A DNA stretch of 62,776 nucleotides from Candidatus Eiseniibacteriota bacterium (lineage in GTDB: Bacteria > Eisenbacteria > RBG-16-71-46), in assembly GCA_020849095.1 (NCBI GenBank), contig JADLGX010000320.1, forward strand, positions 1 to 62,776. The letters are read 5' to 3'. The position numbers and the translations under genes were made by a program. Numbering within the stretch: the first letter of the stretch is position 1; every line of letters starts with the position of its first letter. Positions 1-62,776 of the stretch are shown piece by piece. The notes below the pieces were generated by a model. The model made no database searches, was not told where the DNA came from, and worked only from the letters and a program-made list of their open reading frames with translations.

Positions 1-107
1 CCCGATACCGCGATACCTTCCCTCGCATCCGTCCACCTCCGCGTGGTTCCTCCAGCGTCCAACTGGGCCCACGCGGAGAACGGACGGACTTCGTTGGTTA
101 TTTCCAT
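1..107 (-). CDS. 5' end of an unidentified CDS running off the left edge (MEITNEVRPFSAWAQLDAGG...)
   Basis: An ATG at 105-107 (minus strand) opens a stop-free frame to position 1. It is incomplete, so it is absent from the ORF track. No motif recognised. It lies outside the island. Confidence 0.2.
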   Translation of the reverse strand, partial: MEITNEVRPFSAWAQLDAGGTTRRWTDAREGIAVS

Positions 108-252
108 GGAATCGCACTCAGCGATCGCTACTTCTGGGACGCAGCACTAGATCGACAATTTGATGCGATGTTCCCGTAGGGCGTACTCTGCGGCGCAGGC
201 TTCGCTGCTCGACTCGGAGCGCTGGGACTCACCATGACTTGAATCAAACCCC

Positions 253-337
253 GGAGGAGTGGCCGAGTGGTCTAAGGCAGCGGTTTTGAAAACCGCCGTG
301 GGGCAACCCACCAGGGGTTCGAATCCCTTCTCCTCCG
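253..337 (+). tRNA. tRNA-Ser (anticodon UGA), class II with long variable arm
   Basis: Hand-folded cloverleaf. Acceptor GGAGGAG/CTCCTCC plus discriminator G. D-arm GCC/GGC. Anticodon stem GCGGT/ACCGC with loop TTTGAAA (TGA central). Variable arm GTGGG-GCAA-CCCAC. T-arm AGGGG-TTCGAAT-CCCTT. CCA is not encoded. Confidence 0.9.
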
Positions 338-432
338 CTGATAGTTCCTGAAGTTTCGCGAAGAACGGTGTCCTACACGGCGGTCAAGCACGTGGTCAGG
401 AGATGACTCGAATGGCCGGTTCGGGACGCTGG

Positions 433-453
433 TTCTGGCAAAATCCTGGCAAG
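433..453 (+). repeat. Left arm-type-like site TTCTGGCAAAATCCTGGCAAG (two CTGGCAA units)
   Basis: 18/21 identical to 62335-62355, same orientation. It starts 93 nt after the left att block (ends 339). Confidence 0.55.
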
Positions 454-626
454 TGTTCCCGGCCAAGCCCAACCCGTTGCCCGGGAGATGCAACTCAGGC
501 GCTCGGGCCTGTAGCGCTCCAGGCGGTGCAACCGGGCGGCCCACATTGCGCCCCACAAAATCGTGCAAGTTGCTTCGTGACCAGCGCGGCTTGTCAGACC
601 TACCGAGCTGACTGACCATCGCACGC

Positions 627-1499
627 ATGGCCCTGACCTACACGAAGCCCGAGCGGATCAGCCTTCGGGCTCACGCCGACCTCAACGAGAAATGGCTCCA
701 AGATCGGATCGCCGAGGACCCCGCCATTCTGGGCCTCGGCGACGTCAGCCTCCTGGGGCGCGAGCGCACGACCGGGCAGGCAGGGCGGCTCGACCTTCTC
801 CTATCCGACCCCGAAGAGAACCGCCGCTACGAGGTCGAGATCATGCTCGGTCCCACGGACCCGAGCCACATCGTCCGAACGATCGAGTACTGGGACATCG
901 AGCGGCGCCGATACCCCGCGTACGAGCACGTTGCCGTCTTGGTCGCCGAAGACATCACCTCCCGCTTCCTGAATGTCATGAGCTTGCTGTCGGGAACCAT
1001 TCCCTTCGTCGCCATCCAGCTCAACGCGCTGAAGGTCGGTGAACAAGTCGTGCTCGACTTCGTGAAGGTCCTGGACCAGACCGAGCTGCGGACGGACGAC
1101 GAGGACGAGGCCGGCGAAACGGCGCCAGCAGACCGGGCCTACTGGGTTCAACGATCGAGCGAAGACATCGTGCGGATGGCGGACATCATCCTGAAGGTGA
1201 TCTGCGCGAAGACGTCGGTCGGGTACGCGCTGAAGTACAACCGGCAGTTCATCGGTCTGAGCGACGGCGTTCGGGCTCGCAGGTTCGTCCACTTCACGCC
1301 CAGAAGGAAACACATGGCGTTCCTCGCACGGGTGGCCGATCCGAAGGCATGGACCACGCGTCTGCAGGAGGCGGGAGTCGACGCCGGCGTACGCCGGCGA
1401 TCGGTGCGCGTCAGCATCAGCGCTTCCGAACTCGAAGAGTTCCGACCGCTCATCGAGGAGCTCATGGCTGATGCGGTGGAGCATCAAGAGGTGGACTGA
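627..1499 (+). CDS. Restriction-endonuclease-fold (NucS/DUF91-like) nuclease family protein, 290 aa
   Basis: Clean long ORF after 290 nt of non-coding DNA. The N-half has a PD-(D/E)XK-like core (GRLDLLL ... YEVEIMLG). The C-half (YALKYNRQFIGL...FVHFTPRRKHMAFL) resembles a small module often fused to such nucleases; this call is from memory. Confidence 0.55.
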   Translation: MALTYTKPERISLRAHADLNEKWLQDRIAEDPAILGLGDVSLLGRERTTGQAGRLDLLLSDPEENRRYEVEIMLGPTDPSHIVRTIEYWDIERRRYPAYEHVAVLVAEDITSRFLNVMSLLSGTIPFVAIQLNALKVGEQVVLDFVKVLDQTELRTDDEDEAGETAPADRAYWVQRSSEDIVRMADIILKVICAKTSVGYALKYNRQFIGLSDGVRARRFVHFTPRRKHMAFLARVADPKAWTTRLQEAGVDAGVRRRSVRVSISASELEEFRPLIEELMADAVEHQEVD

Positions 1500-1507
1500 T
1501 CGTTGGC

Positions 1508-2140
1508 CTACGCCCAGGTCGGAAGATCCGCCGGTAGCTTCTTCTCGTCCCAACCGTCGTGAAGCGATAGCAATGGGTCGACTACGAGTCGAACCAGATC
1601 ATCCGCGCTCTCCAAGTCGGTCAGGTGCAGGTAGTAGCCACAGGCCCGGACAGGCACCTTCTTCTCGTCACTCGGGGAAGACCACGCGAAGGCTTGGTCC
1701 TCTCTCCCGGGAACCCAATTCCATCGCAGGACATTGGCATCGCCGAGGCGCCAGATCCAGCTCCACCATGCTCCAAGCCCCGTGTCCCCCAGCCCTTGTT
1801 CGTCGAGTGTCTCGAGCAGCGCGCAGAGAACCCATGGCTCGGGCTGTTCGTCGTGTGCTTGCACATAAAGCGCCACCGCGCGATTCCAGTTCTCATCTCC
1901 GTCGCGACGCAGCCACGCGCGCCCGAACAGTCGGGGCACCCACTTCCTGGGCTGGCCGAGGCTGGCGGAATTGTCCCATGTCACGGCGCTGTAGTTGCAG
2001 ATCCACGGAGGCTCACGCTGCTGGAGGATGGCGTCGAAAGAGCGCAGCATTTGGGAGATGCTCTCGTGCGTGTCCGCCATCGCTTGGTAGAGCGACTTGA
2101 AGTTCCGCCCGGCCTTTCGTCGTTCGTCGGGAGTTGTCAT
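1508..2140 (-). CDS. Hypothetical Trp-rich protein, 210 aa, coupled to the upstream nuclease gene
   Basis: The ATG at 2138-2140 overlaps the upstream stop (ATGA). The longer track ORF (to 2473) adds an Arg/Ala-rich tail that overlaps the upstream CDS. No motif recognised. Confidence 0.55.
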   Translation of the reverse strand: MTTPDERRKAGRNFKSLYQAMADTHESISQMLRSFDAILQQREPPWICNYSAVTWDNSASLGQPRKWVPRLFGRAWLRRDGDENWNRAVALYVQAHDEQPEPWVLCALLETLDEQGLGDTGLGAWWSWIWRLGDANVLRWNWVPGREDQAFAWSSPSDEKKVPVRACGYYLHLTDLESADDLVRLVVDPLLSLHDGWDEKKLPADLPTWA

Positions 2141-3027
2141 CTTTCGAATCTCCAGTTCGGTTCCAGGTGCGGGATCGCGACCGGCCAGAGAAGCCGCCCG
2201 CCGACGGGAAGGACACGATCGAAACGCCAGCCCGCTCCGGCCACGGGATCTGTCGGCCAGCGCCAACCCGTGGGCGGCGAAGCCACCATCGGAGTCTGGA
2301 ACAGCCACGGCCCCGGTTGCCGCACCGAGGGCCAGCGCGCCGAGAAGTACCCCAGGCCGCGTCTCTGCAGCAAAGCGCGCAAATCGTCCAACGCGGCCAG
2401 GTGCTGTCGCGGCCCGCTCGCTTCGCTGCGACAGCGTGCGAGGACTCGGTCGAGCTCCATCCAACCGACCCAATAGATCTCGTCGGCGGCCGACTTGGAG
2501 GCGTCGGCCAGCGCAGCCACTGACTCCTGAAGTTGCTCCGTAGGCATGGTCAGGTGCGCCGTGAGGTACACGACGCTCACGTGCACGCCGCTCGCGCCCA
2601 CCTCACGTCGCGCGTCTTCGAGGAGATCTGAAAGCTGGTCACCGCTCACACGGGCGGGGCATACCGGGTCGTCCTCAGGGAGCGTCGAAGCGTCGGTTCG
2701 ATTCGACTTCCCGGATCGATACTTCACCTCGACGACCACCAGCTGTCTGACGGCACTCGTGAATCGGTCGCGTCCGGTGACCACCACGTCGGGTTCGCGC
2801 ACCCACCCGAGGCGATTTGGCCAGAAGTCCAGGTCCCACGCCGTGTCGTCGGCGATGGCCAAGTGCTTCCCGCGCAGGTTGCGCGCTGCACGAAGACACG
2901 CACACAGCACGTCGTCGGAGAGGTAGCGAAGCGTGCCAAACACCGATGACGTGAGAACGTCCTCCCAGCGCTCTGCCCTCTCCAGGCTGGTGGTTGCACT
3001 CAGCTTTCCGCGAAGCTCGGCCCACAT
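2137..3027 (-). CDS. PD-(D/E)XK nuclease family protein, 296 aa
   Basis: Readable core EPDVVV ... VVVEVKYRSGK (D ... E-x-K). Start set at ATG 3025-3027 (MWAELRGK); the track ORF starts 17 codons earlier. Confidence 0.65.
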   Translation of the reverse strand: MWAELRGKLSATTSLERAERWEDVLTSSVFGTLRYLSDDVLCACLRAARNLRGKHLAIADDTAWDLDFWPNRLGWVREPDVVVTGRDRFTSAVRQLVVVEVKYRSGKSNRTDASTLPEDDPVCPARVSGDQLSDLLEDARREVGASGVHVSVVYLTAHLTMPTEQLQESVAALADASKSAADEIYWVGWMELDRVLARCRSEASGPRQHLAALDDLRALLQRRGLGYFSARWPSVRQPGPWLFQTPMVASPPTGWRWPTDPVAGAGWRFDRVLPVGGRLLWPVAIPHLEPNWRFER

Positions 3028-3290
3028 GACACACCCGCTCTGGATTCTACCCCGGCGAGGCGTCACCCCGCCGGGCAATCAGACGCTGCCAAGCTGGCGC
3101 ATACCCTTGAACCAACCTCACCGAAGGCGCGGCGACCGCCTGGGTGAGCGCTCCGCCGCGCTTCCCAGGGATCACAGCAGTCGAACTACGCGCTGGGCCT
3201 GTACCGCACAAGGATCAGGCTGAAACACCAGCCTGGTCGCACGATGAGGCTCAGGAGAGTCAAGGCTGAAGATGTCCCCGGCGTGGTCTC

Positions 3291-3515
3291 TCACCCGCGC
3301 TCGATCTCCCTCACATCCCCGACGACCTTCACGTACCCCACGCGAAACGACCGCGTCTCCCCGCTGCCATCGGCCACCTCGACGTTCTCCCCGACCACGT
3401 CGATCACCACCGCTGGCACCACCTCCGACCCCACCCGGAAGCGTACGACCGTCCCCTTGCGGACGGAGGCTCCTGCGCGCGGCGCCGTGCCTGGGACGAC
3501 GTCAGCATCCGACAT
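3291..3515 (-). CDS. Small beta-rich hypothetical protein, 74 aa
   Basis: The ATG at 3513-3515 overlaps the last codons of the 2077-aa gene. Sequence GTVVRFRVGSEVVPAVVIDVVGENVEV. No motif recognised; it may be a shadow ORF. Confidence 0.35.
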   Translation of the reverse strand: MSDADVVPGTAPRAGASVRKGTVVRFRVGSEVVPAVVIDVVGENVEVADGSGETRSFRVGYVKVVGDVREIERG

Positions 3516-6500
3516 ACACCGGCACGACCCCCGTCGATTCGACGTCGAACTGCATGCCGAGCAGTGCTCTGGCCTGCTGCTCTGGCGGCGCGTCGAAGTT
3601 GAAGAGTACTCCACGGCGTGGTGTGCGAAGGAATCCGACCCCCTGGTCAAAGCGAAGTACGAGCACGTGGCCGCTCGCGTACTCGAGGCGCATCTCGCGC
3701 GCGTGCGGAAGCTCGTTGCGCCACGTCTTGATCGCGATCGTGGCCGGTAGGTTCGCAACCTTGAAGCAGTGCTCGAGGACTTCACGGTACTGACTGCCGC
3801 CTTGGAAATTGTGGGTGAGGAGCCGTGAAAGCTCGCGCGCATCCGGGTCCAGCGCGAGCAGGTTCACCTCGGAAGTATCTGCCATGCCCCCGGGGCGGGC
3901 TCGCGTGGCATGGAGCAACTCGATCAGGGTTCGAACTGCCAGCGGCGACACCAGGTAGCGGTCCGTGTAGCAAACGCGCGTCACGCGAGCTTCGCCGCCA
4001 AGCAGGTTCTTCGCTAGCTGAGACTTGCTGCAAACGAGATCCCAGAAACGCTCTCCGACGCCACGAATCGAAGCGTTGAGCTCATTCGTGATTCGAACTT
4101 CGGTGTACTGGCCCGGTATGGGCTTGCGCACCGACGCCGCGGGGACGGTCCTCGCGTGCAGCGGCGGTAAGGGACCGGCAGCGCGGACTCGGACATACCT
4201 AGCGTCGTCGGCGTTCCCGGCCCAGATTCCGCCTGGCATCAGGCCTTCCGGGCTCGTGCTCGCCCACCGAATAGACCGCTCGCTGCCGCCCATTTCGACG
4301 AGCAACCATCCGCTACCGACGCGCTCGCCACGGCCGGGGACGAGGGCAACGGTAATCCCGTCTGCTTCCAGGAAATTCGCGAGCGCGTGGGTTTCCTGCC
4401 AGTTCATGTCGGCTAGGCACTCCTCCGGGAGCACCAGCGTCACCGTCGTGTCCCCCCTGGCCCAGGTCGACAACCTGTCGCGTAGCTTCCATTCCCGGAG
4501 ATCCCAGTCCTCAACTCGCCCACCGAGGTGAACGCGAACCTCCGCGACCCCAGAACGTTGCGCATGAACGAGCATGGCCACAGGTATTGGCATGGCTTCG
4601 AACTGCGAGTCGGGCCCGAAGAACCGAAGCTGGTCCGGAAGCTCGAGCGCCAAAAGCAGCGACTCGCTCAGTGCTTGCTGCGCGACACGTCGATCGAGGT
4701 GCTCGACAGCGTCTTGAGTCTCGTACGAAAGCAGGCACCCGTGGCACGCCCGATCGCACCCCCGCGGGCAGTCCAGTATCCGGGCTGCATCGCGCAAGAG
4801 GGCATGCAGGTTTTCGCCGACGTAGCTGACATAGCCGGCACCACCGTCGGCCAGGTCGAAGAGCATGATGGATCGCCGGAGGACTCCGTCGGCGCTCTTG
4901 TTTCGCCCAACCGCCCACCCTACCTCGCGAGGCTCGACACCCAGCTTGCGCGCCAGCGCTTCGCGAAGGGCGACCGCTATGGATGCGCATGCTGGGGCGC
5001 TGTCGATGGGTTGACCCGTCGCCGGGTCCTTGAGCTGGATCTCGACGACGTCTGTGTGGCTCGCGCCGCCGAACGCAAGCCACCGCTGGACTCCAAAGCC
5101 GCCATCGGCTCCTTGGCAGGGACTGCCCTTACGTCCCCCGCGAAGCCGGCGATGCTGGAGGAACTGCGTGGACAGGTCAGCCATCGGTGCCGGTGAACCC
5201 GCTGGGGCGCTCTCCGACTCGGCATACCCACAATGGAGGCAGAGCGCGTAGCCGTGGCCGTGCTCGCCCATACTGTGGTGGTAGACGAAGCCGTTAGGGT
5301 CGTACCGGTAATGCCCGGCGCGTGGGTCGGGCAAGACTTGCCAGGGGCCTCCGCCGGCCGAGATCCACGGCGCGATACGAGGGATGTACCGCTCGAGGGA
5401 AAGGTCGTTGCTGGGCTGGCTCCGAATGTCGACAGCGAATCCCGCCGGCTCTAGGTATCGCCGAGTTTTTACGGTGCTCCCACACGCGTGGCACAGCTGT
5501 TGTCGAAGAGTCGACGTGCCTGCCGCTCCACATTCGGCGCACCTCCACGCAAATCGAAGAGCTTGAACCTCTCGATGGTCTCGATCATCCGGGCGAATCA
5601 GCCAGTTGAGACTGACCCCGCGGGACTCGTACACCATCCCGTCGATGATGACGCCGCTCCCCGGTGCGTACTCGACGATGGCACGCTCGAGCTGTCGGCT
5701 GGGGTAGCCGCGATCGCGCTGAAAGCCTTCGTCACGCTCCTCTTCTTTCTCCTGTGCAAGCTGCTCGGCAGTGGTCGTGATGAACGGGACGACGTGCAGC
5801 GGGAACCCGTAGGCCGGCAGGAAGCCCTCGCTAGCCAGGGTCTTCAGCAAGTACTCGTTGGTCAGGCGCTTCAGTTGGATCGCTAGCGCCCGCTGAACGG
5901 CCTTCGCATCTTCGTCCTGCCGTGGCTCGCCGCCGACACCATCTAGCTCGACGCGAACAGCTTCGTGCTCTGCACACCAGCGGTCACGGATGACTCGAAT
6001 TCGGTCGCGCGCAAGGTCGATCTTTTGATCGGGGTTTCCATCGAGTGGAGTACCCCTCGTGACGGTGCCCACAGCCGACAGAACTTCAGCATCCCCTGAC
6101 GCCTCGTCGCTGAGCCACGCCACGAACCGATCCGCGATCGGTGCGACCCCGTCCTTTTCCAGAAAGAACCACCCACACGTCAGGCGGTGAGCGTCGGTTG
6201 CCCCGACTCTTCGAAGGAAAGCGGCTAGCAGCACAGAGTGAACATGCCGCTGGCAGATCCGGTCACTCTCGAGTGCGACGCGTGGAACGTGGACTGGCTG
6301 CTCGAAAGGCCACTTCGTGTTCTCGAACACCGCCGTTCCATGCGGAGACGCCTGGCAGAGCGTGAGCACCACGGCGCGAAGCTCACCGCGGCGACCCGCT
6401 CGACCCGCTCGCTGCTGGTAGTTCGCTGGCCCCGGGGGCGCGTTGTTCATGGCAACCGCCGACAGACCTCCGATGTCGACGCCCATTTCCATGGTCGTCG

Positions 6501-9500
6501 AGCAACTCAACACGTTCACTTTGCCCGACTTGAAGTCGGCCTCGACGCGCGCCAGACGTGACTTGGAGACCTGTGCGGAGTGCTCGGCGGTCTGATAGTA
6601 GAGCGTCGATGGGAAAGCCGCGAGCCGATCCGAGAACTCCGTCCAGACGCCCTTGCCTCGCAGCACCTCGATCGCCGGGCTGCCCAACCACGCGCGGATC
6701 TCTTCAGCGCTCGCCCGCTCTCTGGTGATGGGATTCCGGCCGCGTGGAAATGCGAGGCGCGGCATCTCAATCCGCTCACACTTCGCTCCTGTCATCCAAC
6801 GCTCGGTCTGATAGGGAGAAACTCCGAGCAGCGTTCTCGAAAGAACTCGCCGAGTGACCGGGCAGATGTGGGCAACTCCCACAGTCTCGAGCACGGTGCG
6901 GCTCAAATCCAAACGGAACCCGTCGTCGTGACTCGTCAAGACCCCAGACACGGTCGCCCAGGCGCGTCGAAGCAAGCAGTTGATCTCCTCGCGGTCGGAC
7001 GACTCCTCGAGCGAGAGTCCAAGCGCTAACGCCAGAAGCCGGCCCATGCGCGGGACTCGCCGTCCTTCGGAGACACTCGGCCAGGGATAGCGGCGGTTCT
7101 TTTGTCCCTGCTCCCCCGGCGGGAGAACGATTGGAGTGCTCAAGCGAGTCCCCATCCACCGGATCATCGCGCGATCAGGAACGAGCACGGCGGTGTGGCT
7201 GCGCACGAAGAAGTCGACCATCACGGCCAGCAGCTCGCGCCAATCCTCCTCAGTCTTGCCCCTTGCCAACCACTCGCGCGGGATGTCGCGGCAGGCTGCC
7301 AATCCTGGGTAGTGCAATCGAACCAAGCCGAGCGTCTCGAGTGAGTTCTCCCGTTTTGGACGCCGCATCAACTCCCGCAAGAGCACAAGCTCCGCCATGC
7401 GTTGGCCTGTTAGACTGGCGGGCGCGTACCGGGCGCGAAGGCTCTGCGGCATCCATTCGCCCACGACCTGCTCTTGAGCCAACCGCGCCACCATCGTGGG
7501 CCACGGAACTGCAGCGCCGCTGCCTGCCTGCTCCAAGGCTTTCAGCTTGGTCTCGTGGCTCTTGGCAATCGATGCGAACTCCGGACCCAGCGCTTTGAGC
7601 TTCTCGAGCTCAGCTCGAGTGGTCTCGATCGCGCCCTCGTCGCGCATCCCGGCTTCCGCCCAGAGCTGGTGATAGATGCTCGCGCGGACGTAGTTCCGCT
7701 CCGCGTCCATTTGGCTGCGGAGCGCGAAGCGGGCCGTGCCCTGGCGACTGTCGGTGAACGTGATCAGCCTTCGACCCTCCGCCGGCAATCTCTCTATCCG
7801 CGCCGCCGCCGCAGGCAGTTGTTCGAGAACGGCTGGGATTCCGACGCTGAGGTAGAACGGGGCGCCGAGCCGAACGGCTCGAAACCCCCGCCCGCCGACA
7901 CCGTCGGTCTGGCCGCATCGGCCGCAGCGGAACCTTCCGTCCGTGCTCTCGGCGAAGTGCAAGCGTGCCGCGCCTTCCCCCAAGGTTCCGCTGGAGGGAT
8001 CGAACGGTGTCGGCTCGAGGCGGGTGGCGCCATCGGGATCGCGTGCGCCCCCGTGCGGCCCAGCCACTAGCCGTATGAACCCAGTACCCGGAGACCCGGA
8101 CTGGGAGTCGTCCTCGTCGTCCTCGACCGTGTCCTCCTCCACGTCAGCATCAGCGGTCCACGGGTGCGGCGCCAGGCGCCCGTTGCGATCTTCGACGCTG
8201 AGATAGGCTTCACCGCAGCCGTGACAGAAGACGATATCAACGACGGGGGCACTGCAATGAGGACACTGAGTGCGCCGATCAAAGAAGACATCGCCGAACG
8301 GCCAGTCCGGCCCAGCGAGCGGCGTATCGGACCGGCCCGGACACGTGGGATTGGTGCATGACCACATGCCTGCCTGCGTTCTGAGGAAGAAGTGTCCGCG
8401 GAGTGGAAGGAGCGGAACGTCTTCCTTTCGAGCTCGGCTGATCTGATCGAGGACTTCCAGCGTCTGCTTCGGTCGACCCTCGAGGCCAAGCGTCGCTGCG
8501 ATTGCCTGCAACGACTTTGCACCGGCGCCGAGCTGTTCGCGCAAGTCACGCACCAAGGGGACGCGGGCGAGCACCTCGAAGAGCTGGTCCTCACCGAGCG
8601 CGGCAAGCGCGGGCCCCGCCGGCAGTGGGTCTCGGCTGCCGGCGAGCGCTGCTTCGATGGCCGGGACGACTCGGCGCCCACCAATGACGACGACTTGTGA
8701 CGGGTCAACTCCTGCGAGATCTGCGAGAAACGAAGCGAGCCGCTGATCGGCGTCTCCGCTTCCGATGGTTGCGGATGTGGCCACAAACCGCACGTCCTTC
8801 GCATCGACACGGAACGCGTGCATCACGCGACGAAGAAGCAGTGCAATCTCCGCGGCGCTAGAGCCCAAGTAGGTGTGAGCCTCGTCAAGGACGATCCAAC
8901 GCAGGAGCCCGGCCGATTGATCAATGATCGGCGCGTCGCTGGCGCGCACCATCATGAACTCCAGCATGGTTGCGTTCGTCACCAAGATCGGCGGCGGCGC
9001 TGACCGCAGTTGTCGCCGACCCAAGATCTCGTTTGGACTTCGTTCCTGCTCGCCAGCCGGGACTTCTTCAGGCGTGTTTCCGTTGTAGAGGCAGAATCGA
9101 AGGTTCTTCCCGAAATGCGCCGTCCATGCCAGCAGCCGTTCCCGCTGACTGTTGATGAGCGCATTGAGCGGATACAAGAACAGCGCGCGCGTGCCCACGA
9201 GCGGGCTGCCCCCGAGCGCGGCGACCTCTGCGGCGAGGTCGTTCAAGATGGGAACCAAGAAGCACTCAGTCTTCCCGCTGGCCGTGCCCGTTCGCACCAC
9301 GATGGACTTGCGATCGTTCAGTAGCGAGCTCCAGGCTTGATACTGATGAACGTAGGGCAGGCGCTCGCGTGGAAAGCGGCACTCCGATTGCGCTGCCGGC
9401 GGCGCATTGAGGGCATCGACAACGTCACGCCGCAACAGCTCGAGCTTACCCATGGGTTGGTGGTGGCGCTCCCAGTCGAACAACGCCTCGAAGACAGGCG

Positions 9501-9660
9501 TCGATACGAAGCCACCCGGTTCGCCAGCACCTGCCTGGAGCTTCTGAAGGAGGTGGGTTCGGAGCGCACTGCTGGCCGGACCAACCTGGCTCACGGTGGC
9601 TCGCGCGGCCCTCTCCGCCAATTCCACTGCCAGGCGCGAAAAGAACGGTTCAGTCGTCAT
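3502..9660 (-). CDS. druE: DruE-like giant SF2 helicase with DUF1998/MrfA-type zinc-ribbon domain and ~480-aa C-terminal extension
   Basis: Walker A RTGTASGKTECF, motif II VLDEAHTY and C-lobe QRAGRAGRRG. Cys clusters CLHCGY and CPRGCDRACHGCLLSYETQ. Start set at ATG 9658-9660, an 11-nt overlap with the upstream stop. Size and architecture fit Druantia DruE. Confidence 0.7.
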   Translation of the reverse strand: MTTEPFFSRLAVELAERAARATVSQVGPASSALRTHLLQKLQAGAGEPGGFVSTPVFEALFDWERHHQPMGKLELLRRDVVDALNAPPAAQSECRFPRERLPYVHQYQAWSSLLNDRKSIVVRTGTASGKTECFLVPILNDLAAEVAALGGSPLVGTRALFLYPLNALINSQRERLLAWTAHFGKNLRFCLYNGNTPEEVPAGEQERSPNEILGRRQLRSAPPPILVTNATMLEFMMVRASDAPIIDQSAGLLRWIVLDEAHTYLGSSAAEIALLLRRVMHAFRVDAKDVRFVATSATIGSGDADQRLASFLADLAGVDPSQVVVIGGRRVVPAIEAALAGSRDPLPAGPALAALGEDQLFEVLARVPLVRDLREQLGAGAKSLQAIAATLGLEGRPKQTLEVLDQISRARKEDVPLLPLRGHFFLRTQAGMWSCTNPTCPGRSDTPLAGPDWPFGDVFFDRRTQCPHCSAPVVDIVFCHGCGEAYLSVEDRNGRLAPHPWTADADVEEDTVEDDEDDSQSGSPGTGFIRLVAGPHGGARDPDGATRLEPTPFDPSSGTLGEGAARLHFAESTDGRFRCGRCGQTDGVGGRGFRAVRLGAPFYLSVGIPAVLEQLPAAAARIERLPAEGRRLITFTDSRQGTARFALRSQMDAERNYVRASIYHQLWAEAGMRDEGAIETTRAELEKLKALGPEFASIAKSHETKLKALEQAGSGAAVPWPTMVARLAQEQVVGEWMPQSLRARYAPASLTGQRMAELVLLRELMRRPKRENSLETLGLVRLHYPGLAACRDIPREWLARGKTEEDWRELLAVMVDFFVRSHTAVLVPDRAMIRWMGTRLSTPIVLPPGEQGQKNRRYPWPSVSEGRRVPRMGRLLALALGLSLEESSDREEINCLLRRAWATVSGVLTSHDDGFRLDLSRTVLETVGVAHICPVTRRVLSRTLLGVSPYQTERWMTGAKCERIEMPRLAFPRGRNPITRERASAEEIRAWLGSPAIEVLRGKGVWTEFSDRLAAFPSTLYYQTAEHSAQVSKSRLARVEADFKSGKVNVLSCSTTMEMGVDIGGLSAVAMNNAPPGPANYQQRAGRAGRRGELRAVVLTLCQASPHGTAVFENTKWPFEQPVHVPRVALESDRICQRHVHSVLLAAFLRRVGATDAHRLTCGWFFLEKDGVAPIADRFVAWLSDEASGDAEVLSAVGTVTRGTPLDGNPDQKIDLARDRIRVIRDRWCAEHEAVRVELDGVGGEPRQDEDAKAVQRALAIQLKRLTNEYLLKTLASEGFLPAYGFPLHVVPFITTTAEQLAQEKEEERDEGFQRDRGYPSRQLERAIVEYAPGSGVIIDGMVYESRGVSLNWLIRPDDRDHREVQALRFAWRCAECGAAGTSTLRQQLCHACGSTVKTRRYLEPAGFAVDIRSQPSNDLSLERYIPRIAPWISAGGGPWQVLPDPRAGHYRYDPNGFVYHHSMGEHGHGYALCLHCGYAESESAPAGSPAPMADLSTQFLQHRRLRGGRKGSPCQGADGGFGVQRWLAFGGASHTDVVEIQLKDPATGQPIDSAPACASIAVALREALARKLGVEPREVGWAVGRNKSADGVLRRSIMLFDLADGGAGYVSYVGENLHALLRDAARILDCPRGCDRACHGCLLSYETQDAVEHLDRRVAQQALSESLLLALELPDQLRFFGPDSQFEAMPIPVAMLVHAQRSGVAEVRVHLGGRVEDWDLREWKLRDRLSTWARGDTTVTLVLPEECLADMNWQETHALANFLEADGITVALVPGRGERVGSGWLLVEMGGSERSIRWASTSPEGLMPGGIWAGNADDARYVRVRAAGPLPPLHARTVPAASVRKPIPGQYTEVRITNELNASIRGVGERFWDLVCSKSQLAKNLLGGEARVTRVCYTDRYLVSPLAVRTLIELLHATRARPGGMADTSEVNLLALDPDARELSRLLTHNFQGGSQYREVLEHCFKVANLPATIAIKTWRNELPHAREMRLEYASGHVLVLRFDQGVGFLRTPRRGVLFNFDAPPEQQARALLGMQFDVESTGVVPVYVGC

Positions 9661-12600
9661 CGAGCACCCCCGAGTTCGTTGCCAACAACAATGCGAGCGA
9701 GACAGCGTGTGCGAAGTCGAAGTACTTTGGATCAAAGGCCCGCGCGCGTCGTAGCCCGAACAGCGCTTCGATTCCCGCCTCTTCCCCCGTCAGACTGATC
9801 GCTGCCAGGAGCGCCGGCGCCTGTAGGACGCTGGTGCGGTAGCCCTGCGAAACCACCGAGCATGCGGTAGCGGCCATGCGCATCGTCTCTTCCCGCAGCA
9901 GGTGTTGCCATTCGAACTCAGGCCATCGCGCGTCTGCATTTCGACGGAAGAAATCCTGCCGCTCCTCGTCCATTTGGTGGTTCAGGTGCTGCGCACCCAC
10001 AGGCGTCGCCGCCAGGTCGAGCACAGGTTGGCTCGGTGGCGAGAAATGCGGGACGCTCCGAGACAAGACCTCGCGCACGACCTGCATGAACGGTTGCTGC
10101 TGCACTGCGTGTTGCGCGAAGGCGTCCGTCAGTGTCGACAGGGCCTGAAGTTTCGTCCAGCCAAGGGTTGGCTCCACAAGCGCGACGACGTCGTCAGCTC
10201 GCCTGCTGGCCGCTTGGGCGGCCTGCAGCCACGCGCGAAGTGGAACGGCGCCCCACAGAAATGGCATCTGCTCGAGTGACCGCCAGAGCACGCTGATCGC
10301 CGTAGGGTCGGACGTCCGCATGAGAGCCGAGGCGGCAGCCGCGGGAACCTGGGTAACGTGACGCACGATGTCGAACGTCGTTGGGGGAAGGTCGCGCAAC
10401 GCGCCAAGAATCGCATCAATCCGCGGCCAGGATTCGTGGGACCAGTCGTTCGCGCAGCTTTCGGCGACGTGGCGGAGCGCGGCCCAGCGCTCGTCCCCCT
10501 CAACGCGCATGGCACGCTGGAGCTCATCGAGCTCCGCAGAAGGCTCACCGTGCTGCGTGATCAACAGTGGGCGAAGCCGCGCCCAGTTGTCCTGCCAACC
10601 GATGACCAGCCAAGGTCCGGCAGGAGCCTGCTCCGCGGGCCAAGCCCAGGAGGTCTCATCTATGCGCCAGAGCTCGAGCGCCGCCCCGTCCGGCTGGTCG
10701 AGCGGACGCGCATCGACCCTCAGCAGGCCCAACGCATCCTCCCCGAGAACCGCCCGACTCGCGTCGTCAATCTCCACTCGAATCACGTGCCCGTGCTCAT
10801 CTCGGATCGGGCACAGCTCCGAGTCGTAGCGCTTCACCTGAATTGGGGTTCCACCGGGATGGATGGAGCCGTGCTCCGCGGCAACTTGGACTTGCACCGC
10901 CGAATCCAGCTTGGAGGTGGTCGCGAGCATCGCGGAAAGCTGGCTCTCGACCAGGTCGAGCCATAGCTCACTCAAACCACCGGCATGCTGCGGCTGAAGC
11001 CAGGCGACGATTCGCCAGTGCGCATTGGGCGGCTTTGCCTCGAGGACGAACCGCTCGTTTCGAGGGCTCTGGGCACGGGCACGCACCGTACCCAATCGAT
11101 CGATGGCGACGACAAAGCTCGAGACCACCGGGCGCCCACCGCGGTCCACGAACCCGCGCCATCGAACGGGACATGGTGAAACAAAGCGCGCTTCCGCGCC
11201 GCGGTGAAAGAGTAGATCGACAGTCATTGACGCGCCCGGCTGAGCGTTTTCGATCTGTAGTCGAAACGCGCCATTCGATTCGCGCATCGAAGTGGCCGAG
11301 AACCCTTCGGCGGTCGAATCGCACCGAACGCCACGCAATCGGGACGAGCGGAGGACCATCGAACCGGCGCGCTGCTCGACCGCGGGCAGCGAAAGCTCGA
11401 AGTCAGGCGGCATGATGCAGGTGCGTGTGCGATGCCGCGTTTCCCCATCGACGCGAACTCGAAGGTCGATGTCTCCAGTCGGTTCGTCGGACCAAGGGAG
11501 CCAATGCGAAGGCGTTGCACACGGGCGCCACTCGAGCTGAAGTGGTAGGACTTCGCGACGCGCGTCTCCAAGCAGCTCGATGACACGTGGGCGGCCGGAC
11601 CAATACTCCGAGCCGGCGTACCCAAAGCGGACGAGTCGGCCGACAAATTCATAGTGTCGTTCGGGCGTTTCCGCCGAACCCGTGCGAAACCGGAACACGT
11701 CGTCGGCCGACCGGTACTCAGCCTCGCCGAGAATTCTCCAAACACGCCACCCTTCGGGCGCGACTCCTTCGCAGCGCTCGACCTGGCCACCGGACACCGA
11801 TGTCGGGCGGTCAGAGGCCGGGAGTGCCACGAGCACGGCGTTGCCCGCCGAGCTGATTGAGCCAAACGCTCGCACACGGTGAGTGCTGCGCAACTCGGTG
11901 CCCTCCAAAACGCGGGGCAGATCCTCGGGTATCGGCTGGCCTCCTGGCGGCTCCGTGATGCCAAGCTCGCGACTCCCAATGCTCGCCGCGAGGAGGACGC
12001 GACCGGTAACCCCGGGGCCTCGGACGATCGGACGTGGCGGTAAGGCCGGCTCGAGCCTGAACCGATCGGTCCCCTCGACCCGGGTCGCTATCGCAACTGG
12101 GCGGGCGACGCCGTCGGGCTCAACGAGCTGCAGGTAGAAGGAAGACGGAAGGGTCGATCCGTCGAGACCGAAGAGCCGCGCGAGGTCGCCTTCGGTCGCC
12201 ACCGGTGCAACGAGCGCGCGTCGCTCAAATCGAGCACCGCCTTCGAGGGAAAGCGTGAGGGCAAGCTCAATTGGAGCTCGCTGCTCTTGACTCTCCCCTC
12301 GCCGTTCTCGCAGCAGACCTCTCAGAAGCGAGAGCGCGACGTCGTCGTCGAGGCGGACCGGAATCTCGTCACGCCACGCCGGACGCACCCGATCGAGCTC
12401 GACGACCGGGTCGGCCACCTCGGGCGGCAGGAGCAGGCGTAGCTGAACAACGCTATCGACGAGCTCGGCGGTCAGGGCGAACACGGTTTCGTTGCGCAGA
12501 GTTCTCGGCAGCCAGCCAGCGAAGCGCTCAACAAGCTCGGTCGCGCCCATTCCATAGCGTTCGGCGGCCCTCAGCACGTCCGTGAAATACAAGCGCAGGC

Positions 12601-13033
12601 TCGTGCGCCTGCTGCTGTCTGCCAGCAGGCCCAGGGGAAGCCCGCCCTCGCAAGCGAGAGTGCGCAAGTACTCTCGACGTGCACCTTCCGACAACGGCCG
12701 ACCCCAGAATCGCAGGCCGCGATCGAGAACGTTGTAGAACTGGACGCTGAGCCCCTCGGTCCAGCCCACGGCAGCCAGGACATCATCCCAGCTCCAAGTA
12801 CCGCTGTCGTACCTCCTGCAAAACTCGCGCGCAGCGAACATGCAGAAGGCCGCTGAGACATGCGCGTCGATCGGACCGAACGGACGAAGCTCGGCGCGGC
12901 ATGCTTGTTGGAGCGCCTCGTGCTCGTCCCGCGTGACCCGGTGACCCCAGAGCGGCCGCCCATCAGGTCGCTGTAGGCCGTTTCGCTCCAGAATCTCCCG
13001 GACGACATGCACGCAAGTGGACATGGCTTGCAC
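9650..13033 (-). CDS. Large protein of unknown function, 1127 aa, in the DruH position of a type III Druantia-like pair
   Basis: Uninterrupted ORF (GTG 13033 or ATG 13024), translationally coupled to the DruE-like gene. No domain recognisable by eye, so the call is positional. Confidence 0.5.
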   Translation of the reverse strand: MQAMSTCVHVVREILERNGLQRPDGRPLWGHRVTRDEHEALQQACRAELRPFGPIDAHVSAAFCMFAAREFCRRYDSGTWSWDDVLAAVGWTEGLSVQFYNVLDRGLRFWGRPLSEGARREYLRTLACEGGLPLGLLADSSRRTSLRLYFTDVLRAAERYGMGATELVERFAGWLPRTLRNETVFALTAELVDSVVQLRLLLPPEVADPVVELDRVRPAWRDEIPVRLDDDVALSLLRGLLRERRGESQEQRAPIELALTLSLEGGARFERRALVAPVATEGDLARLFGLDGSTLPSSFYLQLVEPDGVARPVAIATRVEGTDRFRLEPALPPRPIVRGPGVTGRVLLAASIGSRELGITEPPGGQPIPEDLPRVLEGTELRSTHRVRAFGSISSAGNAVLVALPASDRPTSVSGGQVERCEGVAPEGWRVWRILGEAEYRSADDVFRFRTGSAETPERHYEFVGRLVRFGYAGSEYWSGRPRVIELLGDARREVLPLQLEWRPCATPSHWLPWSDEPTGDIDLRVRVDGETRHRTRTCIMPPDFELSLPAVEQRAGSMVLRSSRLRGVRCDSTAEGFSATSMRESNGAFRLQIENAQPGASMTVDLLFHRGAEARFVSPCPVRWRGFVDRGGRPVVSSFVVAIDRLGTVRARAQSPRNERFVLEAKPPNAHWRIVAWLQPQHAGGLSELWLDLVESQLSAMLATTSKLDSAVQVQVAAEHGSIHPGGTPIQVKRYDSELCPIRDEHGHVIRVEIDDASRAVLGEDALGLLRVDARPLDQPDGAALELWRIDETSWAWPAEQAPAGPWLVIGWQDNWARLRPLLITQHGEPSAELDELQRAMRVEGDERWAALRHVAESCANDWSHESWPRIDAILGALRDLPPTTFDIVRHVTQVPAAAASALMRTSDPTAISVLWRSLEQMPFLWGAVPLRAWLQAAQAASRRADDVVALVEPTLGWTKLQALSTLTDAFAQHAVQQQPFMQVVREVLSRSVPHFSPPSQPVLDLAATPVGAQHLNHQMDEERQDFFRRNADARWPEFEWQHLLREETMRMAATACSVVSQGYRTSVLQAPALLAAISLTGEEAGIEALFGLRRARAFDPKYFDFAHAVSLALLLATNSGVLDDD

Positions 13034-13286
13034 CTGAATTCGCGGTCTACACGCTGTAGCCCGTAGAGTTCAGCGAGAGCAACGTAGCTGGGTCACCTCG
13101 CCACACGAGAACACCATCCGCCCCTTCCGCACCACCAGAACGACCGACCCATCCCGTCGCGCCCCGGCAGCTTACCTCGCGGCCCCGGAAGCTGCTGTGC
13201 CGAGTGCGGACACGTTTGGTGCGACCGTTTCTGTCGCAAGGGCGCGCGGCGGAGCCGAGAGCGGCCCGCACACTGAACCTGCTCCT

Positions 13287-14408
13287 TCACCCCGCCGCCG
13301 CCTTGATCCTCGCCACCTCGTGCACGAATCCAGCGACGTCTCGCGCGAAGTCAGGCGCGCCCACCCTGCCGACCACGACGACCCGGCTCGGCTCGTCCGC
13401 GCCCGGCTCGCGCATGTTGGCGCCACCGCGGAAGCGGCTCCAGAAGAGCTGCGATCCAATCCCCTTCTGTCCGCCACCGATTCGTCCCCGATGAACGAAG
13501 TAGACGTTGCCGGTGTGAGGGTCGCTCGCGAACGCCCCGCCAATCTTGCGGTCCAGGCCCTCGAACGGTGGGTTGACCTGAACGGTGATTTGCAGCGACT
13601 TCTCGGGGTCGGGCCGCGCGATGCCGAAGCAGTTCCAGTACCGGTTGTCGAGGTCCTGGAACAGCGCCCAGAGCTTCAGCGCCGGGCACCAGTGGATCGT
13701 GAAGGTGTCGTTGCCGCCATGGAAACCGATGCGCTGTCGTCGGCGTACTGTGGCAACTTCGAGCAGCTGCTTGCGGGCCGTCTTCATCGCGCGGGCGGCC
13801 GACTTCTTGTCCTCCACGAGGAAGAGCTCGGGCATGTCGGCGTCGCGCGCTGTCGTGCGCATGAACGGGGCGCCGAGCTCGAACAACTGGTCCCAGAGCT
13901 CGGCCCCGGAGTAGAAGGCGCGCGAGTAGTCTGCGAGCTCTTCGGCCGAAGGCACGTGCGCCTTCTCCTTTGCACGCGCCAGCAAAGCGTCGATCGAGAC
14001 TGCAAATGGATCGAGCGTAGCGCCCTCCCACAGGACCACCGCGTCGAGCGGCGCCATGAAACCTGGCGGCGTGAGCTGACCCGCCCCCAAGATGACTCGC
14101 ACGTCGGTGCCCTTCTGGAACCGAAAGACGTTGGCGCGGAAAGAACCGTCGGCAGCGGGGACCAGCCGCAGGCAGTCGTGCTCCTGGAGCCACGCGAGTG
14201 CCGCCGGCTCGGAGCGCATCCCGTCGAGCGCGACGTAGGCTAACCGAATCTTCGCTGCGCTACGCTCGAGGATTTGCCACAGCGGCCACTTCCCTCCACT
14301 TGAGGCGGCTGCCGGTGTTGCGAATGTCAACGCTTCGCACCAGCCGCAGGCGTCCTCGATCGCGGCCTGAAGCACGCTCGGTTCGCTCAGAACACGCGCA
14401 TCGGCCAC
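13287..14408 (-). CDS. Two-domain protein: degenerate PLD/NgoFVII-like N-domain plus unrecognised C-domain, 373 aa
   Basis: GTG start 2 nt after the helicase stop. The N-domain follows the PLD layout, but FRANVFRF...LGAGQLT replaces HxK...GSxNLT. The C-domain (RYWNCFG...ITVQVNPPFEGLDRKIGGAFASDPHTGNVYFVHRGRIGGGQKG) is not recognised. Confidence 0.6.
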   Translation of the reverse strand: MADARVLSEPSVLQAAIEDACGWCEALTFATPAAASSGGKWPLWQILERSAAKIRLAYVALDGMRSEPAALAWLQEHDCLRLVPAADGSFRANVFRFQKGTDVRVILGAGQLTPPGFMAPLDAVVLWEGATLDPFAVSIDALLARAKEKAHVPSAEELADYSRAFYSGAELWDQLFELGAPFMRTTARDADMPELFLVEDKKSAARAMKTARKQLLEVATVRRRQRIGFHGGNDTFTIHWCPALKLWALFQDLDNRYWNCFGIARPDPEKSLQITVQVNPPFEGLDRKIGGAFASDPHTGNVYFVHRGRIGGGQKGIGSQLFWSRFRGGANMREPGADEPSRVVVVGRVGAPDFARDVAGFVHEVARIKAAAG

Positions 14409-14410
14409 GA

Positions 14411-16765
14411 CTACAGGTCCATTCCTGTCCCCGGATTCTTCGGGGCGAAGTAGCGCTCGAACGTATCGAAGAACATGTCGGCCCGGACACGCCAGAAGTC
14501 GGCGCTGGCATTGGGCCCAGGCTTGACGCCGCGCTTGGCGGCATCTTCGAGCGCATCAATGGAGGGCGAGTACGAGCGTTCACGCGCACGGAAGTCCCGG
14601 TTGTGTCCAGCGCTTGGCATGTCTGCGTGCAGCATCTCGTGGAACATCAGGAACTCGACCACGAAGAGCGGGACGTCGGGCGAGTTGAGCACGCAGTTGA
14701 GCGTGATGCTCTTGTCGGAGTACCGGCAGAATCCCCAGAGGCGCGTGGAGACTCGGGTGGACCAGCGCAGGTCTCCGATGAGCGGCGAGCCGTTTGGGAA
14801 GTGCTTCTTCACGCCGAGCACTCCGTCCCGGAGGGCAGTCAGTGAGTGTCCGCGTTCACCCGAGGGCCATGGGTTCGGCGGCCCCTTCGGGACCACCTTC
14901 GCGACCTCGGGCACCACAGGCGGTTTTGGCGGGCTGAGGATGTCGTTCAGCTCGCGTGTCACGTCGTCCACGAAGGCGCGTTGATCGTCGCGGTACACAT
15001 TTCGGCAGGCCGGCTTCCCGTCCCAGATGTCTTGCAGGTGCTTCTGCTGCGCGAGAAGCGGGAGGTTGCCGTCGACCACTGCGCGCGCAATCGTGCGTGG
15101 GTCGAACGAGCTCTTCTCTTCGAAGGTGTAGTGATGGATCGAACACCCCTTGCGCGTCGCATCGAGCAGAGCCTTGATGTCGGCCCAGCGCGGCAGCGGG
15201 TCCGGCACGTCCGCGAAGTAGGTGCGGAGCAGATCTCGCGCCAGGTCCTCCGTCACCTCGCTGGGCACAGACTCCGGCGTCGGAAACGCAGCAAGGAGCG
15301 CTTTGAGCTGCTCGTGCTGATTGTCGAAGACCATGACGGTCCTCCGCTGCAGGTCGTCCTCGAATGCCTCCTCCCAGGCGTACCAACTGTGCGGCAGACA
15401 CTGGAACACGCCCACGAGCTGCCCACGGACGTTGCTCTGAAGCAGTCGGTACGCTTCACGGACAAGCTCGATCGGAATCGAAATCCGCTGCACGTCGGTC
15501 GGTGCCGCAGCCTCCCTCGGAACGTCCAGTGGCTCGGACAGAACGTACTCGGCGTCGAGGACGTTGAACTGCTCCCAAGTGTCGAGGAAGGTCACCAAGT
15601 AGGCGGTGTCGTTGCCGCCGGACTGCTTGCCACGTAGGGCGCGGCCAACCATCTGGGTCAGCAGGCTCTCCGAACGCGTCGGCCGCGCGATGAACACGGT
15701 GCGTGTGTGCGGAGCGTCGAAGCCCTCGGTGAGCATCTCGACGTTCACGAGGACGTCCGGCTTCCTCTGCTCCTGGTACCGCTGGATGACGGCCTGTGCG
15801 TCGTCGCGGCTGTAGGCGACGTAGTCCGCGTCGACGCCCTTCTTCTTGAACTCGCCCGCCAACGTTTGGGCATGGAGCGTGTCTGCCGCGAATACGATGG
15901 TTGGACCGTACGTTCCCCGCTGCTTCAGGTAATGATCGACGATTAGCCCGTTGCGAGATGCGTTTTTCGCAAGTCGCGCCAAGACGTGGGGCCCGAGCTC
16001 GCCGAACCGCTCGAGGTATTTGTAGTCGTCGGGGGTGAAGTCCTTCTCCAAGTTCACGTTCGTCTTGACGGTCTCGAAGCTCGGCGCAGCCAGAACGTCG
16101 CGGTCGGTGAGCTCTCGACGGGTGACCTGGTAGATGACGGAATGGTCGAAGACCGCGCTGAGACGTTTCTCGTCGTCCTCGTCTGCGCGCACAGGAGTTG
16201 CCGTCAGCCCGAGCAAGGGGCATCCCCACTTCTTCAGCCGTTTCAATAGCTCGAAAGACCGCGGTGCCGGCGCATGGTGGGCCTCGTCGAGGACGACGAA
16301 CAACCCGCCCGGCGAGCCGTCGTGTAGCTCCGCAATGAATCCCGCATTGGCGTCCAAGACAGCGCTCTGCATCGAAGAGAAGATCACTTCGTGGTCGGGG
16401 CTCACGTTGGACCACTTGGCGAACGCAGATGAGAGAGCGATGAGATTCAGTGCCTCCTTGCGCGGATGCGCGACGTTCGCAATTCGCGCGAAGGTCGAGA
16501 ACGCCTGGCGGAGAAGGCTGCGGCGATGCGCGAGCCACAGTACGCGCCCACCGGCCGCGATGTGGTGGGCCAAGAGCCAGTGCGCCGCGAGCAGGGTCTT
16601 GCCCCCTCCCGTGGGGACGACGACGAGGCCGGCCTTCTTGCCCGCGTCGACGAAGTGCGCCGTCAGCCGGTCGTGAGCTGCGGTCTGATGGTCGCGCAGG
16701 GTGACGGGGCTTGCCTGCGCAGTCAGCTTCAAGTGAACGTCGGGGGTCCAGGCGGTCGTGGCCAT
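14411..16765 (-). CDS. SF2 (ResIII/DEAH-type) helicase fused to C-terminal COG1451/DUF45 SprT-like HExxH metallopeptidase
   Basis: Helicase motifs VVVPTGGGKT, VVLDEAHH and QMVGRALRG. The C-terminus LWGFCRYSDKSITLNCVL...FLMFHEMLHAD...GHNRDF fits the WGxC / I-x-LN / HExxH / H-x-x-F signature. Start set at ATG 16763-16765; the track start 16834 is a TTG. Confidence 0.75.
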   Translation of the reverse strand: MATTAWTPDVHLKLTAQASPVTLRDHQTAAHDRLTAHFVDAGKKAGLVVVPTGGGKTLLAAHWLLAHHIAAGGRVLWLAHRRSLLRQAFSTFARIANVAHPRKEALNLIALSSAFAKWSNVSPDHEVIFSSMQSAVLDANAGFIAELHDGSPGGLFVVLDEAHHAPAPRSFELLKRLKKWGCPLLGLTATPVRADEDDEKRLSAVFDHSVIYQVTRRELTDRDVLAAPSFETVKTNVNLEKDFTPDDYKYLERFGELGPHVLARLAKNASRNGLIVDHYLKQRGTYGPTIVFAADTLHAQTLAGEFKKKGVDADYVAYSRDDAQAVIQRYQEQRKPDVLVNVEMLTEGFDAPHTRTVFIARPTRSESLLTQMVGRALRGKQSGGNDTAYLVTFLDTWEQFNVLDAEYVLSEPLDVPREAAAPTDVQRISIPIELVREAYRLLQSNVRGQLVGVFQCLPHSWYAWEEAFEDDLQRRTVMVFDNQHEQLKALLAAFPTPESVPSEVTEDLARDLLRTYFADVPDPLPRWADIKALLDATRKGCSIHHYTFEEKSSFDPRTIARAVVDGNLPLLAQQKHLQDIWDGKPACRNVYRDDQRAFVDDVTRELNDILSPPKPPVVPEVAKVVPKGPPNPWPSGERGHSLTALRDGVLGVKKHFPNGSPLIGDLRWSTRVSTRLWGFCRYSDKSITLNCVLNSPDVPLFVVEFLMFHEMLHADMPSAGHNRDFRARERSYSPSIDALEDAAKRGVKPGPNASADFWRVRADMFFDTFERYFAPKNPGTGMDL

Positions 16766-16779
16766 TTCGTAACGTGCTC

Positions 16780-16795
16780 TGCGAATGCCGTGCCA
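16780..16795 (-). promoter_or_regulatory. sigma54-type promoter candidate TGGCACG-GCAT-TCGCA
   Basis: Matches TGGCACG-N4-TTGCW at 7/7 and 4/5 with exact GG-N10-GC spacing. Predicted +1 near 16769, 4 nt before the helicase ATG at 16765. Confidence 0.5.
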
Positions 16796-16854
16796 CCACT
16801 TCGCCTCACGTCTCGGCGCGCAATGCCGGGACAAGCCGCCGCGGCCACACAGAA

Positions 16855-16864
16855 GGAACGTTCC
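16855..16864. promoter_or_regulatory. Perfect 10-bp palindrome GGAACGTTCC (possible activator site)
   Basis: Centred about 90 nt upstream of the predicted +1 of the 16780-16795 element. The GGAAC half-site also occurs in both elements flanking the activator gene. Confidence 0.35.
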
Positions 16865-16870
16865 CCCGGC

Positions 16871-16884
16871 AGAAGGAGCCTTCT
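16871..16884. promoter_or_regulatory. Palindrome AGAAGG-AG-CCTTCT (possible UAS)
   Basis: 6-bp arms. Same family as AGAAGA-GA-TCTTCT at 29499-29512. Centred about 108 nt upstream of the predicted +1. Confidence 0.4.
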
Positions 16885-16897
16885 TCTCGGGCGAACG

Positions 16898-17371
16898 CTA
16901 CCTATCCCACCCCGCTTCACGGCGGTACTTCCTGAGGAGGGCGCCGAGCCGCTTGAGGGTGGCGCTTGCGTCCTTCGGCAACGCGGTCTGATGGACCGCC
17001 AGGTTGCGAAGGCCAACCACCGCGCCCAGGACGGACCTTCGAGAGCGCGCATCCTCGACGCAGGCGCGGACGCTAGGGTCGAGCACCAGGCCTTCGGCAG
17101 CGTCCCCGATAGACTGTAGTAGTTGACCTGCGGTCGCCCTCCGAAGCGAGACGGTCCTCTTGCCGACCTGCGGCAGCAAGTCCGCTGGATCGCGGCGCGC
17201 GGCGAGCGCGACCGCGATCAACAGCTCCCGCAGAAAGTCGTCGAGCTTGGACCCAACCACGGTGATGCCTCCAATCAGGTGGCTCTTCGCCGTCGTGGGC
17301 GCGCGGGCGTCTTCCTTATCGATGCGCTCGAGAAGCGCAGCCGAAGTCTCGTCAAGCGGGTGCCTAGCCAT
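16898..17371 (-). CDS. Minimal HEPN-like (DUF4145-like) helical protein, 157 aa
   Basis: The ATG at 17369-17371 lies 1 nt after the kinase stop. Predicted helical. An R-x4-H motif, RNLAVH (nt 16991-17008), sits near the C-terminus, as in HEPN RNases. Confidence 0.5.
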   Translation of the reverse strand: MARHPLDETSAALLERIDKEDARAPTTAKSHLIGGITVVGSKLDDFLRELLIAVALAARRDPADLLPQVGKRTVSLRRATAGQLLQSIGDAAEGLVLDPSVRACVEDARSRRSVLGAVVGLRNLAVHQTALPKDASATLKRLGALLRKYRREAGWDR

Positions 17372-17372
17372 T

Positions 17373-19106
17373 CTACCCCCTCCCCAACGCCGCCGCGAAG
17401 TCGGAGCACGTCTCGAAGCGCTCCGAGGGAGCATCGCGAAGGGCCCGAGCGACCGCTGTATTCTGACGATTCGAAAGGCGCCCGAACTCACGCGGCTTGT
17501 AACGTCGTTTGAACACGAGCCCCTCCAGCATAGAGCAGAAAACGAGCGCGAGCGCGTACTGGTCCGTCTTCCGTTGCGCTTTCTCTCCGCGGAGCTGCTC
17601 CGGCGCCGCGTACGCCCGCGTGTACGCGACCGGAGCGGTGGCAAAGACCGTGGTGTTTCCGACCGTGTTCTTGCCGGTGCGTCCCTGGACCGCAATGCCG
17701 AAGTCGCCCAGGCGCACCTCCCAGGGGCTAGTGGTCGTCTTCACGAGCACGTTACCCGGTTTCACATCTTGGTGGAGAACGCCCTTCTTGTGCGCGTAGT
17801 CGAGACCGGCCGCCGCCTGACGAACGACCTCGATGGCGACGGCGAGCGCAAGCGAGTCGCCGCTTTCGATGATTCGTTCCAGCGATGTGCCGCCGTGGTC
17901 CATCACCAGGTACGTCCCGACGGTAGGATCGCAACCGTAGTCGATGTAGGTGCAGATGTTCTGGTGACGCAGGTCCCACGCGATGCCCATCTCCTCGCGG
18001 AGACGGGCCCGGGCTGGGTCCGACGAGGTCTTCAGCACGACCAACTTGCGCGGGTGCTCGAGCCGCATCGCTTCCCAGGCAACGCCGAAACCGCCTTCGC
18101 CGAGGCGACGGCGCAGCTCGTAGCGGCCGCTGACAATCCGCCTAGTTCTCTGGGAGGGCGGCAGCTCCGAGTCTTCGGTCTTGCGTCGCCTTTCCGGGGC
18201 GGGTGTCTTGCGCTCTTTTTCCTCCTCCTCCTCGCCCTCGGCCTCGCTGGTCGCTTCACCCACGAGTTCGGGTATCACGCGAGCCAACTTGGTGTTCCCG
18301 TTTGCTGCTTCCAGCCGGCGGACCACTTCTTTAGGCTCCACGTCGGCAACGTCGGCAACCCACCGTAGAAGTGACGGTGCGCGCATGGCGGTCGCGACCC
18401 TGAGCTCCGAGAGCATGGCGCGCGACGGTCCAAGCGCGCTGATCGGTTGCCCGGGCAGGAGGGTACTGAGCAGCGTCCTCCCGTTCGCCGCGCGAGCCTT
18501 GGCCGACAAGCTTCTGGCGGACAGGTCAACGCGACGAGCAAGCCAATTCAGAAGCGGCGGAGCGCGGCGGAGCGCTGCGGCAGGAATCGCACCCACGAGC
18601 TCGAAGACGGCAAAATCCCTCTCCGCATCCAGGAACCGCCGCTGGCTCCCGGGACGAACGGCATCATCGTGCTCTTCCTGTTCGTGGTCGCCGTTCTCGT
18701 CGTCCGCTTCCTCTAGCTCTTCCTGTTCATCGTCCTCGTCGTCGTTGTCGTCGTTGTCGTCGCTCTCGTCCTCCCCTTCCACGAGCTCTTGGAAGACGTT
18801 CGCAAGGAGGCTCTTGCCGTGCTCCTTGTTGAGTCGCGCTCGCACGGTGCGGAGTGAAAGGCCCGTTGCAGCGACAAGTTCCTGCTCGAGGTTCGCGTCG
18901 CGTGCGGCAGCTACAGTGATCCCCTCGAGCCTTGCGGAATCCTCGGGCCACTCATCCGAAAAGATGCGGCCTGCGAGCGTGTTGCCGTGAGCTCGAGTGA
19001 CGCGTGCCGTCACCTGGCGCGCCGAAAGCCCGGTGATTGCGACGAGCAGGCGCAGGTCGCGCTCGCCGAGCATGGAGACGCGGACGTCAGCGAGGCGCTC
19101 GGTCAT
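17373..19106 (-). CDS. Hanks-type Ser/Thr protein kinase with repeat-containing N-terminal region and acidic tract, 577 aa
   Basis: Kinase motifs LGEGGFG, VVLK, HQDVKPGNVL, GDFG and APE in the C-half. The N-half has four ~29-aa HTH/SAP-like repeats and a D/E-rich tract (nt 18663-18779). Confidence 0.85.
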   Translation of the reverse strand: MTERLADVRVSMLGERDLRLLVAITGLSARQVTARVTRAHGNTLAGRIFSDEWPEDSARLEGITVAAARDANLEQELVAATGLSLRTVRARLNKEHGKSLLANVFQELVEGEDESDDNDDNDDEDDEQEELEEADDENGDHEQEEHDDAVRPGSQRRFLDAERDFAVFELVGAIPAAALRRAPPLLNWLARRVDLSARSLSAKARAANGRTLLSTLLPGQPISALGPSRAMLSELRVATAMRAPSLLRWVADVADVEPKEVVRRLEAANGNTKLARVIPELVGEATSEAEGEEEEEKERKTPAPERRRKTEDSELPPSQRTRRIVSGRYELRRRLGEGGFGVAWEAMRLEHPRKLVVLKTSSDPARARLREEMGIAWDLRHQNICTYIDYGCDPTVGTYLVMDHGGTSLERIIESGDSLALAVAIEVVRQAAAGLDYAHKKGVLHQDVKPGNVLVKTTTSPWEVRLGDFGIAVQGRTGKNTVGNTTVFATAPVAYTRAYAAPEQLRGEKAQRKTDQYALALVFCSMLEGLVFKRRYKPREFGRLSNRQNTAVARALRDAPSERFETCSDFAAALGRG

Positions 19107-19171
19107 CGCGAAACTCTATCGCAGTGCGCGACGGTAGGGGGCGTGAAGCGCGGCCCCAAGGAGGTCCGGGG

Positions 19172-20065
19172 CTAACTGCACTTGGCAGCTCGGCCCGGTA
19201 CGGCATGGCGGTCGACGAGCTTGAATGTCGCGGTGCCCGCGTCAAAGTCAGATCGCACTCGGTGCCAGATGTCCGGGTCGAGGAGCGACACGTCGGTCTG
19301 CTGCCCCGGCGGCTTCTCGTCTAATCCCCCATCGACACGGACGCCGCCAAGGTCCGTCACGATGTAGCGAGCGTGAAATTGATCGCCGTCCGGAAGTTCG
19401 TTCCAGCGAAACAGCTCAACCTTGATTCCCCTCGGGATGAGTCGCGCAAGCTGGCTGTCGCACGAACTGCGGAAGAAGCGCTCGTCTGCCCTCGCGGTAA
19501 GGTGGACTTCGCATCGCCGCAGCCCACGTCCGTCCCGCGCGGCTTCGGTCAGAAGCGCCTCAAAGACCTTTCGGAAGCGCGGTGTCTCCGGGCCGAAATA
19601 CGGGTCGACCAGCTGAAGCTCGCGCGAGCACCTGAGGAGAGGCGACAAGAGCCCCGCAAGCGCGCGTCCCGTCTGGGCCACTCTGCACTCTCGAGCGACT
19701 CTCCAAGGTTCGGCGTCGGGGTCTAGGTCATCACGATTGACCACCTTGGGATGCGCTCTCGGGTTATCGAGGGCCACAATCGCCTTGAACAGCTCGGCCT
19801 CGCGCTCGGTTTCGACCAGCCAATCCCCCGCTGAGAAGTCGCGGGCTACGTCGCACACGGCCAGTGCTGTTGCCCTTCGGAGCCGATCCACAATGCGGAG
19901 CCTCTGCACAGGCTTCCAAGGCGCGGCCTCGAGGACGAGGTCCTGCCACTTCCTCGGACATCTTGCGATGAAGCGCCCAGTGCGGGGACCACACTGATCC
20001 ACGATTCGGCCGAAGTTGGCCTCATCTGCGATCGCAGATGGATCAACGGCAAAAACCTCGAACAT
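19172..20065 (-). CDS. Partner protein of the ATPase, 297 aa, with a C-terminal HxR(x)4D motif (PLD-like?)
   Basis: The ATG at 20063-20065 shares one nt with the ATPase stop (TGATG). C-terminal LVDPYF ... FHARYIVTDLGGVRVDGGLD resembles an HKD motif with K replaced by R. Confidence 0.6.
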   Translation of the reverse strand: MFEVFAVDPSAIADEANFGRIVDQCGPRTGRFIARCPRKWQDLVLEAAPWKPVQRLRIVDRLRRATALAVCDVARDFSAGDWLVETEREAELFKAIVALDNPRAHPKVVNRDDLDPDAEPWRVARECRVAQTGRALAGLLSPLLRCSRELQLVDPYFGPETPRFRKVFEALLTEAARDGRGLRRCEVHLTARADERFFRSSCDSQLARLIPRGIKVELFRWNELPDGDQFHARYIVTDLGGVRVDGGLDEKPPGQQTDVSLLDPDIWHRVRSDFDAGTATFKLVDRHAVPGRAAKCS

Positions 20066-21723
20066 CAAAAGAGCTCCCGCGACCGCTCCTCGAAGAAGCC
20101 TTTCGGCCATTGGTCAATGAACTCGCCCTGATCGTCTACACGGAGCTGATGCACGATCGTACCACCCAGGCCGCGCTCCAAATAGACGACGGCAAGCTGA
20201 GCTGGGCGCAGGCCGGGGTGGCCTTCAGGTAGCTCGCCTCCTGCGGTTTCGCGGATTCGCCGGAGAAGTCGGAGGATGAGGTGCTCGCTGTGGGTCTCAA
20301 CGATGAAGCGGTGCGCCTTGCCCGGTTGAATTCCTGCAACCAGGAGATCCGCAATGTCCGCCTGAAGGCGAGGGTGAACGTGGACCTCGGGCTGCTCGAT
20401 CGTGATGGTCTGCTCGTCTGATGCAAGCACTTGCACGACGAACGGCAGGAGCTGACTGATCCCGAAACCCACGTCCGGCAGTGCAACCGAGGTTGCGGCC
20501 GATCGCTTCTTGTCTTGAAGCCGCACTTCGAACAGATCATTGGAGCGACTACCCACCGGTTCGATGGCAATGCGATATCCAACATCAAGGCGAGTGAGCC
20601 AGTCGTTCGTCTCTTCGACCAGCTTCGGCCGACGAAAGAGAAGGTCCGGAAGCAGGTTCCCCGAGTAGCCAACATCAGGCGGCGTCGTCCCGGTGAAGAT
20701 GTACAGGCGCTGGGGAGCTTTCCTATAGGGCCCCAGCGGAAAGAGACGCTCGAGCGCCATCTCCAACGACACCCCCGCTTCCATCAATGTGTCCGCAGCT
20801 TCGATGAAGTGCGTCCGTAGCGGCAATCTGGATCGCCGGTGGTACGTCGCGGCGGTCCGCTCGGGGTATTCCCCCCCCGCATCTGGACTCACGGCAAACG
20901 GGATGAATCCGTCCAACGCGACAACTCCGCCGTGCGATGCGGATCGCCTCCGCGCTGCGTACGCGGCGAGGGAGAACTCAGAGTTGTAGAACCTGATCGC
21001 TGCGTCAACGGATTCGACCGTGAACTCCTCGTCCGGAAACAGCCGCCCTTGCCGATCCGGGTGTTGTCGCGCGATCTCTTCTCGCATCGCTGCGAGTGAC
21101 TCCAGAATCTCCGTGCGCAGTTGAAGGGTTCGACTGTATTCAGCCTCCCAGTAGTGGTCGTCGGCTACGACCTCCGTACACACGGCACCGCGCGGTCTTC
21201 CTGGGCCCTTCCTATCCCGTCGCATGCCGTACGGTCCAAAGGGTGAGAAACGGCGACTGTGCTGTAGCTGTGCACCGTGCAGATCCTGCGGTTCGAACTG
21301 GGCGACTGATTCAAGTCGTTGCCCATCAAAGACACGAAAGCCCGCTAGAGCGACGTCACCTGCCCCTTTTTGCCGGAACGATACCTCCAGACCAATGGCC
21401 CGCCCGGTCTCACCTTCGTCGCGTGTGCGGAGCATCCTTGACGAGCCTCGCAAGTCGAGCCGAAGAGACAATGTCCGCTCGGCATCGTGGTCGTACAAGA
21501 GCTCGTGAAAGCTCCCAAGATCCACCAACCCGCCCTCCGCGCGCGGCAGGAGCAGCGCTCCGTGTTCACGGCTGAAGCGTGTTTGCTTCAGAAGGTTGAG
21601 CGCATTCAAGATCGAGCTCTTCCCCGCGCTGTTCTCGCCGTAGATGAGGGTGATGGGAGCGAAGTCCAAGCGCACCCTGTTGCCGAAGGCCTTGAAGTTC
21701 TCCAGCTCAATTGCGTGAATCAT
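20065..21723 (-). CDS. AAA_15/ABC-type ATPase with DUF3696-like C-terminus, 552 aa
   Basis: N-terminus MIHAIELENFKAFG...GENSAGKSS (Walker A). Walker B/D-loop region ITIEQPEVHVHP, then ETHSEHL. C-terminal tail EFIDQWPKGFFEE. GGAGG lies 6 nt before the ATG at 21721-21723. Confidence 0.75.
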   Translation of the reverse strand: MIHAIELENFKAFGNRVRLDFAPITLIYGENSAGKSSILNALNLLKQTRFSREHGALLLPRAEGGLVDLGSFHELLYDHDAERTLSLRLDLRGSSRMLRTRDEGETGRAIGLEVSFRQKGAGDVALAGFRVFDGQRLESVAQFEPQDLHGAQLQHSRRFSPFGPYGMRRDRKGPGRPRGAVCTEVVADDHYWEAEYSRTLQLRTEILESLAAMREEIARQHPDRQGRLFPDEEFTVESVDAAIRFYNSEFSLAAYAARRRSASHGGVVALDGFIPFAVSPDAGGEYPERTAATYHRRSRLPLRTHFIEAADTLMEAGVSLEMALERLFPLGPYRKAPQRLYIFTGTTPPDVGYSGNLLPDLLFRRPKLVEETNDWLTRLDVGYRIAIEPVGSRSNDLFEVRLQDKKRSAATSVALPDVGFGISQLLPFVVQVLASDEQTITIEQPEVHVHPRLQADIADLLVAGIQPGKAHRFIVETHSEHLILRLLRRIRETAGGELPEGHPGLRPAQLAVVYLERGLGGTIVHQLRVDDQGEFIDQWPKGFFEERSRELF

Positions 21724-21799
21724 GGTTGACCTCCGAGCCTCCTGTGCAAGCGTCGGGCCATGCGAGACAAGCACCAGTCCGATCGATGTTTGGCGGTCG

Positions 21800-21838
21800 G
21801 ATGCCCTTCAAGTTCTCCAGCTCGATGCGTGTGATCAT
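21800..21838 (-). pseudogene. Vestigial 5' end of an AAA ATPase gene ([13 protein letters not shown]...) coupled to the hsdS stop
   Basis: The ATG overlaps the hsdS stop (ATGA). 39 nt are about 77% identical to the start of the functional ATPase gene 115 nt downstream. The frame then degenerates. Confidence 0.45.
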
Positions 21839-23013
21839 GCTCGTCCCAGTTCCCCGCGAAACGCCTGCTGCGTGAGAGCGTCGAACAAGTCGGCCGCGAT
21901 CCTGTCGTGCGCTCTCTGCGTGGCTTCCACCTTCGCGCAACGCCCAGCGACCGTTTCCAGCGTGCGCTGAAGCGCGAGCGGGGGAACCGGTAGCGCCAAC
22001 TCGCGAATTCCCGGGCCACTGAAGTTTTGCTGCGCCGATTGCCGCGAGCGGCGCGCGATGAACGCCTGGACACGTTCACTGGCGATCACCATCCGCGCAT
22101 AGCGCGGCAGCACGCGCTTCTTCAGTTGCAGGCGAATAAAGTAGGCGCCCGCGACACACTCGGGCGCCTCTTCCTCGACGAGTGCCGTCTTGCCGACTGT
22201 CGCCCCGGTTCTTGCGAAAATGATCTCGCCCGGCTTGAGCGCGTACCGGGCACGGTCCGCCTCGGACATCGAGAGGCGGGGCATCGATTCGAAGTCCAGC
22301 GCCCCCCCCGCGCTGAGGTCAGTGATGCGCACGATGCGCACTCCGTCACTCGAGTACTTCTCGTTGTAGAAGCGAGGTCCGTACTCCATTTTCTGCAGCT
22401 CGGCGCCGAACGTTGACACCGGCCACCCCTTCGGATTCGTCACCGGGTCCCCGAACATCTCCAAGAACGCCGACCGCAGCAGCTCCTCGGTGAGCGCGAT
22501 GGCGTGCTTCCGCTTGCGCCGAACCGCGTCGGCATTGTCGAGGATGTCGGCGATGCGGCGCTGCTCGGGAAGCGGGGGCAGCGGCAGCTCCAGTGCCTCG
22601 AGGTCACGAGGGCTCAGACGTGGAAGATTTGCGCCGGCGCACCTGAGCACGGCCTCTTCGACCGTCTTGGGGTGACGCAGGAAATGGAACAGGAATCCGC
22701 GGTCAACCCGCGGGCCAGGAAGTATCGGCACAATGTCCGTGCTGCAGATGCCGTAGAAATCCGGGCGCGCGGTCTTCTTCAGGTAGGGTCGCAACTTCCC
22801 AAACAGGATGTGCTTCGGCCCAAAGCGAAACTTGTTGCTGGCCAGCACGCCCGATACCACGGGCGACATCCCGACGAAGTTTCCGTCACTGTCGATATGC
22901 TCAAGCCCGACGTAGTTCGTCCCCGTCGCGATGTCTCCGGGCAGAACAGCGTCGCGCTCGATGCTCGCGACGTCGTCAACACGCACGCGCTGCCAGGCGG
23001 CGCCGGTCGTCAC
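21835..23013 (-). CDS. hsdS: Type I restriction-modification specificity subunit
   Basis: Two target-recognition halves separated by the conserved [24 protein letters not shown] spacer. ATGA overlap with hsdM. Confidence 0.85.
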
Positions 23014-24512
23014 AACATCCCCTCCAGCGCCTTCAGGTCCTTCGCAATCTCCGCCTCCAGCGCCCGCAGCTTGCCGATGATCACCTTCGGCGACTCGTAC
23101 TTCACCTCTTCGTGCACTGTCTCCTTGTATCGGTTGATGGAGAGGTCGAAGTTCTTCTCCCGAATGTCAGCGACCGGCACCATGAAGTGCTTGGCCGTGC
23201 GGTCCGCGTCCTGCTTCGGGTTCCTTTTTCGCCAGCGCTCGAGCGCATCCGGCAGGTCGTTCTCCTTGACCGGGTCGCGCTTGTCGTCGAGCGAGAAACC
23301 GTCGGCGCCGACGTCGTGGAAGAAGACGTGATCCGTCTCGCCATTCTTCGTGAATACGAGGATGGCGGTCGACACGCCCGCGTACGGTCGGAACACGCCC
23401 GACGGGAGTGAGATGACAGCCTCGAGCTGGTTGTCGTCGACCAGCATCTTGCGGAGCGCGACGTGGGCTTTCGACGATCCGAAGAGAACGCCGTCAGGCA
23501 CGATGGTCGCGCTGCGGCCGCCCTTTTTAAGCATCCGCAGAATGAGCGCGACGAACAAGAGCTCCGTCTTCTTCGTCTTCACCTTCTGAGTGAGCGACGG
23601 GTGCACATCCTCGGCGTCGAGGCTCCCCTTGAACGGCGGGTTCGCCAGCACCACGTCGAAGCAGCCGCTGGCCTGCTTGGGGAAACGCTCCGGGAAGGAG
23701 TTCGAGAGCGTGTCCTGGTAGTGGATGTCGGGGTTGTCCACGCCATGGAGCATCAGGTTCATCGACGCGATACGGAGCATGGTGCTGTCGAAGTCGAAGC
23801 CATGGAACATGTCGTTCTGGATGTGGCTCCGGTGCTGCTCCAGCTTGTCGCCCGTGTAAACCCTCTCGCCGCTCTCGGCCTTGTAGGTACCCTTGGCGGA
23901 GCTGTGCTTCTCGAGCAAGTACAGCATTGTCCCAACAAGGAAGCCGGCCGTGCCGCACGCCGGATCGCCCACGGTCTCGGTCGGCTTCGGCTCGAGCATC
24001 TCGACCATGAAGCGGATGATGTGGCGTGGAGTCCGGAACTGTCCGTTGATGCCGGCCGTCGTCAGCTTGCTCAGCAAGTACTCGTAGAGGTCGCCCTTGG
24101 TGTCGCCCTCGGTGATGGGCAGGGCATCAATCCTGTTCACGGCGGAAACGAGCAGGCTCGGCCTCTGAATCATGAGCTGTGCGTCGGCCATGTACTCGCC
24201 GAAGGTCGTGCCGCCGTTGAGGCTGCGGAAGTGCGGGAACACCTTGTCGCGCACGATGCCGAGCATCTTCTCAGCCTTGAGGTGCCGGAAATGCGACCAG
24301 CGCAGATCCTGCTCCTTCGGGCCGAAGACGGGCTTGAACGGCTTCTTCGTCCGCGCGGCACGCGCCTCGTTGCGCGTCTCGGCGACGTCGAGCAAGCGCG
24401 CGAACATCAAGAACGAGATTTGCTCGATGACCGTCAGCGGATTGGTGATACCGCCGGTCCAGAACTCCTCCCAGAGCTTGTCGATGTCGTTCTTGAGCTT
24501 TCCAGTGATCAT
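23010..24512 (-). CDS. hsdM: Type I restriction-modification N6-adenine DNA methyltransferase
   Basis: HsdM-type N-terminus ([21 protein letters not shown]), AdoMet motif [10 protein letters not shown] and catalytic NPPF (VLANPPFKG). ATGA overlap with hsdR. Confidence 0.9.
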
Positions 24513-27500
24513 GCTTGCTTGCTCTCAGGGGGTGGGCTCGACGGGTCTGCCTTGCGCGGTTGGAACGCCTCGAGGATTCCGAGGAGCTCGTCGAGCTGAC
24601 CCTTCTCGGTGAACAGGCCATCGACACCGTTGGCGTGAAGGTCGGTGAAGGGAGGGTCGTAGAGGCGCTCGAGCTCGATGCCGCCGTTCTGTGCGATGTG
24701 ATTCTTCAGTAGCTGCAGAAACCTGAGCTGCTGGGCCGAAAGGTGCAGGTGCTTGTGGACGAAGCCAGTGAACGCGGCATCGACCGCTTCGGGATCGAGG
24801 CCCACGAGACCGCGAAGCGCGTCAGTCAGCGATTGCCTCGTCTCCGGCTGGATCAGGTGCTTGAGGTTCGCCTTGTCGTCGACCTGGAGCACCAGCTTCG
24901 CGAGTGCGTCCAGGTCCTCGTCCCGGACTGTCTTGCCGGCGCGAATGCGCTGGAGGGTGGGGTCATTCATGAAGTGCTCGCGCAGGACTCTTTCCACGCG
25001 ATGCCGGTACTCGATCAGATCCAGGCCATCGAGCGTGGGCGTGCGATCGTAGCTGTGCACCACTTGCTCTGCGACGTCGTACACCTTGGGTACGAGGCGA
25101 GAGGGATTCGTCTGCGCCTGGTACTTCATGATGCCGCGGAGCTCGGTTCGGATCTCTTCGAGCTTGGCGGCGGTCACGGTGGCCCAGAGCTCCTTGCTCT
25201 GGACCGCGCGAATGGCCTCGGCCTTCGCCTTGACCGGGTTCTGGTTCTTCATGAGCAGCGCGACCTCGGCTTCGACGGCAGCCTTCAGATCCGCCACCCT
25301 GGGCGACCCCTTGATCACCGCCTCCTCGAGGCGCGTCATGAGCAGATCGAACCGGTAGGCATCCTCGTCACCTCGGATGTTGCGCCACTGCATGAGCGGC
25401 GCGGCGATGGATAGCAAGTCTGCCTTGGTCGCTGCCGCGAACTGGGCGACGGTGTCCCGGTTGGACAGGAGCTCGAGCTCCCGCCGCCGGTCGCGCACGT
25501 CGATGCTCCTCGAGTCCATCGCGTCGCGGACGTCCCTGACCAGGAGGTCCACGGTTGACTGGAAGTCAGGCTCGCTCATGGCGTCGAGCGCCGCCTGAGC
25601 GACAGCCATGCGCGCTTCGAACAAGTGTTGAAGCAGGGACTTCTGGGGAGCCGGCTGCTTCTCCTGGTACTCCTCTTCGAAGAACCAGAAGTTCTTGCCG
25701 TGGTCGAAGATGAGGAACTCGGACTTGTCGTTGCCGGGACCAAACAGGTCTCGACATAGCCGGGTCCCGCGCCCAATCATCTGCCAGAACTTCGCCGGCG
25801 TCTTGACCGCCTTTGCGAAGACGAGGTTCACGACCTCGGGGACGTCGATGCCCGTGTCGAGCATGTCGACAGAGATGGCGATGACGGGCTCCGAGTCCTT
25901 GGTCTTGAAGTCGTCGATGAGCTGATCGGCCCGCGGTTCCTGGTGGTCGATGACTCGGCAGAAAGCGCCGCCGTACTGCGGGTACATCTCCGCGAAGAGC
26001 TCGGCGAGGTGGACTGCGTGCAAGTGACTCTTCGCGAAGACGATCGTCTTGCCGACGCGGCTGCCCGTGGCGTCGCGGATGCCCTCTTGCATCAAGCTCC
26101 GGAGGACGACACGGCTCGTGTCCTTGTTGAAGACATCGCGATCGAGTTGTGCGGGCGTGAATTCAACGCTGTCTGGCTGGTCTTCCTGCGCCTCCAGCTC
26201 CGTCTGCTGGTCCGCCGACATCTGCGAGTACCTGAACCCCTCCTCGCGGAACCGCGTCTGAAACTCGCGCACCCGGAACGGCACGAGGTACGGAGGAATC
26301 GAGCTCACCGCCTCCTCGTAGGTGAAGTTCGCTGTCGGGTCGTTGTGCTCGCACCCAAACAGCTTGAAGGTGTCTCGGTCGGCGTACCTGAGCGGCGTAG
26401 CCGTCAGGCCCACCTGGAACGCATCGAAGTACATCACCAGCTCGCGGTACTTCTTGTAGATGCTCCGGTGCGACTCGTCGAAGATGACTAGGTCGAAGAA
26501 CCCGACGTCGAACGTCTCGTAGCACTTCAGCATCGCTGGGTAAGTCGCGAGGTAGATGCGCTTGTCTCGGTCGGACGAGGTCGTGCTGTCGACTACCACT
26601 CGAGGCTCGTCCGGGAGGAACTCCTTGAAGACGTTGTTGGCTTGCTTGCGAAGCTCGCGCCGGTCGCAGAGGAAGAGAATGCGTTTGGCCCAACCCGCAC
26701 GCATGAGCAGATCGCAGAGCGACACGGCGACGCGAGTCTTGCCAGTGCCGGTTGCCTGGACCAGCAGCGCACGGCGAAACTTCTGCTCGAAGCGCTCGTT
26801 CACGCGCTTCATCGCCTCGAGCTGGTACATGCGCTCGGCGATGGTGATGTCCGGGGCCATGGTGGCCAGCGGTTTCTTGTTCTTTCGCTGGTGCAGGAGG
26901 TATTCGAGACTGTCTTTCGAGTAGAAGCCGTAGACCTTTCGCGGGGTGAACCCCTGCGAGTCGTCCCATACATAGATGTCGATGCCGTTGCTGTAGAAGA
27001 TGACCGGCCGCTGTCCGGTTTCTTTCTCGAGGCAAGTGGCGTAGATGCGTGCTTGTTCCTGACCGATGCGGGCGTCCTTGGCGGTCTTCTTCGCCTCGAC
27101 CACGGCCAACGGCTTGCCGTCATCGCCGTAGAGCACGTAGTCGGCATAACCTTCTCGCGACTCGGTGGGCATCGTCGAGAGCTGGATCTCTTGACCCACC
27201 TGATCGTTGCTCTTCCCGCCAGCGCCGACGTTCCAGCCCGCCTCGACCAGTGCTTGGTCGATGAGGCGGCGGCGCGTTGCCTCCTCGCTCAGATGGAGGA
27301 CGTTCGCCGCTTTCTGTCCCTCGCTGCGGAGCGCCTCGAGCTGTTCCTGGGTGTGTGCGACGAAATTCTCGGCCGCCTCGCGCTTCCGCCGTTCGTCTTC
27401 GAGGTCGGCGAGCACCTTCTGGAGTTGCGCGTCCTGCTGGGCCAGCTTCTCCAGGGCGTCCTTCTTCGCCTTCTGGAGCGCCGCGCTGTCGGTCGCTGCC

Positions 27501-27940
27501 GTCGCCGGAGGGTCTGAGTAAGCCGGGCACTGAGCGCGGTTGCCCTGATCGATGCGGAGGAAGACCCACTGCGCGATGTCGAAGGCGTCACGAAGCGCCT
27601 GGAGCGCGGCCTGCGCGCTCGGAGGGTCGTGGTGAGCAGCCTTGTTGCCTGCTTTGCGGATTGTGTGGAGCTTGCCGAGCACCACATCGGGGACGGCGGT
27701 CCGAAACGGCGTCTCGTTCAGGAGATCGAAGACGCTATCGGTGTACGGCCGTGGCAGTCGGTAGGTCTCGTAGATGATGGCGACGACGGTCTCCATGAAG
27801 GAGCGCAGCTTCACGAGCGCGCTTGCGGGGTCCGGACGCGCGTAGACCTCGGCGAACCCACCGAGGTCGGCGAGCTCGGGATGCCTCGGTCGCAGGAACT
27901 CGAAGTTCCTCGACTTCATCAGCGCGTCCTCGGGGAGCAT
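24509..27940 (-). CDS. hsdR: Type I restriction enzyme R subunit with N-terminal DUF4145/HEPN-like module and EcoEI-type C-terminal domain
   Basis: N-terminal NFEFL...[10 protein letters not shown], helicase motifs VQATGTGKT and DESH, long helical C-domain. The alternative start ATG 27919 (MKSRNFEFL) has a GAGGA 7 nt upstream. Confidence 0.85.
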
Positions 27941-27972
27941 GCTCGCCCCAGCAGCACGTTCCGTTCCATCAT
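27938..27972 (-). promoter_or_regulatory. 35-nt element ATGATGGAACGGAACGTGCTGCTGGGGCGAGCATG (sigma54-like TGGAAC-N5-GTGC) ending at the hsdR ATG
   Basis: GG-N10-GC spacing. It overlaps the activator's TGA stop. 27/35 identical, ungapped, to the element at 29563-29597 on the other strand. Confidence 0.45.
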
Positions 27973-29465
27973 TCCTTCACCCCGTACCTCGTGAGCCAGC
28001 CTTTGAGCGTTTGGTAGCTGGCGAGGCCGACCAACGATGCCGCCAGGGTCTTGTTGCCCTGGGCCTCCTGCATGGCGCGAGACAGGTAGTGGCGCGCCAC
28101 GTCCGCCATCAAGTCCGACAGGTTGAAACCGCCGCCCAAGGGGCGGCCGAGGACTTCGGGAGTCAACGACCTTGGCGCGGCGAGTAGCGCATCGCGCGCC
28201 TCGCCCTCATCGATGACCGCGCCCCTCGACCAGATGAACGCCCGCCGAAGGGTGGACTCGAGCTCCCGCACGTTGCCAGGCCAATCGTACCGGAGAAGAA
28301 GATTTCTTGCGCCGACAGAAACCTTCTTCTGGACGGCGCCGGGCCGGCTGGCCATCTCCGCGTTGAGCTTGTCGAGCAGCCTATCGAGCAGAAAACTAAC
28401 GTCGCCCTCGCGCTCCCTGAGCGGCGGCGTCTTGAGGACCAACACCGCCAGCCGAAAGTAGAGGTCTTCTCGGAATCTTCCTTCGCGCACCTCTTGGAGG
28501 AGGTTGCGGTTGGTCGCGGCGATGACACGCACGTCTACGGGCACGTCGGCCCGGCCGCCAATGGGCCGTACTCTTCGCTGCTGCAGAGCTCTCAGCAGCT
28601 TGGCCTGGTGCTCGACCGCGAGCTCACCGACTTCGTCCAGGAAGAGCGAGCCGCCGTCCGCTTGCTCGAAGAACCCCTTGTGGTCGCGGTCCGCGCCGGT
28701 GAAGGCGCCCCGGGTGTGCCCGAAGAACTGCGACTCGAAGAGCTCCTTTGGGATAGCGCCGCAGTTCACTTCGACGAAGGGCTTGCCCTTCCGCGGACTT
28801 TCCCCGTGAATGGCCTCGGCGAGCAACTGCTTGCCAGTGCCGGATTCACCTTCGATGAAGACGGACTCGGAGAACGGGGCGGCTTGCCGGGCACGGCGGA
28901 CCAAGCGCTTCATCACCTCGCTTCGGTGCAGAATATCACCGAATTTTGGCTCTTCCGGGCGAACACCGTCAGCAAGCTTCGCCAGGTCCGCGCTGGTCTG
29001 TTGGACGGCGGCCGGGATGAACTCCGCAGCCAGCTCGAACGGAACGTTGACCGTCGCGACGCCCTTCTCCCTCGAGGACTCTATGAGCTCCGCCCCGAAC
29101 CGGGTCTTGGCGACGATGATCCAGATCGCCGCCATCGCGGGGGTGCCGGGGCTGAGGTGGAAAGTGAGCCTGGTCTTGGCGCCGTGCTTCTCGAGCGTCC
29201 AGGCGACAGTGCTGCTCACCGCGCGGTAGATGTCGGCGTGGTCAGTGGGAGACGACAGCACATGTTGCTGAACGACCACTTCCGCGTCGGTCTGCTTCGC
29301 AACCCAACGCACGTACGGGTTGATCTGCTCTTTGGGGAAGTTGTTCAGCAGAACGACCTGGTCGAACTTGCGCGCCGCCAGGGCCTCCGCGATGGGGCCC
29401 GCGCCGCCACCCTCAGCGGCCTTGAGATCGGTCAGGCCGATCCACGCCAGGAGCACACGAGCCAT
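27969..29465 (-). CDS. CARF-like (RtcR-type) sensor domain fused to a sigma54-dependent AAA+ activator and Fis-type HTH, 498 aa
   Basis: GESGTGKQ Walker A, GAFTGA loop (HTRGAFTGA), RFREDLYFRL, C-terminal HTH. The N-domain MARVLLAWIGLTD...TFHLSPGTPAMAAIWIIV resembles the RtcR CARF pattern. Start set at ATG 29463-29465; the 151-aa upstream extension in the track was rejected. Confidence 0.75.
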   Translation of the reverse strand: MARVLLAWIGLTDLKAAEGGGAGPIAEALAARKFDQVVLLNNFPKEQINPYVRWVAKQTDAEVVVQQHVLSSPTDHADIYRAVSSTVAWTLEKHGAKTRLTFHLSPGTPAMAAIWIIVAKTRFGAELIESSREKGVATVNVPFELAAEFIPAAVQQTSADLAKLADGVRPEEPKFGDILHRSEVMKRLVRRARQAAPFSESVFIEGESGTGKQLLAEAIHGESPRKGKPFVEVNCGAIPKELFESQFFGHTRGAFTGADRDHKGFFEQADGGSLFLDEVGELAVEHQAKLLRALQQRRVRPIGGRADVPVDVRVIAATNRNLLQEVREGRFREDLYFRLAVLVLKTPPLREREGDVSFLLDRLLDKLNAEMASRPGAVQKKVSVGARNLLLRYDWPGNVRELESTLRRAFIWSRGAVIDEGEARDALLAAPRSLTPEVLGRPLGGGFNLSDLMADVARHYLSRAMQEAQGNKTLAASLVGLASYQTLKGWLTRYGVKE

Positions 29466-29498
29466 CGGCCCTGGGAGGGTAACAACTCCTCTGGCGCC

Positions 29499-29512
29499 AG
29501 AAGAGATCTTCT
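29499..29512. promoter_or_regulatory. Palindrome AGAAGA-GA-TCTTCT (possible UAS) in the divergent intergenic region
   Basis: 6-bp arms, extended imperfectly to CCAGAAGAGATCTTCTTGG. Centred about 88 nt upstream of the predicted +1 of the 29563-29597 element. Confidence 0.4.
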
Positions 29513-29562
29513 TGGGCGGGGGGATTCGACCCATGGAAGAACCGAATGATCCGGCGACTGCG

Positions 29563-29597
29563 ATGATGGAACGGTTCGTGAAGAAGGGACGTGCATG
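29563..29597 (+). promoter_or_regulatory. 35-nt element ATGATGGAACGGTTCGTGAAGAAGGGACGTGCATG ending at the ATG of the coiled-coil nuclease gene
   Basis: Twin of 27938-27972. -24-like TGGAAC; the -12 position reads GTGA (GA instead of the canonical GC). Same 28-nt distance from TGG to ATG. Confidence 0.4.
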
Positions 29598-31298
29598 ACC
29601 ACGCAAGCTCCCCTCACGGTTCTCGTCGGCGTCGAAGCCGACGTCGTCGAAGCGCATATCCGAGACCGCCGCACCGACGCGGTGTCCGTTTTTGAGCCAC
29701 TGAACGAAGCCCAGCGGGTGGGTCTTGTCACCGACGCCTGGACCGTCGGCCTTCGCGCTCTCATGAACGCCTACAAGCAAGCCGAGGAAGCTCGCTTGCA
29801 GGACATCGGTCGCACGCTGAGCGAGGACCTGGAGCGGCAGCTCGCCGCGTACGTCGAGCGGCAGCAGGCGACGTTCGTCCAGGTGCTGGCGCGGTACTTC
29901 GACCCCCGCGACGGGCAAGTTGTCGCTCGGCTCGAGGGATTCCTCCGCGACGGTGGCGAGCTCGCACAGACCATGGACCAGTTCCTGGCGCCAGGGCGGG
30001 GCGCTCTGGCACAGACGCTGGCCCGCGAGCTCGGAGAGAACAGCTTGCTGCTCAAGCGCCTGAGCCCGACGGACAGCGAGGGAGTGATCTTTTTGCTGGA
30101 GTCCAAGCTGCGCGAGGCGCTGGCTTCAAGCCAGGTGGAGGTTGCCCGTGCGCTCGATCCGAGCGCCGAAGACGGTGCCGTCGCCAGGTTCCTGCGCGCT
30201 CTCCGCCAGGAGCTCGAGAAGGCCGACAGCGACCGGAGCAAGCAGCTCGCGTTGGCCACCAAGGCATTGGACGCCAACGACGAGACGTCGCTCTTGAGCC
30301 GAATGATGCGCGAGGTTTCCGACGCCCGAACCGCGTTCGTCACTTCGATGAACCCGGACCTGCCCGACTCCCCGATGGCGGTGCTCAAGACGGCGCTCTC
30401 GACCCTGCTCGAGCAGCACGTCCAATCGCAGCAGGAAGCCATGGAGCGCATGCAGGAGCGCCAGCAGAAGTTCGAGGCGGACGTCCGCGAGGCACTCGTC
30501 CGTATCGAAGAGCGCAAGCGCGGCGAGCTCAAGTCACCTCGAGGCGGCATTGCCTTCGAGGACGCGGTAACCCGCTTCGTCCAGCGGTCCGTTCAAGGCG
30601 CGCCCGTCACCGTTGACGCGACCGGCAATACCGTTGGCGCCAAGGCGGGCTGCAAGGTCGGCGACCAGGTGCTCCGCTTCACGGCCGAGAGCGCGTACTC
30701 CGGGTGCGCGCTCGTGGTAGAGGCCAAACGAGAGGCCGGGTACACGGTGACCCAGGCGCTGGCGGAGCTCGAGCTGGCTCGCGGTAACCGCTCGGCGGGA
30801 ACGGGTCTGTTCGTAATGTCCAAGAGCCACGCGCCGAAGGGGTTCCCGAACTTCGCGCGTTACGGCAGCGACATCCTCGTCGTCTGGGACGACGAGGACG
30901 AAGGGACTGATCCCTACCTTCACGCAGCAGTCGTCTTGGGCCTCGCACTGGCGAGCCAGCAGAGGCGTAGTGAGGACGAGGGCGACATCAGCGCCCTCGC
31001 CGACATCGAACATCGCATCCAGAAAGAGGTCGACCGTCTGGGCAGAATGCGGGGTCTGGCCGAGTCCATCCAGGGCGACGCCGAGAAGCTGGCTGACGAA
31101 ATCCGGAAGGGTGGCAAAGGCCTGGACCTGCTGCTCCGCAAAGCGAAGTCCACGCTGAAGGCGCTGAACGTGGAGTTGACCGAAGCCGAGGAAGCAAGGG
31201 CCGAGCCGGTCGGGCTGGCGGCGGGGTCGCTGGTGGAGGCGAGGGGGGCGCTGGCTGGTGGCGACGACGGCACGGGCGACGCAGACGCGCGACACTGA
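29595..31298 (+). CDS. Coiled-coil protein with C-terminal PD-(D/E)XK-like domain (RmuC/DUF2130-like), 567 aa
   Basis: About 330 aa of heptad-like Q/E/A/L/R-rich sequence, then SPRGGIAFEDAV...KVGDQVLRF...CALVVEAKRE (D ... E-x-K) ...GLFVMSK. Confidence 0.65.
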   Translation: MTTQAPLTVLVGVEADVVEAHIRDRRTDAVSVFEPLNEAQRVGLVTDAWTVGLRALMNAYKQAEEARLQDIGRTLSEDLERQLAAYVERQQATFVQVLARYFDPRDGQVVARLEGFLRDGGELAQTMDQFLAPGRGALAQTLARELGENSLLLKRLSPTDSEGVIFLLESKLREALASSQVEVARALDPSAEDGAVARFLRALRQELEKADSDRSKQLALATKALDANDETSLLSRMMREVSDARTAFVTSMNPDLPDSPMAVLKTALSTLLEQHVQSQQEAMERMQERQQKFEADVREALVRIEERKRGELKSPRGGIAFEDAVTRFVQRSVQGAPVTVDATGNTVGAKAGCKVGDQVLRFTAESAYSGCALVVEAKREAGYTVTQALAELELARGNRSAGTGLFVMSKSHAPKGFPNFARYGSDILVVWDDEDEGTDPYLHAAVVLGLALASQQRRSEDEGDISALADIEHRIQKEVDRLGRMRGLAESIQGDAEKLADEIRKGGKGLDLLLRKAKSTLKALNVELTEAEEARAEPVGLAAGSLVEARGALAGGDDGTGDADARH

Positions 31299-31314
31299 CA
31301 CCCAGGGATTCGGC

Positions 31315-32175
31315 GTGAACACGAAGCAACACTTCCTCCCGGCGGGCTTTCTCAAGAACTTCTCAGCTAGTCCATCGGCAGGCCGCGAGGCTCCCGTCTG
31401 GGCGTTCGACGGGCAGCGGTCCTTCCAGACCGCAGTGAAGAACGTCTGCGTTGAGGGCGACTTCTACACCTTCGACCGCGAGCAGGAGTTCAACGTGCAC
31501 GGGGAGCTGGAGACCGGGCTGTTCGACGTGCTGCCAAAGCTACTCGACGGTGATCGGACAGACCGTGTGCTCGTTTCGATGCTGTTCCACGCGTGTTACT
31601 TGCACATTCGGGGACGCGAGTTCGAGAACGCGTCGGGCGTGGCCCGATTGAACGCAATCCAGACGCACGGAGTGACGTTCATCTGCCGGCACGTTCTTCG
31701 GATGAGCCTGGAGGAGCAGCCGCTCGGCCGAGCGACTGCGCGTCTCATGGTCAGTACCGCTCTCACGGACTTCCACTTCGAAGTCGTTCGAGCCGACACA
31801 TCCTCCGGTGACACGGACTTGTACTGCTCCGATAACCCGGTGGCGATCTTCACACGGGACGGGAGGCCGGATCTCTTGGTGTTGCCGCTAACCGCGACCC
31901 AGCTCTTCGTGGCAGCACGCGCATCTGCGTTCGAGACCCGTGGGAACAAGTACGACGAGACCGACGCCGCGTGGGCGAACAGCGCCCAGTGCTACTTCAC
32001 TCACCGCCAAGTGTTCTCGCGTCACGAGATGCCCGAACAGGACAGGATGCAAGCCGCGGCGCTGATGCGGAGAAGACCGAAGACCAACTCTGCGCTCGAA
32101 CCGGATTCGCTTACGGTCACGCCGTCCAGCATCCCGAAGCCCCTTCCCTCTTTTCTGGTAGCGCGGGTCGAATGA
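31315..32175 (+). CDS. DUF4238-like protein, 286 aa
   Basis: The N-terminal KQHFLPAGFLKNFS matches the H-[YF]-[LIV]-P-x-x-[YF]-L-x-x-F hallmark of DUF4238, as I recall it. GTG 31315 lies 6 nt after AGGGA and 16 nt after the upstream stop; the track start 31258 overlaps the upstream gene. Confidence 0.55.
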   Translation: MNTKQHFLPAGFLKNFSASPSAGREAPVWAFDGQRSFQTAVKNVCVEGDFYTFDREQEFNVHGELETGLFDVLPKLLDGDRTDRVLVSMLFHACYLHIRGREFENASGVARLNAIQTHGVTFICRHVLRMSLEEQPLGRATARLMVSTALTDFHFEVVRADTSSGDTDLYCSDNPVAIFTRDGRPDLLVLPLTATQLFVAARASAFETRGNKYDETDAAWANSAQCYFTHRQVFSRHEMPEQDRMQAAALMRRRPKTNSALEPDSLTVTPSSIPKPLPSFLVARVE

Positions 32176-32262
32176 CCGACATTCCGCTCCCTGACCCGAC
32201 CCTTCGGTTGGATATGCTCGAGGAGATCGGCACGCGAGCCCGGCCTTGCACGGGATTGGCGA

Positions 32263-34473
32263 TCAGTCGTCTGCAGCAGCTATCGTAGCCAAGCCGTTTG
32301 CGCCCAGGCTTGCAGCCGTCACGGTGTTGACCGTCAGGATCACGGTGACCACGACCCCTTCGCCGCACAGCTCGAGGCCGGAAGGCAACGTCCTGGATTC
32401 CCGATAGCTTCCCACCCGGAAGCCTGTCTCGAAATCTGCCGTGACCACCGACAGCATTTCTGCATCGTCCGTGCCCTTCCCCGAAATACTCACCGGTACC
32501 CGCACCTCGAGCGGCTTCCCGGTCCCGCCCGGCCATACACGCAGGGAAACGCTCGCGGACACGCCGGCCGCAAGATCTAGCAACACGACGCCGGGACCCA
32601 TCGACACGCAGTTGCCGCCAGCCACTGCGCGACGAATTGCCTGCCAGAGCTGCGCCGCTTGGGCGCGAATGCCTTCCCACCCGACGGTCCCGCGCTCCTT
32701 GTAAACCCTTCCGCGAACTGGGCCCCGGGATGAGTGGGAGCCTTCGATCCGATTGAAGTCCGGCTCGATGGGCGCCATGCCGAACGCGGGTGAGTGCTCG
32801 ACCATCGAGAGCCACGTGTCTTCGTCAGTTGGCGTCCACCTGTCAGGCGGGAAGTGCAGTGGGCGGGCCTCCCGGATTTGGGGCTCGTACGAAAGGCGTC
32901 CGCTCTGCTCGTCGCCGTGCCACTCCTCAAGGCTGACCCACACGATGCGGTCGGACTCCGTGGCCACAACGTCGTCCAGCCACCGTGGCCGCCCTGACAA
33001 CCACGGTTCGTCCGAGCTGAGCTGAGAGCGAACCTTCTCCAGGACCGCCACGAATTGCACCGGGCGGCCTTCGGATCGCTTCGGCACGAGGCGAGCGGTC
33101 ACAGGCGGCAGAGCTGGGCCGAGCAACGCGCCGAGCACCACCAGCGGATCAGGGACCAGGTCACCGTGCCGCTCGGGCGGCTTCGCGGGGCAGCGCAAGA
33201 GCGAAGTCCTTGCATGGACAACGAGACGCTCGTCCTCACCAGGCACCGCAAGTGCCGGCAGTGCGCTTTCGAGGAAGGGATCGCGAAGGTAGTCCTCGTG
33301 GACCCAAGTGCTGAGCAAGCCCAGCACGCGGGCCAGCGGCGAGGAGGGCGCCTTCACCGCGTGCACTCTCACAATCGGCTCGTTCGCGAACTGCTCCGCG
33401 ACCTCCGCGGGGATGTTGATCAGATGTAGCGATCCGTCGACTCGCAAGACCGTTGGTCCTGTCTCTCGTGTCTTCGCGCGAAGCAGCACCCTGGCGAGCT
33501 CGTCCGTGCTGCAGGACGCGACTCCCCTGACCCCCTGGGCCGCGAGCTGTCGCCCCAGCATTGCCAGTCGTGCATCAACTCGTTCGGATTCGGTCGATGC
33601 CACGGAGATGCCGAGTCGTCGCCCCAGCGCAAGCCGGTCCCCCGCACTCCATCCAAGGTCCCGCGCACCCTGCTCTGTCGACAGCTCCCACATCAAGCGT
33701 CTCAGGCGCAGCGGGTCGTCGGGCAGTTCCAGTTCGTGGCCACCGCCATCACCGTCCACGTCGTCGCCAACAGGTGCGTCGATGCGTGGCAGTGGGGCGA
33801 GGGCGCCGCGCTTCTGGAACACTTCGAACGCATCCGGAGGCTCCAAGACCAGGCTGCCGCTACGCACCGCGATGGCAGCCCACCGGGAGTAGTCTGGGAA
33901 TCGCGTCGGGGAAAGAACGAGTCCTTCCACCCCCGCTTCGTCTTCGAGGACGGAGTCGGCTTCTTCCGGGGTCACCCGGCAGATGCGCACCCGGGCCTTC
34001 CAGTCGTCGAACGTCCTGGGCAGGGCGCGGTATTGCTCCTCGGTGAGCACGAGGACTGCAGGGAAGAGGCCATGCTCGCGGAGGACCACTGACTCGACCG
34101 CGCGGAAGACTTGGTCGAGCTCGTCGCGCGTGCCATGCCAAGGCGTGATGTTCACGAGAAGTCGGGCGGGTTGCTGCTCCACTGGCACCAGCAACTCGTT
34201 CGCCATCTTGCGGATGTGTCGTCGCTGGTCGTGTGGCACGTCGAGTAGGTCGAAGAGTGGCTCGCCCTTCTCAGGCGTCAGGAAGAAGAACCGAATGCCA
34301 ACTGGATCGTTCTTCATGAGGCGGCTGAGGCTCGATGCAAGGTGTGAGGCGGTGTAGGTCTTTCCGGTCAATTCAGCCCATTTCTGGCCCCACTCGAGCG
34401 CGACCGCCTTCTGCTGCTGATCGCCAAAGTAGCCCCTGAGGATCTCTCCAATGCCCATCGCTTCGTTCTCCAT
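32263..34473 (-). CDS. Large hypothetical protein, 736 aa, no recognisable domain
   Basis: Uninterrupted ORF with coding-like composition. Start set at ATG 34471-34473 (MENEAMGIGEIL). No P-loop or catalytic motif seen. Confidence 0.6.
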   Translation of the reverse strand: MENEAMGIGEILRGYFGDQQQKAVALEWGQKWAELTGKTYTASHLASSLSRLMKNDPVGIRFFFLTPEKGEPLFDLLDVPHDQRRHIRKMANELLVPVEQQPARLLVNITPWHGTRDELDQVFRAVESVVLREHGLFPAVLVLTEEQYRALPRTFDDWKARVRICRVTPEEADSVLEDEAGVEGLVLSPTRFPDYSRWAAIAVRSGSLVLEPPDAFEVFQKRGALAPLPRIDAPVGDDVDGDGGGHELELPDDPLRLRRLMWELSTEQGARDLGWSAGDRLALGRRLGISVASTESERVDARLAMLGRQLAAQGVRGVASCSTDELARVLLRAKTRETGPTVLRVDGSLHLINIPAEVAEQFANEPIVRVHAVKAPSSPLARVLGLLSTWVHEDYLRDPFLESALPALAVPGEDERLVVHARTSLLRCPAKPPERHGDLVPDPLVVLGALLGPALPPVTARLVPKRSEGRPVQFVAVLEKVRSQLSSDEPWLSGRPRWLDDVVATESDRIVWVSLEEWHGDEQSGRLSYEPQIREARPLHFPPDRWTPTDEDTWLSMVEHSPAFGMAPIEPDFNRIEGSHSSRGPVRGRVYKERGTVGWEGIRAQAAQLWQAIRRAVAGGNCVSMGPGVVLLDLAAGVSASVSLRVWPGGTGKPLEVRVPVSISGKGTDDAEMLSVVTADFETGFRVGSYRESRTLPSGLELCGEGVVVTVILTVNTVTAASLGANGLATIAAADD

Positions 34474-34769
34474 ACCGGCGAGGTTGGTGCTTGCTGGCGC
34501 GGGATGCACGCTTGCACGCTTGCTCTGCAATCGATGGAACGTCGTCCCCGCCTTGAGCCTTCCTTCTCTGCCCATCAGGGTAGGACGCCCCCCTTGCACC
34601 GGCGCGCAGCGTGTTCATGTTGCGCCAATTGCGCGGGCTCCGGCCCCGAGAGTGTCAGCGACACCTTTGCCCATGTTGGGCAACGCCGCGCGGGTCACGG
34701 CTGACCCATCCGACATGACGCGGGGGCGCTGCGAAGGACCGCTTTCAGGTCCAGAGTGGAGTCTGCGTC

Positions 34770-35084
34770 ATGTCCAATAACACCAGTAACATCAACACGT
34801 TCAGCCGCGGCACATTGCCTTCGTTCTTCCGAGGCGTGGTCATCGAAGCGTCGAGGACCACCTACGAACATGCCGGCTTCGCGTTGGCCCGTCACCTGCG
34901 CGACTACCTGGACGAGCCCGAGGTCGAAGAGCTCGATCGAGCGCTGGCGAGCGACGACCCCGCTGAAGCGGTGTGGGAGCTCATCAAAGACGCGCTTCCG
35001 AGGTGTGCCGCGCTGGTTCCCCGTCGGCGCCGCGTGACCTTCACGCGCGGCATTCGGCGCGCCATCGAAGAGCTCCAGATCTAG
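34770..35084 (+). CDS. Hypothetical protein, 104 aa
   Basis: ATG-initiated ORF at the start of a plus-strand gene block. No motif. Confidence 0.45.
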   Translation: MSNNTSNINTFSRGTLPSFFRGVVIEASRTTYEHAGFALARHLRDYLDEPEVEELDRALASDDPAEAVWELIKDALPRCAALVPRRRRVTFTRGIRRAIEELQI

Positions 35085-35511
35085 GCGCTCGTCAAGTGAA
35101 CGGACGGAGCTGGGCGTGGCCGGCGGCGGCTGGCGCGCCCGGCTCTGCGCGCGCAATTCTTCTGGCTGCCAAGGGATAACAACTACGGAGGCGCCAACAC
35201 GCTTGCGTTTCCGAGGAGGCGCATGGGCGAGTATCTGCCCAAGGTCCTGCAGACCATCGCGATCATTGTAATGGCCGTCGCGCAGCTCATCCTGATCTGG
35301 CGAGCTCGGTCCGCGGCGATCGACTGAACGATCACCGAATCGGTGTTCAAGCGCGCCCTTCGCGGCGCAGAAGGAGAAGTGGAACCATGACTATCGACAG
35401 CGACAGCGACAAGCTCGCGTTCATCACCCGCGTCTGGCGCAACGACGCCACCCGAAGGGGACTGGCCGCCGCTGCGGCCGGCGTCTTGATTGCAGCCATC
35501 GGCGAGGCCAT

Positions 35512-35892
35512 TTGGCCGTCGACGTAGTCGCCGAGTTCATTGGCGAAGAGCTGCTGCGCGCCGTCGAGCGCGGCCGAGGTGAGATCTCAGGGCAGGCTTC
35601 ACGTGCGCTCGACTGGCTGCGCGAAACCTCGGAGCCACCGCGTGGTCTCGAGCTCCGCGCCACCGACGGCTCCCGCTACACCGGCGTGCTCATCGTGCAG
35701 GGCAACGCCGTCAAGTTCGCCTGGCTGATCAGGCACCCGGCGCTGCCACCTGGCCCGGCCTCGCCTCCAGCGTCACCGACCTTCGGGTCGCGGATGAATG
35801 CACCCCTCGTGCCTCGACACGGGCAGTTCGATTTCGATCCCGACGATCCACGATGGGACCGCGACTGGAGTCCGTACGACGCCGGTCGCTGA
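35512..35892 (+). CDS. Hypothetical protein, 126 aa
   Basis: ORF in the same block. Two shorter peptide ORFs (35222-35326 and 35388-35528, both hydrophobic) precede it. No motif. Confidence 0.35.
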   Translation: MAVDVVAEFIGEELLRAVERGRGEISGQASRALDWLRETSEPPRGLELRATDGSRYTGVLIVQGNAVKFAWLIRHPALPPGPASPPASPTFGSRMNAPLVPRHGQFDFDPDDPRWDRDWSPYDAGR

Positions 35893-35972
35893 CCCTCGAA
35901 CATCCACGACACCAACCAGCGGGCGTCTCGCATCAGCGCGGGACGCCCGCTCCTCTTTCAGGAGTACTCTTC

Positions 35973-36272
35973 ATGCGAATCAACGGACGAACCCTGCGAC
36001 CCAGTGATCTGGAAGAGCGCCGACTGCTGTTGAACGAGTTCGGCACGCTCAGCCTTCGGGTCCCCCGGGGCGCCAACCCGTACCTGATTGCCCGCCGTCT
36101 CCGGCGCGCAGCGCACAACGAAAGCCCGGACCTGCTGTTCGTGCGGGAACGCCTGTCTTGCCGTCGACCGAAGACCGGTGAACCGCACCCGTCCCCGGAC
36201 ATCGACGTTCCCGAGCCGGTTCACGGTCCCGTCGAGGCAGCCGATGGCGAGCGCGACGACCAGGCTGCGTGA
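35973..36272 (+). CDS. Hypothetical protein, 99 aa
   Basis: ATG 35973 preceded by AGGAG at 35959-35963. Confidence 0.45.
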   Translation: MRINGRTLRPSDLEERRLLLNEFGTLSLRVPRGANPYLIARRLRRAAHNESPDLLFVRERLSCRRPKTGEPHPSPDIDVPEPVHGPVEAADGERDDQAA

Positions 36273-36891
36273 GCTGGTCGCCGACGATGCCGACGCCCTC
36301 CGAGATGCCTTGCGTGACGACGCCGGGTGTCTCGGGGCCGCGCTCGGCGTGTCCGCCGTCCAGCTTGAGGAGCTTGCGCGACGCGACGACGTGGTCGACC
36401 GGTTTCGGCGTCTGGTTGTTCGTGCGCGGCACCGGGAAGCTGCGCTCCGGGATGACGGGCGGAGTCGGCGAGCGCTCGCTGCAGCTGAGCGGCTCGTAGC
36501 CGGCGCCCGCTGGTCGGATGGCGGGGTCGAGCTCGAGCCGCAGGTGCTGCTTGGCGACCTCCTGGCCGACACCGCAAGACCGTGGCTGGGCCTGTTGGTC
36601 GACGGCAGCGACGTCGTGGTCAGTCGGTCTCGTCTGCGGCGCGCGGCCCTGGCGCTCCGGCCTTTCGGGGATGTGCGAGCGTTCGCGGACAGCCAGGACC
36701 TCCGACTTCGCTGGCGTGGCGGTCGCGGCGGATTGAACTTCACCTCCCAGGCCGCGCATGTCCACGACCACGCGCTGGTCCTGCGTGTCGTGCTGGACCG
36801 GCCAGTTTCGCAGCCGGTGGAGCGATGTCGGCCACGGCCGCCTGAGCGCCAGAGCTGGCTCACGGACGTGCTCGCAGACGTCATCGGCTGA
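36244..36891 (+). CDS. Hypothetical protein, 215 aa; has a partial paralogue at the right window edge
   Basis: ATG 36244 (MASATTRLRELV). Its nt 36644-36771 recur inverted at 62649-62776. Confidence 0.55.
   Translation: MASATTRLRELVADDADALRDALRDDAGCLGAALGVSAVQLEELARRDDVVDRFRRLVVRARHREAALRDDGRSRRALAAAERLVAGARWSDGGVELEPQVLLGDLLADTARPWLGLLVDGSDVVVSRSRLRRAALALRPFGDVRAFADSQDLRLRWRGGRGGLNFTSQAAHVHDHALVLRVVLDRPVSQPVERCRPRPPERQSWLTDVLADVIG
36644..36771. repeat. 128-bp segment repeated in inverted orientation at 62649-62776 (127/128 identical)
   Basis: Direct comparison of the reverse complement. The single mismatch is T versus C in CCGACTTCGCTGG. Confidence 0.85.
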
Positions 36892-36953
36892 GCCGCCAAC
36901 AACCCGGACTGCGGCGAGACCGCGTCCATCACCCGCTTCTTCGCCGAGGAGAC

Positions 36954-38030
36954 ATGAACGCATCCATTCAACAACCCGAGCCGGGGCTCCCGCCCCCGCT
37001 CACCACCACGCCCGACATGACTGCCGTGTGGTCTGACGTCGAGACCGACTTCGACACGGCCGCCGAGATGTTCGTGGCGCGCCACCGAACCGACGGGGCG
37101 GCTTCCGATCATCCGGTCACTGACCTGCGGGTCTGGGGCGTCAAGCCGCACGACGGTCACTTCGCGCTCCAGCCCTTGCTGCAACACCGTGATCCGATCT
37201 TGCTGCGCCACAACGCGCTCCAGAACCTGTGCACTCGCCTGAACGTTCCGGTCGAGTTCTTGCGGCGACTGCCGGGACCGCTCCAGCTCACGATCGTGAA
37301 TTGGGCGCTCGGCTCAGTCGATCGACCGATGCCTGCAACGCTTCGGCTGCGAGGAACAGAAGCCGCCGCGCTGGTCAGCGACCGGTACGCCGCGCTCGAC
37401 GCCGACGAGTTGATCACGACCCTGCGGTCGGTGCTGGCTCAGCACGGGATGCTCGGCGAGGTTCGGGTCAGGGCCGTCGCGACTGGACTGACCGACGCGC
37501 TCCGGATCACGTTTCCGGGACGTGCGGTCGAGCCGAAGGTCGGCGACATCACGCACGCCGGTCTCGACATCTCGACCAGTTCGTTCGGTCGGTCCGCGCT
37601 TCACGTGCGTGGCCTGTTGTTCAGACTGGTCTGCACGAACGGCCTGCGCGTTCCCCAACGGATGGGTGAGTACTCGGCCCGGCACGTCGGTGAATCGGGG
37701 CGGCTGCGTGAGTTCCTGGCTGATGCAGTCCCGACCGTGCTCACGCACTCGAGCGGCCTGATGGACGCTTGGAGGCGTTCGGTCAACGTGCAAGTCGAGA
37801 GGCTCGCCGAGCTCATCGAGTCGATGCGCGAGCTCACGGCCGGTGAGCGCGAGGGCGTCGAACGCGAGGTCACGGCGGATGCAGGCCTGACCGAGCTGCC
37901 CGAGAGGACCAGCGCGTACACGCTCGTCAACGCCATCACGGCCACGGCCCGAGCCGCCGAGCCCGCGCGTCGACTCGAGCTCGAGGGTCTGGCCGGCCAA
38001 CTGCTGGACCGACACGTGAGGGCATCGTGA
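36954..38030 (+). CDS. DUF932 family protein (phage/plasmid-associated)
   Basis: Central GLDISTSSFGRSALHVRGLLFRLVCTNGL segment with the CTNG motif typical of DUF932. Confidence 0.65.
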   Translation: MNASIQQPEPGLPPPLTTTPDMTAVWSDVETDFDTAAEMFVARHRTDGAASDHPVTDLRVWGVKPHDGHFALQPLLQHRDPILLRHNALQNLCTRLNVPVEFLRRLPGPLQLTIVNWALGSVDRPMPATLRLRGTEAAALVSDRYAALDADELITTLRSVLAQHGMLGEVRVRAVATGLTDALRITFPGRAVEPKVGDITHAGLDISTSSFGRSALHVRGLLFRLVCTNGLRVPQRMGEYSARHVGESGRLREFLADAVPTVLTHSSGLMDAWRRSVNVQVERLAELIESMRELTAGEREGVEREVTADAGLTELPERTSAYTLVNAITATARAAEPARRLELEGLAGQLLDRHVRAS

Positions 38031-38668
38031 CGTTCCCGTACGACGAGCTCGGCGCGCCGGAGCTCGTGCAGCTCACGACGGTGCTGGGCCGGGAGATCGC
38101 GCTTCGACTGTCCACGCACCCCGGCGGCTGGCGAACCCTCAGCATTCGCGAGCTCGAAGCACTGGGTCTTTCCGATACGAACCTCCACTCGGTCCTCGCG
38201 CTTCAAGATCTGGTGCGCCGCGGCTACCCGGAGCTGCCACGCCATCGGTTCGCGCGGTCCGAGGAGGTCGCGCGGGTGTACGAGCACCGGCTTGGTGGGT
38301 TCGACCGCGAGGTCATGGTGGCGGTCGCGCTCGACGGACGCATGAACGTCATCGCCGAGCTCGAGCTGGCCAGCGGCGGTCATCACGGCATCGCGATCGC
38401 GCCGCCTGACATCTTCAGGCCGCTCATCCGTTGCGGGGCCAGCGCGTTCGTAATGGTCCACAACCATCCCTCCGGCGATCCGAGCCCGAGCCGCGAGGAC
38501 ATCACCATGACCGGCGCGCTGGTCAGCCTGGCCGACATCGTGGGCGTGCAGCTCGTCGATCACGTCATCGTCGCAGCCCGCGGCGGTGGGTGGACGTCAC
38601 TGGCTGATCTCGGGCTCCTTGGAGGAAACGATGAAGAAAGACCTACTCACGCGACCGTTTCGAGCTGA
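38027..38668 (+). CDS. radC: RadC-like JAB/MPN domain protein
   Basis: HNHPSGDPSPSREDI JAMM motif. The GTG start overlaps the upstream stop (GTGA). Confidence 0.85.
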   Translation: MTFPYDELGAPELVQLTTVLGREIALRLSTHPGGWRTLSIRELEALGLSDTNLHSVLALQDLVRRGYPELPRHRFARSEEVARVYEHRLGGFDREVMVAVALDGRMNVIAELELASGGHHGIAIAPPDIFRPLIRCGASAFVMVHNHPSGDPSPSREDITMTGALVSLADIVGVQLVDHVIVAARGGGWTSLADLGLLGGNDEERPTHATVSS

Positions 38669-39251
38669 CCAGATCAAGCAGCGCAAGGGCCACCACGGGC
38701 AGGCGCTCAAGTACATCGATGTCGCGGCCGTCATCGAACGGCTCAACGAAGCGTTCGAGCACGAGTGGTCGTTTGAGGTGCTTCAGCACGAGATCCAGCA
38801 GGGCGAGGTCATCGTGCTCGGTAAGCTCACGGCCGGCGTCGTCGTCAAGACAGCGTTCGGCGGCTCCGATATCACGACCGACAAGGTCGGCGATGTGCTG
38901 AGCGTCGCTGATGACCTGAAGGCCGCGAGCTCCGACGCGCTCAAGAAGTGCGCGTCCATGCTCGGCGTCGCGCTCGAGCTCTACGGGGGATCGAAGGACC
39001 GGCCACCCGAGAGGGAGTCGGCTCCGTCGGCGGCGGTACGTCCTCGACCGCTGATGCCCCAAGAGCGCGCCACGAGCCGCCAGCTCGCCGCGCTTCACTC
39101 GGCTGCTCGCCGAACGGGCCTGGAAAAGCGCGACCTCGAGGTGTTCCTCGAAGAGCGAGTCGGTCACGCGGTCCTGAACGAGCTGAGCAGGGCCGACGCG
39201 AGCCGCATCATCAGCGAGCTCAGCGGCAACGGCGACGACCACCGCGCCTGA
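38631..39251 (+). CDS. Rad52/22-family single-strand annealing protein
   Basis: LTRPFRADQIKQRKGHHGQALKYIDVAAVIERLNEAF..WSFEV pattern. GGAGGA lies 5 nt before ATG 38631. Confidence 0.7.
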   Translation: MKKDLLTRPFRADQIKQRKGHHGQALKYIDVAAVIERLNEAFEHEWSFEVLQHEIQQGEVIVLGKLTAGVVVKTAFGGSDITTDKVGDVLSVADDLKAASSDALKKCASMLGVALELYGGSKDRPPERESAPSAAVRPRPLMPQERATSRQLAALHSAARRTGLEKRDLEVFLEERVGHAVLNELSRADASRIISELSGNGDDHRA

Positions 39252-39321
39252 ACGACAACCCCCAACAGATGGCCCGCAGCACCGAGATGGGGTTGCGGGT
39301 CATCGCCTTTTCGAGGTTCAG

Positions 39322-40119
39322 ATGAACGTTCGTAGCTCCACCGTCGCGCCGACCGTGACCGACTACCTTTCGTGGTCGCGGATCAGCGCCTACCTGCGCT
39401 GCCCTCACCAGTACGCCATGCGGTACATCGGTCGGGTTCCTGCCGAGCACCGCCCCGTGGCGCTGCTCTTCGGTACGGCCTGGCACGACACCGTCGGCGT
39501 CTACCTGGAAGGGTCAGGCAACGCGACCACACCCGAGCTCGTCGATGTGTTCGCCGAGTCCTTCGACCACGAGATCGCCGAGGGCGACGTCCCCGTCCAC
39601 TTCGACGAAGACCAGACCCGCGACACCATCCTCGAGACGGCTCGCGGCATGGTCGAAGCATTCCGAAAGTCCGTGAAACCGTCGTTCGAGCTGATCGACC
39701 GCGAGCGCTCGTTCTCGATCGAGCTGGCCCATCCGGTGACCGGTGAGATCCTGCCCGTGCCCGTCGTCGGATCGATCGACGCGGTGATCTCGAGGAACGG
39801 CGAGAAGCTGTTGTGGGAGCTGAAGTCCAGCAAGCGCAGGTGGACGGCCGACCAACTCGACAACGACGGCCAGGTCACGCTCTACCAGATCGCCGCCCGC
39901 TCGCTCGGCCACGTTGACGCAAAGCTCGAGCTCGTCGCCACGACCAAGACCAAGAAGCCGGACGTGCAGATCGAGCGCCTAGTTCGCCACCGGCGGGACG
40001 AGCAGGAGCTGACCGAGCTGGCGTTCGGAGTCCTGACGGCCATCGAGGCCGGCGTCGACTACCGGGTTCGAGGTTGGCAGTGTCGGTCGTGTCAGTGGGC
40101 CGGGAGCTGCTCGCCGTGA
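39322..40119 (+). CDS. Cas4/RecB-like PD-(D/E)XK exonuclease with Cys cluster
   Basis: N-terminal Cys (RCPHQY), catalytic GSIDAVI ... WELKSSK, and C-terminal CRSCQWAGSC. Confidence 0.75.
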   Translation: MNVRSSTVAPTVTDYLSWSRISAYLRCPHQYAMRYIGRVPAEHRPVALLFGTAWHDTVGVYLEGSGNATTPELVDVFAESFDHEIAEGDVPVHFDEDQTRDTILETARGMVEAFRKSVKPSFELIDRERSFSIELAHPVTGEILPVPVVGSIDAVISRNGEKLLWELKSSKRRWTADQLDNDGQVTLYQIAARSLGHVDAKLELVATTKTKKPDVQIERLVRHRRDEQELTELAFGVLTAIEAGVDYRVRGWQCRSCQWAGSCSP

Positions 40120-40379
40120 GCCGGCGCATCAACCTCGACCCGTTGGCCGTCACCAGCGCCGGGACGGTGCTGGTCAACGTCGCGCACTTCGACGTGGCCC
40201 GCCGGCCTGAACGGCTGCTCGCGCTGGCCAGCTCCAAGCGGGGTCGATTGTTCGTCGGGGTGGAGTTGTCAGCAGCCGAAAGCCGAGACGCGGTGGAGCG
40301 CCTTCGGGCCGGTCACGCCGAGGCCGTTGCGTACATTGTGGGCGAGCAGCAGAAGCCGTCGCGGGGGAGCAAGCGGTAG
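40116..40379 (+). CDS. Hypothetical protein, 87 aa
   Basis: The GTG at 40116 overlaps the upstream TGA (GTGA). No motif. Confidence 0.35.
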   Translation: MSRRINLDPLAVTSAGTVLVNVAHFDVARRPERLLALASSKRGRLFVGVELSAAESRDAVERLRAGHAEAVAYIVGEQQKPSRGSKR

Positions 40380-40382
40380 CCG

Positions 40383-40670
40383 CTACTCGGTCTCGCCGCG
40401 ACGCTTGGGTGGGCGTCCGCGGCGGACCGTTGTGCTCGCCGGGGCAGTGAACAGCTCGGCGACGGAGACTCGAAGCGCCTTGGCCAGTTTGCCGAGGCTC
40501 TCGACGGACAGGTTCTCGCGGCCCGCCTCGATGCTCTGAATGTACCGCAACGAGACATTCAGGCGCTCCGAATACTCCTGCTGTGTAAGCCCACGTGCGT
40601 CACGCAGCTCAGCAACTCGACGCCCGAGGTCTCGGAGCAGCTTGCTTCGCGCGGGAGTGCGGGTTCGCAC
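40383..40670 (-). CDS. XRE-family HTH transcriptional regulator, 95 aa
   Basis: GLTQQEYSERLNVSLRYIQSIEAGRENLSVESLGKLAKAL. Confidence 0.85.
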   Translation of the reverse strand: MRTRTPARSKLLRDLGRRVAELRDARGLTQQEYSERLNVSLRYIQSIEAGRENLSVESLGKLAKALRVSVAELFTAPASTTVRRGRPPKRRGETE

Positions 40671-40769
40671 CCCTGATCTCTTTGCTTATTCGAATGATCC
40701 TGAATACGTATCGTAAACATCGTAATATGACCCGCTCGCCTCGGGCGGAGGGGCAGAAGGAGCTGAGGA
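40671..40769. promoter_or_regulatory. AT-richer divergent promoter/operator region
   Basis: Local drop in GC. Tandem ATCGTAA units (TATCGTAAACATCGTAATAT) and TTGCTT / TAATAT hexamers lie between the XRE gene and the lipoprotein operon. Confidence 0.3.
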
Positions 40770-42065
40770 ATGGGATCGGTATTGAACACCCTGGCGGCCG
40801 CGGCATGGACCGCCGGACTCATTGCGGGGCTGGGAGCGGCGGCTTGCGGAGGGACGGCCGCGCCTGTCGAACACCCGAAGGCGTCGGCCGAAGTCTCGTC
40901 GCTGCGCATCTTCATCAAGAACGAGGCGAAGGCAGAGTCGGTCATCCAAGCTGCCGTCGAGGCGCAGCTCACGCAAGCTGGCCTTCAGCTCGTTGCGGAA
41001 AGGGACGCGGACGTCATTGGGACCCTTCGCGTCCAGAAGACCGAGAAGGCCGGCTTCCTGAAAATCGTTCGCAATGGGCAGCCCGTCGTCAACTACAACT
41101 ACGTGGTCACGGTCCAGCTTGCCGGCGGCGGCAGCGTCATCGACGTGGCGACCACCGAGTTCACCGGCGAAGCCAACGAAGTCGACGGCGAAAAGATCGC
41201 AGCGCTTGCCGGCGCGGTCGCCGGGTCCGACAAGCTCAAACGCCACTCGCTGCGACTCAAGAGTCAGCGCGCGGCCGCGGCCACCGAAGCCAAGCAGGCC
41301 GAGGAGGACCGCAAGGTGAAGGACGCCCAGGCGGAGAAAGAGTCCAAAGAGAAGGCAGAGGCCCTCGCGTGGGTCGATGCGGACGCGGCTGCGTGTCGTG
41401 AACCGGCGGGGATCGACGCCTGCAAGAAGCTGGAACTCTACGTCGCCAAGTTCCCGGAGGGCCAGCACGCGGTCGAGGGCAAGGCAATCTTGAGCGGTGC
41501 GGCTCCGAAGCTCGAGAAGTTGCGCGAGGACGACAGCGCCTGGAAGAAAGCAGGGGCCGCCGCGTGTGTGCCCGGTGCATCTGTGGACGACTGCGCGGGC
41601 GTCGAGATCTACTTGGTCAAGTACCCGGCTGGGCTCCATTCGGACGAGGCGCGGAACACTCTCAAGAAGGCCAAGGGCAAGACCACGGACGAATCGAGCG
41701 CGTCAAGGGGATCACTCGCCGAGCATTTGGCCTTCCTGAAGAAGATCAAGGCGAAGCCCGGGCCCTACTTCCAGCGCGGACAGAAGGCGATCCGAGAAAC
41801 GCGGAAGCGGAACGGTCACACCACGAACCTGCAGTTCAAGCGCCAAGAGGTCGTGATCGCTTGCTTGAGTGGCAAGTGGGTCTACACGCACCACGAGTAC
41901 ACCTGGCGAAACCAGATGAACTACGCGGTGGACGACATCGAGAGCGTCGTCCATCTGGAAGACGGAACTTCCACCGTGAGCTCGGGTCTGCTGCCTCGTG
42001 GAGCAGAGAACAGCGAGGTTCAGGCGCAGCGACTCGACAAGCTCTGCGCGGAGATCAACCCGTGA
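40770..42065 (+). CDS. Lipoprotein, 431 aa
   Basis: Signal peptide with lipobox LGAAAC. Two tandem C-x..DC..(L/V)E.Y(V/L).K(F/Y)P.G.H motifs. Confidence 0.65.
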   Translation: MGSVLNTLAAAAWTAGLIAGLGAAACGGTAAPVEHPKASAEVSSLRIFIKNEAKAESVIQAAVEAQLTQAGLQLVAERDADVIGTLRVQKTEKAGFLKIVRNGQPVVNYNYVVTVQLAGGGSVIDVATTEFTGEANEVDGEKIAALAGAVAGSDKLKRHSLRLKSQRAAAATEAKQAEEDRKVKDAQAEKESKEKAEALAWVDADAAACREPAGIDACKKLELYVAKFPEGQHAVEGKAILSGAAPKLEKLREDDSAWKKAGAAACVPGASVDDCAGVEIYLVKYPAGLHSDEARNTLKKAKGKTTDESSASRGSLAEHLAFLKKIKAKPGPYFQRGQKAIRETRKRNGHTTNLQFKRQEVVIACLSGKWVYTHHEYTWRNQMNYAVDDIESVVHLEDGTSTVSSGLLPRGAENSEVQAQRLDKLCAEINP

Positions 42066-43246
42066 ACCGGAACCGCCGGGGGCCGGGGAGAATCGGTCGC
42101 TCGTTCGCGGTGATAGTTGCCCTCTTCGGGTCGTGGGGCTGCAGAAAGTCGACTTCTTCGCCTACCCCGGCGGATGGTGCGCCGAGCGCCAAGACCGCCG
42201 CGCCCTACACCTCCGCCGGCATCGCGCCGGCGGCTTCGGCGGATTCCGACGCTGCGGCAAAGGCCCCGACGACGGACACGCCGAAGACCAGGCTACAAGC
42301 GGTTGCGCAGCAGGCAGTTGCCCAGGAGGAATTCGAGAAACTGGTCGAAGAGAACGCCTGGTCGGTGTACGACCCGGGCACCGTAGGTTGCCAGTTCGCC
42401 GGCGAGAATGTTCGCCTGGACAAGCCCGCGGACGCGGTGCGCGAGTTCGACCGTGCCAAGCACCGTGCCAGTCTCGTCGACCGCCTGGTCGTGATGCGAG
42501 GGGGGCAAGATGCTGTCAAGCCCGACGACAGCGCGGCAGGCGCCCTATCGCTCTATGATCACGCGCTCGGTGCATTCACGTTGACCCTGCGGTTCGTGGA
42601 CTCGAAGTGGCCCGCACTCGGAGGCAGCCCGACCATCAGGGTCGACAAGGAACTCTCTGACGTCGAAGACGTCTTCGTGGCTGACCGGGGTGGCGGGTAC
42701 GTGATCACCACTCCGCAACGAGTCCCTTTCTACGTCTTCGGGACCTCCGTATCGTTCAAGGTGAAGGTCGATACCGAGACCGCCAAGACCTGGACCCAAG
42801 ATGGTGTCGCGCTTCGATACGCCGTCGTTCAGCGCTTCAAGAAGCTCGGGTTTCACAAGGATTGTCGCCGGGTCTGCAAGCGAGTCGACAAGAGCACGGT
42901 CGACTGCCCGGACGACCCGGAGAACCAAGGGCTCGGGCAGTTCTTCGTGACCGAGCCGGTCGGGCACGAGATCTACCTGGCCGGGAAGCTCGTTTCAGAA
43001 CGACAGCCACCTGATGGGATCGTGCAGATGCCGGTCGGCGAGGAAATGGCTCCGACGCCCGAAGGGGCCGCCAAGCAACCCGAGAGCGTCCCACCCAAGG
43101 TCGCACCTACCGCGGCTGGAAGACCGGCCGCACCACCGCAGAAAGCGAAGGCTGACCGGGCCAAGTGCCTCGCGGCTTGCGTCGCGGGGTGCAGCAACGA
43201 CGCGAACTGTGAGCGGTCATGCGCGGTGCAGAAGTGTGTCAGATGA
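42062..43246 (+). CDS. Lipoprotein, 394 aa, Cys-rich C-terminus
   Basis: The GTG at 42062 overlaps the upstream TGA. Lipobox LFGSWGC. C-terminal KCLAACVAGCSNDANCERSCAVQKC. Confidence 0.6.
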   Translation: MNRNRRGPGRIGRSFAVIVALFGSWGCRKSTSSPTPADGAPSAKTAAPYTSAGIAPAASADSDAAAKAPTTDTPKTRLQAVAQQAVAQEEFEKLVEENAWSVYDPGTVGCQFAGENVRLDKPADAVREFDRAKHRASLVDRLVVMRGGQDAVKPDDSAAGALSLYDHALGAFTLTLRFVDSKWPALGGSPTIRVDKELSDVEDVFVADRGGGYVITTPQRVPFYVFGTSVSFKVKVDTETAKTWTQDGVALRYAVVQRFKKLGFHKDCRRVCKRVDKSTVDCPDDPENQGLGQFFVTEPVGHEIYLAGKLVSERQPPDGIVQMPVGEEMAPTPEGAAKQPESVPPKVAPTAAGRPAAPPQKAKADRAKCLAACVAGCSNDANCERSCAVQKCVR

Positions 43247-43264
43247 AGTGATCAGGGCGATGAG

Positions 43265-43987
43265 ATGACGAGCGGCCGGAACCAGAACGAAGGGCTGTCA
43301 TGGGGATGCCTGGGCGCCACCGTGCTCCCCCTGGTGCATGCGATCATCTTCCTCGTCATCGCCGGCCTGACGATGCCGCAAGCCTGGCCGTCCAGCTGGG
43401 AAGCGTGGTTGTCGGCCATCGTGGGCAGTATCGGCCTGCTGATCGGCTACGGCGTGACGTTTGCTCTGCTGCTACCGGTCATCGTGGTCCTCGCTCTGAA
43501 GGACCGAGATGCGAAGGCGTTCTGGAGGCGGAACTGGCCGATTATCGTGGGGGTTTCCTTCCCGCTCTGGGGAGGGTGGGTGATTCCGGGTCCGTTCGAC
43601 GAGGTCTTCGTATTCGGGATTGGGAGCTGCTTGCAGATCTGGTTCGTGGCAGCGAGGTACCGGCTCGCGAAGGAACTGAGACGCGGGCTCGACGAAGGGC
43701 AGCGAGGGCAGCTCATGGATCAGGCTGTCCAGATGCCACAACTCCCTGGGGCTCACATGCCTGGGCGAGGGACTGATGCGGCACCGGCGGGCCTACTTGA
43801 CGGCCGGAAAGGGCCGACAAAGAGCACGAAGGGAGCGTTCGGTACGACGCCCGTAGAGGAACTGGCCGAGCGGGTGCTGCCGGCGCAGACGCCGGTCGTC
43901 ATTGCCGGGGCGGCCTGCCGCGCCTGCGGTCACCACCTTGAGCAGGGACAACGATTCTGCGCCGCCTGTAGAGCGACGCAGTTTTAG
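43265..43987 (+). CDS. Integral membrane protein with C-terminal zinc-ribbon, 240 aa
   Basis: Several hydrophobic spans. C-terminal CRACGHHLEQGQRFCAAC. Confidence 0.6.
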   Translation: MTSGRNQNEGLSWGCLGATVLPLVHAIIFLVIAGLTMPQAWPSSWEAWLSAIVGSIGLLIGYGVTFALLLPVIVVLALKDRDAKAFWRRNWPIIVGVSFPLWGGWVIPGPFDEVFVFGIGSCLQIWFVAARYRLAKELRRGLDEGQRGQLMDQAVQMPQLPGAHMPGRGTDAAPAGLLDGRKGPTKSTKGAFGTTPVEELAERVLPAQTPVVIAGAACRACGHHLEQGQRFCAACRATQF

Positions 43988-44211
43988 TCGTGCCGGGGCA
44001 CGGAACGCACAGGGGGAGGCCCACGGCCTGAAGTTCCCCCGCTTCCGTGGGTGGTCTTCATGAGTAGGTCGAGACAGCCATGACCGCGGACACCAAGCGA
44101 TGCCGAGACGCGCGAATCCTGGTGATGGACTACCGGTGCGGCAGGGACCAATCGTCTGCCTCGCCATTCGTTTGGCTGTTTGGCTGAAGAATGCAGCCAT
44201 CCCTCCCAATA

Positions 44212-44718
44212 TCAAGTGTCGCGCACGATGGAAAGATGCGTCTGCGGTGTGCGGGGCATTTGTGGTGGCTGCATTTTTGGCGGCGGCATTGGTTGTGGGC
44301 GCTTACTGAATTTCGCCTCGTAGACTGCACGAAGCCATTGGACGTCCGCTTCCGCCGCTTCCTGGGTCCGGAAACAGCGGCTGAGAAAGGCGAACAGCGG
44401 CATGTGATAATGCATCACCTCCAGAGCGTTTGCCCGGACCGCGAGGACGACGCCTTCATAGGGTTCATCAGGCACTAGCCCATCAAAGTTGGAGACCCAG
44501 CACTTGTCACCGGGTCGCCACTCATTCGCAGCCCGCAGAAGCCGCTCACTGACAGCCTTGATGGACTCTTGAAGGCCGGCGAGCGTGCCGTTCATCTTCG
44601 TTACCTCGGACCTGAGCGCCTCAACCTGCATCGGCAGCGACGAGGCTTCATCCGCGCGCTTTCGGCCCGAGAGTTTCGGAGTGTTCTTGCCGTTCTTCTT
44701 CTGCTCGGTGTTGCTCAT
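44212..44718 (-). CDS. Hypothetical protein, 168 aa
   Basis: ATG-initiated ORF with a Lys-rich N-terminus and a short coiled-coil. No motif. Confidence 0.5.
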   Translation of the reverse strand: MSNTEQKKNGKNTPKLSGRKRADEASSLPMQVEALRSEVTKMNGTLAGLQESIKAVSERLLRAANEWRPGDKCWVSNFDGLVPDEPYEGVVLAVRANALEVMHYHMPLFAFLSRCFRTQEAAEADVQWLRAVYEAKFSKRPQPMPPPKMQPPQMPRTPQTHLSIVRDT

Positions 44719-44771
44719 TGCGCATTCCTCTCGTTCGTTCAGTCACATTGCTTGCCGCTTGTCGTGGGCAC

Positions 44772-45620
44772 TCAGTGCCGACTGGGCTCGCCAAGTAGGT
44801 CAGTGGTGTGTGTGCCACCGAGCTCGCTCACGTGGGGCACGGTCTCAGTTGAGGTCCCCAACATCAGCGCCCTCAGCTCGTGCTGCAAATGCCCGCCCGG
44901 GTCGCCGATGGCTTGCAACGTCTCGGTCAGGTTCTTCGCGACGCTAGAGAACGCCAGGGCTCGCGCTGCCTCCCCTCCGAGCGTCGCCTCTACGCACCCA
45001 GCTGCTGCTGCTATCCGCGCCGCCTCGAACAGTCTCGAGATCTGGACACCTGCCGGCATGGAGCCGGCGCGCAGCATCTCGAGTAGCAACGCGAGACCAC
45101 TGCCGCGGGAATGAGCAGCACGAAGCCGCGGATCCTCAGCCTCGGGCGGTACGTCCTCGCCGCGTCGGCGCGCTAGGAACTGGCGCAACTCTCTTGAGTC
45201 GAGTGGTGAGATGTCGAAGAAGCACGACCGGAACAGCCTGATAGCTCGCTCGGACACCGGAGTACCTCGTCGTTCGAGCGCATGCGCGAGCCAGGCGTTG
45301 TCGGCGCCCGCAACGATCAGCGTCTCCATGAACTCGCGCTCGAGCGGCCGATTCAGAAGTTCCGCGGCGGCGTCCATCTCCGCGTCGCGTTGGAAGTACA
45401 ACCGCACGCCACGCTGGAGCAGGTAGCGCTGGCTCGTGAGGTGCGTCCGGTCGCGCGGATCGAATCCGGTGGGCGGAGCGAGCTCGGCCTGCAGCTGGGC
45501 AACGTACTCGATCGGGACGACGTCCAGCTGCCGATCCGCTAGATCCTGGACAGCGTCGCCGACCGTCGCACCCTCGAGCAACCGGCAGACGGCGTACCGC
45601 TCGGCTGGACTACGGTGCAC
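44772..45620 (-). CDS. Hypothetical protein, 282 aa
   Basis: ORF (GTG start) overlapping the upstream stop by 11 nt. No motif. Confidence 0.5.
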   Translation of the reverse strand: MHRSPAERYAVCRLLEGATVGDAVQDLADRQLDVVPIEYVAQLQAELAPPTGFDPRDRTHLTSQRYLLQRGVRLYFQRDAEMDAAAELLNRPLEREFMETLIVAGADNAWLAHALERRGTPVSERAIRLFRSCFFDISPLDSRELRQFLARRRGEDVPPEAEDPRLRAAHSRGSGLALLLEMLRAGSMPAGVQISRLFEAARIAAAAGCVEATLGGEAARALAFSSVAKNLTETLQAIGDPGGHLQHELRALMLGTSTETVPHVSELGGTHTTDLLGEPSRH

Positions 45621-45945
45621 GCGACACCGACAGCATCAACAGGTCTCGCGCCCGGTTGCCCGCCTCGACCCCGCGCTCGGCGAGCAGACGTCGCACCCGC
45701 GAGAGCACGCGGTCCCGCGGAGTGTGGCGCTGGCCATCCAGGTAAAGGAAGCGGCTTGGTGGGCGGCCGGGCCGGGCCGCGAACTCACCGAGCACGCGAC
45801 CCAGCTCGAACAAGAGGAGCACCTCCTCCGTCGCAACCTCATGAGCCTCGAGCACCTCGGCGACGCTGACCACCGGCTCTGCTGCAGCAGAAGGCGAAGG
45901 GTGGGCACCGTTCTTGTTCTTTCCTGTCGTCGCCATGGTGTTCAT
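45610..45945 (-). CDS. Hypothetical protein, 111 aa
   Basis: 4-nt overlap with the upstream gene. No motif. Confidence 0.45.
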   Translation of the reverse strand: MNTMATTGKNKNGAHPSPSAAAEPVVSVAEVLEAHEVATEEVLLLFELGRVLGEFAARPGRPPSRFLYLDGQRHTPRDRVLSRVRRLLAERGVEAGNRARDLLMLSVSRAP

Positions 45946-46370
45946 CTCCTCGCCGGCGCTCGCGACGTAACAGCAGCGGCTGGCACGACCCGTGCCGTGA
46001 ACCGGTCCAGGTCCTTCGTGTCGCTGTCCGGGTCGGAGCTTGCGCTGCCCGGCAGCTCTAGCTCGAGTATCTCCTGCACACGCGCCCGAGCGGCGTCGGC
46101 CGCTTGCGCGAGCATCGCCCCGATCTCGAGGAGCGAGTCGGTGTCGGCTGATGTCGTTACCCCGTCGCTGGTCATCACCATGAACCGCGGCTCGCCATCC
46201 TCGTCTGTGAACTCCGTGAGTCGTCCGGCGATGAAGTCCAGCACGGCATGCCGATGCTGCGCCCGTCGTAACTCGAACAGCACACTTGCGAGACGCGCAC
46301 CTCGAGCCGGGGTGGCCGGATGTTGCTCAGGAGCCGGGCGTGTCGCCGGTTGTCGTCGCCTGCGACTCAT
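45942..46370 (-). CDS. Hypothetical protein, 142 aa
   Basis: 4-nt overlaps on both sides, in an operon chain. No motif. Confidence 0.45.
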   Translation of the reverse strand: MSRRRRQPATRPAPEQHPATPARGARLASVLFELRRAQHRHAVLDFIAGRLTEFTDEDGEPRFMVMTSDGVTTSADTDSLLEIGAMLAQAADAARARVQEILELELPGSASSDPDSDTKDLDRFTARVVPAAAVTSRAPARR

Positions 46371-46804
46371 GCGACACGAGCTCCGATCCGGCGGAACTGC
46401 TCGCGGAGTTCCACCGGGTCAACGAGGCGAGCGTCATAGACGCGTACCTCGGGTGCGTTGGTGAAGTCGGCGAAGGTCCGCGGTGCAGGGGAGTGGAGCG
46501 CGGCTGCCAAAACACGAGAACCGTCCTCACGCCTGCCGAAGAACAACCAGCCGTCGCTCGTTTTCTCACGTGAAGGACCGGTGAGGACGCGCTCGACCCC
46601 CCGGATAGCCGCCGCGATGACGGTGCAACGGTGCTGGTAGCGACGACGCCAACGAAGCCGGTTCTGCATCCGCGTCAGCACACGGTCGAGCTGGCTTAAA
46701 TCGCTTGAGGTTGTGGACCAGAGATCAGCCAACTTGCCCTCGCGCGCGCGTAAGGCGCGAACGGCCAGAAGCGGGAACGGCGTCGCGGCGGAAGCATGGC
46801 GCAT
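46367..46804 (-). CDS. Hypothetical protein, 145 aa
   Basis: Member of the operon chain. No motif. Confidence 0.45.
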   Translation of the reverse strand: MRHASAATPFPLLAVRALRAREGKLADLWSTTSSDLSQLDRVLTRMQNRLRWRRRYQHRCTVIAAAIRGVERVLTGPSREKTSDGWLFFGRREDGSRVLAAALHSPAPRTFADFTNAPEVRVYDARLVDPVELREQFRRIGARVA

Positions 46805-46807
46805 GCA

Positions 46808-47047
46808 TCACCTGAATGGGAAGCTGCCGGAGGCAGGCAGTGCTTCGGGTCCGATGATACTAGCTCCGGCAATGTCCTCCCCGGCGACGCCAAGAAGCTC
46901 ACTCAAGCGCGCTGTCTCGGCCGGCGTCGGTTCTATCCGCCCTCGGATGATCCGGCTCAAACGTGTCTCCGAGACCCCCATCTTTCGCGCGATGACGTAC
47001 TGGGGACCACCGTTCTCGAGCAGGGCAAGCTTCAGCTTCAAGTTCAT
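46808..47047 (-). CDS. Small HTH (XRE/Cro-like) DNA-binding protein, 79 aa
   Basis: QYVIARKMGVSETRLSRIIRGRIEPTPAE. Confidence 0.7.
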   Translation of the reverse strand: MNLKLKLALLENGGPQYVIARKMGVSETRLSRIIRGRIEPTPAETARLSELLGVAGEDIAGASIIGPEALPASGSFPFR

Positions 47048-47125
47048 GGCGGTTGCGCCACCGGCGGTGGCACCCGATCGACGCTCGAAGCTGATCCGTT
47101 TGCCTTACCGGCGGGAGCCCGGTCG

Positions 47126-48628
47126 TCAATCCGCACCCTCGTCGTCGTCCGTGGTCTCGTTGTCGATCCCGTGCATGGGAATGTCACCACGTTCACGGAG
47201 CTCCTCGATGACGAACGCGGCGCGCTCGCGCGGGTCAGTCATCGGTGGCCCGGCCGCATCAATCTCGCGCAGCTCGTCGACGTCCCGCTCCAGCGCCATC
47301 GCCAGTTGCTGAAGCCAGTCCTCGGGCGGCGGAACCAGCCGGGCCGTGATCGCAGCCTCCCAATCAGGGTCGAGCCGGAGCGGGCGGTTTCTCCGCTCGT
47401 GTGGTGCAGACTCATCGCGCGGTGCAACCCTGCCGGTGGCGCGTTCTTCGTCGCGAATGGCGTTGTTGATCTTGCGCAAACTCACACCGAGCTTCTCGGA
47501 AAGCTGGCGTGTCGTCAGACAGCCAGGCACGCGATGCTGCTTCGCGAGCTCGGCTGGTTTCCGGTGGGCGAGAATCTGCCCGCGGGTCGCTCCCTTCGGC
47601 AGGCGCCCTTCGGCGATCCATCTCCGGATGGTCTGGGGTGGCGGCATGTCCGGGTCGCGCACGTTCTGGACCTCGTACCGGAGTGCCCCGTAGACATAGC
47701 CGCCCGCTTTTTCCGGATCCCCGACGGGCGGCCGAACCGCAATCAGGCTTAGCTCTCGCAGCCGGGAAACGCCCCCTTCCGCCATGTCGGCGATTCTGCC
47801 GCCGCTCGGCGTCGGCGTCCCCTTCCGGAGAAGGCAGAACGCGATCGACCGCGCCATCTCCAGCATCCGAGGGTGAAGACCTTTCGAACCTTGCGCAAGC
47901 AGAAGTACGGCAGCTTCCTCCCAGAGTCGATCCGCCACGTCCGTACGGTCTGCTCGGTTCCTTGCAGCTCGTCTGAAGGGCTTCGGGCTGGTTCCCAGGA
48001 GGTCGTCCTCCGCCCACACCAGCTCGATGACGCCGTCGGGATCCTCGACCATGAGCCGATCGAGCACGAGGTACGGGACCGCAGGCCACATCCTGATCAC
48101 GTACTCGGCATAGTGGACAGCCAACTCGTGCGCCTGCTCCGGGCTGAAGACGACCTGGTCGCAGAACTCGTAGGCGGAAATCACGGCCGCCAGCTCTGGC
48201 TCCAGCAACAGCGCCGACGGCACTGGTACCCTCAACCAAGTGCGGTGCTGGTAGACGCCCTCGAACAGAAAGTTGTCGACGACCCCACGGATTATGTGGG
48301 CCATGAACCAGCGGACCTGGACATCTTCCCAAGGCTCCTCTGCCGACCGGATCAAGGCTCGAGCGCGGAAGAGCGGTTCGAGAAGTGGCTCATCCCGCGC
48401 CACGTCAGGTCGCTGGAGTATTGTACGCACCTTCGCAAGGAGGCTGCTGGTGGTGTCGGCCACTCCTTCGGTGCCCACAGCCGGGGATGGCTGCGCTCGA
48501 GCGGCCGGACGAGACTGCTGGTGCACGCGGCTGAGTCTAGCGCCGACGACCCGTCCGGCAACGCGGCCGTAGCCAGTGGTGGGGACGGTGTTCCGCGAAC
48601 TGGACAGTCGTGGAGGACGACAAAACAA
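47126..48628 (-). CDS. Hypothetical protein with a C-proximal HTH, up to 500 aa (start uncertain)
   Basis: Long ORF. HTH-like LTTRQLSEKLGVSLRKINNAIRDE. The first ~60 codons look non-coding. Confidence 0.5.
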   Translation of the reverse strand: MFCRPPRLSSSRNTVPTTGYGRVAGRVVGARLSRVHQQSRPAARAQPSPAVGTEGVADTTSSLLAKVRTILQRPDVARDEPLLEPLFRARALIRSAEEPWEDVQVRWFMAHIIRGVVDNFLFEGVYQHRTWLRVPVPSALLLEPELAAVISAYEFCDQVVFSPEQAHELAVHYAEYVIRMWPAVPYLVLDRLMVEDPDGVIELVWAEDDLLGTSPKPFRRAARNRADRTDVADRLWEEAAVLLLAQGSKGLHPRMLEMARSIAFCLLRKGTPTPSGGRIADMAEGGVSRLRELSLIAVRPPVGDPEKAGGYVYGALRYEVQNVRDPDMPPPQTIRRWIAEGRLPKGATRGQILAHRKPAELAKQHRVPGCLTTRQLSEKLGVSLRKINNAIRDEERATGRVAPRDESAPHERRNRPLRLDPDWEAAITARLVPPPEDWLQQLAMALERDVDELREIDAAGPPMTDPRERAAFVIEELRERGDIPMHGIDNETTDDDEGAD

Positions 48629-48695
48629 CCCGGGCTCTATCGCTGGACCTACGGGTCGTTAACCAGGCCCTGATCCAACATCTTAGAGAGCGAGG

Positions 48696-50822
48696 TTAAT
48701 TCCCGTCACCCTCCAGAAGATCCTCGATCTCCTTCCAGATCAAGGACGACCCGTACGTCTTCTTCGCCTTGCTGATCGCAGCTCCGCTGACCTGCAGTAT
48801 CCCAGCGAGCTCTCGCTGGGTAATCCGGTTCTTTTCTTGTCCACTGCCACGGATCTCCCTGAGCAGATCTCTTGCCCGGACAAGGAGCTCAGGCTCCTCG
48901 TCCAGCAGATCCGCTTCCTTCACCAGCTCGGTGCCGATCAGGTCGAGCGGCACGCTCGACATGAAGAACGCCATCTTCTCGTCGGCCGCGTCGTCGAAAG
49001 GACGGATCCGGAAAATGGCTTGCTGGTATTCGCCACCATGGAGCTCGTAGAAGATCAGGTGCCGCAACCCGTGGGCGTAGCCACGGTCGGGCTGGCGGAA
49101 CTCTTCACCGTCCTGGGTGACGACAGCATGGTGGGAATCGTCGCCCCTGGCCGGAACGATCTCGTAGTTGAACGGCTCTTCGCCTGGCATCGGCGGTACC
49201 AACGACATGAACGCGCGGGTCCTCGCCTCCATCTCGAGCTGGTTGATCTCGGGCGCACCGATGACGAACAACGCGTCGTAGTCGGCGAACCGGTTCTGGC
49301 CCCGCTCGGCCCAGTAGTGTCCGATGTCGGCGAGGGCGAACTGTTCCAGCACCTCCTGTCGGACGTGGTGCAGCTCCATCAGCCCCTTCTTGATGATCAG
49401 CCCCACCCGGTCGGACGGGTTCTCTTTCTTGTACCTGGCGACGACCCGCATCAACCGCTTGCTCGCCGCCCCGCCCGGCGTCGCCAGCGTACTGGCGGGG
49501 TACCGGTGGTCCACGGCCTGGACGACACGGGTGCGCTGTTCAGGGTCCGCCGTCACGCAGATGACGCGGCGCCCGCCGAACAGGCGGCTGTAGACCGCGG
49601 GGAAGCCCGTGGCATCCAGCAGAACGACGGGGATCTGGGGCGGGATCGGCGGGGCGATGTATCGACCGGCCACAATGCCGCCGGCACCACGCTCGCTCGG
49701 CAGCACGAGTACGCACGTCGGCCGCTCGGCCGTGTCCTCCGCCAGTGCGTCGAAAAGCTGATGAACCTTTCCGCGGAGTGTGGACGGGACACTCTTCGGC
49801 AGCATCTGGAGGGTCATCCGAATCGCTCGGGGATCCAGCCTGGTCTTGCCGGGCTCCAGTACGGGCTGCAACACGGCAGCGTTCCCGGCAATGACGTCGT
49901 CGGCGCTGGGGATCACGTTCAACAACTCGAGCCCCAGGTCCCGCATGAGGCTTCGCAGGGCAATGCGACGACGACTCAGGGGCGGCGGCGAGAGCAGGGT
50001 CTGGCACGCACCGAAGAACTGCAACAATGCGGCGACGGTAGTGGCAGTCGATTGTGTGGGCAGCGGAGCGAGCGCAGACACAATTGCGTCGACCTCGGCC
50101 GGGGAGAGGGTGATGCTCTGAAGCATCACCGAAGTGGGCGATTCGTCGATCACGACGATGTCTCGCCCGGCGTACAGGTCTGGCTTCTCGACCTTCAACG
50201 CGAGCCACACGTGCGGGGCAAACAACCACTGCGTCGCGGGGCGCCACTGGAGATACCGGCAGCGCGGTCGGTCCGGGCACGTGCGGCACGCTAGCGCCTT
50301 CTCGAATCGACCCAGGTTCTGTTCGCGCAAGGGCGCGACCCTGGCGTCGTACTGTGTGCATGCGCCGGGATCGGCCCTCGCAAGTCGCTTCTCGACCGTC
50401 GGCACCACCATAGTCGCATTCTGTGGTGCGTGGGGCGTGACCAGCGGGCCAACATCCGGTACCGGAGCACCGAGGAATTCCCGCAGCTGGTCCATCATCT
50501 CGTTGCGCTCCGCGTGCCAGACCACCGAGTGGTTGCGCAGCAGGTGCGCGGTCATGCGCGTCTTGCCAACCCCACCCGGTGCCGTGACCAGCACGAGCGG
50601 CGCGGGGCTTTCGGCCGAGCTCAACGCTTCGGCGAGCGCCCCGCGGAGCCCGATGGCGAACGAGCGACGTACCTCTGCAAGTCCCGACATCTGATCTGTG
50701 GCGGGAGTAGCCGGGCAGCGATTGGCGACGGACACTCGGCGCGGCTCGCTGGCCGACATACACCCTGGCGAGCTGAAGCCCGGTCGGGTGGCTGCCCGAC
50801 GGGGCTCGTCTATCTTGGTCAC
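48696..50822 (-). CDS. P-loop NTPase, putative replication/primase-helicase-like protein with C-terminal HTH, 708 aa
   Basis: Walker A VTAPGGVGKT, Walker B-like VVIDESPT, C-terminal ITQRELAGILQVSGAAISKAKK. ATGA overlap with the upstream gene. Confidence 0.6.
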   Translation of the reverse strand: MTKIDEPRRAATRPGFSSPGCMSASEPRRVSVANRCPATPATDQMSGLAEVRRSFAIGLRGALAEALSSAESPAPLVLVTAPGGVGKTRMTAHLLRNHSVVWHAERNEMMDQLREFLGAPVPDVGPLVTPHAPQNATMVVPTVEKRLARADPGACTQYDARVAPLREQNLGRFEKALACRTCPDRPRCRYLQWRPATQWLFAPHVWLALKVEKPDLYAGRDIVVIDESPTSVMLQSITLSPAEVDAIVSALAPLPTQSTATTVAALLQFFGACQTLLSPPPLSRRRIALRSLMRDLGLELLNVIPSADDVIAGNAAVLQPVLEPGKTRLDPRAIRMTLQMLPKSVPSTLRGKVHQLFDALAEDTAERPTCVLVLPSERGAGGIVAGRYIAPPIPPQIPVVLLDATGFPAVYSRLFGGRRVICVTADPEQRTRVVQAVDHRYPASTLATPGGAASKRLMRVVARYKKENPSDRVGLIIKKGLMELHHVRQEVLEQFALADIGHYWAERGQNRFADYDALFVIGAPEINQLEMEARTRAFMSLVPPMPGEEPFNYEIVPARGDDSHHAVVTQDGEEFRQPDRGYAHGLRHLIFYELHGGEYQQAIFRIRPFDDAADEKMAFFMSSVPLDLIGTELVKEADLLDEEPELLVRARDLLREIRGSGQEKNRITQRELAGILQVSGAAISKAKKTYGSSLIWKEIEDLLEGDGN

Positions 50823-51787
50823 AGCGGCTCTGGTTCAGCCACCGAAAACAAGACCGGTGGCCTGTAGATTTGGTCGGGGTCAACGCCCCCGAGGCGCCCG
50901 TCTCCGTCACTCACGAAAACACCAAGGCGTCCATTCCACTCCGGCAACACGAAGCGGGTGGGCGCGCGGCTCACGTCGACGGGGATGTGCCGCCGGTGAT
51001 CTCGCAGGATGATCCGCGTGAACGTGCACTCGTGCTCGGCCAGGTCGAGTCCCGCGATGCACGCGGCAAGCCCGCCGCTCCGGTAGCGCGGCTTGCGCGC
51101 CCGGTTGCGCATCGGCCGCTGCTGCATGGCGATCCAGACGGTCGCTACCGCCGCGCAGATGGGTGCCAACACCGGCTGTTCTTCGAGTCGGCGGGCGCCG
51201 CCGATCGTCTCCTGCATCCTTGGCGCAAGGTGCACGGCGAGCGCCATGACCTCCCGGTCCACCGCGGGCGATGCACCATAGGGCAGAACCGGTTTCGGAA
51301 ACGCTTCTTTGCAAGTGTCGAACGTCGCGGTGACCGCAGCGGGCGGGGGCACAACGCACAACCCCAGCGTGTAGACGGGCGGGAGCACGAAGCCCGCAGC
51401 GGATTGCGGATCAGTCTGCCGAGCGAGACCTGCGGCTAGCTGCCAATCGTTGTCGAGGTCGTATCCGTCGAGTTCGTGCACGAGTGCGAATCCGGCGTGA
51501 TTCCGCGCACGGACGCGCTTCACCAACTCGACGCGCCGGCCTGCGGCGTCGCCAACGCCGTAGGGCACGAGCCACTGCTCGATCGGCCCCGGCCGGAGTC
51601 CGGGTCCAGCCAGCGCCAGCGCGGTTCCCAGTCCGGGTTCCGTGTCCTCCGCCTCGTCATATGCGAACGCCCCGGCCGTCATCTCGATTGCGATGTCCGC
51701 CAGCGCGTCGCGCTCTACGTCGTCAATCTCGGCGAGCACATCTGCCGCGAAGACCTGCGGGTAGATCTGGACGGACTTCACGCACAA
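50819..51787 (-). CDS. Hypothetical protein, 322 aa
   Basis: ORF (TTG start in the track, so the start is uncertain) coupled to the P-loop gene. No motif. Confidence 0.45.
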   Translation of the reverse strand: MCVKSVQIYPQVFAADVLAEIDDVERDALADIAIEMTAGAFAYDEAEDTEPGLGTALALAGPGLRPGPIEQWLVPYGVGDAAGRRVELVKRVRARNHAGFALVHELDGYDLDNDWQLAAGLARQTDPQSAAGFVLPPVYTLGLCVVPPPAAVTATFDTCKEAFPKPVLPYGASPAVDREVMALAVHLAPRMQETIGGARRLEEQPVLAPICAAVATVWIAMQQRPMRNRARKPRYRSGGLAACIAGLDLAEHECTFTRIILRDHRRHIPVDVSRAPTRFVLPEWNGRLGVFVSDGDGRLGGVDPDQIYRPPVLFSVAEPEPL

Positions 51788-52453
51788 CTCCTATCGCACC
51801 AGCGCGGAAACCGCGAAGACCACGCGGCGCGAAGACGCCCCACGGCGTCTCCGCGGCTCCCGTGCCCACTGAGGGCCGGACCGGCCGGGCGCGGCACAAC
51901 GTGAGGGCGGATCACCTTCGAGCGTCGTTCAGATGACGCCACAGGCGGCGTCGCCAGGAGCCTGCATGAGCCGACGGACCGCGTGTGCCACGACCGCTAC
52001 TGTCAACAAGTGGGGCGGGGGTGGGAGCCAACAGCCGCTCGGCCCTTCGAACGCGCCCCGCACGGTCCCTCAACTCGCCAAGTTGCCGAGGACTACTCGC
52101 TACCGACTCGCATGCCGACTGGGCCTCGACGACAGCCAGCCGAACTTCCTCGAGTTGACGGCGCAGGAGCAGGGCGAGATCCTCGCCGACTCGCTGGCTG
52201 CTCTCGACCGCAAGCGCGGTTGAGGCGCGATGTCTCCCTTACTGGAGTGTCACCGCCGACACGACGGCGACCATTCGGAATGCGTACGGTTGCGTACTCA
52301 CGAAGGTGATGCCCGGCATCGCGCTCCAGGTCGTGCAGTTTGTCGTTTCGCACTTCGACTAGATAGCGCTCGCTGTCGCAGCAGTCAGCCGAGCCACTCG
52401 AAGCACGGTATCGGTAATAACAACTCTGAGGACGCGCTTCGCGGGGCTTCTCC

Positions 52454-52867
52454 ATGACCCCGGTGCTTCTCACCGTTGCCGAGACGAGCGCGCTCCTCCG
52501 CGTCAGCACGCGGACCGTGCGCCGGCTGATCGCTGATCGCCAGCTCGTCGCGCACCGCATTGGTCGATTGATTCGCGTCGATGCTTCGAGCGTGACGCGC
52601 TTGCTCACGACCACCGTGATGGTGGCCGCCGTGGAGGCAAATACGTGTCCACCAAGAAACGAAAGGGGCGCCGGAAGTACGCCCCGCATGTCCCACACCT
52701 CGTCCGTCAACGCGGCAAGAACCGCTACTGGACGGGGTGGCTCGAAGGCAAGGAATTCAACCTGCACACCGCCGATGCCCAAGAAGCACAGCGACGGCTC
52801 GATGCGCTGGCCGGCGAGCGCAGCCGAGCTGAAGACGATGGTGAAACAAATCAGAAGACCCCACTGA
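52454..52867 (+). CDS. xis: Excisionase-family (MerR-like HTH_17) DNA-binding protein; the ORF runs 223 nt into the integrase gene
   Basis: LLTVAETSALLRVSTRTVRRLIADRQLVAHRIGRLIRVDASSV occupies the first ~50 codons. The remaining ~85 codons look like out-of-frame read-through. Confidence 0.7.
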   Translation: MTPVLLTVAETSALLRVSTRTVRRLIADRQLVAHRIGRLIRVDASSVTRLLTTTVMVAAVEANTCPPRNERGAGSTPRMSHTSSVNAARTATGRGGSKARNSTCTPPMPKKHSDGSMRWPASAAELKTMVKQIRRPH

Positions 52868-53715
52868 CCGAGCTTGCCGCTCGGTACATCGAGCACATCC
52901 AACCGCCCCGAAACACCCCGAAGACATCCAAGACCTACGCAAACCGAATCTTGACGTTCGTCACCAGGGCCGAAACGCTGGGCGTCCATCAAGCGTCCGA
53001 GGTGAGCTTCAAGTTCATGTCTGACTTCGTCCGTGAGCGAGCGAAGTCCGGCGTCTCTGGAACTACGATCAATCGCGACGTCGCCCCGGTGAAACGCATG
53101 TTCGACTTTGGGAAGCGAGAAGGTCTGCTCGCGTCGAACCCATTCAATCACCCCGACTTCAAGGAGCTCAGGATGCGGGAGGCCAGGCCGAGGCCGAACT
53201 CCGTCACGCTGTCCCTGGAGCTGGTCGATCGCTTCATTTCGAGAGCGCACGAGATGCTGCACCTTGGCTACGCAGCGCTCTTCGAGGTCACAGCCGGAAG
53301 CGCGATTCGCGTTGATGAAGCGCGGCACCTTGACCACGCAGACCTCGACACAACTGGCGGATACCTCGGCGTCACGCCCAAGAAGAACTGGACGACCAAG
53401 AACTACCGGTACAGGACCATCCCAGTGTCGAAGGCGACGCTGGCGGCGGCGGCGAAGTTCATCGCCAATCGGCACGAGGTGAGGCTGGACGACAAGGCAA
53501 CCTGGACCGCCATCAAGACGGTCTGCGAGGCGATGGGGGTCAAGCCCTTCACCATGCACGACCTGCGGCGCTTCTGGGGCAGCGCCATGCACGCGAATGG
53601 GGCCAGCCTGAAGCAGGTCAGCGTGCTACTCGGTCACTCTGGCGTGGCTGTCACAGAGCGCTACCTACGTGTGCTGGATGGCCAGGTGGTGGCCCACGCC
53701 TTCCTGCCCCGCTAG
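52645..53715 (+). CDS. int: Tyrosine recombinase / phage-type integrase, 356 aa
   Basis: GTG start. Catalytic region ...AIRVDEARHL..., HDLRRFWGSAM, LLGHSGVAVTERYL (R, H-x-x-R, H, Y). Confidence 0.9.
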   Translation: MSTKKRKGRRKYAPHVPHLVRQRGKNRYWTGWLEGKEFNLHTADAQEAQRRLDALAGERSRAEDDGETNQKTPLTELAARYIEHIQPPRNTPKTSKTYANRILTFVTRAETLGVHQASEVSFKFMSDFVRERAKSGVSGTTINRDVAPVKRMFDFGKREGLLASNPFNHPDFKELRMREARPRPNSVTLSLELVDRFISRAHEMLHLGYAALFEVTAGSAIRVDEARHLDHADLDTTGGYLGVTPKKNWTTKNYRYRTIPVSKATLAAAAKFIANRHEVRLDDKATWTAIKTVCEAMGVKPFTMHDLRRFWGSAMHANGASLKQVSVLLGHSGVAVTERYLRVLDGQVVAHAFLPR

Positions 53716-53989
53716 GACGTCCCGCCCGTGGCCAGCGGCCACAGTGGGGTGGCTCGCGGGTCGAAGATCCGTAAGTATTCCATGTTGTTCCACTAATCGG
53801 CGGGACTGTCCATCGGCTGAGAAATGCGGAAGTCTACGAGCACCACGAGGGGCTAACCTCAGGGCCTGGGCACAACGCACGCAGCAGCCTCATCAAAAGG
53901 CTCGTTCCCGCTGCCTTACCCTAGGAAGCAACCAGAAGGGGCCGGCGACCGAAGTCCGCCTGGTCGATTGATAGAGAAGGAATCGTCGC

Positions 53990-54835
53990 GTGGCACGAGC
54001 AGAGAAGGTTCTTCAGTTCGCGACCGTCCCGCGTGATCTTGATCGAGACGCGGCACTGGTGGTGGCACATCACCCGGAACGGTCGCGCGGAGATATCGTC
54101 CTTGCGCCCGACATGCAGGGTCGCCTGGAGCGCGTCATCGATGAGTTCCGCGCACAGACTGACCTCGCCCGCCACGGCCTTTCGCCCAAGAGCAGGCTGC
54201 TGTTCGTCGGACCGCCGGGATGCGGCAAGACGCTCTGCGCAGATATCTTGGCCGGCGAGCTCGGACTCGATCTCCTGCACGCGCGGTTTGATGGCATCGT
54301 CTCCTCATACTTAGGCGAGACAGCGAACAACCTTCGCCGTGTCTTCGCCTACGCCAGCCAGCAGAAGGCAGTCCTGTTCTTCGACGAGTTCGATGCGGTC
54401 GGCAAGCGACGCGATGATCCCCAGGAGGTCGGAGAACTAAAGCGTGTGGTGAGCAGTTTTCTCCAGATCCTTGACGCTCACCCGCGAGATCGCATGGTCG
54501 TTGCCGCCACGAACCACGAGGGAATGCTCGACGATGCGCTCTGGCGTCGGTTCGACGAGATCCTCTATTTCGGGCGACCCGTCCACGCTCAGCTCGTGGA
54601 GTTGATAGAGCTGCGGCTCAAGAGCGTGCGAAAGAGGGGCGTCGACGTCGATGCTCTGGCGACCGAGATGGCGGGCTTCTCGTATGCCGATGCCGAGCGC
54701 GTCTGTCTCGAGGCCACCAAGGCAATGCTGCTTCGGGGCGCGAAGGAGATGACTCGGGACGTTCTTGACCGGGAACTTTCGGAGCAGCGTGTGCGGCTGG
54801 CGCTTGCCAAGGGGCTGCACGACAAGACAACGTAG
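53990..54835 (+). CDS. ietA: Classic-clade AAA+ ATPase, IetA-like, 281 aa
   Basis: GPPGCGKT Walker A, LFFDEFD Walker B, second region of homology ATNHEGMLDDALWRRF. GTG start after GAAGGA. Confidence 0.65.
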   Translation: MARAEKVLQFATVPRDLDRDAALVVAHHPERSRGDIVLAPDMQGRLERVIDEFRAQTDLARHGLSPKSRLLFVGPPGCGKTLCADILAGELGLDLLHARFDGIVSSYLGETANNLRRVFAYASQQKAVLFFDEFDAVGKRRDDPQEVGELKRVVSSFLQILDAHPRDRMVVAATNHEGMLDDALWRRFDEILYFGRPVHAQLVELIELRLKSVRKRGVDVDALATEMAGFSYADAERVCLEATKAMLLRGAKEMTRDVLDRELSEQRVRLALAKGLHDKTT

Positions 54836-54841
54836 CGTCCC

Positions 54842-57184
54842 ATGGTGGACGAGGGCGCACCTCTGCTTCGACTCGCTCCCCCTCGGACGCTCACGCGCAA
54901 GAAGGGCAAAGCGAAGTTCCCCCCGCCGCCGGTTCGCAAGCCTGGCGTGCACGGTCTAGATATCGGTCGAGGCCTTGACGACGTCCGCAGGCACTTCGAC
55001 GAAGCAGTGGCCCGTCTTCCGGAACTTGCGACCGACGTCCCGTATGTGAGGCTCGAGCTTGCGCCGGGGGCGTACGTGACGGACGCGGAGCTTTCGTCGA
55101 TCGGGCTCGTCCCGGTCTATCGGCGGGGGGACGCCATCCTCGCCGCCTACTCGCCCGAGCGCGACCTCCGCACGTTCGAGAGCCAGCTCGCGTCGTACGT
55201 GCAGCTCAAGAAGAAGCTGGCGGTCCTGGCCAAGATTCAAACCCTGAAGCCGTGGACTCGGGATGACCGCACTGGTGCACGACTAAAGGACGTGACGATC
55301 AACCCCGGCGACGAATACACGGTGGACCTCCTCCTCATGCCCTTCAAGGACGAGGAACCCAATCCAGCGGCGGCCCGGGCGATCGAGCATTTCGTCACGT
55401 CGAGCGAGGGGCGTGTCGTGGATCGGGCGATGGAGCCCACCTTCTCGGCGCTCCGGGTCCGGCTACGGGGCCAGGCGCTCGAGCAGATGTTGGACTATCG
55501 CGACGACCTCGCGCTTATCGAGCTCCCACCCGCCGCGCACGTGATCGTTCCAGAGGCGCTGTCGCTGAAGCTGGACGAACTTCCTGAGGTCCAGGCGCCG
55601 CCAGGAACGGCGCCAGCAGTTTGCATCGTGGATTCGGGCGTACTCGAGGGACACCCTCTTCTCGAGTCCGCAGTCGTCGGCTCCAGGTCGCGCTCTTTCC
55701 CCGCCGATCTCGGACCGCCAGTCCCTGCGGGTTCGGCGACAAAGGCAGGGCACGGTACCCAGGTCTCGGGAATTGCCCTCTATGGCGACGTTGCCTCGTG
55801 CACGATCGCCAAGTCGTTCATCCCGGCCATCCGCCTCATCAACGCGCGGATGCTGGATGACCACAACGAGCTCCATCCCGATCGGATGCCGTTCCTTCGA
55901 GAGGTCGTCGAGCACGTCAAGACCGACAGCAGGATCTTGAACCTCTCGTTCGGCCTCGAGCCCCACGACGGCTTCCTCTCGATGCACGCAGCTGAGCTGG
56001 ACGCCCTTGCGCGCGAGTTTGGAGTTCTCTTCATCGTCGCGTCGGGGAATGTGAACCCTCGGGAGTACTTCGCGGGTGGGCCGCCACCAACAAAGTATCC
56101 CGAGTTCCTTCTCGGTGGCGCTTGGCGAGTCCGGTGCCCTGCGGAAGCACTGAACGTGCTCACGGTTGGCGGCATAACGCCGGACAGCGATCCCTTCGCG
56201 CGACATTCGTCCCGGGATGTGATCGCGCCGAAGCGTGCCCCGTCTCCGTTCTCGTGCAGCGGTGGAATCAAGAACGTGATCAAGCCCGAGTTGGTCGAAG
56301 TCGCCGGCAATCTCGCATTCGACAATCTCGTCAAGACGTGGGTCGAGAATGACGGAGGCCTCCGTGTGCTGACGACGAGCCCGAGGTTCGCGACGGACTC
56401 CCTCCTGGGCTTCGTTCACGGGACCAGCTTCTCCGCGCCAAAGGTGACGAACCTGGCTGCTCGCCTGATCGAGCGCTACGCCGACGCGAGTCCAAACCTT
56501 CTCCGCGCCCTTCTCGTTCAGTCCGCCCGTTTTCCCGAGGGTGTGACTGGCTGGAAGCCGGCAGCGGCCATGCGTCTCTGCGGCTTCGGCGTGCCTGACT
56601 TGGAGCGCGCCCTGTTCTGCCGCCCTCAGCGCGTGACTCTATTTCACGAGGGCGAAATAGTTCCCGACCAAGTGAAGCTGTTCGACATCCCCGTGCCTCC
56701 CGAGTTCGCAAAAGGAGAGGGGCGGAAGGCAATGACGATCACCATCGCGTTCGATCCGCCCGTTTCCGTCGTTCACCGCGACCGACCCGCTGGCGTTCAC
56801 CTGACCTGGCGTCTCGCTCGTGGCGACGTCCCCGTCGCAAAAGTCGAGGATGCGATCGCCGCGGAAGCAGAGCGTGAAGCCGAAACGACGGCGAGCACCA
56901 GCAAGAAGGCGAAGTCGCCCTTTCGAACGGGTGGCCTGCCGAGCCGTATCCAGCAAGGCGGCACGGTCCAGAAGAACGTGTTCTCGTGGAAACGTGGTGA
57001 GTACGGCGACACGTATCAGCTCGCCGTGATCGCCAAGGCGACCCGCCCGGCCTACGCCGCCGTCCCGCAGAGATTCGCGGTCGTGGTGTCGCTGGAAGGG
57101 GAGGACGAGAGCGTCAACGTGTTCAACCTCGTGCGAGCCCGGCTGGCGGCCGGTCGCGTGAGGGTTCGCGTCCGAGCACGGTAG
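54842..57184 (+). CDS. ietS: Subtilisin-like S8 serine peptidase, IetS-like, 780 aa
   Basis: Catalytic triad contexts CIVDSGV, GHGTQVSG and GTSFSAPKV. Starts 6 nt after the ATPase stop. Confidence 0.7.
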   Translation: MVDEGAPLLRLAPPRTLTRKKGKAKFPPPPVRKPGVHGLDIGRGLDDVRRHFDEAVARLPELATDVPYVRLELAPGAYVTDAELSSIGLVPVYRRGDAILAAYSPERDLRTFESQLASYVQLKKKLAVLAKIQTLKPWTRDDRTGARLKDVTINPGDEYTVDLLLMPFKDEEPNPAAARAIEHFVTSSEGRVVDRAMEPTFSALRVRLRGQALEQMLDYRDDLALIELPPAAHVIVPEALSLKLDELPEVQAPPGTAPAVCIVDSGVLEGHPLLESAVVGSRSRSFPADLGPPVPAGSATKAGHGTQVSGIALYGDVASCTIAKSFIPAIRLINARMLDDHNELHPDRMPFLREVVEHVKTDSRILNLSFGLEPHDGFLSMHAAELDALAREFGVLFIVASGNVNPREYFAGGPPPTKYPEFLLGGAWRVRCPAEALNVLTVGGITPDSDPFARHSSRDVIAPKRAPSPFSCSGGIKNVIKPELVEVAGNLAFDNLVKTWVENDGGLRVLTTSPRFATDSLLGFVHGTSFSAPKVTNLAARLIERYADASPNLLRALLVQSARFPEGVTGWKPAAAMRLCGFGVPDLERALFCRPQRVTLFHEGEIVPDQVKLFDIPVPPEFAKGEGRKAMTITIAFDPPVSVVHRDRPAGVHLTWRLARGDVPVAKVEDAIAAEAEREAETTASTSKKAKSPFRTGGLPSRIQQGGTVQKNVFSWKRGEYGDTYQLAVIAKATRPAYAAVPQRFAVVVSLEGEDESVNVFNLVRARLAAGRVRVRVRAR

Positions 57185-57396
57185 GCTCTCCGGCGGAGCT
57201 CGAGGGAACGCAACCAGGGTGCACCTGCCCGGGCGGTTACAACTCAACAGCGGTCAGGCCACTGGCTTTCCAGCGCTCGACTCGCTTCGCCCAGGCCTCG
57301 CGCTTCGTCCTCGCCATGGCCCCAAGACGTACGCGAGTGCGGTCCTGGCGTCAGGAACGCGGTTGGCCGGACGGGTGGGCCGGCTCACGCCTGAGC

Positions 57397-57672
57397 TCAG
57401 AAGCCGTCGATCGACGTGCACAGCCTCGCGAGCAGGCCGTCGAGCAGATCTTGCTTCTTGCGGCTGCGCGTCGAGTCCATCAGCGCGCCCACGAGATCGT
57501 ACATGTCGTTGAGCTCGCGCCCGCTGGCCTGGACGACCCAGAAGCCACCGAGGTCCGCTCGAACTTCCGCGCGAGCGATCACCGCACGTAGCTCCGGGAT
57601 CTCCGTCGTGGCGTCGATCAGTACCTTTCGAGCCTCGTCGTCGAATCCCCAGAGCCGGCCACGGTTTCCCAT
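57397..57672 (-). CDS. Hypothetical protein, 91 aa
   Basis: Start set at the internal ATG 57670-57672 (MGNRGRLWGFDDE). No motif. Confidence 0.4.
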   Translation of the reverse strand: MGNRGRLWGFDDEARKVLIDATTEIPELRAVIARAEVRADLGGFWVVQASGRELNDMYDLVGALMDSTRSRKKQDLLDGLLARLCTSIDGF

Positions 57673-57806
57673 GCTTCCAGCCCAGCATGGCCGGCGGGGC
57701 GCGTCACCGCCCCGCGAACCAGCCGCCCGCACAAGCTCTCAACTCACGCCGCTCGTGGACGGGTTACGCAGTAGGTGGCTTCAGATGCAATGCCTGGCCG
57801 GTTGGC

Positions 57807-60761
57807 TCATGGCGCTCGGTATTCGACGTGTCTGGCATTAACCGCCGCGAGCAACATTGTTGCGATCTCGATTTCGGAGTCGGATGCGCTGTCGCTTCCT
57901 CCTTTGCCCGGCGGTACCGAGTTGGGTCCTGAATTGCCGCATCCGAACTCGTGCGGGCAGACGAGCCCGGGACAGGCGCGGCTCACGACGCCATCGCCAA
58001 ACGTCGTAGTGGACGCGACAGTTGCGCGGCTGCCGTACACGAACGCGGCGGACATCGGCTCCGCGTTTGCTTTCGCGTTGGCGAGGTTCAGCTTCGTGGC
58101 GAGCAGCTCCGCTCGCAGCTGTGATAGCAAGGCTTCTTTCTTGGGTGGGTTCTTCTTTCCTCCGCCCAAGATTTCCAGCACCTGAACGACTGTCGTGAGG
58201 TTGACACTACCTCCCACTGCCTTGCCACACGAGTTGAGTTCACCGAGCACCAGCGGAAGAAGAGTCGAGATCTCTGCGGGGCTCTTGGCTAGCCACGCCG
58301 TGCGCGTTAGGGCCGACGTGTGCGTGACGCTGAGCCGAGGCAGTGTTCCGTAGAGCGTGAGCCGCGGTCCATCGAACTGGGTAACGATCCCGGCTTGCTG
58401 CTGCGTGGCACCTGCAGCCCCGGCACCTGCAGCCCCGGTACCTGAGCTCGACTCGCAGCCGAGCGGTATCAGGGGGTACCAAGCGTGTATCTCGTTGCCG
58501 GAGTAGACCCTCTTGTTCGACGCGGCATTCTTGTCGCTCCACTGCCAGAAGTAGAAACCGCCCTTGTTCGCACCAACCGTCACCTTCGGTGTCAGTTCAT
58601 GGTCACACACGGGCCCGAGTAGAGGCGAGCACTGGCCAGAAGGATCGCTGTTCGTGTACAGGATCGACGCGCCGTCTTTGCCGAGCAGTGTGTAGAATAG
58701 ATTGCTGGCCACGTTTTCTTGGCTAGGAGCCTTCACATCGTCTGGACCATTGATGAGGACGTCGGCGTCGCTGGCGTTGTCCGCGTCGGTTTCTTCGAAC
58801 TGGAAGCACGACACGTGGTCCGGGACATACATCGGGAAGAGAAATGTGCCGTCGTACGACGTGTCGTACGGTGGTCGCAAGAACGAGACCGCCGGAGCGG
58901 CAGCGCCGACTCGATCTTGACCCCAGAAGGAGAACTCGTCCACGGGTTGTACGGCGCCGTTCGTGCGCACCTTGAATGCGTTGACAGCGTTGGGAATCGC
59001 CGGCTTTGTCCCGGCACAGTCCCCCTGCGTGACTTCCAGACGGTACCAGTAGTCACCGCTGCCGCCGTCCTGCGCTGCTGGATCCTGAGCGTCGTGGTAG
59101 AGTTTTGACCACTCGTTCTCTCGCAGCGTCGAAGCGTTCACTCCACTCACGACCGCCTTCGTACCTGTGCCGTCCGCGAGTTTGTCGGCGAACAACCGGA
59201 AGCATGAATCCGAGATTGCAGCTGCGCCGAAGGGACGATCATACCCGCTGCCGAAATACCCATCGAAGACGTCGACGGACAGCTTCGGGCCCTTCGACCC
59301 GATCGTCATTGTCAGTTTCGGGGCGGGGTACGTCCCGTCACCGGTCCCGGTTATGATCACGAACCTACCGTCGAAGCGATCAGCGGTCGGAAACGCGTTT
59401 GTCGTGTACTTCTCGCTCAGCCCTGGAGTACACGTCGTCGAGGTCTTTGGGCAACCGAAGTAGGTGTCGACCTGGCCGCCGGGAGTGAGCGCCTCAACGT
59501 CGTCGACCGTGTCTCCGTCAATGTCCACGACGTAGAACTTCGAGTACTGGCTGGTGAGAAACGAAAGCTGTGCGTCGACGAGCTTCGAAACGTCGCCTGC
59601 GACCCCGTTGAGGGCGAAGGGGATGTTGTTGATCTGACCGACGAAGTCGATTGCCCCGTCTTTGTTGAAGTCACCGGTCGCGAGGTCCACAGTGGAGATT
59701 GACAGCCCGAGGTCGGGCGCGAAGACCACTTCCATCGTCTCGCAGAGTGGGCTAAATGCCGCAGGCGAATATAGGATCTTCACGGAGTAGCAGAACCCGG
59801 TCGGCGAGAACAAGCCACACGGGACGTGCCGTTTGATGACCACACTGTCGGGCATACCGTCCGGCGGTCCGAAGATCGACGGCATGTCCTCGTTCAGATC
59901 CCAGATCGCGTACTGGTCAGCGACGTGATCCTTCCAACATCGGAACGCCTCGGCGCCGACGACGCGACCGTCCGTCACGGATGAGACTGCGCCCGCATCG
60001 TCGAACGCAATCGCATTGTTTCTCATGATACCAGCGACTGCGCCGTTCAAAAGACACGGGCCCCCGGAGTCGCCTCGCCAATGAATCACTCCAGCCACTG
60101 TCTTGTCGTACTTGAACGCAACTTGGTCCGCGAACCCGCTAACCTGAAAGACCCCGCTCCGAAGGGTATTCGAGCCAGAAGTGAGTGTGTTGTCCCCGTA
60201 GCCGTAGCACGTGATCTGTGCCTTCTGCGCGACGAGATCGGCGTTGTTGACTGCGCTTGGGCCGATGGTGGTCACTCCCGCGAACGGGGTCTCGAGGTGC
60301 AGTATGGCAATATCGCCTTGCGTCTTGCCCTCAAGGTTCTTGAAGAGCGGATGAACTGAGACGCGGTTGGGTATTCTGATGTTGGGGTCGATAAACGGGT
60401 GATTCGTCGTCCCATTGGCTCGCTTCACGACCTGCGAGCCGGCGTTGAACCTACAGACGCGCGAGACGTTGCCATCGACGGTCGGCGTAGACGGGCATTG
60501 CGAAGTATCAAGGCAGTGCGCACAGGTCAGCACCGTTTTGCCGTCGAGGAGCACTCCGCTCGCGGTGTTCAGGGAAGCGGACATGCTCTTCGCCCGGACC
60601 TGCACGAAGCGAGAGATCTCCGGGTTAGCTTCGGGCGTTCCGTTGACGATGGCAGCACTGCCCGACCGCGGCCATTCGGTGCCCCCGTCACCGCAGGCGG
60701 CGGCTGCAACCACGCCACCGACCAAAGCCAGCACGCCCAGAGCACGAGCCTTCCCCAACAT
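57807..60761 (-). CDS. Secreted/lipoprotein trypsin-like S1 serine protease with FG-GAP-like repeats, 984 aa
   Basis: Lipobox AAAC, IVNGT, TCAHC, DIAILHL and GDSGGP. Later DFNKDGAIDFV and DIDGDTVDDV. Confidence 0.8.
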   Translation of the reverse strand: MLGKARALGVLALVGGVVAAAACGDGGTEWPRSGSAAIVNGTPEANPEISRFVQVRAKSMSASLNTASGVLLDGKTVLTCAHCLDTSQCPSTPTVDGNVSRVCRFNAGSQVVKRANGTTNHPFIDPNIRIPNRVSVHPLFKNLEGKTQGDIAILHLETPFAGVTTIGPSAVNNADLVAQKAQITCYGYGDNTLTSGSNTLRSGVFQVSGFADQVAFKYDKTVAGVIHWRGDSGGPCLLNGAVAGIMRNNAIAFDDAGAVSSVTDGRVVGAEAFRCWKDHVADQYAIWDLNEDMPSIFGPPDGMPDSVVIKRHVPCGLFSPTGFCYSVKILYSPAAFSPLCETMEVVFAPDLGLSISTVDLATGDFNKDGAIDFVGQINNIPFALNGVAGDVSKLVDAQLSFLTSQYSKFYVVDIDGDTVDDVEALTPGGQVDTYFGCPKTSTTCTPGLSEKYTTNAFPTADRFDGRFVIITGTGDGTYPAPKLTMTIGSKGPKLSVDVFDGYFGSGYDRPFGAAAISDSCFRLFADKLADGTGTKAVVSGVNASTLRENEWSKLYHDAQDPAAQDGGSGDYWYRLEVTQGDCAGTKPAIPNAVNAFKVRTNGAVQPVDEFSFWGQDRVGAAAPAVSFLRPPYDTSYDGTFLFPMYVPDHVSCFQFEETDADNASDADVLINGPDDVKAPSQENVASNLFYTLLGKDGASILYTNSDPSGQCSPLLGPVCDHELTPKVTVGANKGGFYFWQWSDKNAASNKRVYSGNEIHAWYPLIPLGCESSSGTGAAGAGAAGATQQQAGIVTQFDGPRLTLYGTLPRLSVTHTSALTRTAWLAKSPAEISTLLPLVLGELNSCGKAVGGSVNLTTVVQVLEILGGGKKNPPKKEALLSQLRAELLATKLNLANAKANAEPMSAAFVYGSRATVASTTTFGDGVVSRACPGLVCPHEFGCGNSGPNSVPPGKGGSDSASDSEIEIATMLLAAVNARHVEYRAP

Positions 60762-60831
60762 GCCAGGAAGCTACGTGGTGTGCTCGGGACCTGTCAATGG
60801 CGGGGACCATGAACTCTGGCATACTCAGTGC

Positions 60832-61356
60832 GTGACTCTCCTCGCGCACGCGGTGATTCTCGTCCTCGCGTTGCTGTGGGGCTGTTCGGGGCCGAAGCAC
60901 ACGCGGCACACAGCGGTGTCGGGGTCGCCAAGCGGACGCGCTCAAATGGCGGGGCCTGCGCGAGACGATGCTGGGCCCCCGCTGTCGGAAACGCCCGGTA
61001 AAGGCGAATGTCTAGTCCCTTCCATCAAACTTGGTATCACGGAGGCTGCCCTCCAATTCTCGACCAGATCGACGAACCCCGCCGATGCCGGCACAAGCGC
61101 TGCGGAGGCAGCGTCTGTCATCAGCAGCCGTCACCTCACTGTTGAAGTCGAGGGACATGCCGACCCAGCGGAAGGCGACGCAAGCCTCGCGCGAAAGAGG
61201 GCTCAGCGCGTGATTGATCTGCTCATCCAGCACGGCGTGAATCCGAAGCAGCTCATTCTTGCCGACAAAGGTATGACTGCCCCGCCGGAGGGAGTCGAAC
61301 GGAACTCCCGAGTAACCTTTAGGATCCGATACGACCTGACGTATCCTTGCAGGTGA
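60832..61356 (+). CDS. OmpA-C-like lipoprotein, 174 aa
   Basis: GTG start giving (M)TLLAHAVILVLALLWGC (lipobox). C-terminal EVEGHADP...SLARKRAQRVIDLLIQHGV...NSRVTF. Confidence 0.55.
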   Translation: MTLLAHAVILVLALLWGCSGPKHTRHTAVSGSPSGRAQMAGPARDDAGPPLSETPGKGECLVPSIKLGITEAALQFSTRSTNPADAGTSAAEAASVISSRHLTVEVEGHADPAEGDASLARKRAQRVIDLLIQHGVNPKQLILADKGMTAPPEGVERNSRVTFRIRYDLTYPCR

Positions 61357-61544
61357 ACCAGACCGTATCCCCTCGCATCGCGCTGCGCGCGGATGCACGG
61401 CGAGAGTGGCCCGCAGTGCCGGACAGGACTTGTCACCGCGAGCCCCAACTTTCAAGACCTGCCGCTCGGCATCGAAGTCGGAGTCCTGCGCCAGCCCGGA
61501 GCGCGGATCACCAATCTTTTTCTAGGAAACCCCCCGGCTCAGCA

Positions 61545-61747
61545 GTCAAGCACGTCGGCAGGCTCAAGGGCCTGACTCAGCGCAAGTTGGCCGAGGCGAT
61601 GAAGATGTCCGTGCAGTACCTGCAGCTGTCGAGGGAGGGAAGCAGAACTTGTCGATCGAATCGATCTTGAAGTTCGCGAGGGCTCTCGGCGCCGACCGGC
61701 GCGAGCTCTGGTTACGCCGAGGAATGGGGCCGAGTGTCGTTCAGTAG
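61545..61747 (+). pseudogene. Frameshifted XRE-family HTH gene remnant
   Basis: VKHVGRLKGLTQRKLAEAMKMSVQYLQLSREG continues as KQNLSIESILKFARALGADRRELW only after a +1 shift near 61638-61642 (GGGAGGGAAG). No convincing start codon. Confidence 0.5.
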
Positions 61748-61841
61748 GAGAGCTGCGTGACCCCGCTGCCTTTCTCGAGCACGTCGCCCTGGTCTAGGTC
61801 TCCGCCCGTGACGACCTGGTACCAAGGCCGCCACTCAGCGG

Positions 61842-62129
61842 TCATTCATCGCCTGGATCGAAGTCGAAGTCGCCAGGTCGGGATCTGAAGCGGAGCGGCT
61901 CTCCGATCTCGACTTGGGCGAGAACGCTGCCGACACCGGTCGGACGGAGCTGCATGTGCTCGAGAACGAGCTCCTCCTCACCCTTGGGCACAGACGGCGC
62001 AGGCAACACCGTGGAAACGTTCGATAGGTTCCAGCCCGAACCTCGGCGATCCAAGAAGCGCTCGACAATGGCTGGCACCGGTCGCTGCTCGACAACCTCG
62101 GTGTGCTGCGGAAGAGCTAGGATGGCCAT
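61842..62129 (-). CDS. Hypothetical protein, 95 aa
   Basis: Start set at ATG 62127-62129. The longer track ORF crosses the tRNA fragment. A 34-codon ORF (61744-61845) follows with an ATGA overlap. Confidence 0.35.
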   Translation of the reverse strand: MAILALPQHTEVVEQRPVPAIVERFLDRRGSGWNLSNVSTVLPAPSVPKGEEELVLEHMQLRPTGVGSVLAQVEIGEPLRFRSRPGDFDFDPGDE

Positions 62130-62334
62130 GGGGTCTCCCTGAAGAGCTTGCGAGCGTTGTCGGTGATGGTCAACGCGCCTGGCCGGTTTTCTGCCCGGTG
62201 CAACCAGCCGGGCAGGCCGAATCGTCCCTCGCCTCTGGCCCACCAGCCCTTGGGGGCCCCGCCGGCACCACCCGGGGTCACGAATCCGCAGATGCCCGCG
62301 TCCGGCGAGGACGCTCACGGTAATGCTCGACCCG

Positions 62335-62355
62335 TTCTGGCAACGACCTGGCAAG
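62335..62355 (+). repeat. Right arm-type-like site TTCTGGCAACGACCTGGCAAG
   Basis: 18/21 identical to 433-453, same orientation. It ends 93 nt before the right att block (starts 62449). Confidence 0.55.
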
Positions 62356-62448
62356 CGGCGGAGTCGGCGGTTTTTCTCCGCGCCAAGCGCAGCCGAAGCG
62401 AAGCGCGATCGCCGCAGTTGCCAGAATGGGCGCGGCGGAAGCCGAGCA

Positions 62449-62505
62449 TTTGAAAACCGCCGTACCGGGAACGGTACCAGGGGTTCGAATCCCTTCTCCT
62501 CCGCT
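62449..62505 (+). repeat. Direct repeat of the 3' part of tRNA-Ser (att site remnant)
   Basis: Exact blocks 62449-62463 = 285-299 and 62476-62505 = 310-339, with a different but self-complementary variable arm between them. The 5' half of the tRNA is absent. Confidence 0.85.
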
Positions 62506-62627
62506 AGTTTTCTTTGAATTCTCACCAGTAACGCGCGCCCGCCTTGCGCCGCGACGTGTGGTCACGAGATGCCCCAAGCGGCGCTCGTGGACCCCAATCT
62601 TGGCAAGAATCTTGGCAAGCCGGACGG

Positions 62628-62776
62628 TCACAACGGGAGGAACTCGTGGTGGTCGTGGACATGCGCGGCCTGGGAGGTGAAGTTCAATCCGCCGCGACCG
62701 CCACGCCAGCGGAGTCGGAGGTCCTGGCTGTCCGCGAACGCTCGCACATCCCCGAAAGGCCGGAGCGCCAGGGCCG
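62628..62776 (-). CDS. 3' end of a paralogue of the 36244-36891 gene, running off the right edge
   Basis: The minus-strand frame reads ...GLNFTSQAAHVHDHHEFLPL*, versus ...GLNFTSQAAHVHDHALVLRV... in the internal copy. Confidence 0.5.
   Translation of the reverse strand, partial: ALALRPFGDVRAFADSQDLRLRWRGGRGGLNFTSQAAHVHDHHEFLPL
62649..62776. repeat. Inverted copy of 36644-36771 (truncated by the window end)
   Basis: 127/128 identical to the reverse complement of 36644-36771. Similarity collapses abruptly at 62648. Confidence 0.85.

Follow-up and report, generated by a model that had tools for sequence, protein, structure and literature searches.

A CARF-AAA+-HTH activator and conserved sigma54-type promoters in a putatively inducible bacterial defence array

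[quoted passage not shown] 2014, PMC4012209). Bell et al. 2024 (eLife, PMC11090510, Fig. 8) described RtcR-homologue "superoperons" in which a type I restriction-modification (R-M) system directly follows the CARF gene, with a Ser/Thr kinase, helicase/PLD and, later, Druantia III also on board; induction via RNA ends with cyclic phosphate was proposed, and "internal RtcR-independent promoters" were expected. In RtcR, the CARF domain is the negative regulatory and sensor domain (PMC7790460). A CARF sensor is likewise coupled to the transcription of immunity genes in the Csa3-type CARF-HTH regulators of CRISPR-Cas loci (PMC4012209).

Here, we analysed a 62,776-nt stretch of Candidatus Eiseniibacteriota DNA (the window), in which type I R-M genes stand right after a CARF gene and are followed, in the same direction, by kinase, helicase and Druantia III genes, as in the superoperons. 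The activator shares with Csa3 the tie between a CARF sensor and immunity-gene control. Csa3, however, is a wHTH factor that binds DNA directly, has no AAA+ domain and works independently of sigma54, whereas the window activator has an AAA+ domain and a predicted sigma54 route. The superoperons of Bell et al. carry CoCoNuTs; here, no CoCoNuT (McrB/McrC-like) gene was matched among the ORFs of 1-9700 or elsewhere in the window. An earlier note on this DNA had taken such an island to be undescribed, which is wrong, as the family and the island layout were described computationally in 2014 (PMC4012209) and 2024 (PMC11090510). Relative to the literature that we found on the family, what is new here is a set of sequence-predicted elements, namely the promoters, the dyads in tandem, a probable enhancer within the activator gene and the start codons at +1 to +3.

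The activator and its CARF domain

The ORF at 27969-29465(-) encodes a 498-aa protein that matches Sigma54_activat (PF00158) at 2.1e-67, plus AAA_lid_14, in a Pfam profile search. The core motifs GESGTGKQ, GAFTGA, LFLDEVGE and FREDLYFRL are all intact in its translation, so that, as the earlier note had read it, the protein has the AAA+ domain with Walker A/B motifs and sigma54-contact loop (GAFTGA) of an enhancer-binding protein. The C terminus gives a weak HTH_8 match (E 0.0038, 17.4 bits against a Pfam cutoff of 22), and the alignment to the PADLOC CARF_AAA_HTH model extends to its very end. That model, PDLC01995 "RtcR_PspF2--CARF_AAA_HTH", matches residues 3-497 over positions 2-481 of 481 (E 1.7e-187, 622 bits), compared with 181 bits for the PADLOC RtcR model. 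The activator belongs, over its full length, to the defence-associated RtcR_PspF2 family; it is RtcR-like yet distinct from RtcR.

That it might be a true RtcR controlling an RNA-repair operon elsewhere in the genome is scarcely credible. Its best NCBIfam match is indeed RtcR (NF038308), but at 315.2 bits it lies far under the equivalog cutoff of 650 which, together with an adjacent rtcB/rtcA operon, defines RtcR in the strict sense, and the PADLOC scores point the same way. A scan of roughly 35 large ORFs from across the window detected no RtcA or RtcB domain, in line with the absence first noted, and the genes conserved next to the activator serve R-M and defence. RtcR of E. coli and Salmonella, which serves rtcBA RNA repair, shares the CARF-AAA+-HTH architecture and a divergent sigma54 target promoter; the window activator differs in scoring below the equivalog cutoff, in having no rtcA/rtcB nearby, in its predicted defence-gene targets and in a second promoter directly past its own stop codon. 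Nothing separates it from the R-M-associated RtcR-like family (PMC4012209, PDLC01995), with which it shares architecture, R-M link and predicted role.

The N-domain, about residues 1-145 (29031-29465(-)), is a CARF domain, identified as such by PADLOC CARF models and fold comparison, as the earlier note had suspected from its pattern. It matches PADLOC CARF4 at 5e-15 and Csx1/Csm6 at 1.7e-5, and all of the top 25 Foldseek PDB matches of its AF2 model (mean pLDDT 84) are CARF proteins, including Csm6, Can2, Cam1, Cad1 and Card1. The domain alone found no match in Pfam or NCBIfam, permissive thresholds included, and a profile built from 23 N-domains found none among PDB sequences. Across those 23 diverse members, the loops WIGxxD after strand 1 and FHLSPGTPAM after strand 4 are invariant. 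The family lacks, as read from sequence, the basic residue that nucleotide-binding CARFs typically have after strand 4; the same was noted for RtcR (Makarova et al. 2014, PMC4012209).

The defence array and the divergent genes

In our scan, the N-domain occurs in 438 species genomes; candidate carriers that can be cultivated are Sorangium cellulosum So ce26, Minicystis rosea DSM 24000 and Methylobacter marinus A45. At family loci, hsdR-hsdM-hsdS stands directly 3' of the activator in 33-34 of 80, as it does in the window, which bears out the R-M association of the RtcR_PspF2 branch (neighbourhoods in about 15 GC-rich loci were assigned by tblastn with window proteins). The other cargo is defence-related as well: Druantia III, type IIG/DrmMI-like methyltransferases and AAA_15 pairs.

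In the window, the activator heads a co-directional 26-kb minus-strand array that runs from 29465 to 3502 in the order activator, hsdR-M-S, ATPase pair, kinase, helicase pair, DruH-DruE. The gene hsdR (24509-27940; DUF4145, HSDR_N, ResIII and EcoEI_R_C domains) has its ATG, at 27940, on the predicted +3; hsdM (23010-24512; N6_Mtase 1e-61) and hsdS (21835-23013; Methylase_S 3e-15) are syntenic in 25-34 loci. They are followed by an AAA_15/AAA_21 ATPase (20065-21723; Pfam and PADLOC profile matches) and its 312-aa partner (19172-20110), a pair that recurs in 16-23 loci and that in Latescibacterota lies directly 3' of the activator, in tandem copies. A Ser/Thr kinase (17373-19106; Pkinase 9e-32, PADLOC PD-T4-6/mad6-like), which has a counterpart at the corresponding position in two related contigs, L082 and L083, is neighboured by a 157-aa ORF (16898-17371).

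The helicase (14411-16765; ResIII 3e-19, Helicase_C) and a 373-aa partner (13287-14408) come next. The two are syntenic in a third contig, L081; L083 has a different 315-aa gene after the helicase, and L082 stops at the helicase. Of the labels first attached to this pair, neither "peptidase" nor "PLD-like" could be confirmed: the YgjP-like match at the helicase C terminus is sub-threshold (21.9 bits, cutoff 26), and the 373-aa protein has no match in Pfam, NCBIfam, PADLOC or PDB sequences. The array closes with the DruH-DruE gene pair of a type III Druantia system (3502-13033(-)), composed of DruH (9650-13033; PADLOC 7.9e-76) and DruE (DruE3, 3502-9735; E 0, 2128 bits).

Divergently from the activator lies a gene for a 567-aa helical, coiled-coil protein with a PD-(D/E)xK-like domain (29595-31298(+)), in which D357, E376 and K378 are invariant; its Foldseek matches are weak and almost all to restriction-endonuclease folds. 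This gene is the divergent partner in 13 of 80 loci. The DUF4238 gene beyond it (31258-32175(+); PF14022 at 2.7e-13) is a lineage-specific passenger, missing from all 80 loci and present only in the close relatives L085 and L086, so that the coiled-coil/DUF4238 "pair" seen earlier does not extend past the closest relatives. Depending on lineage, the divergent partner of the activator is the 567-aa protein, ARPP-1 or none. The 567-aa protein shows no similarity to ARPP-1, the partner in gammaproteobacterial loci, and therefore there is no divergent partner common to the family.

This bears on what might gate the sensor. The CARF domain could be ruled mainly by a protein partner, either the 567-aa protein or an R-M subunit, with no need for a small nucleotide. 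Such gating would have a precedent in RtcR, whose CARF domain is bound by RtcA and RtcB, both needed for activation (PMC9650030), and it would suit the missing basic residue. The varying partner argues against it, and pocket loops that stay invariant across 23 diverse members fit a common small ligand better; we regard it as unlikely, albeit less so than the other alternatives considered here.

Sigma54-type promoters and tandem dyads

Three sigma54-like 16-mers proposed in the earlier note are present: TGGCACGGCATTCGCA at 16780-16795(-), TGGAACGGAACGTGCT at 27953-27968(-) and TGGAACGGTTCGTGAA at 29567-29582(+). The first two have the canonical GG at -24 and GC at -12 with 10-nt spacing; the third has GA at -12. 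With the transcription start predicted about 12 nt past the -12 C, ATGs lie at 16765, 27940 and 29595, which correspond to about +5, +3 and +3, respectively. Within the window, the consensus is not enriched at up to two mismatches (10 observed, 10.2 expected), and at up to one mismatch 2 sites were observed versus 0.76 expected. Because the window count equals chance, the case for these promoters rests on conservation across loci, and all three are conserved in related loci. A scan of 12.9-32.3 kb for terminators and sigma70 promoters stayed at chance level and was uninformative.

The predicted hsdR promoter (27953-27968(-)) abuts the activator stop codon. A matching site (up to two mismatches) occurs within 100 nt past the activator stop in 41 of 68 loci, compared with 0.8% of random windows. 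This amounts to a 75-fold enrichment across phyla, and most of the sites begin right at the end of the stop codon. In all 21 loci with an hsdR of this type, the first start codon past the predicted +1 is in frame with the conserved MKSxNFEF N terminus, and in 20 of them it is an ATG at +1 to +3. The hsdRMS operon, at first named only as a possible target, turns out to be the best-conserved one.

The divergent promoter, TGGAACG-N4-GTGAA (29567-29582(+)), keeps its non-canonical TGAA in about 12 loci. In most of these it begins at a distance of 108-113 nt from the ATG of the activator, and nearly all have an ATG at +3/+4. Overall, divergent sigma54 sites at fixed distances (up to two mismatches) were found in 25 of 78 loci.

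The internal promoter 5' of the helicase gene, TGGCACG-N4-TCGCA (16780-16795(-)), has one mismatch to the consensus and stands 12.7 kb from the activator start, on its downstream side. Syntenic here are the closely related contigs L081 to L084, of which L084 duplicates L083; the promoter recurs in all three distinct ones, as TGGCACG-N4-xCGCA in L081 and L083 and as a weaker TGGCATG in L082. The near-leaderless geometry claimed for all three promoters is kept across loci at hsdR and the 567-aa gene, whereas at the helicase it is not. The SD-like G-runs that many homologues have between the -12 element and the ATG suggest further transcripts, with predicted starts farther upstream. A fourth sigma54-like site was observed ahead of the ATPase gene, at 21745-21760; it has no counterpart upstream of ATPase homologues at other loci, and we rejected it as a conserved promoter.

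In PspF/pspA and NtrC/glnAp2, tandem dyads about two helical turns apart lie 80-110 bp upstream of the sigma54 promoter and overlap the activator's own divergent promoter, which makes autoregulation possible; of the two activators, PspF lacks a sensor domain and NtrC relies on a receiver domain. The window shares the tandem-dyad spacing, the distance to the promoter and the overlap with the activator's own divergent promoter, and differs in its CARF sensor and in one candidate enhancer inside the activator coding sequence. The palindrome AGAAG-N4-CTTCT (first given as AGAAGR-N2-YCTTCT) has exactly 2 exact matches in the window, at 16871-16884 and 29499-29512, versus 0.02 expected, and 8 matches at up to one mismatch versus 1.36 expected. 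Both exact dyads lie 88-109 nt upstream of a sigma54 site, as the earlier note stated, with 108.5 nt from dyad centre to predicted +1 on the helicase side and 87.5 nt on the 567-aa side. The difference of two helical turns roughly holds for these window distances, but phasing is broken in L081 (93.5 nt, compared with about 87, 98 and 108 elsewhere).

It is very improbable that these motifs are chance occurrences in an array expressed constitutively from sigma70-type promoters, with the activator regulating an unlinked target. The chance-level sigma54 count in the window would fit that picture, and longer transcripts would agree with the SD-like sequences 5' of the ATGs; the 75-fold post-stop enrichment across phyla, the divergent sites conserved at a fixed distance and dyads 100-fold above expectation speak against it.

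The perfect dyad at 29499-29512, the putative distal activator site in the activator/567-aa intergenic region, lies at -46 from the activator ATG, and at the identical place in four family loci (L001, L002, L003 and L005) and in L085. A degenerate second dyad, AGAGGAGTTGTTAC (29479-29492), read from sequence 20 bp from the first, overlaps a -10-like TACCCT box (29476-29481) that sits 10 nt ahead of the activator ATG (together 29476-29492(-)). In most loci, a TAnnnT box 6-10 nt ahead of the ATG and repeated TCTTGT/ACAAGA half-sites recur; at least two half-sites within 80 nt 5' of the activator gene were found in 41% of loci versus 1.4% of background. On the helicase side (16851-16884), the perfect AGAAGGCTCCTTCT (16871-16884) is joined, 20 bp away, by GGAACGTTCCTTCT (16851-16864). 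The same tandem layout stands 5' of the helicase in L081, L082 and L083, with the AGAAG-N4-CTTCT dyad full in two of these three distinct contigs and degenerate in the third. These comparative data back the earlier proposal of a binding site shared by two promoters.

They also bear on how far the activator might reach. It could be a local regulator of the hsdRMS and 567-aa promoters, the helicase promoter being served by another enhancer-binding protein or non-functional: the flanking promoters alone are conserved across phyla, sightings of the helicase promoter are confined to four closely related contigs, of which two are duplicates, and the helicase start-codon geometry is not conserved. 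Weighing more heavily with us, the exact dyad of the activator side recurs just once in 62.8 kb, 108 nt upstream of the helicase promoter; the 20-bp tandem layout is kept in three distinct relatives despite divergence of the surrounding sequence; and the window ORFs scanned yielded no other enhancer-binding protein. A purely local role therefore appears rather improbable to us.

The hsdR promoter has no canonical dyad within 300 bp, and its enhancer would therefore be intragenic, at about 330 bp, or about 1.55 kb off. The intragenic candidate consists of two 1-mismatch dyads within the activator gene (28294-28330, CDS nt 1136-1172), about 330 bp upstream of the promoter. They recur at the matching CDS position in six loci (L001, L002, L003, L007, L010 and L023) and fall on the gene's strongest A/T-third-position peak (0.44 versus a mean of 0.17 in 15 GC-rich orthologues). 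Sliding synonymous-codon identity over 15 orthologous activator genes did not single them out.

Proposed regulation and its significance

The activator probably heads an inducible, multi-promoter defence array that works by an RtcR-type mechanism through three or more sigma54 promoters. This reading holds up because a sensor-type activator stands at the head of the array, the sigma54 promoters are conserved and binding sites are shared. By analogy with RtcR, the CARF domain would keep the AAA+ domain inactive at rest. A ligand derived from infection or damage, possibly a cyclic oligonucleotide or an RNA ending in a 2',3'-cyclic phosphate, would bind CARF and free oligomerisation on the tandem AGAAG-N4-CTTCT dyads, 20 bp apart, whereupon the ATPase would open the closed complexes formed with sigma54 at three promoters or more. 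hsdRMS would then be driven by the promoter abutting the activator stop codon, the 567-aa gene by the divergent promoter, and the helicase pair and possibly, by read-through, Druantia by the helicase promoter. Fully inducible type I R-M would carry a risk of self-restriction unless the methylase were made basally; the activator's own sigma70-type transcript, by reading through, probably supplies basal R-M expression. Our analysis establishes the domain identities, the conservation of the three promoters and the dyads, and the fixed spacing of promoters to stop codon and ATG; dyad binding by the activator, sigma54 dependence, the ligand and inducibility are what we infer.

Our fuller proposal, that a CARF-gated master switch governs a multi-system regulon (type I R-M, the helicase pair, the nuclease and perhaps Druantia) from shared dyad enhancers, one of them intragenic, with two near-leaderless mRNAs (start codon at +1 to +3), is put forward tentatively, as plausible but somewhat short of probable.

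Whether restriction and innate defence in bacteria are induced by signals is a largely untested question, and RtcR-like CARF activators, with their N-domain in 438 species genomes, are the most widespread candidates for induction by an infection signal. In the literature searched, their role rests on gene neighbourhoods alone. If the master-switch reading is true, restriction would be switched on by a signal instead of being constitutive, and the superoperons' internal promoters would depend on the RtcR homologue. Bell et al. 2024 expected them to be RtcR-independent, whereas the internal sigma54 promoter in the window carries the dyads of the activator's own upstream region. The mapped cis-elements raise the questions of how methylation of the chromosome would be kept up if hsdRMS is inducible and whether leaderless mRNAs arise from sigma54 promoters here. 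These elements (the sigma54 promoter fused to the stop codon, the AGAAG-N4-CTTCT / ACAAGA-N2-TCTTGT tandem dyads, the internal promoter that bears the same dyads, and the +1 to +3 start codons) make the published hypothesis experimentally concrete in cultivable carriers.

The CARF domain of the activator

The activator gene (27969-29465, minus strand) encodes a 498-aa protein whose AAA+ core for sigma54 interaction is intact (PF00158, E = 2e-67), with the motifs GESGTGKQ, GAFTGA, and LFLDEVGE. Searched in isolation, the first ~145 residues had no match in Pfam or NCBIfam. The whole protein aligned end to end with the PADLOC model "RtcR_PspF2--CARF_AAA_HTH" (E = 1.7e-187), and its N-domain also matched the CARF4 and Csx1/Csm6 models of that collection. 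A PDB fold search with an AlphaFold2 model of the N-domain (mean pLDDT 84) returned only CARF proteins as top matches (Csm6, Can2, Cam1, Cad1, and Card1). Two loops, WIGxxD after strand 1 and FHLSPGTPAM after strand 4, form the CARF pocket according to Makarova 2014 (PMC4012209) and were invariant across 23 diverse homologues. These matches identify the N-domain as a CARF domain, as proposed in the earlier note. An assignment to RtcR proper was rejected, as the protein scored 315 bits compared with an equivalog cutoff of 650. Also as previously noted, neither RtcA nor RtcB was found among the ~35 large ORFs scanned in the window, and this set contained no match to McrBC-like proteins either.

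The defense array and its counterparts in other genomes

The activator is the first gene of a co-directional array running on the minus strand from 29465 to 3502. It is followed by hsdR (24509-27940), hsdM (23010-24512), and hsdS (21835-23013), by an AAA_15/AAA_21 ATPase gene, whose true start is the ATG at 21723 with GGAGG ahead of it, and by the gene for the 312-aa partner of this ATPase. A Ser/Thr kinase gene and a 157-aa ORF come next, and then a ResIII/Helicase_C helicase with a weak YgjP-like C terminus (14411-16765), its 373-aa partner, and the Druantia III genes druH (9650-13033) and druE (3502-9735). HsdR carries an N-terminal DUF4145 (residues 34-116) ahead of HSDR_N. On the plus strand, divergent from the activator, lie the genes for a 567-aa protein (29595-31298) and a DUF4238 protein (31258-32175). 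Beyond the island, we noticed a DUF932 protein (36954-38030, plus), a subtilase (Peptidase_S8; 54842-57184, plus), and a trypsin-like protease (57807-60761, minus); most large ORFs between 38 and 54 kb had no family match.

Two further minus-strand features lie in the 111 nt that separate hsdS from the ATPase gene. At 21795-21834, ATCACACGCATCGAGCTGGAGAACTTGAAGGGC repeats the 5'-terminal part of the ATPase gene, ATGATTCACGCAATTGAGCTGGAGAACTTCAAGGCC, and appears to be left over from a duplication or recombination of this gene start. At 21745-21760, 21 nt before the ATPase ATG, TGGCCCGACGCTTGCA deviates from the sigma54 consensus by one mismatch; this site had no counterpart upstream of ATPase homologues in other loci.

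The N-domain family is present in 438 species-representative genomes from Myxococcota, Desulfobacterota, Gammaproteobacteria, Latescibacterota, Acidobacteriota, and Planctomycetota. Cultivable carriers include Sorangium cellulosum So ce26 (L009), Minicystis rosea DSM 24000 (L010), Methylobacter marinus A45 (L056), and Thiorhodococcus minor DSM 11518. We analyzed the neighborhoods of 80 fetched loci (L001-L080). Directly downstream of the activator, homologues of hsdR, hsdM, and hsdS were found in 33, 34, and 25 of these loci, respectively, and an HsdR type with a conserved MKSxNFEF start accompanies the activator in several phyla. The ATPase homologue was present in 23 loci and its 312-aa partner in 16; Latescibacterota loci carry two to three tandem ATPase-partner pairs directly 3' of the activator. 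The 567-aa protein is the divergent neighbor in 13/80 loci, and the DUF4238 and 373-aa proteins were found in none of the 80. Other lineages carry alternative defense cargo, namely a DUF4007/SspB-like protein with a type IIG/DrmMI-like methyltransferase, tandem ATPase pairs, or, on the divergent side, ARPP-1 followed by DruH-DruE (L024 and L027). Because its neighbors are hsdRMS and other defense cargo, we conclude that the activator family is a defense-linked regulator, with type I restriction-modification (R-M) as its commonest target.

Conservation of the predicted sigma54 promoters and dyads

Sigma54-like sites as such are not in excess over chance in the window (10 versus 10.2 expected). 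We surveyed the 100 nt after the activator stop codon, where the predicted hsdR promoter lies (27953-27968, minus), in the 68 loci with a complete activator gene. The sigma54 consensus was found with at most two mismatches in 41 of them, compared with 0.8% of random windows, and with at most one mismatch in 29 (0.36% of random windows). In most loci, the motif begins directly after the stop codon (TGA-TGGAACG... or TAA-TGGCACG...). In all 21 loci with the HsdR type of the window, the first start codon past the predicted +1 is in frame with the MKSxNFEF N terminus. This start is an ATG at +1 to +3 in 20 of these loci, adding 4 to 8 codons before the conserved N terminus; in L068, a GTG at about +3 would serve instead. 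The near-leaderless geometry described in the earlier note is thus a conserved property of the hsdR promoter.

The divergent promoter (29567-29582, plus) was similarly upheld. TGG(C/A)ACG-N4-(G/T)TGAA is kept in about 12 related loci, indicating that the non-canonical GA at -12 is conserved; it is also present in L022, L025, L028, and L070. The site begins 108-113 nt from the activator ATG in most of the ~12 loci, and the partner ATG lies at +3 or +4 in nearly all. A divergent sigma54 site with at most two mismatches was found in 25/78 loci. In Gammaproteobacteria, the divergent site is canonical and lies ~163 nt from the ATG. In L013, L015, L019, L024, L027, L035, and L066, the gene divergent from the activator encodes an ARPP-1 domain protein (PF20208, 3e-96), and the predicted gammaproteobacterial promoter would drive this gene. 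As DruH-DruE follows ARPP-1 in two of these loci, Druantia III has a second, distinct connection to the activator family.

The 567-aa protein itself had no family match. Its model is of moderate quality (pLDDT 71), with a beta-rich domain flanked by long helices, and its best fold matches, individually weak (E 0.005-0.1), are almost all PD-(D/E)xK endonucleases. Asp-357, Glu-376, and Lys-378 are invariant. The previous label "coiled-coil nuclease" is plausible but unproven. The DUF4238 gene follows the 567-aa gene in the closest relatives only.

Helicase homologues share a contig with the activator in many cases. Four fetched contigs (L081-L084, with L084 duplicating L083) have the order activator, hsdRMS, (ATPase pair), (kinase), helicase. 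In every one, the sequence around the helicase promoter (16780-16795, minus) and its upstream dyad is divergent. L081 and L083 have TGGCACG-N4-xCGCA ahead of the helicase and a full AGAAG-N4-CTTCT dyad further 5', and both elements are weaker in L082. Among these contigs, only L081 has a 373-aa type partner 3' of the helicase; family searches could not confirm the "PLD-like" label given to this protein.

Only two exact copies of the dyad are present in the 62.8-kb window, compared with 0.02 expected. Their distances upstream of the predicted +1 are 108.5 nt for the helicase and 87.5 nt for the divergent promoter, in accordance with the earlier note. Each copy has a degenerate second dyad 6 nt further on, 20 bp center to center. 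The proposed helical phasing holds only in part, with distances of 87.5, 96.5-98.5, and 107-108.5 nt but 93.5 nt in L081.

At least two TCTT(G/C)T / A(G/C)AAGA half-sites occur in the 80 nt before the activator gene in 41% of loci compared with 1.4% of random windows. They are usually arranged as ACAAGA-N2-TCTTGT, overlapping a TAnnnT box 6-10 nt 5' of the ATG. This -10-like box is present in most of L001-L080; in the window, it is TACCCT (29476-29481, minus) and overlaps the promoter-proximal dyad. This arrangement looks like an activator site with a second role as operator on the activator's own sigma70-type promoter. The mRNA of the activator probably lacks a leader and is probably under autoregulation.

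With at most one mismatch, the window contains 8 dyads (1.36 expected), three of them inside the activator gene. Two of these form a pair at nt 1136-1172 of the coding sequence (28294-28330), which six relatives have at the same position. In 15 GC-rich orthologues, the frequency of A/T-ending codons is highest over this pair (0.44; mean 0.17, second-highest peak 0.29), and rare codons such as CTT, TCT, and GCA are involved. This coincidence points to DNA-level selection ~330 bp upstream of the hsdR promoter, where a candidate intragenic enhancer would lie. Further one-mismatch dyads lie at 28457-28470 (activator gene, over conserved REDLYF codons), 16378-16391 (helicase gene), and 19474-19487 (312-aa gene).

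A proposed model for inducible defense

The CARF domain of RtcR binds 5' tRNA halves ending in a 2',3'-cyclic phosphate, leading to oligomerization (PMC7790460). By analogy, the CARF domain of the activator would keep the AAA+ domain in check as long as no ligand is bound, and ligand-triggered oligomers on tandem dyads may switch on the sigma54 promoters. In the literature searched, we found no demonstration of ligand or DNA binding for any RtcR_PspF2-branch member.

An inducible R-M system needs basal methylase, and its simplest source would be read-through from the activator's own promoter. A terminator scan of 12.9-32.3 kb, with hits at chance level, revealed no convincing terminator within the array. 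G-rich, Shine-Dalgarno-like runs (GGGG, AGGGG, and AGGAG) lie at 27941-27952 and 29583-29594, 6-10 nt 5' of the ATGs, and recur at homologous positions in L001-L023 and L079, with ATGs at +3 of the sigma54 promoters. Since leaderless transcripts would lack these runs, their presence hints at additional, longer transcripts; the run 5' of hsdR would count only on read-through transcripts from the activator gene.

The sequence feature singled out in the earlier note is real, and its interpretation as a CARF-sigma54 activator of defense modules is largely right, but the idea is not new, having been published as a prediction. Makarova et al. (2014, PMC4012209) noted a frequent association of RtcR-like CARF-AAA-HTH proteins with R-M systems and predicted that they activate downstream genes through sigma54; Bell et al. 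(2024, PMC11090510) described superoperons led by RtcR homologues in which type I R-M comes right after the CARF gene and Druantia III is also present. The present analysis adds a set of concrete cis-elements, with evidence that the activator's own dyads accompany at least one internal promoter. The mapped cis-elements render the published hypothesis directly testable.

Follow-up and report, generated by a model that had tools for sequence, protein, structure and literature searches.

A predicted activator-dependent sigma-54 promoter inside a defence gene string headed by an RtcR-like activator

Introduction

Does the short non-coding gap in front of a helicase gene, deep within a string of bacterial defence genes, hold a promoter of its own, and if so, which protein would act there? 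The question arises from a contig of 62,776 bp (about 65% G+C), the whole of which was analysed and is called the window here. A sequence-only reading had picked out in this 132-nt gap a near-consensus sigma-54 promoter together with two palindromes at the distance at which activator sites are usually found. From a comparison of the gap with its counterparts at related loci we conclude that it is very probably an internal, activator-dependent sigma-54 promoter, P(helicase), which serves the helicase gene and the following gene, p373, under control of the RtcR-like activator encoded in the same island. On the best reading of the sequences, P(helicase) would be one of three such promoters in a defence gene string headed by the activator gene, and it possibly drives the Druantia III genes farther downstream as well.

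Results

A defence island headed by an RtcR-like activator

The island spans 3.5-31.3 kb of the window and lies on the minus strand throughout, except for one divergent gene. Profile searches with Pfam, PADLOC and NCBIfam gave the gene assignments below, listed in the order in which the minus-strand genes are read.

29595-31298, plus strand, divergent: p567, 567 aa
27969-29465, minus strand: RtcR-like CARF/sigma-54 activator, 498 aa
24509-27940, minus strand: hsdR
23010-24512, minus strand: hsdM
21835-23013, minus strand: hsdS
20065-21723, minus strand: AAA_15/21 ATPase
19172-20110, minus strand: p312
17373-19106, minus strand: Ser/Thr kinase, preceding p157
16898-17371, minus strand: p157, a 157-aa open reading frame (ORF) and the last gene of the variable cassette upstream of the gap
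16766-16897: the 132-nt gap between p157 and the helicase gene
14411-16765, minus strand: SF2 helicase with a C-terminal HExxH YgjP-like domain, 784 aa, first gene of the putative regulated unit
13287-14408, minus strand: p373, second gene of the putative regulated unit
9650-13033, minus strand: Druantia III DruH
3502-9735, minus strand: Druantia III DruE

The contig carries the label Candidatus Eisenbacteria, and the nearest relatives of the locus are all from Polyangiaceae or Sorangium. A cassette-swap scar is present in the island, away from the gap. We considered an assignment of the island to MADS, given that the kinase, the ATPase, HsdM and HsdS match mad6, mad3, mad2 and mad5, and rejected it: ordinary Type I models score far higher, and the helicase and p373 match no mad model. 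Genes of the CoCoNuT type (McrBC-derived CnuB/C plus CnuH) gave no Pfam or PADLOC match on the contig, including the ORFs past DruE, after which the contig ends within 3.5 kb.

The activator combines a CARF domain, an AAA+ sigma-54 interaction domain and an HTH, with GAFTGA at residue 253; the GAFTGA loop is the element that contacts sigma-54. The PADLOC model RtcR_PspF2--CARF_AAA_HTH matched residues 154-648 of the long ORF at 4e-187 and the Pfam model Sigma54_activat matched at 2e-67, while the HTH_8 match was weak (E 0.004, below the Pfam cutoff). The protein is not RtcR proper: it scores 315 bits with the NCBIfam model RNA_repair_RtcR, against a cutoff of 650, it lies between hsdR and p567, and rtcBA genes are absent. 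Type I restriction-modification (R-M) genes follow directly after the activator gene in 8 of 8 loci. By its domains, its R-M neighbour and the lack of rtc genes, the activator fits the R-M-associated RtcR-like CARF/AAA+/HTH class (Makarova et al. 2014).

The activator and helicase genes share a contig at 8 of the 12 loci compared below, and the remaining four contigs end too early to tell. The same head of the island, with p567 diverging from activator-hsdR-hsdM-hsdS, was found in L170 and in all four loci that had been chosen by activator homology alone (L171-L174). L174 is Sorangium cellulosum CP012673.

A near-consensus element ahead of the helicase gene

Three features in the gap bear on its function; positions relative to transcription refer to the predicted start.

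16871-16884, minus strand: putative distal activator site (UAS) AGAAGGCTCCTTCT, centre at about -108, fitting AGAAG-N4-CTTCT
16851-16864, minus strand: putative proximal activator site GGAACGTTCCTTCT, centre at about -88, 20 bp from the distal site
16795 to 16780, minus strand: sigma-54-type -24/-12 element TGGCACGGCATTCGCA, with GG at 16794-16793 and GC at 16782-16781

The near-consensus promoter that had been noted in the gap was confirmed: TGGCACGGCATTCGCA matches TGGCACG-N4-TTGCW, the consensus as quoted in PMC7910581, at 11 of 12 positions and with the correct GG-N10-GC spacing. Taking C-12 as 16781, the predicted +1 falls at about 16769, near which transcription would probably start; the predicted leader in the window is then about 4 nt long and lacks a Shine-Dalgarno sequence. 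The motif ends 14 nt before the helicase ATG, in non-coding DNA and in the same orientation as the gene. It is intergenic because the helicase starts at ATG 16765, as the N-termini of the homologues indicate, and the upstream p157 ORF stops at 16898. We rejected TTG 16834, a start that would make the motif coding: the homologues are 784-790 aa long and begin about 5-8 residues before a conserved W, which belongs to a W-x-P-D motif.

Taken alone, the promoter motif is not beyond chance within the window. Allowing at most one mismatch to TGGCACG-N4-TTGCW gave 2 matches in the window against 0.76 expected, and 16 of 100 shuffles reached 2; looser GG-N10-GC patterns occur in the window at the expected rate, chiefly in coding DNA. 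The sequence-only reading had held that the promoter would be refuted if matches of this quality were common in coding DNA. The scan of the window bears out that concern for the motif by itself, whereas the paired sites and the comparative conservation described below go beyond chance. We set aside the second near-consensus match, TGGCCCGACGCTTGCA (21760-21745, before the ATPase gene), which has no site pair nearby and is not conserved, since the ATPase gene overlaps hsdS in L161 and L164.

No terminator was detectable in the 132-nt gap, which likewise gave no sigma-70-like promoter and no Rfam match, and the gap RNA is not unusually structured (z = -1.4). The Polyangiaceae relatives are expected to have rpoN, as Myxococcota generally do, and we infer that the host has sigma-54.

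Conservation of the promoter element across related loci

The decisive evidence for the predicted promoter and its sites is comparative conservation. The comparison covered 12 loci at which a gap of roughly 100-170 nt precedes this helicase gene (65-96% identical), namely the window, four loci from reference genomes (L001, L003, L004 and L021) and seven from exact-protein look-ups (L161, L164-L167, L169 and L170). The helicase relatives among the metagenome matches listed are distant ones only. All 12 loci, many of which are related so that these counts do not represent independent events, carry xGGCA(C/T)-N7-G(C/A/G)W at 14-27 nt ahead of the helicase ATG. G-25, G-24, C-23, A-22 and G-13 are invariant in all 12, and Y-21, G-20, C-12 (9/12) and A-11 (10/12) come close to this; no such constraint is seen in the 4-nt spacer or the flanks, and the TT at -15/-14 is not conserved. 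The motif columns accordingly hold up to 2.5 bits of information, against about 0.3 bits per flank column. In three loci the GC at -12 reads GA or GG, and one-base departures from GG/GC are documented in characterised Myxococcus sigma-54 promoters (PMC7910581). The distance from motif to ATG is 19-27 nt in 10 of the 12 loci, 15 nt in L170 and 14 nt in the window. Homologues of the helicase gene in other contexts have neither the -24/-12 motif nor the activator sites.

Ahead of the gap the loci differ, with p157, a kinase or a protein of 303-318 aa encoded there. Downstream, the helicase and p373 genes are constant and adjoin in at least 14 loci. The gap is therefore a module boundary, and with a changeable gene in front of it the regulatory region travels with the helicase-p373 module. 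In L029 and L168 the kinase, p157 and helicase genes are contiguous, without a gap. The sequence-only reading had proposed that the gap splits the gene string into two units, the second of which, at the helicase gene, looks sigma-54-dependent. The boundary stands, as the variable upstream genes show, but 'splits' is too strong a word for a gap that has no terminator and is missing from these two loci. The predicted sigma-54 dependence of the second unit is upheld by a -24/-12 element and phased site pairs that are conserved among the loci, and by a GAFTGA activator in the island.

Putative tandem activator sites in the gap

Both palindromes were found where they had been placed, the perfect palindrome GGAACGTTCC at 16855-16864 and AGAAGG-NN-CCTTCT at 16871-16884. 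Their distance from the promoter, proposed to be that of activator sites, also held good, with pairs at -88/-108, inside the range of roughly 70-150 bp upstream where such sites are looked for. What changes is their nature: the sequences indicate that the putative activator unit is a tandem pair of one 14-bp site, AGAAG-N4-CTTCT, and not two different palindromes, and that GGAACGTTCC is a by-product of the slightly off-consensus second copy, GGAACGTTCCTTCT. A GGAAC half-site that seemed common to the gap and to twin elements flanking the activator gene proved coincidental, as ACAAGG, GTAAGA, AGAAAG and similar strings stand there in other loci.

The pairing was recovered in several ways. An independent repeat search found a 14-nt direct repeat with 20-nt spacing in the gap. 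A site matrix, iterated from the two window sites over nine loci with no spacing constraint imposed, picked two 14-bp sites at each locus; their spacing was 20 bp at seven loci and 21 bp at the other two. In the full set, 11 of the 12 loci have two sites, whose starts are separated by 20 bp at eight loci and by 21 bp at three, and L169 has a single strong site. The centres of the proximal sites, together with the single site of L169, fall into the classes -74/-76, -86/-88 and -96/-98, which are steps of about one helical turn, and the helical phasing is alike at P(helicase) and at the divergent promoter region, P(div), described in the next section.

The paired sites are also rare. In the 62.8-kb window the site matrix found one other pair only, and 30 shuffles gave none. 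The 1.49 Mb of DNA retrieved for comparison contained 21 site pairs. Of these, 20 occupy just three positions, namely ahead of the helicase gene, ahead of the activator gene and within the activator gene, and the remaining one is in L049. The matrix had been built without the matches in L171-L174 and at the L170 activator. Before DruH (13034-13286) we found neither a sigma-54 element nor a site pair, either in the window or in L165.

Further predicted promoter elements and site pairs near the activator gene

The twin elements flanking the activator gene are -24/-12 promoter elements of the form TGGAACG-N4-xTG(C/A)W, one ahead of hsdR and the other ahead of the divergent gene, p567. They and their putative activator sites are arranged as follows.

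27953-27968, minus strand: P(hsdR) -24/-12 element TGGAACGGAACGTGCT, immediately behind the activator stop codon; hsdR ATG 27940 follows 12 nt later
28297-28330, minus strand: in-gene tandem site pair towards the 3' end of the activator gene, 20-bp spacing, at about -382/-362 from the hsdR promoter
29479-29512: tandem pair between the activator gene and p567, 13-47 nt ahead of the activator ATG, at -88/-108 from P(div)
29567-29582, plus strand: P(div) -24/-12-like element TGGAACGGTTCGTGAA, with A and not C at -12, 12 nt before p567 ATG 29595

P(hsdR) reads TGG(A/C)AC-N7-GC(T/A) in 8 of 8 loci, and at each of them an in-frame ATG lies exactly 12 nt downstream of the motif. We rejected ATG 27919 as the hsdR start because the ATG at this fixed distance, 27940 in the window, is upstream of it and in frame. 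P(div) reads TGGAACG-N4-xTGA(A/T) in 6 of 6 loci and is followed 12 nt later by an ATG in five. The fixed 12-nt distance to the ATG at P(hsdR) and P(div) suggests that near-leaderless mRNAs may be normal for the regulon.

Six loci, among them the window, extend into this region, and each has the site pair ahead of the activator ATG; in the window this pair contains the perfect palindrome AGAAGATCTCTTCT (29499-29512), the best single site in the window. Seen from P(div), this pair lies at -88/-108, -76/-96 or -98/-118, the same distance classes as at P(helicase). The in-gene pair is clear in the window and in L171-L174, weaker in L164 and L004, and absent in L170. It encodes QKKVSVGARNLLL by rare codons (AGA 3%, TCT 7%, CTT 13%, GCA 14%), which argues for selection on the DNA itself.

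Discussion

A model for activation and its rivals

We propose that sigma-54 RNA polymerase would wait as a closed complex on TGGCACG-N4-TCGCA, and that an oligomer of the RtcR-like CARF/AAA+/HTH activator would bind the two AGAAG-N4-CTTCT sites centred at -108 and -88. Once the CARF domain senses its signal, the activator would open the promoter using ATP. The same protein would act at the -24/-12 elements before hsdR and p567, each of which has a like site pair, and one activator acting at all three elements would make them a three-promoter regulon within the defence island. That this activator and not another protein binds the sites is suggested by their co-occurrence. Most likely, then, an activator that senses a signal switches on a helicase/nuclease-like pair of defence genes. 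Since the gap has no terminator, read-through from upstream may also yield helicase mRNA.

Could the gap owe its appearance to chance, as a GG-N10-GC string and two short palindromes that fell together in a GC-rich spacer and have no regulatory role? Sigma-54-like strings do occur at chance level in the window, mostly in coding DNA. We nevertheless regard this as extremely improbable, because the position and spacing of the elements are shared by 12 loci in which the flanking sequence is not conserved, and because site pairs are nearly exclusive to three positions in 1.49 Mb and do not arise in shuffles. It is also very unlikely that the gap is mainly a junction for cassette exchange, its conserved pieces being traces of recent descent or recombination sites and the helicase gene being expressed by read-through. 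The gap does coincide with the point where variable cassettes upstream give way to the constant helicase-p373 pair, the island bears a cassette-swap scar elsewhere, the gap has no detectable terminator, and L029 and L168 lack the gap altogether. Recent descent, however, would have kept the flanks too, whereas what is conserved is confined to the -24/-12 positions and the site pairs; phasing is kept while the length of the spacer shifts by whole helical turns, and P(div), an unrelated region, is built in the same way.

A different kind of alternative accepts the promoter as real and assigns the AGAAG-N4-CTTCT sites to some other factor, be it a different activator, a repressor or p567. We consider it unlikely. 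The link between activator and sites rests on co-occurrence, the activator matches HTH_8 only weakly (E 0.004), and p567 is always co-encoded and has no assigned function. Yet the site pairs are confined to loci that encode the activator, and they occur directly before and inside the activator gene itself; they stand at a distance and in a phase to the -24/-12 elements such as enhancer sites typically have, and no DNA-binding domain was seen in p567. Control of P(helicase) by the RtcR-like activator thus remains the reading that we prefer.

Relation to known sigma-54 systems

RtcR/rtcBA of E. coli and Salmonella is similar to the island in having an activator with a divergent CARF domain, an AAA+ domain with GAFTGA and a C-terminal HTH, and in the combination of a UAS with a -24/-12 promoter. 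The island differs from it in having defence genes as predicted targets and three promoters in place of one, and its site motif, AGAAG-N4-CTTCT, is defined by comparison only. RtcR lacking its CARF domain is constitutively active (PMC9650030).

In the available portions of their texts, two earlier studies anticipate much of this arrangement. Makarova et al. 2014 describe RtcR-like CARF/AAA+/HTH proteins that adjoin R-M systems and predict sigma-54-dependent activation (PMC4012209). Bell et al. 2024, in the CoCoNuT paper, describe RtcR-headed superoperons with Type I R-M, a Ser/Thr kinase, PLD proteins and Druantia III, and predict sigma-54-dependent activation of the downstream genes, with internal promoters expected to be RtcR-independent (PMC11090510). 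The island resembles such a superoperon: an RtcR homologue stands at its 5' end with Type I R-M next to it, and farther downstream, oriented alike, are a kinase, a PLD protein, helicases and Druantia III. It departs from the expectation for internal promoters, as its internal promoter has the same activator sites as its 5' end. Those portions of PMC4012209 and PMC11090510 hold no promoter or activator-site sequences for RtcR-like activators, and the literature searched yielded no experimental study of RtcR-like defence promoters.

Regulation of this kind is thus already known or predicted; what is new here is a well-defined case in which the regulatory code is explicit and an internal promoter has activator sites. 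The locus family supplies a cis code that comprises a 14-bp site, the pairing of such sites at 20-21 bp, their helical phase with respect to the promoter and three conserved -24/-12 elements. Because this code is explicit, the prediction of sigma-54-dependent induction by RtcR-like activators becomes directly testable. In at least one case, then, a promoter inside such a gene string bears the activator sites found at the 5' end, by which the helicase/PLD module would be inducible alone, whatever cassette lies upstream.

Internal and intragenic sigma-54 promoters and tandem activator sites are experimentally documented in Myxococcus (PMC7910581). The Nla28-type promoters of Myxococcus xanthus share with the island tandem-repeat sites upstream of TGGCACG-N4-TTGCW-like elements, and they too are often intragenic or internal to operons (PMC7910581). 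The island activator is set apart by its CARF sensor, its putative site is AGAAG-N4-CTTCT against CT(C/G)CG(C/G)AG for Nla28, and its cargo is defence genes as opposed to natural-product or developmental genes.

The helicase-p373 unit and a possible inducible regulon

The products of the two genes behind P(helicase) resemble a helicase and a nuclease. The helicase has ResIII/Helicase_C domains (Pfam) and is like RadD, HsdR and SauUSI; it matches PADLOC mREase_IV at 1e-20, and its PDB matches are RadD and SauUSI. Sequence searches with p373 against Pfam, NCBIfam, PADLOC and PDB returned nothing, and the fold search alone was informative. The AlphaFold model (pLDDT 89) predicts a PLD-superfamily fold, for which Foldseek ranked the PLD domain of SauUSI best (2e-7), followed by NucT, Zucchini, Nuc and BfiI. 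The sequence-only reading had taken the downstream gene for a PLD gene, and the predicted fold agrees with it. We found no HxK(x)4D motif and no Pfam PLDc match in p373, which, judging from the model, may be a divergent or inactive PLD.

The pair therewith resembles Type IV systems of the SauUSI type, in which a PLD nuclease is combined with an SF2 helicase: the helicase matches SauUSI/mREase_IV, and the predicted fold of p373 best matches the SauUSI PLD domain. In the island, unlike SauUSI, these functions are split over two genes, p373 lacks HxK(x)4D, and the helicase ends in an HExxH YgjP-like domain and not in an SRA-like reader.

Sigma-54 promoters have essentially no basal activity. A broader and rather doubtful possibility is that the whole regulon stays silent until a nucleotide or RNA signal derived from infection appears, with hsdR and the other Type I R-M genes, p567 and the split SauUSI-like helicase/PLD module all off until then. 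If this were true, restriction would be transcriptionally inducible, and with the ATGs of hsdR and p567 placed exactly 12 nt past their motifs, sigma-54 promoters would be giving rise to leaderless mRNAs.

Promoters of hsdR and p567

We located predicted sigma-54 promoters before hsdR, which follows the gene of the RtcR-like CARF/AAA+/HTH activator, and before the gene of p567 (proteins are named here by length). In the window, these and a third feature of the activator region lie as follows:

27940–27968, minus: hsdR promoter motif to ATG, the ATG exactly 12 nt past the motif
29567–29597, plus: p567 promoter motif to ATG, the ATG again exactly 12 nt past the motif
29595–31298, plus: p567, divergent from the activator gene

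Across the window, L164, L170–L174 and L004 (L-numbers denote related loci from other genomes or contigs), the 12-nt distance recurs in 8/8 loci for hsdR and in 5/6 for p567. This fixed spacing implies that both promoters, as predicted, would give mRNAs that are leaderless or carry a 2-nt leader. At the divergent promoter, A replaces C at −12 (TGAA or TGAT) in all six loci (29567–29582, plus, in the window; L170–L174), a conserved non-consensus −12 element. The same GTGAT also occurs in two helicase promoters, those of L003 and L021.

p567 is a conserved member of the predicted regulon: it is divergent from the activator in every case and is 67–84% identical in L170–L174. Searches of p567 against Pfam, NCBIfam and PADLOC gave zero matches, and p312 likewise had no family match. 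An HARYIVTD string in p312 resembles the PLD HxK(x)4D motif, with R replacing K. This protein and an activator site pair (two 14-bp AGAAG-N4-CTTCT sites) are placed as follows:

19172–20110, minus: p312, containing HARYIVTD
28297–28330: activator site pair within the activator's own coding region, immediately preceding the WPGNVREL motif

The in-gene pair is spelled with rare codons (AGA, TCT, CTT CTT, AAT, GTT and GCA).

A cassette-swap scar between hsdS and the ATPase gene

21707–21838, minus: cassette-swap scar, with a remnant ORF after hsdS
21745–21760, minus: near-consensus sigma-54 string TGGCCCGACGCTTGCA, located within the scar, 21 nt upstream of the ATPase ATG

The remnant ORF has 43 codons, and its ATGA start overlaps the hsdS stop. 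Codons 1–14 correspond to the 5′-terminal codons of the ATPase gene found after hsdS in L161 and L164, and the sequence decays beyond codon 14. The window ATPase gene, which begins at 21723 and has a GGAGG of its own, differs from that of L161 and L164 (32–43% identical). TGGCCCGACGCTTGCA is the sole near-consensus sigma-54 string in the window besides the helicase promoter; no activator site pair was seen near it, and neither L161 nor L164 conserves it.

Helicase and kinase genes

Helicase homologues without the activator context (L005, L006, L008 and L020) share a different conserved upstream element, roughly GTCAGA-N18-GTC-N5-GGGCATG, about 60–100 nt upstream of the helicase start, which may be a site for another regulator. 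The kinase, p157 and helicase genes of L029 and L168 follow one another directly, without gap or promoter, which suggests that the kinase/p157 pair is functionally linked to the helicase; those of L168 adjoin a PglX-like methyltransferase.

In the window, TGTCCCGGCATT (16822–16833, minus), 38 nt upstream of the helicase promoter, resembles a degenerate extra copy of TGGCACGGCATT and may be its vestigial duplicate. The gap before the kinase gene of L169 (7221–7300) holds a strong activator-like site, AGAAGTTTTCTTCT, and downstream of it a GGCAT...GC string with a spacing of 11 nt instead of 10 nt.

Origin of the contig

NCBI labels the contig Candidatus Eisenbacteria, whereas the relatives of the island belong to Polyangiaceae or Sorangium. 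DUF932 and HTH_17 genes lie in the right half of the window. Relaxase and PcfJ genes are present in related loci, an indication of a mobile element or of mis-binning of the contig.

Follow-up and report, generated by a model that had tools for sequence, protein, structure and literature searches.

Does a gene pair on the minus strand of a Candidatus Eiseniibacteriota bacterium contig (GCA_020849095.1, JADLGX010000320.1) encode a HEPN ribonuclease that is controlled by a protein kinase? HEPN RNases are common defence effectors, metal-independent endoribonucleases that leave 2',3'-cyclic phosphate ends, and what switches them tends to differ from family to family (CARF domain, MNT AMPylase, ABC ATPase, antitoxin). 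To our knowledge, control of a HEPN nuclease by a kinase fold has been studied so far only in Ire1 and RNase L. In the window, i.e., the whole analysed stretch of 62,776 nucleotides, a Hanks kinase gene precedes a small gene, and an earlier note had read the two as a split Ire1/RNase L-like arrangement. Our main reading, with a probability of roughly 0.6, is that both genes form one functional unit, a defence-island RNase under the control of its partner kinase that is often found beside type I restriction genes. The pair has the following features.

17373-19106, minus strand: Hanks-type Ser/Thr kinase of 577 aa in which N-terminal repeats and acidic linkers precede a C-terminal kinase domain (Pfam, PADLOC, motifs)
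18252-19064, minus strand: four helical repeats of about 45-55 aa (TGLSxRxVxxRLxxAHGNxLL...WP) with poly-acidic linkers between them (sequence)
17376-18122, minus strand: kinase catalytic domain, residues 329-577, up to the C-terminus (GEGGFG, K359, HQDVKPGN, DFG, APE)
17369-17385, minus strand: junction of the kinase and the small gene, with GGAGG Shine-Dalgarno, TAG, one base and ATG (sequence)
16898-17371, minus strand: HEPN-like protein of 157 aa, predicted RNase subunit (motif, AlphaFold model, family conservation)
17228-17242, minus strand: D44-x3-R48, the [ED]x3[RK] motif in helix 2 (29-57), second HEPN hallmark (alignment)
16991-17008, minus strand: RNLAVH (R122-H127), the Rx4H HEPN motif, in which core helix 3 (114-127) ends (model and alignment)

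The kinase and its junction with the small gene

The spacing of a single nucleotide that the earlier note had described between the two genes agrees with the coordinates and features on the minus strand. The kinase ORF opens with an ATG and ends with a TAG at 17375-17373. A single base, 17372, separates this stop from the start codon of the small gene, an ATG at 17371-17369; read on the minus strand, the junction is ...GGGAGGGGG TAG A ATG GCT. A GGAGG is located 7 nt 5' of the second ATG. This layout suggests translational coupling of both genes, and 4-nt overlaps are found at the equivalent kinase/HEPN junction in relatives. The small ORF has a GC3 of 0.79, like its neighbours, and a dN/dS of 0.12 against its orthologue in L001; because of these two sequence measures, we regard it as a real gene under purifying selection. 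A scan for promoters and terminators that could mark the operon boundaries yielded nothing above shuffled expectation.

A Pfam Pkinase match covers residues 329-540 of the kinase (E = 8.9e-32). The motifs that the earlier note had listed were all located: GEGGFG at 336-341, VVLK at 356-359, HQDVKPGN at 445-452, GDFG at 467-470 and the APE, as AAPEQ, in the translation. The HQD makes it a kinase of the non-RD type. All catalytic residues are kept, and the kinase is, judged by its sequence, catalytically competent. Its catalytic domain can be aligned with those of the partner kinases and fused relatives discussed below, and it is closest to bacterial Hanks kinases of the PknB/PknI/PknE type. PADLOC matches were obtained for PD-T4-6 (1.2e-40) and mad6 (4e-39). 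The former aligns kinase residues 322-537 with profile positions 4-216 of 292, leaving the N-terminal 320 residues outside. For the repeats in this N-terminal part, which occur in two to six copies among the partner kinases (fused ones included), Pfam gives faint HTH-type hints only. The repeat region is possibly a sensor or docking region.

Motifs, fold and family of the small protein

In HEPN domains, helix 3 ends in an Rx4-6H motif whose arginine is followed by a polar residue (N, D or H), and helix 2 contains a conserved acidic residue, typically within Ex3[KR] (PMC3710099). The small protein carries both. Its RNLAVH had been placed by the earlier note about 30 residues from the C-terminus, in the HEPN position; it occupies residues 122-127, and 30 residues remain C-terminal of H127. 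Across 86 aligned members of the family, R122 and N123 are invariant (86/86 each) and H127 is present in 80 (~93%), and RNxxxH is kept in 92 of the 107 members of a 107-sequence alignment. The second motif is conserved as well ([ED]44 in 82/86, [RK] in 62/86), as are two hydroxyl positions, S113 just before helix 3 (71/86) and T/S80 (59/86). As R and N are invariant and H recurs in 80 of 86 relatives, RNLAVH is, by the alignment, not a chance motif, and the conservation of R and H among homologues that the HEPN proposal implied is indeed found.

The small protein had also been described as helical, which the AlphaFold (AF2) model supports: it is all-helical and confident (pLDDT 88.7, pTM 0.85). 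Helices 1 (5-21) and 2 (29-57) are separated by a 56-residue insert (58-113) from helix 3 (114-127), which ends in the motif, and helix 4 spans 135-153. The modelled protein thus has the canonical HEPN topology. In a Foldseek comparison with the PDB, all seven matches with a TMq of at least 0.50 are HEPN proteins, either HepT or YutE, the closest being HepT chains from MntA-HepT complexes; TM values are 0.50-0.61 and probabilities reach 0.98, while E-values are weak (at least 0.17) and a four-helix bundle readily finds structural matches. Sub-threshold Pfam matches of the 86 members point in the same direction, with 27 member-family matches to five HEPN families: HEPN_Swt1 (10 members, best 7.6e-5), DUF4145 (7 members, 2.8e-4), RiboL-PSP (6 members), Las1 (2) and MAE_28990 (2). 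Likewise, three HEPN profiles are matched by the family consensus in their C-terminal part, where the motif lies, at E = 0.16-0.23, below the gathering score. For the window protein itself, Pfam, PADLOC and NCBIfam gave no family match at E <= 0.1, and profile searches of the PDB with the family alignments remained at chance level (tRNA hydroxylase 0.02, histidine-kinase fragment 0.7). Together, the canonical topology of the model, the HepT/YutE matches and the sub-threshold family matches support the HEPN similarity proposed from the motif. The family comprises about 112 clusters or representatives at 50% identity and has no annotation, and look-ups of its clusters yielded 'hypothetical protein' as the only name, with no taxonomy; a word-indexed homologue search with the family alignment returned 11 proteins.

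The curated families that members match most often, Swt1-like, DUF4145 and RiboL-PSP, are matched over the motif-bearing C-terminal half. These HEPN families belong to Abi and restriction-modification operons, the latter according to PMC3710099, but in contrast to the family studied here, no kinase partner is described for them in the literature examined. Could the helical protein nevertheless be unrelated, its motif a product of chance and its place beside a kinase meaningless? The window protein lacks a significant match to a curated family and the Foldseek E-values are weak, as would be expected in that case. Yet the motif is invariant, the gene is under purifying selection, and the family shows kinase adjacency in three arrangements, fusions with the kinase and co-variation with it (see below). 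This explanation is extremely improbable, and we rejected it on the conservation.

From motifs and model, we infer that the small protein is a probable HEPN-type RNase. Because one subclade carries a lysine in place of the catalytic histidine (RNxxAK), catalysis is not universal in the family. The kinase still adjoins the gene in this subclade, as would be expected if the kinase were itself the effector, phosphorylating proteins of the host or the phage in the manner of single-gene defence kinases, and the HEPN-like protein a non-catalytic RNA or ligand sensor or adaptor. Inactive sensing HEPN domains are known, e.g., in Swt1 (PMC3710099), which provides a precedent, and the kinase domain is near those of PD-T4-6 defence kinases (1.2e-40) and Mad6, with which the window kinase also shares a methylation-linked defence-island context. 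These matches cover the generic kinase domain only, and PD-T4-6 is a single-gene system, unlike the window kinase with its obligate HEPN partner. Against a kinase effector, the invariant R and N, the H in ~93% of members and the conserved [ED]x3[RK] argue that a catalytic site has been maintained. A kinase effector with a non-catalytic partner is therefore rather unlikely.

Linkage with the kinase and genomic context

A Hanks kinase gene adjoins the HEPN gene in all 13 independent, informative split loci. The order is kinase then HEPN in 10 of these, HEPN then kinase in one and divergent in one, while in the remaining locus (L012) a fragment with the kinase C-terminus lies upstream. At least seven further relatives are natural kinase-HEPN fusions (P0066, P0079, P0114, P0077, P0118, L017 and L018), in which the kinase is followed by the HEPN domain after a linker of about 10 residues. 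As a control, 78 unrelated loci fetched by generic kinase motifs contained no HEPN-like domain (0/78). Pairwise identities of kinases and HEPN proteins co-vary (r = 0.78), a value reached in none of 5000 permutations. The genomic linkage that the earlier note's proposal called for is hence observed in every informative split locus and is joined by the fusions. No bacterial kinase-HEPN module is reported in the literature searched, and tblastn searches of plasmids and phages found nothing; a fold search of BFVD yielded nothing informative.

Since the fused relatives keep the same domain order, the word 'split' proves literally correct: by sequence comparison, the window pair divides between two genes what is a single chain in some relatives. 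The AF2 model of a natural fusion, built from a six-row alignment, is of low confidence (pLDDT 70.8, pTM 0.57), and its top 50 PDB matches are generic or bacterial Hanks kinases; for these reasons, it shows no reliable interdomain geometry.

The second half of the earlier phrase, 'Ire1/RNase L-like', holds for the architecture and not for descent. As in Ire1 and RNase L, a kinase fold directly precedes a HEPN RNase domain whose motif is of the R-polar-x3-H type, in an antiviral or stress context. In contrast to them, the window genes are split into two ORFs 1 nt apart, and the kinase is a bacterial Hanks kinase with helical repeats rather than ankyrin or lumenal sensor domains. The eukaryotic RNase domain, KEN, is a circularly permuted HEPN domain with the equivalent of helix 1 at its C-terminus (PMC3710099), whereas the model of the small protein has two core helices before the insert and one after the motif, the canonical order. 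PF06479 (Ribonuc_2-5A/KEN) matches neither the window protein nor any of the 86 members nor the consensus. True homology with the eukaryotic kinase-KEN enzymes, or a role of the family as their prokaryotic source, would fit the shared kinase-to-HEPN order and short linker of the fusions, and KEN has no known prokaryotic relative (PMC3710099). We nonetheless consider such homology very unlikely and rejected it, as the topology is not permuted, Pfam gives no KEN match and the kinase is of the PknB/PknI/PknE type; in addition, neither Ire1 nor RNase L is among the top 50 PDB matches of the fusion model, which is a weak negative at a pTM of 0.57. The likeness is one of architecture, an analogy and not homology or membership.

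The kinase might also act by keeping the RNase silent. In a toxin-antitoxin system of a type VII-like kind, the HEPN protein would be a constitutively toxic RNase that the kinase, as an antitoxin, silences by phosphorylation, and loss of kinase activity or of ATP during infection would release it. MntA offers an analogy, as it AMPylates HepT. Here too, a small standalone HEPN protein lies beside, and is presumably controlled by, a nucleotide-using modifying enzyme, and the upstream modifier, downstream HEPN gene and tight coupling are as in HepT-MntA-type operons. The nearest structural matches are HepT chains of MntA-HepT complexes, the catalytic residues of the kinase are all intact, S113 and T/S80 are conserved hydroxyls, and one pair (L005) adjoins a ParE module. 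There is also a precedent of a fused MNT-HEPN (PMC13000451). On the other hand, the order is reversed in one lineage and divergent in another, and the large N-terminal repeat region is sensor-like rather than typical of a simple antitoxin. The pair further differs from HepT-MntA in its 56-residue insert between helices 2 and 3, in the large sensor-like region of the kinase and in having a Hanks kinase as the partner in every locus, with no minimal nucleotidyltransferase (MNT) neighbour; the small protein gave no DUF86 Pfam match. By this analogy, such silencing is a tentative reading, perhaps one chance in four, and it is a sub-variant of kinase control over the RNase rather than an exclusive alternative.

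The surroundings of the pair identify the window as a defence island, with type I restriction-modification (RM) genes, an NsnB-like ATPase and Druantia III. The closest neighbours are as follows.

21835-27940, minus strand: type I RM genes hsdR, hsdM and hsdS, upstream of the pair (recurrent context; module membership putative)
14411-16834, minus strand: SF2 helicase (ResIII and Helicase_C) with a C-terminal YgjP-like zincin (HEMLH), 807 aa (domain matches)
13287-14408, minus strand: 373-aa protein without a family match; L001 and L004 keep it together with the helicase, L007 lacks it

The type I context, seen in five loci, recurs outside the window in L001, L004, L007 and L009/L010. The kinase-HEPN block lies after hsdS in four loci (the window, L001, L004 and L007) and directly against it in L009, and the slot between hsdS and the kinase varies among loci. 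Several of these loci with RM genes are closely related to the window, so that the context partly reflects shared descent. Two pairs (L005 and L013) occur without any RM genes. A ParE toxin-antitoxin module is situated next to L005. The helicase-zincin gene is conserved downstream in close relatives only (L001/L002, L004 and L007). The earlier suggestion that the helicase-peptidase acts together with the pair thus finds support in these relatives and in one distant lineage, where an unrelated helicase lies beside the pair, but not in four pairs that have no helicase. RtcB and RtcA were looked for beside the RtcR-like gene and not found.

This order of genes resembles that of MADS, the multi-gene methylation-associated defence system (bioRxiv 10.1101/2023.03.30.534895). 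The kinase, the HEPN protein, the helicase-peptidase and the 373-aa protein could act with the upstream hsdM and hsdS as the restriction or effector arm of such a system rather than as an autonomous pair. The layout of an MTase, an S subunit, an AAA ATPase, an unknown protein, a kinase and two or three unknowns is similar to mad2, mad5, mad3, mad4, mad6, mad7 and mad8, with PADLOC matches to mad6 (4e-39), mad2 (1.3e-41), mad5 (2e-27) and mad3 (1.7e-9), and the block follows or abuts hsdS in the five loci named above. However, Mad6, Mad7 and Mad8 are mandatory in the model of its authors, and the 157-, 807- and 373-aa proteins match no mad model, mad7 and mad8 included. In addition, hsdR is complete, the kinase scores 106 bits with NCBIfam MADS6, for which the cutoff is 460, the hsdS-kinase slot is variable and pairs exist without RM genes (L005, L013). 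Membership of MADS was rejected, as there is no mad7 and no mad8, and we think it improbable that the genes work as an arm of that type.

A parallel to the preferred reading, a kinase-controlled RNase near restriction genes, is found in PrrC and RloC, HEPN anticodon nucleases that are embedded in type I restriction loci (PMC3710099). In both cases a HEPN RNase lies in or beside a type I RM operon, probably as a second line of defence. In the window family, however, the regulator would be a kinase, either fused or on a chain of its own, instead of an N-terminal ABC ATPase; the sequences are not similar, and several pairs have no RM neighbours.

Proposed mechanism and its meaning

In the mechanism that we propose, the residues of RNxxxH and [ED]x3[RK] of the small protein would form a metal-independent RNase site, and, as in other enzymes of the HEPN type, dimerisation should be needed to build it. 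Most likely, the RNase is held and controlled by the kinase. In response to a trigger such as phage infection, or possibly to a failed or inhibited type I restriction system next to the pair, the kinase would switch the RNase on. This switch could consist of a self-association driven by nucleotide binding or autophosphorylation, as in Ire1 and RNase L, or the kinase could alter how the HEPN subunit is phosphorylated. RNA of the cell or the phage would be cut as a result, and the infection aborted.

A bolder and quite speculative extension is that bacteria built the RNase L/Ire1 principle independently or, less likely, passed it on to eukaryotes. In that case, the repeats would sense infection and self-association of the kinase, driven by nucleotide or phosphorylation, would assemble the HEPN RNase dimer; the unit, in its split and fused forms, would back up type I restriction at the level of RNA. 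According to a census of HEPN domains from 2013, kinase-HEPN fusions are restricted to eukaryotes and KEN has no prokaryotic relative (PMC3710099). The relatives described here show that the kinase-HEPN architecture exists in bacteria too, even if by convergence. Current defence-system finders miss this family because no Pfam, PADLOC or NCBIfam model exists for it. As an obligate partner, split as well as fused, a Hanks kinase would add a new type of switch to those of HEPN proteins in prokaryotes, and the pair would provide a simple two-protein model of the control that a kinase fold exerts over a HEPN nuclease. Its recurrent site beside hsdS makes a PrrC-like role as a 'guard of restriction' directly testable.

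The gene pair and the small-protein family

The earlier description of the two genes proved accurate in all its details, that is, the kinase ORF and its motifs, the 1-nt spacing, the 157-aa ORF and the position of RNLAVH.

17373-19106, minus strand: Hanks-type kinase ORF, ATG start, 577 aa
18252-19064, minus strand: four helical repeats of ~45-55 aa each within the kinase (residues ~15-285), TGLSxRxVxxRLxxAHGNxLL...WP
16898-17371, minus strand: small ORF, ATG start, 157 aa

The junction reads GGGAGGGGG-TAG-A-ATG, so a single base lies between the kinase stop codon and the ATG of the small gene, with GGAGG 7 nt 5' of this ATG. The small ORF is a real gene on which purifying selection acts: its GC3 of 0.79 is similar to that of neighbouring genes, and comparison with an orthologue of 75% amino-acid identity gives a dN/dS of 0.12. 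RNLAVH occupies residues 122-127 of the product, 30 residues before the C-terminus.

The 157-aa protein matches no Pfam, PADLOC or NCBIfam model. Nine relatives, one being the identical NCBI entry, came from 5.8 billion proteins by a word-indexed search, and 112 (60 with E <= 1e-10) from 1.84 billion cluster representatives by a profile search; members are either unnamed in the databases or called 'hypothetical protein'. The arginine and histidine that the earlier note had singled out are conserved among homologues: R122 is invariant in the 86 aligned members, as is N123, while H127 is found in 80, with K in the remaining six. Of these members, 82 have E or D at position 44 and 62 have R or K at position 48; R16, E20, G34 and G82 are nearly invariant. 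In a 107-sequence alignment, RNxxxH is kept by 92 sequences. Eight others form an RNxxAK subclade (P0024, P0025, P0027, P0031, P0032, P0039, P0050 and P0072), in which lysine replaces the catalytic histidine and which, judging from this motif, may be an inactivated or altered-chemistry variant. At least one member (locus L012) still lies downstream of a kinase C-terminus; the upstream fragment there is ALSTDPKGRFSSCVEFAQSL, a sequence that marks the C-terminus in this kinase clade.

HEPN domains are marked by a pair of alpha-hairpins, helices 2 and 3 being separated by an insert, by Rx4-6H closing helix 3 with a polar residue next to R, and by an Ex3[KR] motif within helix 2 (Anantharaman et al. 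2013, PMC3710099). The AlphaFold2 model of the small protein, built on a six-sequence alignment, is confident (pLDDT 88.7, pTM 0.85) and contains helices 5-21, 29-57, 114-127 (ending in RNxxxH) and 135-153, with a partly helical insert at 58-113; model and conserved residues agree with these hallmarks. In a Foldseek search against the PDB, all seven matches with TMq >= 0.50 are HEPN proteins, namely HepT chains of MntA-HepT complexes and B. subtilis YutE (probabilities at most 0.98; E-values weak, at least 0.17), and non-HEPN helical bundles have a TMq of at most 0.43. A member-by-member Pfam scan (n = 86) matched HEPN_Swt1 in 10 members (best 7.6e-5), DUF4145, a comparison proposed in the earlier note, in seven (2.8e-4), RiboL-PSP in six, and Las1 and MAE_28990 in two each; the top three families by count are all HEPN. 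The family consensus matches weakly (E ~0.2), and only to the motif-bearing C-terminal part of three of those profiles. As the conserved motif, the AlphaFold2 topology, the Foldseek matches and the member Pfam matches agree, none being decisive singly, the small protein very probably belongs to HEPN (probability roughly 0.85), in line with the HEPN-like nature first proposed for it.

The kinase and its linkage to the HEPN domain

The Pfam Pkinase match covers residues 329-540, in the C-terminal half (E = 8.9e-32). Its catalytic motifs are complete (GEGGFG at 336-341, VVLK with K359, HQDVKPGN at 445-452, DFG at 468-470, and AAPEQ), and the kinase, of the non-RD type (HQD), is thus predicted to be catalytically intact. 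In the kinase-HEPN fusions and the distant pair L014, the catalytic loop reads HLDV[S/T]PxN, with D, N and DFG kept. Poly-acidic linkers lie between the N-terminal repeats (62% D/E over residues 106-150). The repeats have no Pfam family match, with faint HTH-type hints at most. The repeat is common to most partner kinases and to the fused ones, which can be aligned over their whole length, in two to six copies; the L009 kinase is without it, and the P0096 and L098-L100 kinases lie outside this comparison. The repeats may form a sensor or a DNA/protein docking region.

The adjacency survey that had been called for finds the small gene beside a Hanks kinase in every readable context, in three arrangements; the short contigs L016 and L097 are uninformative and stand outside this tally.

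Kinase then HEPN, same strand: window, L001/L002/L003, L004, L007, L005/L006, L013, L014/L015, L098-L100, L101
HEPN then kinase, abutting: L009/L010
Divergent orientation: P0096

The L005/L006 pair has 40% identity, and its genes overlap by 4 nt. The most distant pair examined, L098-L100, consists of a 439-aa kinase and a 141-aa HEPN-like protein with a 4-nt overlap, in mobile-element-like surroundings (an HTH_17 excisionase-type gene, a 905-aa N6_N4 methyltransferase, a 1188-aa protein and a Peptidase_M78 gene). The L009 pair is very divergent and reversed in order, and its kinase carries a long C-terminal extension in addition to lacking the N-terminal repeats.

Both domains also occur in one polypeptide, Pkinase then HEPN-like, in at least seven fusions (P0066, P0079, P0114, P0077, P0118, L017 and L018, the last two being Polyangiaceae MAG loci). 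Here, ~10 residues separate the kinase C-terminal RFxxC...A motif from the start of HEPN helix 1. Given this short linker and the whole-length alignment with the fused relatives, the window pair is best read as the split form of the same protein; the 'split' arrangement of the earlier note is borne out by fused relatives with the same domain order. Among 80 control loci recovered by generic kinase motifs, a HEPN-like domain occurs only in the two Polyangiaceae fusions and is absent from the other 78. Pairwise identities of kinases and HEPN partners co-vary (r = 0.78, 0/5000 permutations as high), with close relatives supplying part of this correlation. In these sequence comparisons, the kinase is the obligate companion of a HEPN domain in which the RNase-type site is preserved, and the analysis supports a previously unannotated, predicted HEPN family with a Hanks kinase as obligate partner.

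Genomic neighbourhood

The window is a one-strand defence island with the order RtcR-like activator; hsdR, hsdM, hsdS; ATPase and 312-aa partner; kinase; HEPN; SF2 helicase-zincin; 373-aa protein; and Druantia III DruH and DruE.

27969-29918, minus strand: RtcR-like CARF and sigma-54 AAA+ activator (PADLOC RtcR_PspF2, 4e-187), directly upstream of hsdR
19172-21774, minus strand: AAA_15/AAA_21 ATPase with DUF3696 tail, and 312-aa partner (PADLOC NsnB 1.4e-46, PDC-M55A, HEC-03B)
14411-14650: YgjP/DUF45-like zincin, HEMLH...GH, in the C-terminal part of the 807-aa SF2 helicase (Pfam E = 7.6e-5, below cutoff)
9650-13033, minus strand: DruH, Druantia type III, immediately downstream of the 373-aa gene
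3502-9735, minus strand: DruE, 2077 aa, completing the Druantia type III pair

The RtcR-like gene is an RNA-damage-type regulator near a predicted RNase module; neither RtcB nor RtcA was found among the ORFs scanned adjacent to it. The ATPase and its partner resemble an NsnB/NsnC-type pair of Menshen that lacks NsnA. They occupy a variable slot between hsdS and the kinase, which holds a 1272-aa TPR/PIN-TPR-GreABC protein instead in L007 and both in L001. A kinase-HEPN-helicase block downstream of a type I RM operon recurs in L001, L004 and L007, and the Druantia III pair is not conserved beside it in L001 or L007. At L004 (7649-12994), frameshifts split kinase and helicase into several ORFs, with hsdR and hsdM in pieces too; either the copy is decaying or its assembly contains errors. 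At L009, the reverse-ordered divergent pair abuts hsdS, and the hsdM there is 81% identical to that of the window; L009/L010 versus the window suggests a possible cassette exchange at the hsdS-proximal site. Overall, the loci support a putative kinase-HEPN system that is split, as in the window, or fused, and that resides in defence islands, often beside type I RM genes.

The helicase-zincin fusion is conserved in close relatives only (in L001/L002 and L007 at 84-93% identity, in L004 as fragments at 73-82%), and the 373-aa protein in L001 and L004 only. In the distant L014, the downstream gene encodes an unrelated ResIII helicase that carries a TnsA/RE-like nuclease domain. The suggested tie to the downstream helicase-peptidase therefore holds for these close relatives and not for L005, L009, L013 and L098, where no helicase is found. 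As a helicase is present in part of the loci only, the core of the system is the kinase-HEPN pair, and the helicase would be an accessory in part of the family.

Putative kinase control and comparison with known systems

HEPN RNases work as dimers with a composite active site. The KEN dimer of Ire1 and RNase L is built when their kinase domains self-associate, and in HepT-MntA the HEPN protein is silenced through covalent modification by its partner enzyme. From these precedents, the intact kinase and the obligate HEPN partner, we infer that the kinase would control a predicted RNase. It could do so by Ire1-like scaffolding or dimerisation, an option favoured by the short, rigid-looking fusion linker and the sensor-like N-terminal repeats. 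Alternatively, it might phosphorylate the HEPN subunit; the kinase's complete set of catalytic residues, a gene order like that of TA systems and the conservation of S113 and T80 speak for this. A structure model of a natural fusion was of low confidence. Position alone suggests that the module could be a PrrC-like backup to type I restriction.

The module shares its architecture with Ire1/RNase L but stands outside that family. KEN membership was rejected, as neither the window protein nor the 86 members nor the consensus match PF06479, and KEN is circularly permuted with respect to the canonical HEPN helix order of the small protein. The kinase is closest to bacterial PknB, PknI and PknE, and Ire1/RNase L are absent from the top structural matches of the low-confidence fusion model. 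MADS was rejected likewise (mad7 and mad8 undetectable; NCBIfam MADS6 score of 106 bits against a cutoff of 460), as was a HepT-MntA pair, since the small protein is paired with a kinase; likeness to PD-T4-6 does not extend beyond the generic kinase domain. In the 2013 HEPN census, the kinase-HEPN fusion (KEN) is described as eukaryotic, without prokaryotic relatives (PMC3710099), and no description of a bacterial kinase-HEPN module was found in the literature searched.

As far as sequence analysis reaches, the split Ire1/RNase L-like reading is thus supported as an architecture: the module is an analogue of the eukaryotic kinase-KEN enzymes, not a homologue. The new point would be a predicted HEPN effector under a regulator of a new type. 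This is a rare family with a striking parallel to kinase-KEN, and the small size of the system permits direct testing.

Follow-up and report, generated by a model that had tools for sequence, protein, structure and literature searches.

A pair of adjacent genes in a Candidatus Eiseniibacteriota bacterium, encoding an ABC-type ATPase and a smaller partner protein, is a real two-gene module with a probable anti-phage role. The two look like a relative of the Menshen system that has no sensor and is switched by sigma-54, rather than a wholly new kind of system, and the reading that we favor, and consider reasonably likely, is that they form a self-contained ATPase-effector defense module of the Menshen type without a DNA-sensor gene. 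Both genes are on the reverse strand, as are all other features given by coordinates here, in a 62,776-nucleotide stretch of DNA that was analyzed as a whole (the window). The ATPase gene (552 aa; 20065..21723) runs from an ATG at 21723 to a TGA stop at 20067-20065. The gene of the partner, the putative effector (297 aa; 19172..20065), begins with an ATG that has one A in common with that stop (ttTGATGttc), just as the first-pass annotation had reported. That annotation also described the pair as inserted behind hsdS, which the coordinates bear out. Directly upstream is a type I restriction-modification (R-M) operon (21835..27940), recognized by Pfam and PADLOC matches and made up of hsdR (27940..24509), hsdM (24512..23010), and hsdS (23013..21835), the last lying 111 nt upstream of the ATPase gene. 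On the other side, no terminator was found between the partner gene and a kinase gene 65 nt downstream. The kinase was considered as a third component and rejected, having no homologue in any related locus, and no conserved third gene was found downstream of the pair across the related loci.

The ATPase carries the motifs ELENFKAFG, GENSAGKS, IEQPEVHVHP, and ETHSEHL and the tail EFIDQWPKGFFEERSRELF, so that every motif listed for it earlier is present in the translation. Its earlier assignment to the AAA_15/DUF3696 type agrees with the Pfam matches (AAA_15, 3.7e-22; DUF3696, 3e-5), to which AAA_21 (7e-18) can be added. The best-scoring PADLOC models are PDC-M55A (4e-50), HEC-03B (1e-48), and NsnB (1.2e-46), with weaker matches to AriA (1e-25), GajA, PtuA, and mad3. 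By these matches, it is classed as an NsnB-like ABC ATPase of the AAA_15/DUF3696 type. To briefly describe its parts, the Walker A motif GENSAGKS (residues 29-36; 21616..21639) is kept as G.NS.GKS in all full-length homologues, and an H-loop is also present. The Walker B region TIEQPEVHVHP (20371..20403) has EQ where a DE dyad is canonical, and IEQPE.H.HP is invariant across 37 loci. With Gln at the position of the catalytic Glu, the ATPase could bind ATP without hydrolyzing it quickly. Also kept in the ATPases of the 37 loci are the GxG signature, here VGFGISQ, and the WP.GFF.ER..ELF pattern of the DUF3696 C-terminal tail (residues 507-552; 20068..20205; Pfam DUF3696 at 507-551), which ends in WPKGFFEERSRELF. 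The middle of the protein, about 220 residues (approximately 100-325), is a hypervariable insert with 3-14% identity across homologues.

How consistently do the two genes occur together? Related loci were gathered with a 10-sequence sub-alignment of a 53-sequence partner set, and the ATPase and partner are adjacent in all 42 of them, from more than 10 phyla, a count that overstates independence because the loci are partly kin (several, for example, are from Vicinamibacterales). The pairing goes well beyond what chance would give. Of 37 loci, 19 have a 1-nt overlap between the ATPase stop and the partner start, 2 have an overlap of 4 nt, and in another 14 the two are separated by at most 8 nt. 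By these counts, the earlier claim of a conserved partner coupled to the ATPase holds in the related loci, and the gene arrangement argues that the two genes are translationally coupled wherever the partner family occurs. Within its own lineage, the pair is sporadic, being absent from 40 searched relatives (15 of the same genus), and sits among defense genes. Among the related loci, tandem duplicates of the pair occur, and its defense neighbors include type I R-M, DruH/DruE, RtcR-CARF, and DUF2130.

The family of the partner is large, with 1,719 representative clusters (50% identity) in many phyla and a pairwise identity of about 30%. The single partner sequence has no match in Pfam, NCBIfam, PADLOC, PHROGs, or PDB beyond noise and a marginal match to BrxL, and the 53-sequence profile likewise finds nothing usable in these databases. 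The noise consisted of Twinfilin and succinate-semialdehyde dehydrogenase. Conservation is concentrated at a few positions. In LVDPYF (residues 151-156; 19598..19615), D154 directly follows the second strand of the PLD domain and is D in 167 of 172 homologues and E in the other 5. Residues 230-249 read FHARYIVTDLGGVRVDGGLD in the translation and hold the HxR(x)4D...G.D motif HARYIVTDLGGVRVDGGLD (19319..19375), just before the fifth strand. The first-pass annotation had allowed that the His, Arg, and Asp of this motif might vary among homologues, but H231 and R233 are each invariant (170 of 170 aligned homologues), as is G247. Position 238 is D in 93 homologues and E in 62, D249 is found in 152, and H188 is near-invariant. 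This pattern, at about 30% identity, is typical of an active site. The canonical H-x-K-x4-D-x6-G-S-x-N is absent; the motif is instead H-A-R-x4-D...G-L-D, with an invariant Arg for Lys and no GSxN. Residue 131 is R or K in 168 of 172 homologues but Q in the partner of the window, and this copy might therefore be impaired. A similar H-x-R context had been pointed out in the C-terminal extension of a DruE-like protein in the same island. The string LPHAREMRLEY is indeed there, at residue 2009, but the proposed similarity was rejected as unsupported: this C terminus has no HMM match and aligns to the partner family with an hhalign E value of 0.41.

An AlphaFold model of the full partner (pLDDT 94.3, pTM 0.90) divides into two domains. 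The N-terminal one (residues 1-122; 19700..20065; domain model pLDDT 91) is an alpha/beta domain for which Foldseek matches are enriched in PIN folds but weak (E 0.02-0.4, TM 0.4-0.55), namely Chp1 PIN, PINA, AF0591, SMG5/SMG6, Nmd4, and VapC. D/E8 is its sole conserved acidic position, and it lacks the full catalytic acid set. The domain may tentatively be called PIN-like, the best Foldseek E value being 0.02. The C-terminal half (residues ~123-297; 19175..19699) is, in the model, a single-copy PLD fold, and Foldseek together with the BrxL-C/MIT_C matches described below points to the MIT_C-like type. Its top PDB matches are FAM83A (3.8e-4), TrmBL2, PLD4, Streptomyces PLD, and PssA, all five with probabilities of 0.97-1.00 over about 170 columns. 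The earlier proposal of a PLD fold with HKD-like spacing and Arg for Lys is supported by the same matches. The model places D154 after strand 149-153 and H231-A-R233 before strand 234-237.

The link to MIT_C and BrxL comes from several comparisons of marginal strength. Positions 533-662 of the PADLOC BrxL model, its C-terminal part, match 4 of the 53 partner-family members (best 5e-6) and are the sole PADLOC matches among the 53; the window's own partner matches the model at 8.8e-4. Pfam MIT_C matches 1 of the 53 (E 0.005). An hhalign comparison of the family with one BrxL-C-like domain, taken from a 2009-aa ORF that carries the C-terminal part of the PADLOC BrxL model, gives an E value of 0.0065 over 103 co-linear columns with three motifs aligned. 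The partner profile did not match the BrxL proteins of 12 BrxL loci in the window's phylum, because the C terminus of those proteins differs, and they match the PADLOC model at positions 1-480 only. The partner would thus be of the same PLD-fold subtype as MIT_C (PF16565; human MITD1) and the BrxL C terminus, and all have in common the motifs (I/V)VDPY... and H-x-R-[FY]-I-x-T-[DE]...G-x-G-L-D, though sequence similarity is marginal and there is no PDB sequence match. The protein contexts differ as well, MITD1 being an ESCRT-III binder and BrxL an AAA+ BREX factor.

Menshen consists of NsnA, NsnB, and NsnC, with NsnB being a DUF3696 ATPase (Li et al., NAR 2025, PMC12065111). According to the same paper, some NsnC proteins join an N-terminal inactive PIN domain to an MIT_C-like PB-PLD1 domain with a conserved HDR motif. 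PB-PLD1/MIT_C domains have a conserved D/E after beta2 and HDR before beta5, and PB-PLD1 is classed among the predicted nuclease effectors, in the same slot as BECR and Toprim nucleases (PMC12065111). The pair resembles this system in the following respects. (i) NsnB has EN in place of DE in Walker B and GxG in place of SGG (PMC12065111); the ATPase here likewise has GxG for SGG and, in an altered Walker B, E followed by an amide residue, along with the DUF3696 tail. (ii) The partner comes directly after the ATPase. (iii) The partner's N-terminal domain may be PIN-like and is without the acidic tetrad. (iv) Its C-terminal domain is a putative PLD of the MIT_C-like type, in which D follows beta2 and H-x-R precedes beta5, a match made to the published description of PB-PLD1 alone. 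(v) Type I R-M is often adjacent in both, and 27.9% of Menshen operons are reported to adjoin BREX, type I/III R-M, or other R-M-like systems (PMC12065111). The first-pass annotation knew of no version with such a partner, which is not supported, since NsnC with PB-PLD1 was already published (PMC12065111); by its motifs, the HxR variant of the partner appears to be that MIT_C-like PLD type. That annotation had also raised the possibility that the partner belongs to a known effector family of a named system. It largely does at the level of domain type, but NsnA is missing and no PADLOC partner model matches.

What sets the pair apart from Menshen? There is no NsnA (ParB-DUF262 plus ParBDB) here, and hsdS occupies the upstream slot. 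DUF262 was found in none of the 10 flanking proteins of the window, nor does it figure in the 25 Pfam families listed for 64 ORFs upstream of the ATPase in related loci (up to two ORFs per locus), so that at most one of the 64 could carry it. NsnA is likewise not among the top PADLOC families of these upstream ORFs. Walker B is EQ here and EN in NsnB, the hypervariable insert makes the ATPase about 200 aa longer than the NsnB model, and the PADLOC NsnC models do not match the partner. The published Menshen census could not find an NsnA-less form, because it was seeded on DUF262 (PMC12065111).

Other defense systems follow the same logic as the pair, including PARIS (AriA/AriB), Septu (PtuA/PtuB), Gabija (GajA), AbiL/RloAB, and Mad3/Mad4 of MADS. 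In these, an oligomer of an OLD/ABC-type ATPase holds or controls a small nuclease effector from the next gene. The effectors are different, being Toprim proteins in PARIS, RloAB, MADS, and Gabija (AriB, RloB, Mad4/DUF4276, and GajA-C) and an HNH protein in Septu (PtuB), whereas the partner has a predicted PLD fold; in Pfam and PADLOC, it has no match to the Toprim or HNH effectors of PARIS, Septu, Gabija, AbiL-RloAB, or MADS. MADS membership was considered separately, as island genes match mad2, mad3, mad5, and mad6, and rejected: the scores are far under the curated cutoffs (for the ATPase, NCBIfam MAD3 gives 35 bits against a cutoff of 420 bits), and the partner is not Mad4/DUF4276. The PADLOC candidate systems PDC-M55 and HEC-03 each have a DUF3696-type ATPase component, and the ATPase here matches PDC-M55A and HEC-03B, but none of the 53 partner-family members match PDC-M55B, HEC-03A, or another PADLOC partner model.

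The pair also appears to have its own switch. A near-consensus sigma-54 type -24/-12 element, TGGCCCGACGCTTGCA (21745..21760), is found 21 nt before the ATPase ATG. It has a single mismatch, as does just one other site in the window; no sigma-70 promoter was found at the pair. Of the 37 related loci, 13 have such an element no farther than 200 nt upstream of the ATPase, where 0.17 would be expected. The gene array begins, upstream of the R-M operon, with the gene for an RtcR-like CARF/sigma-54 activator (27969..29918; PADLOC RtcR_PspF2--CARF_AAA_HTH, 4e-187; Pfam Sigma54_activat, 3e-67), and 17 of 42 loci have a homologue of it on the upstream side of the pair. The pair thus has its own predicted sigma-54 promoter downstream of an RtcR-like CARF activator. 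Defense superoperons led by RtcR have been described by Bell et al. (eLife 2024, PMC11090510), and the window shows the same layout, with all genes in one direction: the activator, type I R-M, a Ser/Thr kinase, helicase and PLD genes, and Druantia III. A pair of ABC ATPase and PLD effector is not named in the text or legends of that paper, where the terms "ABC ATPase" and "DUF3696" do not occur.

How might the pair work? In Menshen models, the DUF3696 tail of NsnB clamps the N-terminal domain of NsnC in a predicted NsnB4-NsnC2 assembly (PMC12065111). By analogy with this assembly and with PARIS and Septu, ATPase dimers would hold the partner via their DUF3696 tails and its N-terminal domain, so that the PLD domain stays an inactive monomer. 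On sensing a phage cue through its variable insert, the ATPase would alter its ATP-bound state, and the partner would be freed or re-oriented. Two partners could then join their HxR half-sites into one PLD-type active site, like single-motif PLD nucleases, and the active partner would degrade nucleic acid and thereby abort the infection. It speaks against this step that, to our knowledge, no enzymatic activity, nuclease activity included, is known for any MIT_C-like PLD domain, whether MIT_C or BrxL-C. The CARF activator may boost transcription once RNA-damage signals build up.

Is the pair a form of Menshen at all? Many pair loci, including that of the window, have a sigma-54 promoter and an RtcR-like activator, which are unreported for Menshen. 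It is conceivable, if on balance doubtful, that the pair is a distinct, widespread, and unnamed defense system, in which NsnA is replaced by sigma-54/RtcR-CARF induction together with trigger recognition by the ATPase insert, and the HxR PLD domain is a nuclease only upon dimerization of two released effectors. On this reading, the MIT_C fold of BrxL and human MITD1 would gain its first enzymatic function.

Both this reading and that of a Menshen-type module give the partner a catalytic role, and an unlikely alternative is that it has none. The PLD domain would then bind phospholipid or membrane, like MITD1, or bind nucleic acid without cutting, like TrmBL2 and FAM83, and the partner would act by membrane perturbation or sequestration. 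The best structural matches do include the non-catalytic PLD folds FAM83A and TrmBL2, Lys and GSxN of the HKD motif have become Arg and G.D, and the MIT_C domain of MITD1 is a membrane binder according to ref. 87 as cited in PMC12065111. Set against this are the invariance of H231, R233, and G247 and the near-invariance of D154, H188, and D249 at about 30% identity, as well as the classing of PB-PLD1 with predicted nuclease effectors by Li et al.

Does the module depend on its restriction neighbors? As an accessory of type I R-M, a "restriction-linked ORF" like RloA/RloB or PrrC, the pair would act only with HsdRMS, for example as a backup when restriction is blocked. Its position in the window fits this, as does the same hsdR-hsdM-hsdS-ATPase-partner order in L024 and L004-L006; hsd genes are also nearby in L014, L015, and L047, 4 of the 64 upstream ORFs are type I specificity subunits, and the Menshen frequency quoted above points the same way. 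Most of the 42 loci, however, have no hsd gene within 4-6 kb, and the pair has its own predicted promoter. In addition, a putative 13-codon remnant of an ATPase 5' end (21800..21838), read from the sequence, begins at the hsdS stop (ATGA), exactly where the intact ATPase gene begins in L024. This remnant of an earlier start indicates a cassette replacement, and hence that the pair is a separable module. We therefore regard the accessory role as quite improbable. Least credible, and very improbable indeed, is a role unrelated to phages, in housekeeping DNA repair (an SMC/RecF-like ATPase with a repair phosphodiesterase) or as a type IV toxin-antitoxin-like pair whose ATPase neutralizes a toxic partner: the ATPase N terminus weakly matches RecF, SMC, and Rad50 models, AAA_21 is annotated "putative AbiEii toxin," and tyrosyl-DNA phosphodiesterases are PLD-fold repair enzymes, but the RecF/SMC matches span the P-loop only (residues 1-50) and fall far under curated cutoffs, and the tandem duplicates, defense neighbors, and absence from all 40 relatives make a pattern of accessory defense cargo, not of repair genes.

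Overall, current defense-finding tools miss this module because the partner family is without a Pfam, NCBIfam, or PADLOC model. Seen as a Menshen core without its sensor, the pair would enlarge the Menshen family and give a simpler system, of two genes, in which to study the control of effectors by DUF3696 ATPases. Its recurrent association with RtcR-like CARF activators and sigma-54 promoters suggests that certain abortive-infection effectors are not transcribed before an RNA-damage signal arrives. Catalysis by the invariant His/Arg/Asp site, if confirmed, would hint at an enzymatic role for the MIT_C fold that is found in BrxL of BREX and in the eukaryotic MITD1.

The ATPase and its partner are both encoded on the minus strand, the former from an ATG at 21723 to a TGA at 20067-20065 (552 aa) and the latter at 20065..19172 (297 aa, including LVDPYF and FHARYIVTDLGGVRVDGGLD). 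Every motif quoted for the ATPase in the first-pass annotation is found in its translation, which contains ELENFKAFG, GENSAGKS, IEQPEVHVHP, ETHSEHL, and the tail EFIDQWPKGFFEERSRELF. The coupling described there is equally real: the ATPase stop codon and the partner ATG have one base in common, the last of the former and the first of the latter (ttTGATGttc). Upstream, hsdS ends at 21835, preceded by hsdM and hsdR, and the 111 nt that separate hsdS from the ATPase gene hold a sigma-54-type element and an ATPase-start remnant. The latter, 13 codons of another AAA_15 N terminus (21800-21838, minus), begins at the hsdS stop with an ATGA overlap and then decays. Since the intact ATPase gene of L024, a related locus whose gene order is exactly that of the window, begins exactly at the hsdS stop, the present cassette probably replaced an earlier one. 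Downstream, a Ser/Thr kinase gene (PD-T4-6/mad6-like, 1e-40; 17373-19106, minus) begins 65 nt past the partner stop. No terminator was found between the two, and the kinase gene may be cotranscribed with the pair; no related locus carries a kinase homologue.

What kind of ATPase is it? Pfam assigns AAA_15 (3.7e-22), AAA_21 (7e-18), and DUF3696 (3e-5), and the top PADLOC models are PDC-M55A (4e-50), HEC-03B (1e-48), and Menshen NsnB (1e-46), with AriA, GajA, PtuA, and mad3 scoring far lower. Across 37 aligned homologues drawn from the related loci, the Walker A motif (G.NS.GKS), the GxG-SQ signature, the Walker B motif (h-h-h-h-E-Q-P-E-x-H-x-H-P), the ETHSEHL H-loop, and the tail (WP.GFF.ER..ELF) are essentially invariant. 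Residues ~100-325, by contrast, are hypervariable, with 3-14% identity to homologues against 30-80% in the flanks, and 301 to 627 aa separate Walker A from GxG.

Searches with the partner sequence drew a blank in Pfam, NCBIfam, PHROGs, and PDB sequences; its sole PADLOC match, to the C-terminal part of a BrxL model, is marginal (8.8e-4). The partner nevertheless belongs to a sizable family: when 1.84 billion representatives were searched exhaustively, 1,719 clusters passed E <= 1e-3 and 152 passed E <= 1e-30. Members are almost always ~300 aa long; those named in their source are all labelled "hypothetical protein," and precomputed Pfam domains are lacking throughout. Counted over 172 aligned members, H231, R233, and G247 are each kept in 170/170, and position 154 is D in 167 and E in 5; the possibility, raised at first pass, that the H/R/D residues lack conservation therefore fails. 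Also well kept are H188 (H in 160), position 238 (D in 93, E in 62), and D249 (D in 152), and 19 homologues carry D at position 232. The window copy has Gln131 (19673-19675, minus) where 168/172 homologues have Arg or Lys, as well as V4 for the family E and E85 for the family N, and to judge by these residues it may be functionally altered.

An AlphaFold2 model of the partner, built from 37 homologues (pLDDT 94.3, pTM 0.90), bears out the PLD-like HxR assignment made at first pass. PLD folds head the Foldseek list against the PDB (FAM83A at 3.8e-4, then TrmBL2, PLD4, Streptomyces PLD, and phosphatidylserine synthase), the alignments covering ~170 columns that correspond to the C-terminal half. 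In this half, D154 follows the second strand (149-153), and H231-A-R233 immediately precedes the fifth (234-237). The N-terminal 122 residues, modelled apart (pLDDT 91), give a PIN-enriched but weak list (E 0.02-0.4, TM 0.4-0.55) that includes Chp1 PIN, PINA, AF0591, SMG5, SMG6, Nmd4, and VapC. Any PIN-like domain here would be catalytically inactive, as D/E8 is the only acidic position conserved.

The HxR variant probably belongs to a known PLD subtype. In a set of 53 partner-family members, Pfam MIT_C picks up a single sequence, and the PADLOC BrxL model picks up four through its positions 533-662 (best 5e-6). PB-PLD1, an effector domain of the Menshen protein NsnC, is an MIT_C-like PLD that also occurs at the C terminus of many BrxL proteins (Li et al., PMC12065111). 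A giant 2009-aa protein that is not BrxL bears such a domain as well (L062:1837-7863, G079 contig 95); its C-terminal domain matches positions 507-667 of the PADLOC BrxL model (1.3e-21) and is co-linear with the partner profile across 103 columns (hhalign E 0.0065, weak for a single sequence), pairing IVDPYI with LVDPYF and HDRFIETE...GRGLD with HARYIVTD...DGGLD. This type of C terminus is absent from 12 true BrxL homologues of the window's phylum. The C-terminal ~200 aa of the DruE-like protein (3505-4098, minus), with ...VCYTDRYL...KTWRNELPHAREMRLEY...DQGVGF, recall by eye the partner series VDPYF / RWNELP..HAR / DGGLD; the similarity suggested at first pass finds no support from HMM or hhalign (E 0.41). 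Must the partner be an enzyme at all? A noncatalytic MIT_C-like PLD domain is a real rival, because the only role known for the MIT_C fold is that of a membrane binder, in MITD1.

A scan with one genome per species yielded 42 related loci from Acidobacteriota, Planctomycetota, Desulfobacterota/"Deltaproteobacteria," Myxococcota, Verrucomicrobiota, Gammaproteobacteria, Gemmatimonadota, Deinococcota, Bacillota, Binatia, and others. A homologous ATPase lies immediately upstream of the partner in every intact locus, with a 1-nt overlap in 19/37, a 4-nt overlap in 2/37, and a separation of <= 8 nt in 14/37. The pair has type I R-M genes as neighbours in L004-L006, L014, L015, L024, and L047. Six loci, mostly from Vicinamibacterales MAGs, carry two tandem pairs (L028, L031, L033, L035, L042, and L043), in which the second partner copy has drifted much further from the family (E 1e-17 to 1e-21 with its HMM). 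The closest ATPase homologue (L011:2-2625, Phycisphaerales MAG) is 46% identical from end to end, the insert (hypervariable elsewhere) included. Behind it lies not the usual partner but a 343-aa ORF ending ...VFNDRFVPACGRCFSIGHGLDD, where Asn replaces the His of the HxR motif; this ORF does not match the partner-family HMM and looks like effector divergence or inactivation, and a second, canonical pair lies 1.7 kb downstream. Searches of 40 relatives, 15 of them from the same genus, did not turn up the partner, a distribution that fits horizontally acquired defence cargo.

How is the pair controlled? The ATPase ATG is preceded, at a distance of 21 nt, by the sigma-54-type element TGGCCCGACGCTTGCA (21760..21745). 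Only two sites in the 62.8 kb match TGGCAC-N5-TTGCW with one mismatch, this one and a second (16795..16780) upstream of the helicase gene. An element with <= 1 mismatch lies <= 200 nt upstream of the ATPase in 13/37 related loci, partly kin yet representing at least five lineages, against 0.17 expected from the remainder of the same loci. An RtcR-like CARF/sigma-54 activator homologue, up to 55% identical to the window's, is found upstream in 17/42. With RtcR, type I R-M, a kinase, helicase/PLD genes, and Druantia III, the window has the layout of the defence "superoperons" headed by RtcR (Bell et al., PMC11090510); an ABC ATPase/DUF3696 pair goes unmentioned in the text of that paper.

NsnC proteins have an inactive N-terminal PIN domain, and in AlphaFold 3 models two DUF3696 tails of the NsnB dimer clamp it (PMC12065111). 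NsnB itself has EN for the DE dyad, GxG for SGG, and a C-terminal DUF3696 helix (Li et al., PMC12065111); the window ATPase shares the GxG and the tail but has EQ as its dyad. The window pair thus appears to have NsnB-NsnC architecture. The PLD-like HxR partner and the coupling proposed at first pass stand, whereas the effector type, taken there as unrecognised, was already known from Menshen as PB-PLD1. The pair is not simply Menshen, however. That system is defined by three genes, its census having been seeded on the ParB-DUF262 domain of NsnA (PMC12065111), and the window pair lacks NsnA, its neighbours being hsdS upstream and the Ser/Thr kinase downstream. DUF262 is absent from the 25 Pfam families listed for 64 upstream ORFs of related loci, no conserved third gene follows the pair in these loci, and none of the 53 partner-family members matches the NsnC, PDC-M55B, or HEC-03A models.

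Domain make-up, motif conservation, coupling, context, and promoter element are seen directly; a mechanism for a catalytic partner can be postulated by analogy with the predicted NsnB4-NsnC2 complex, PARIS, and Septu. ATPase dimers would grip the partner N-domain between their DUF3696 tails, and the EQ of Walker B suggests that ATP is hydrolysed slowly and that the ATP-bound state, in which the partner is held, lasts long. The hypervariable insert might read a phage cue, which would alter the nucleotide state and free the partner. Because each partner carries a lone HxR half-site, as in dimeric single-motif PLD nucleases, two would have to pair to form one active site, which would then degrade nucleic acid and bring about abortive infection. 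On top of this, the CARF activator would induce the module through the sigma-54 promoter. The pair, a module absent from PADLOC v2 and Pfam, is best filed as an NsnA-less, two-gene, Menshen-type ATPase-PLD module, often under sigma-54/RtcR control.
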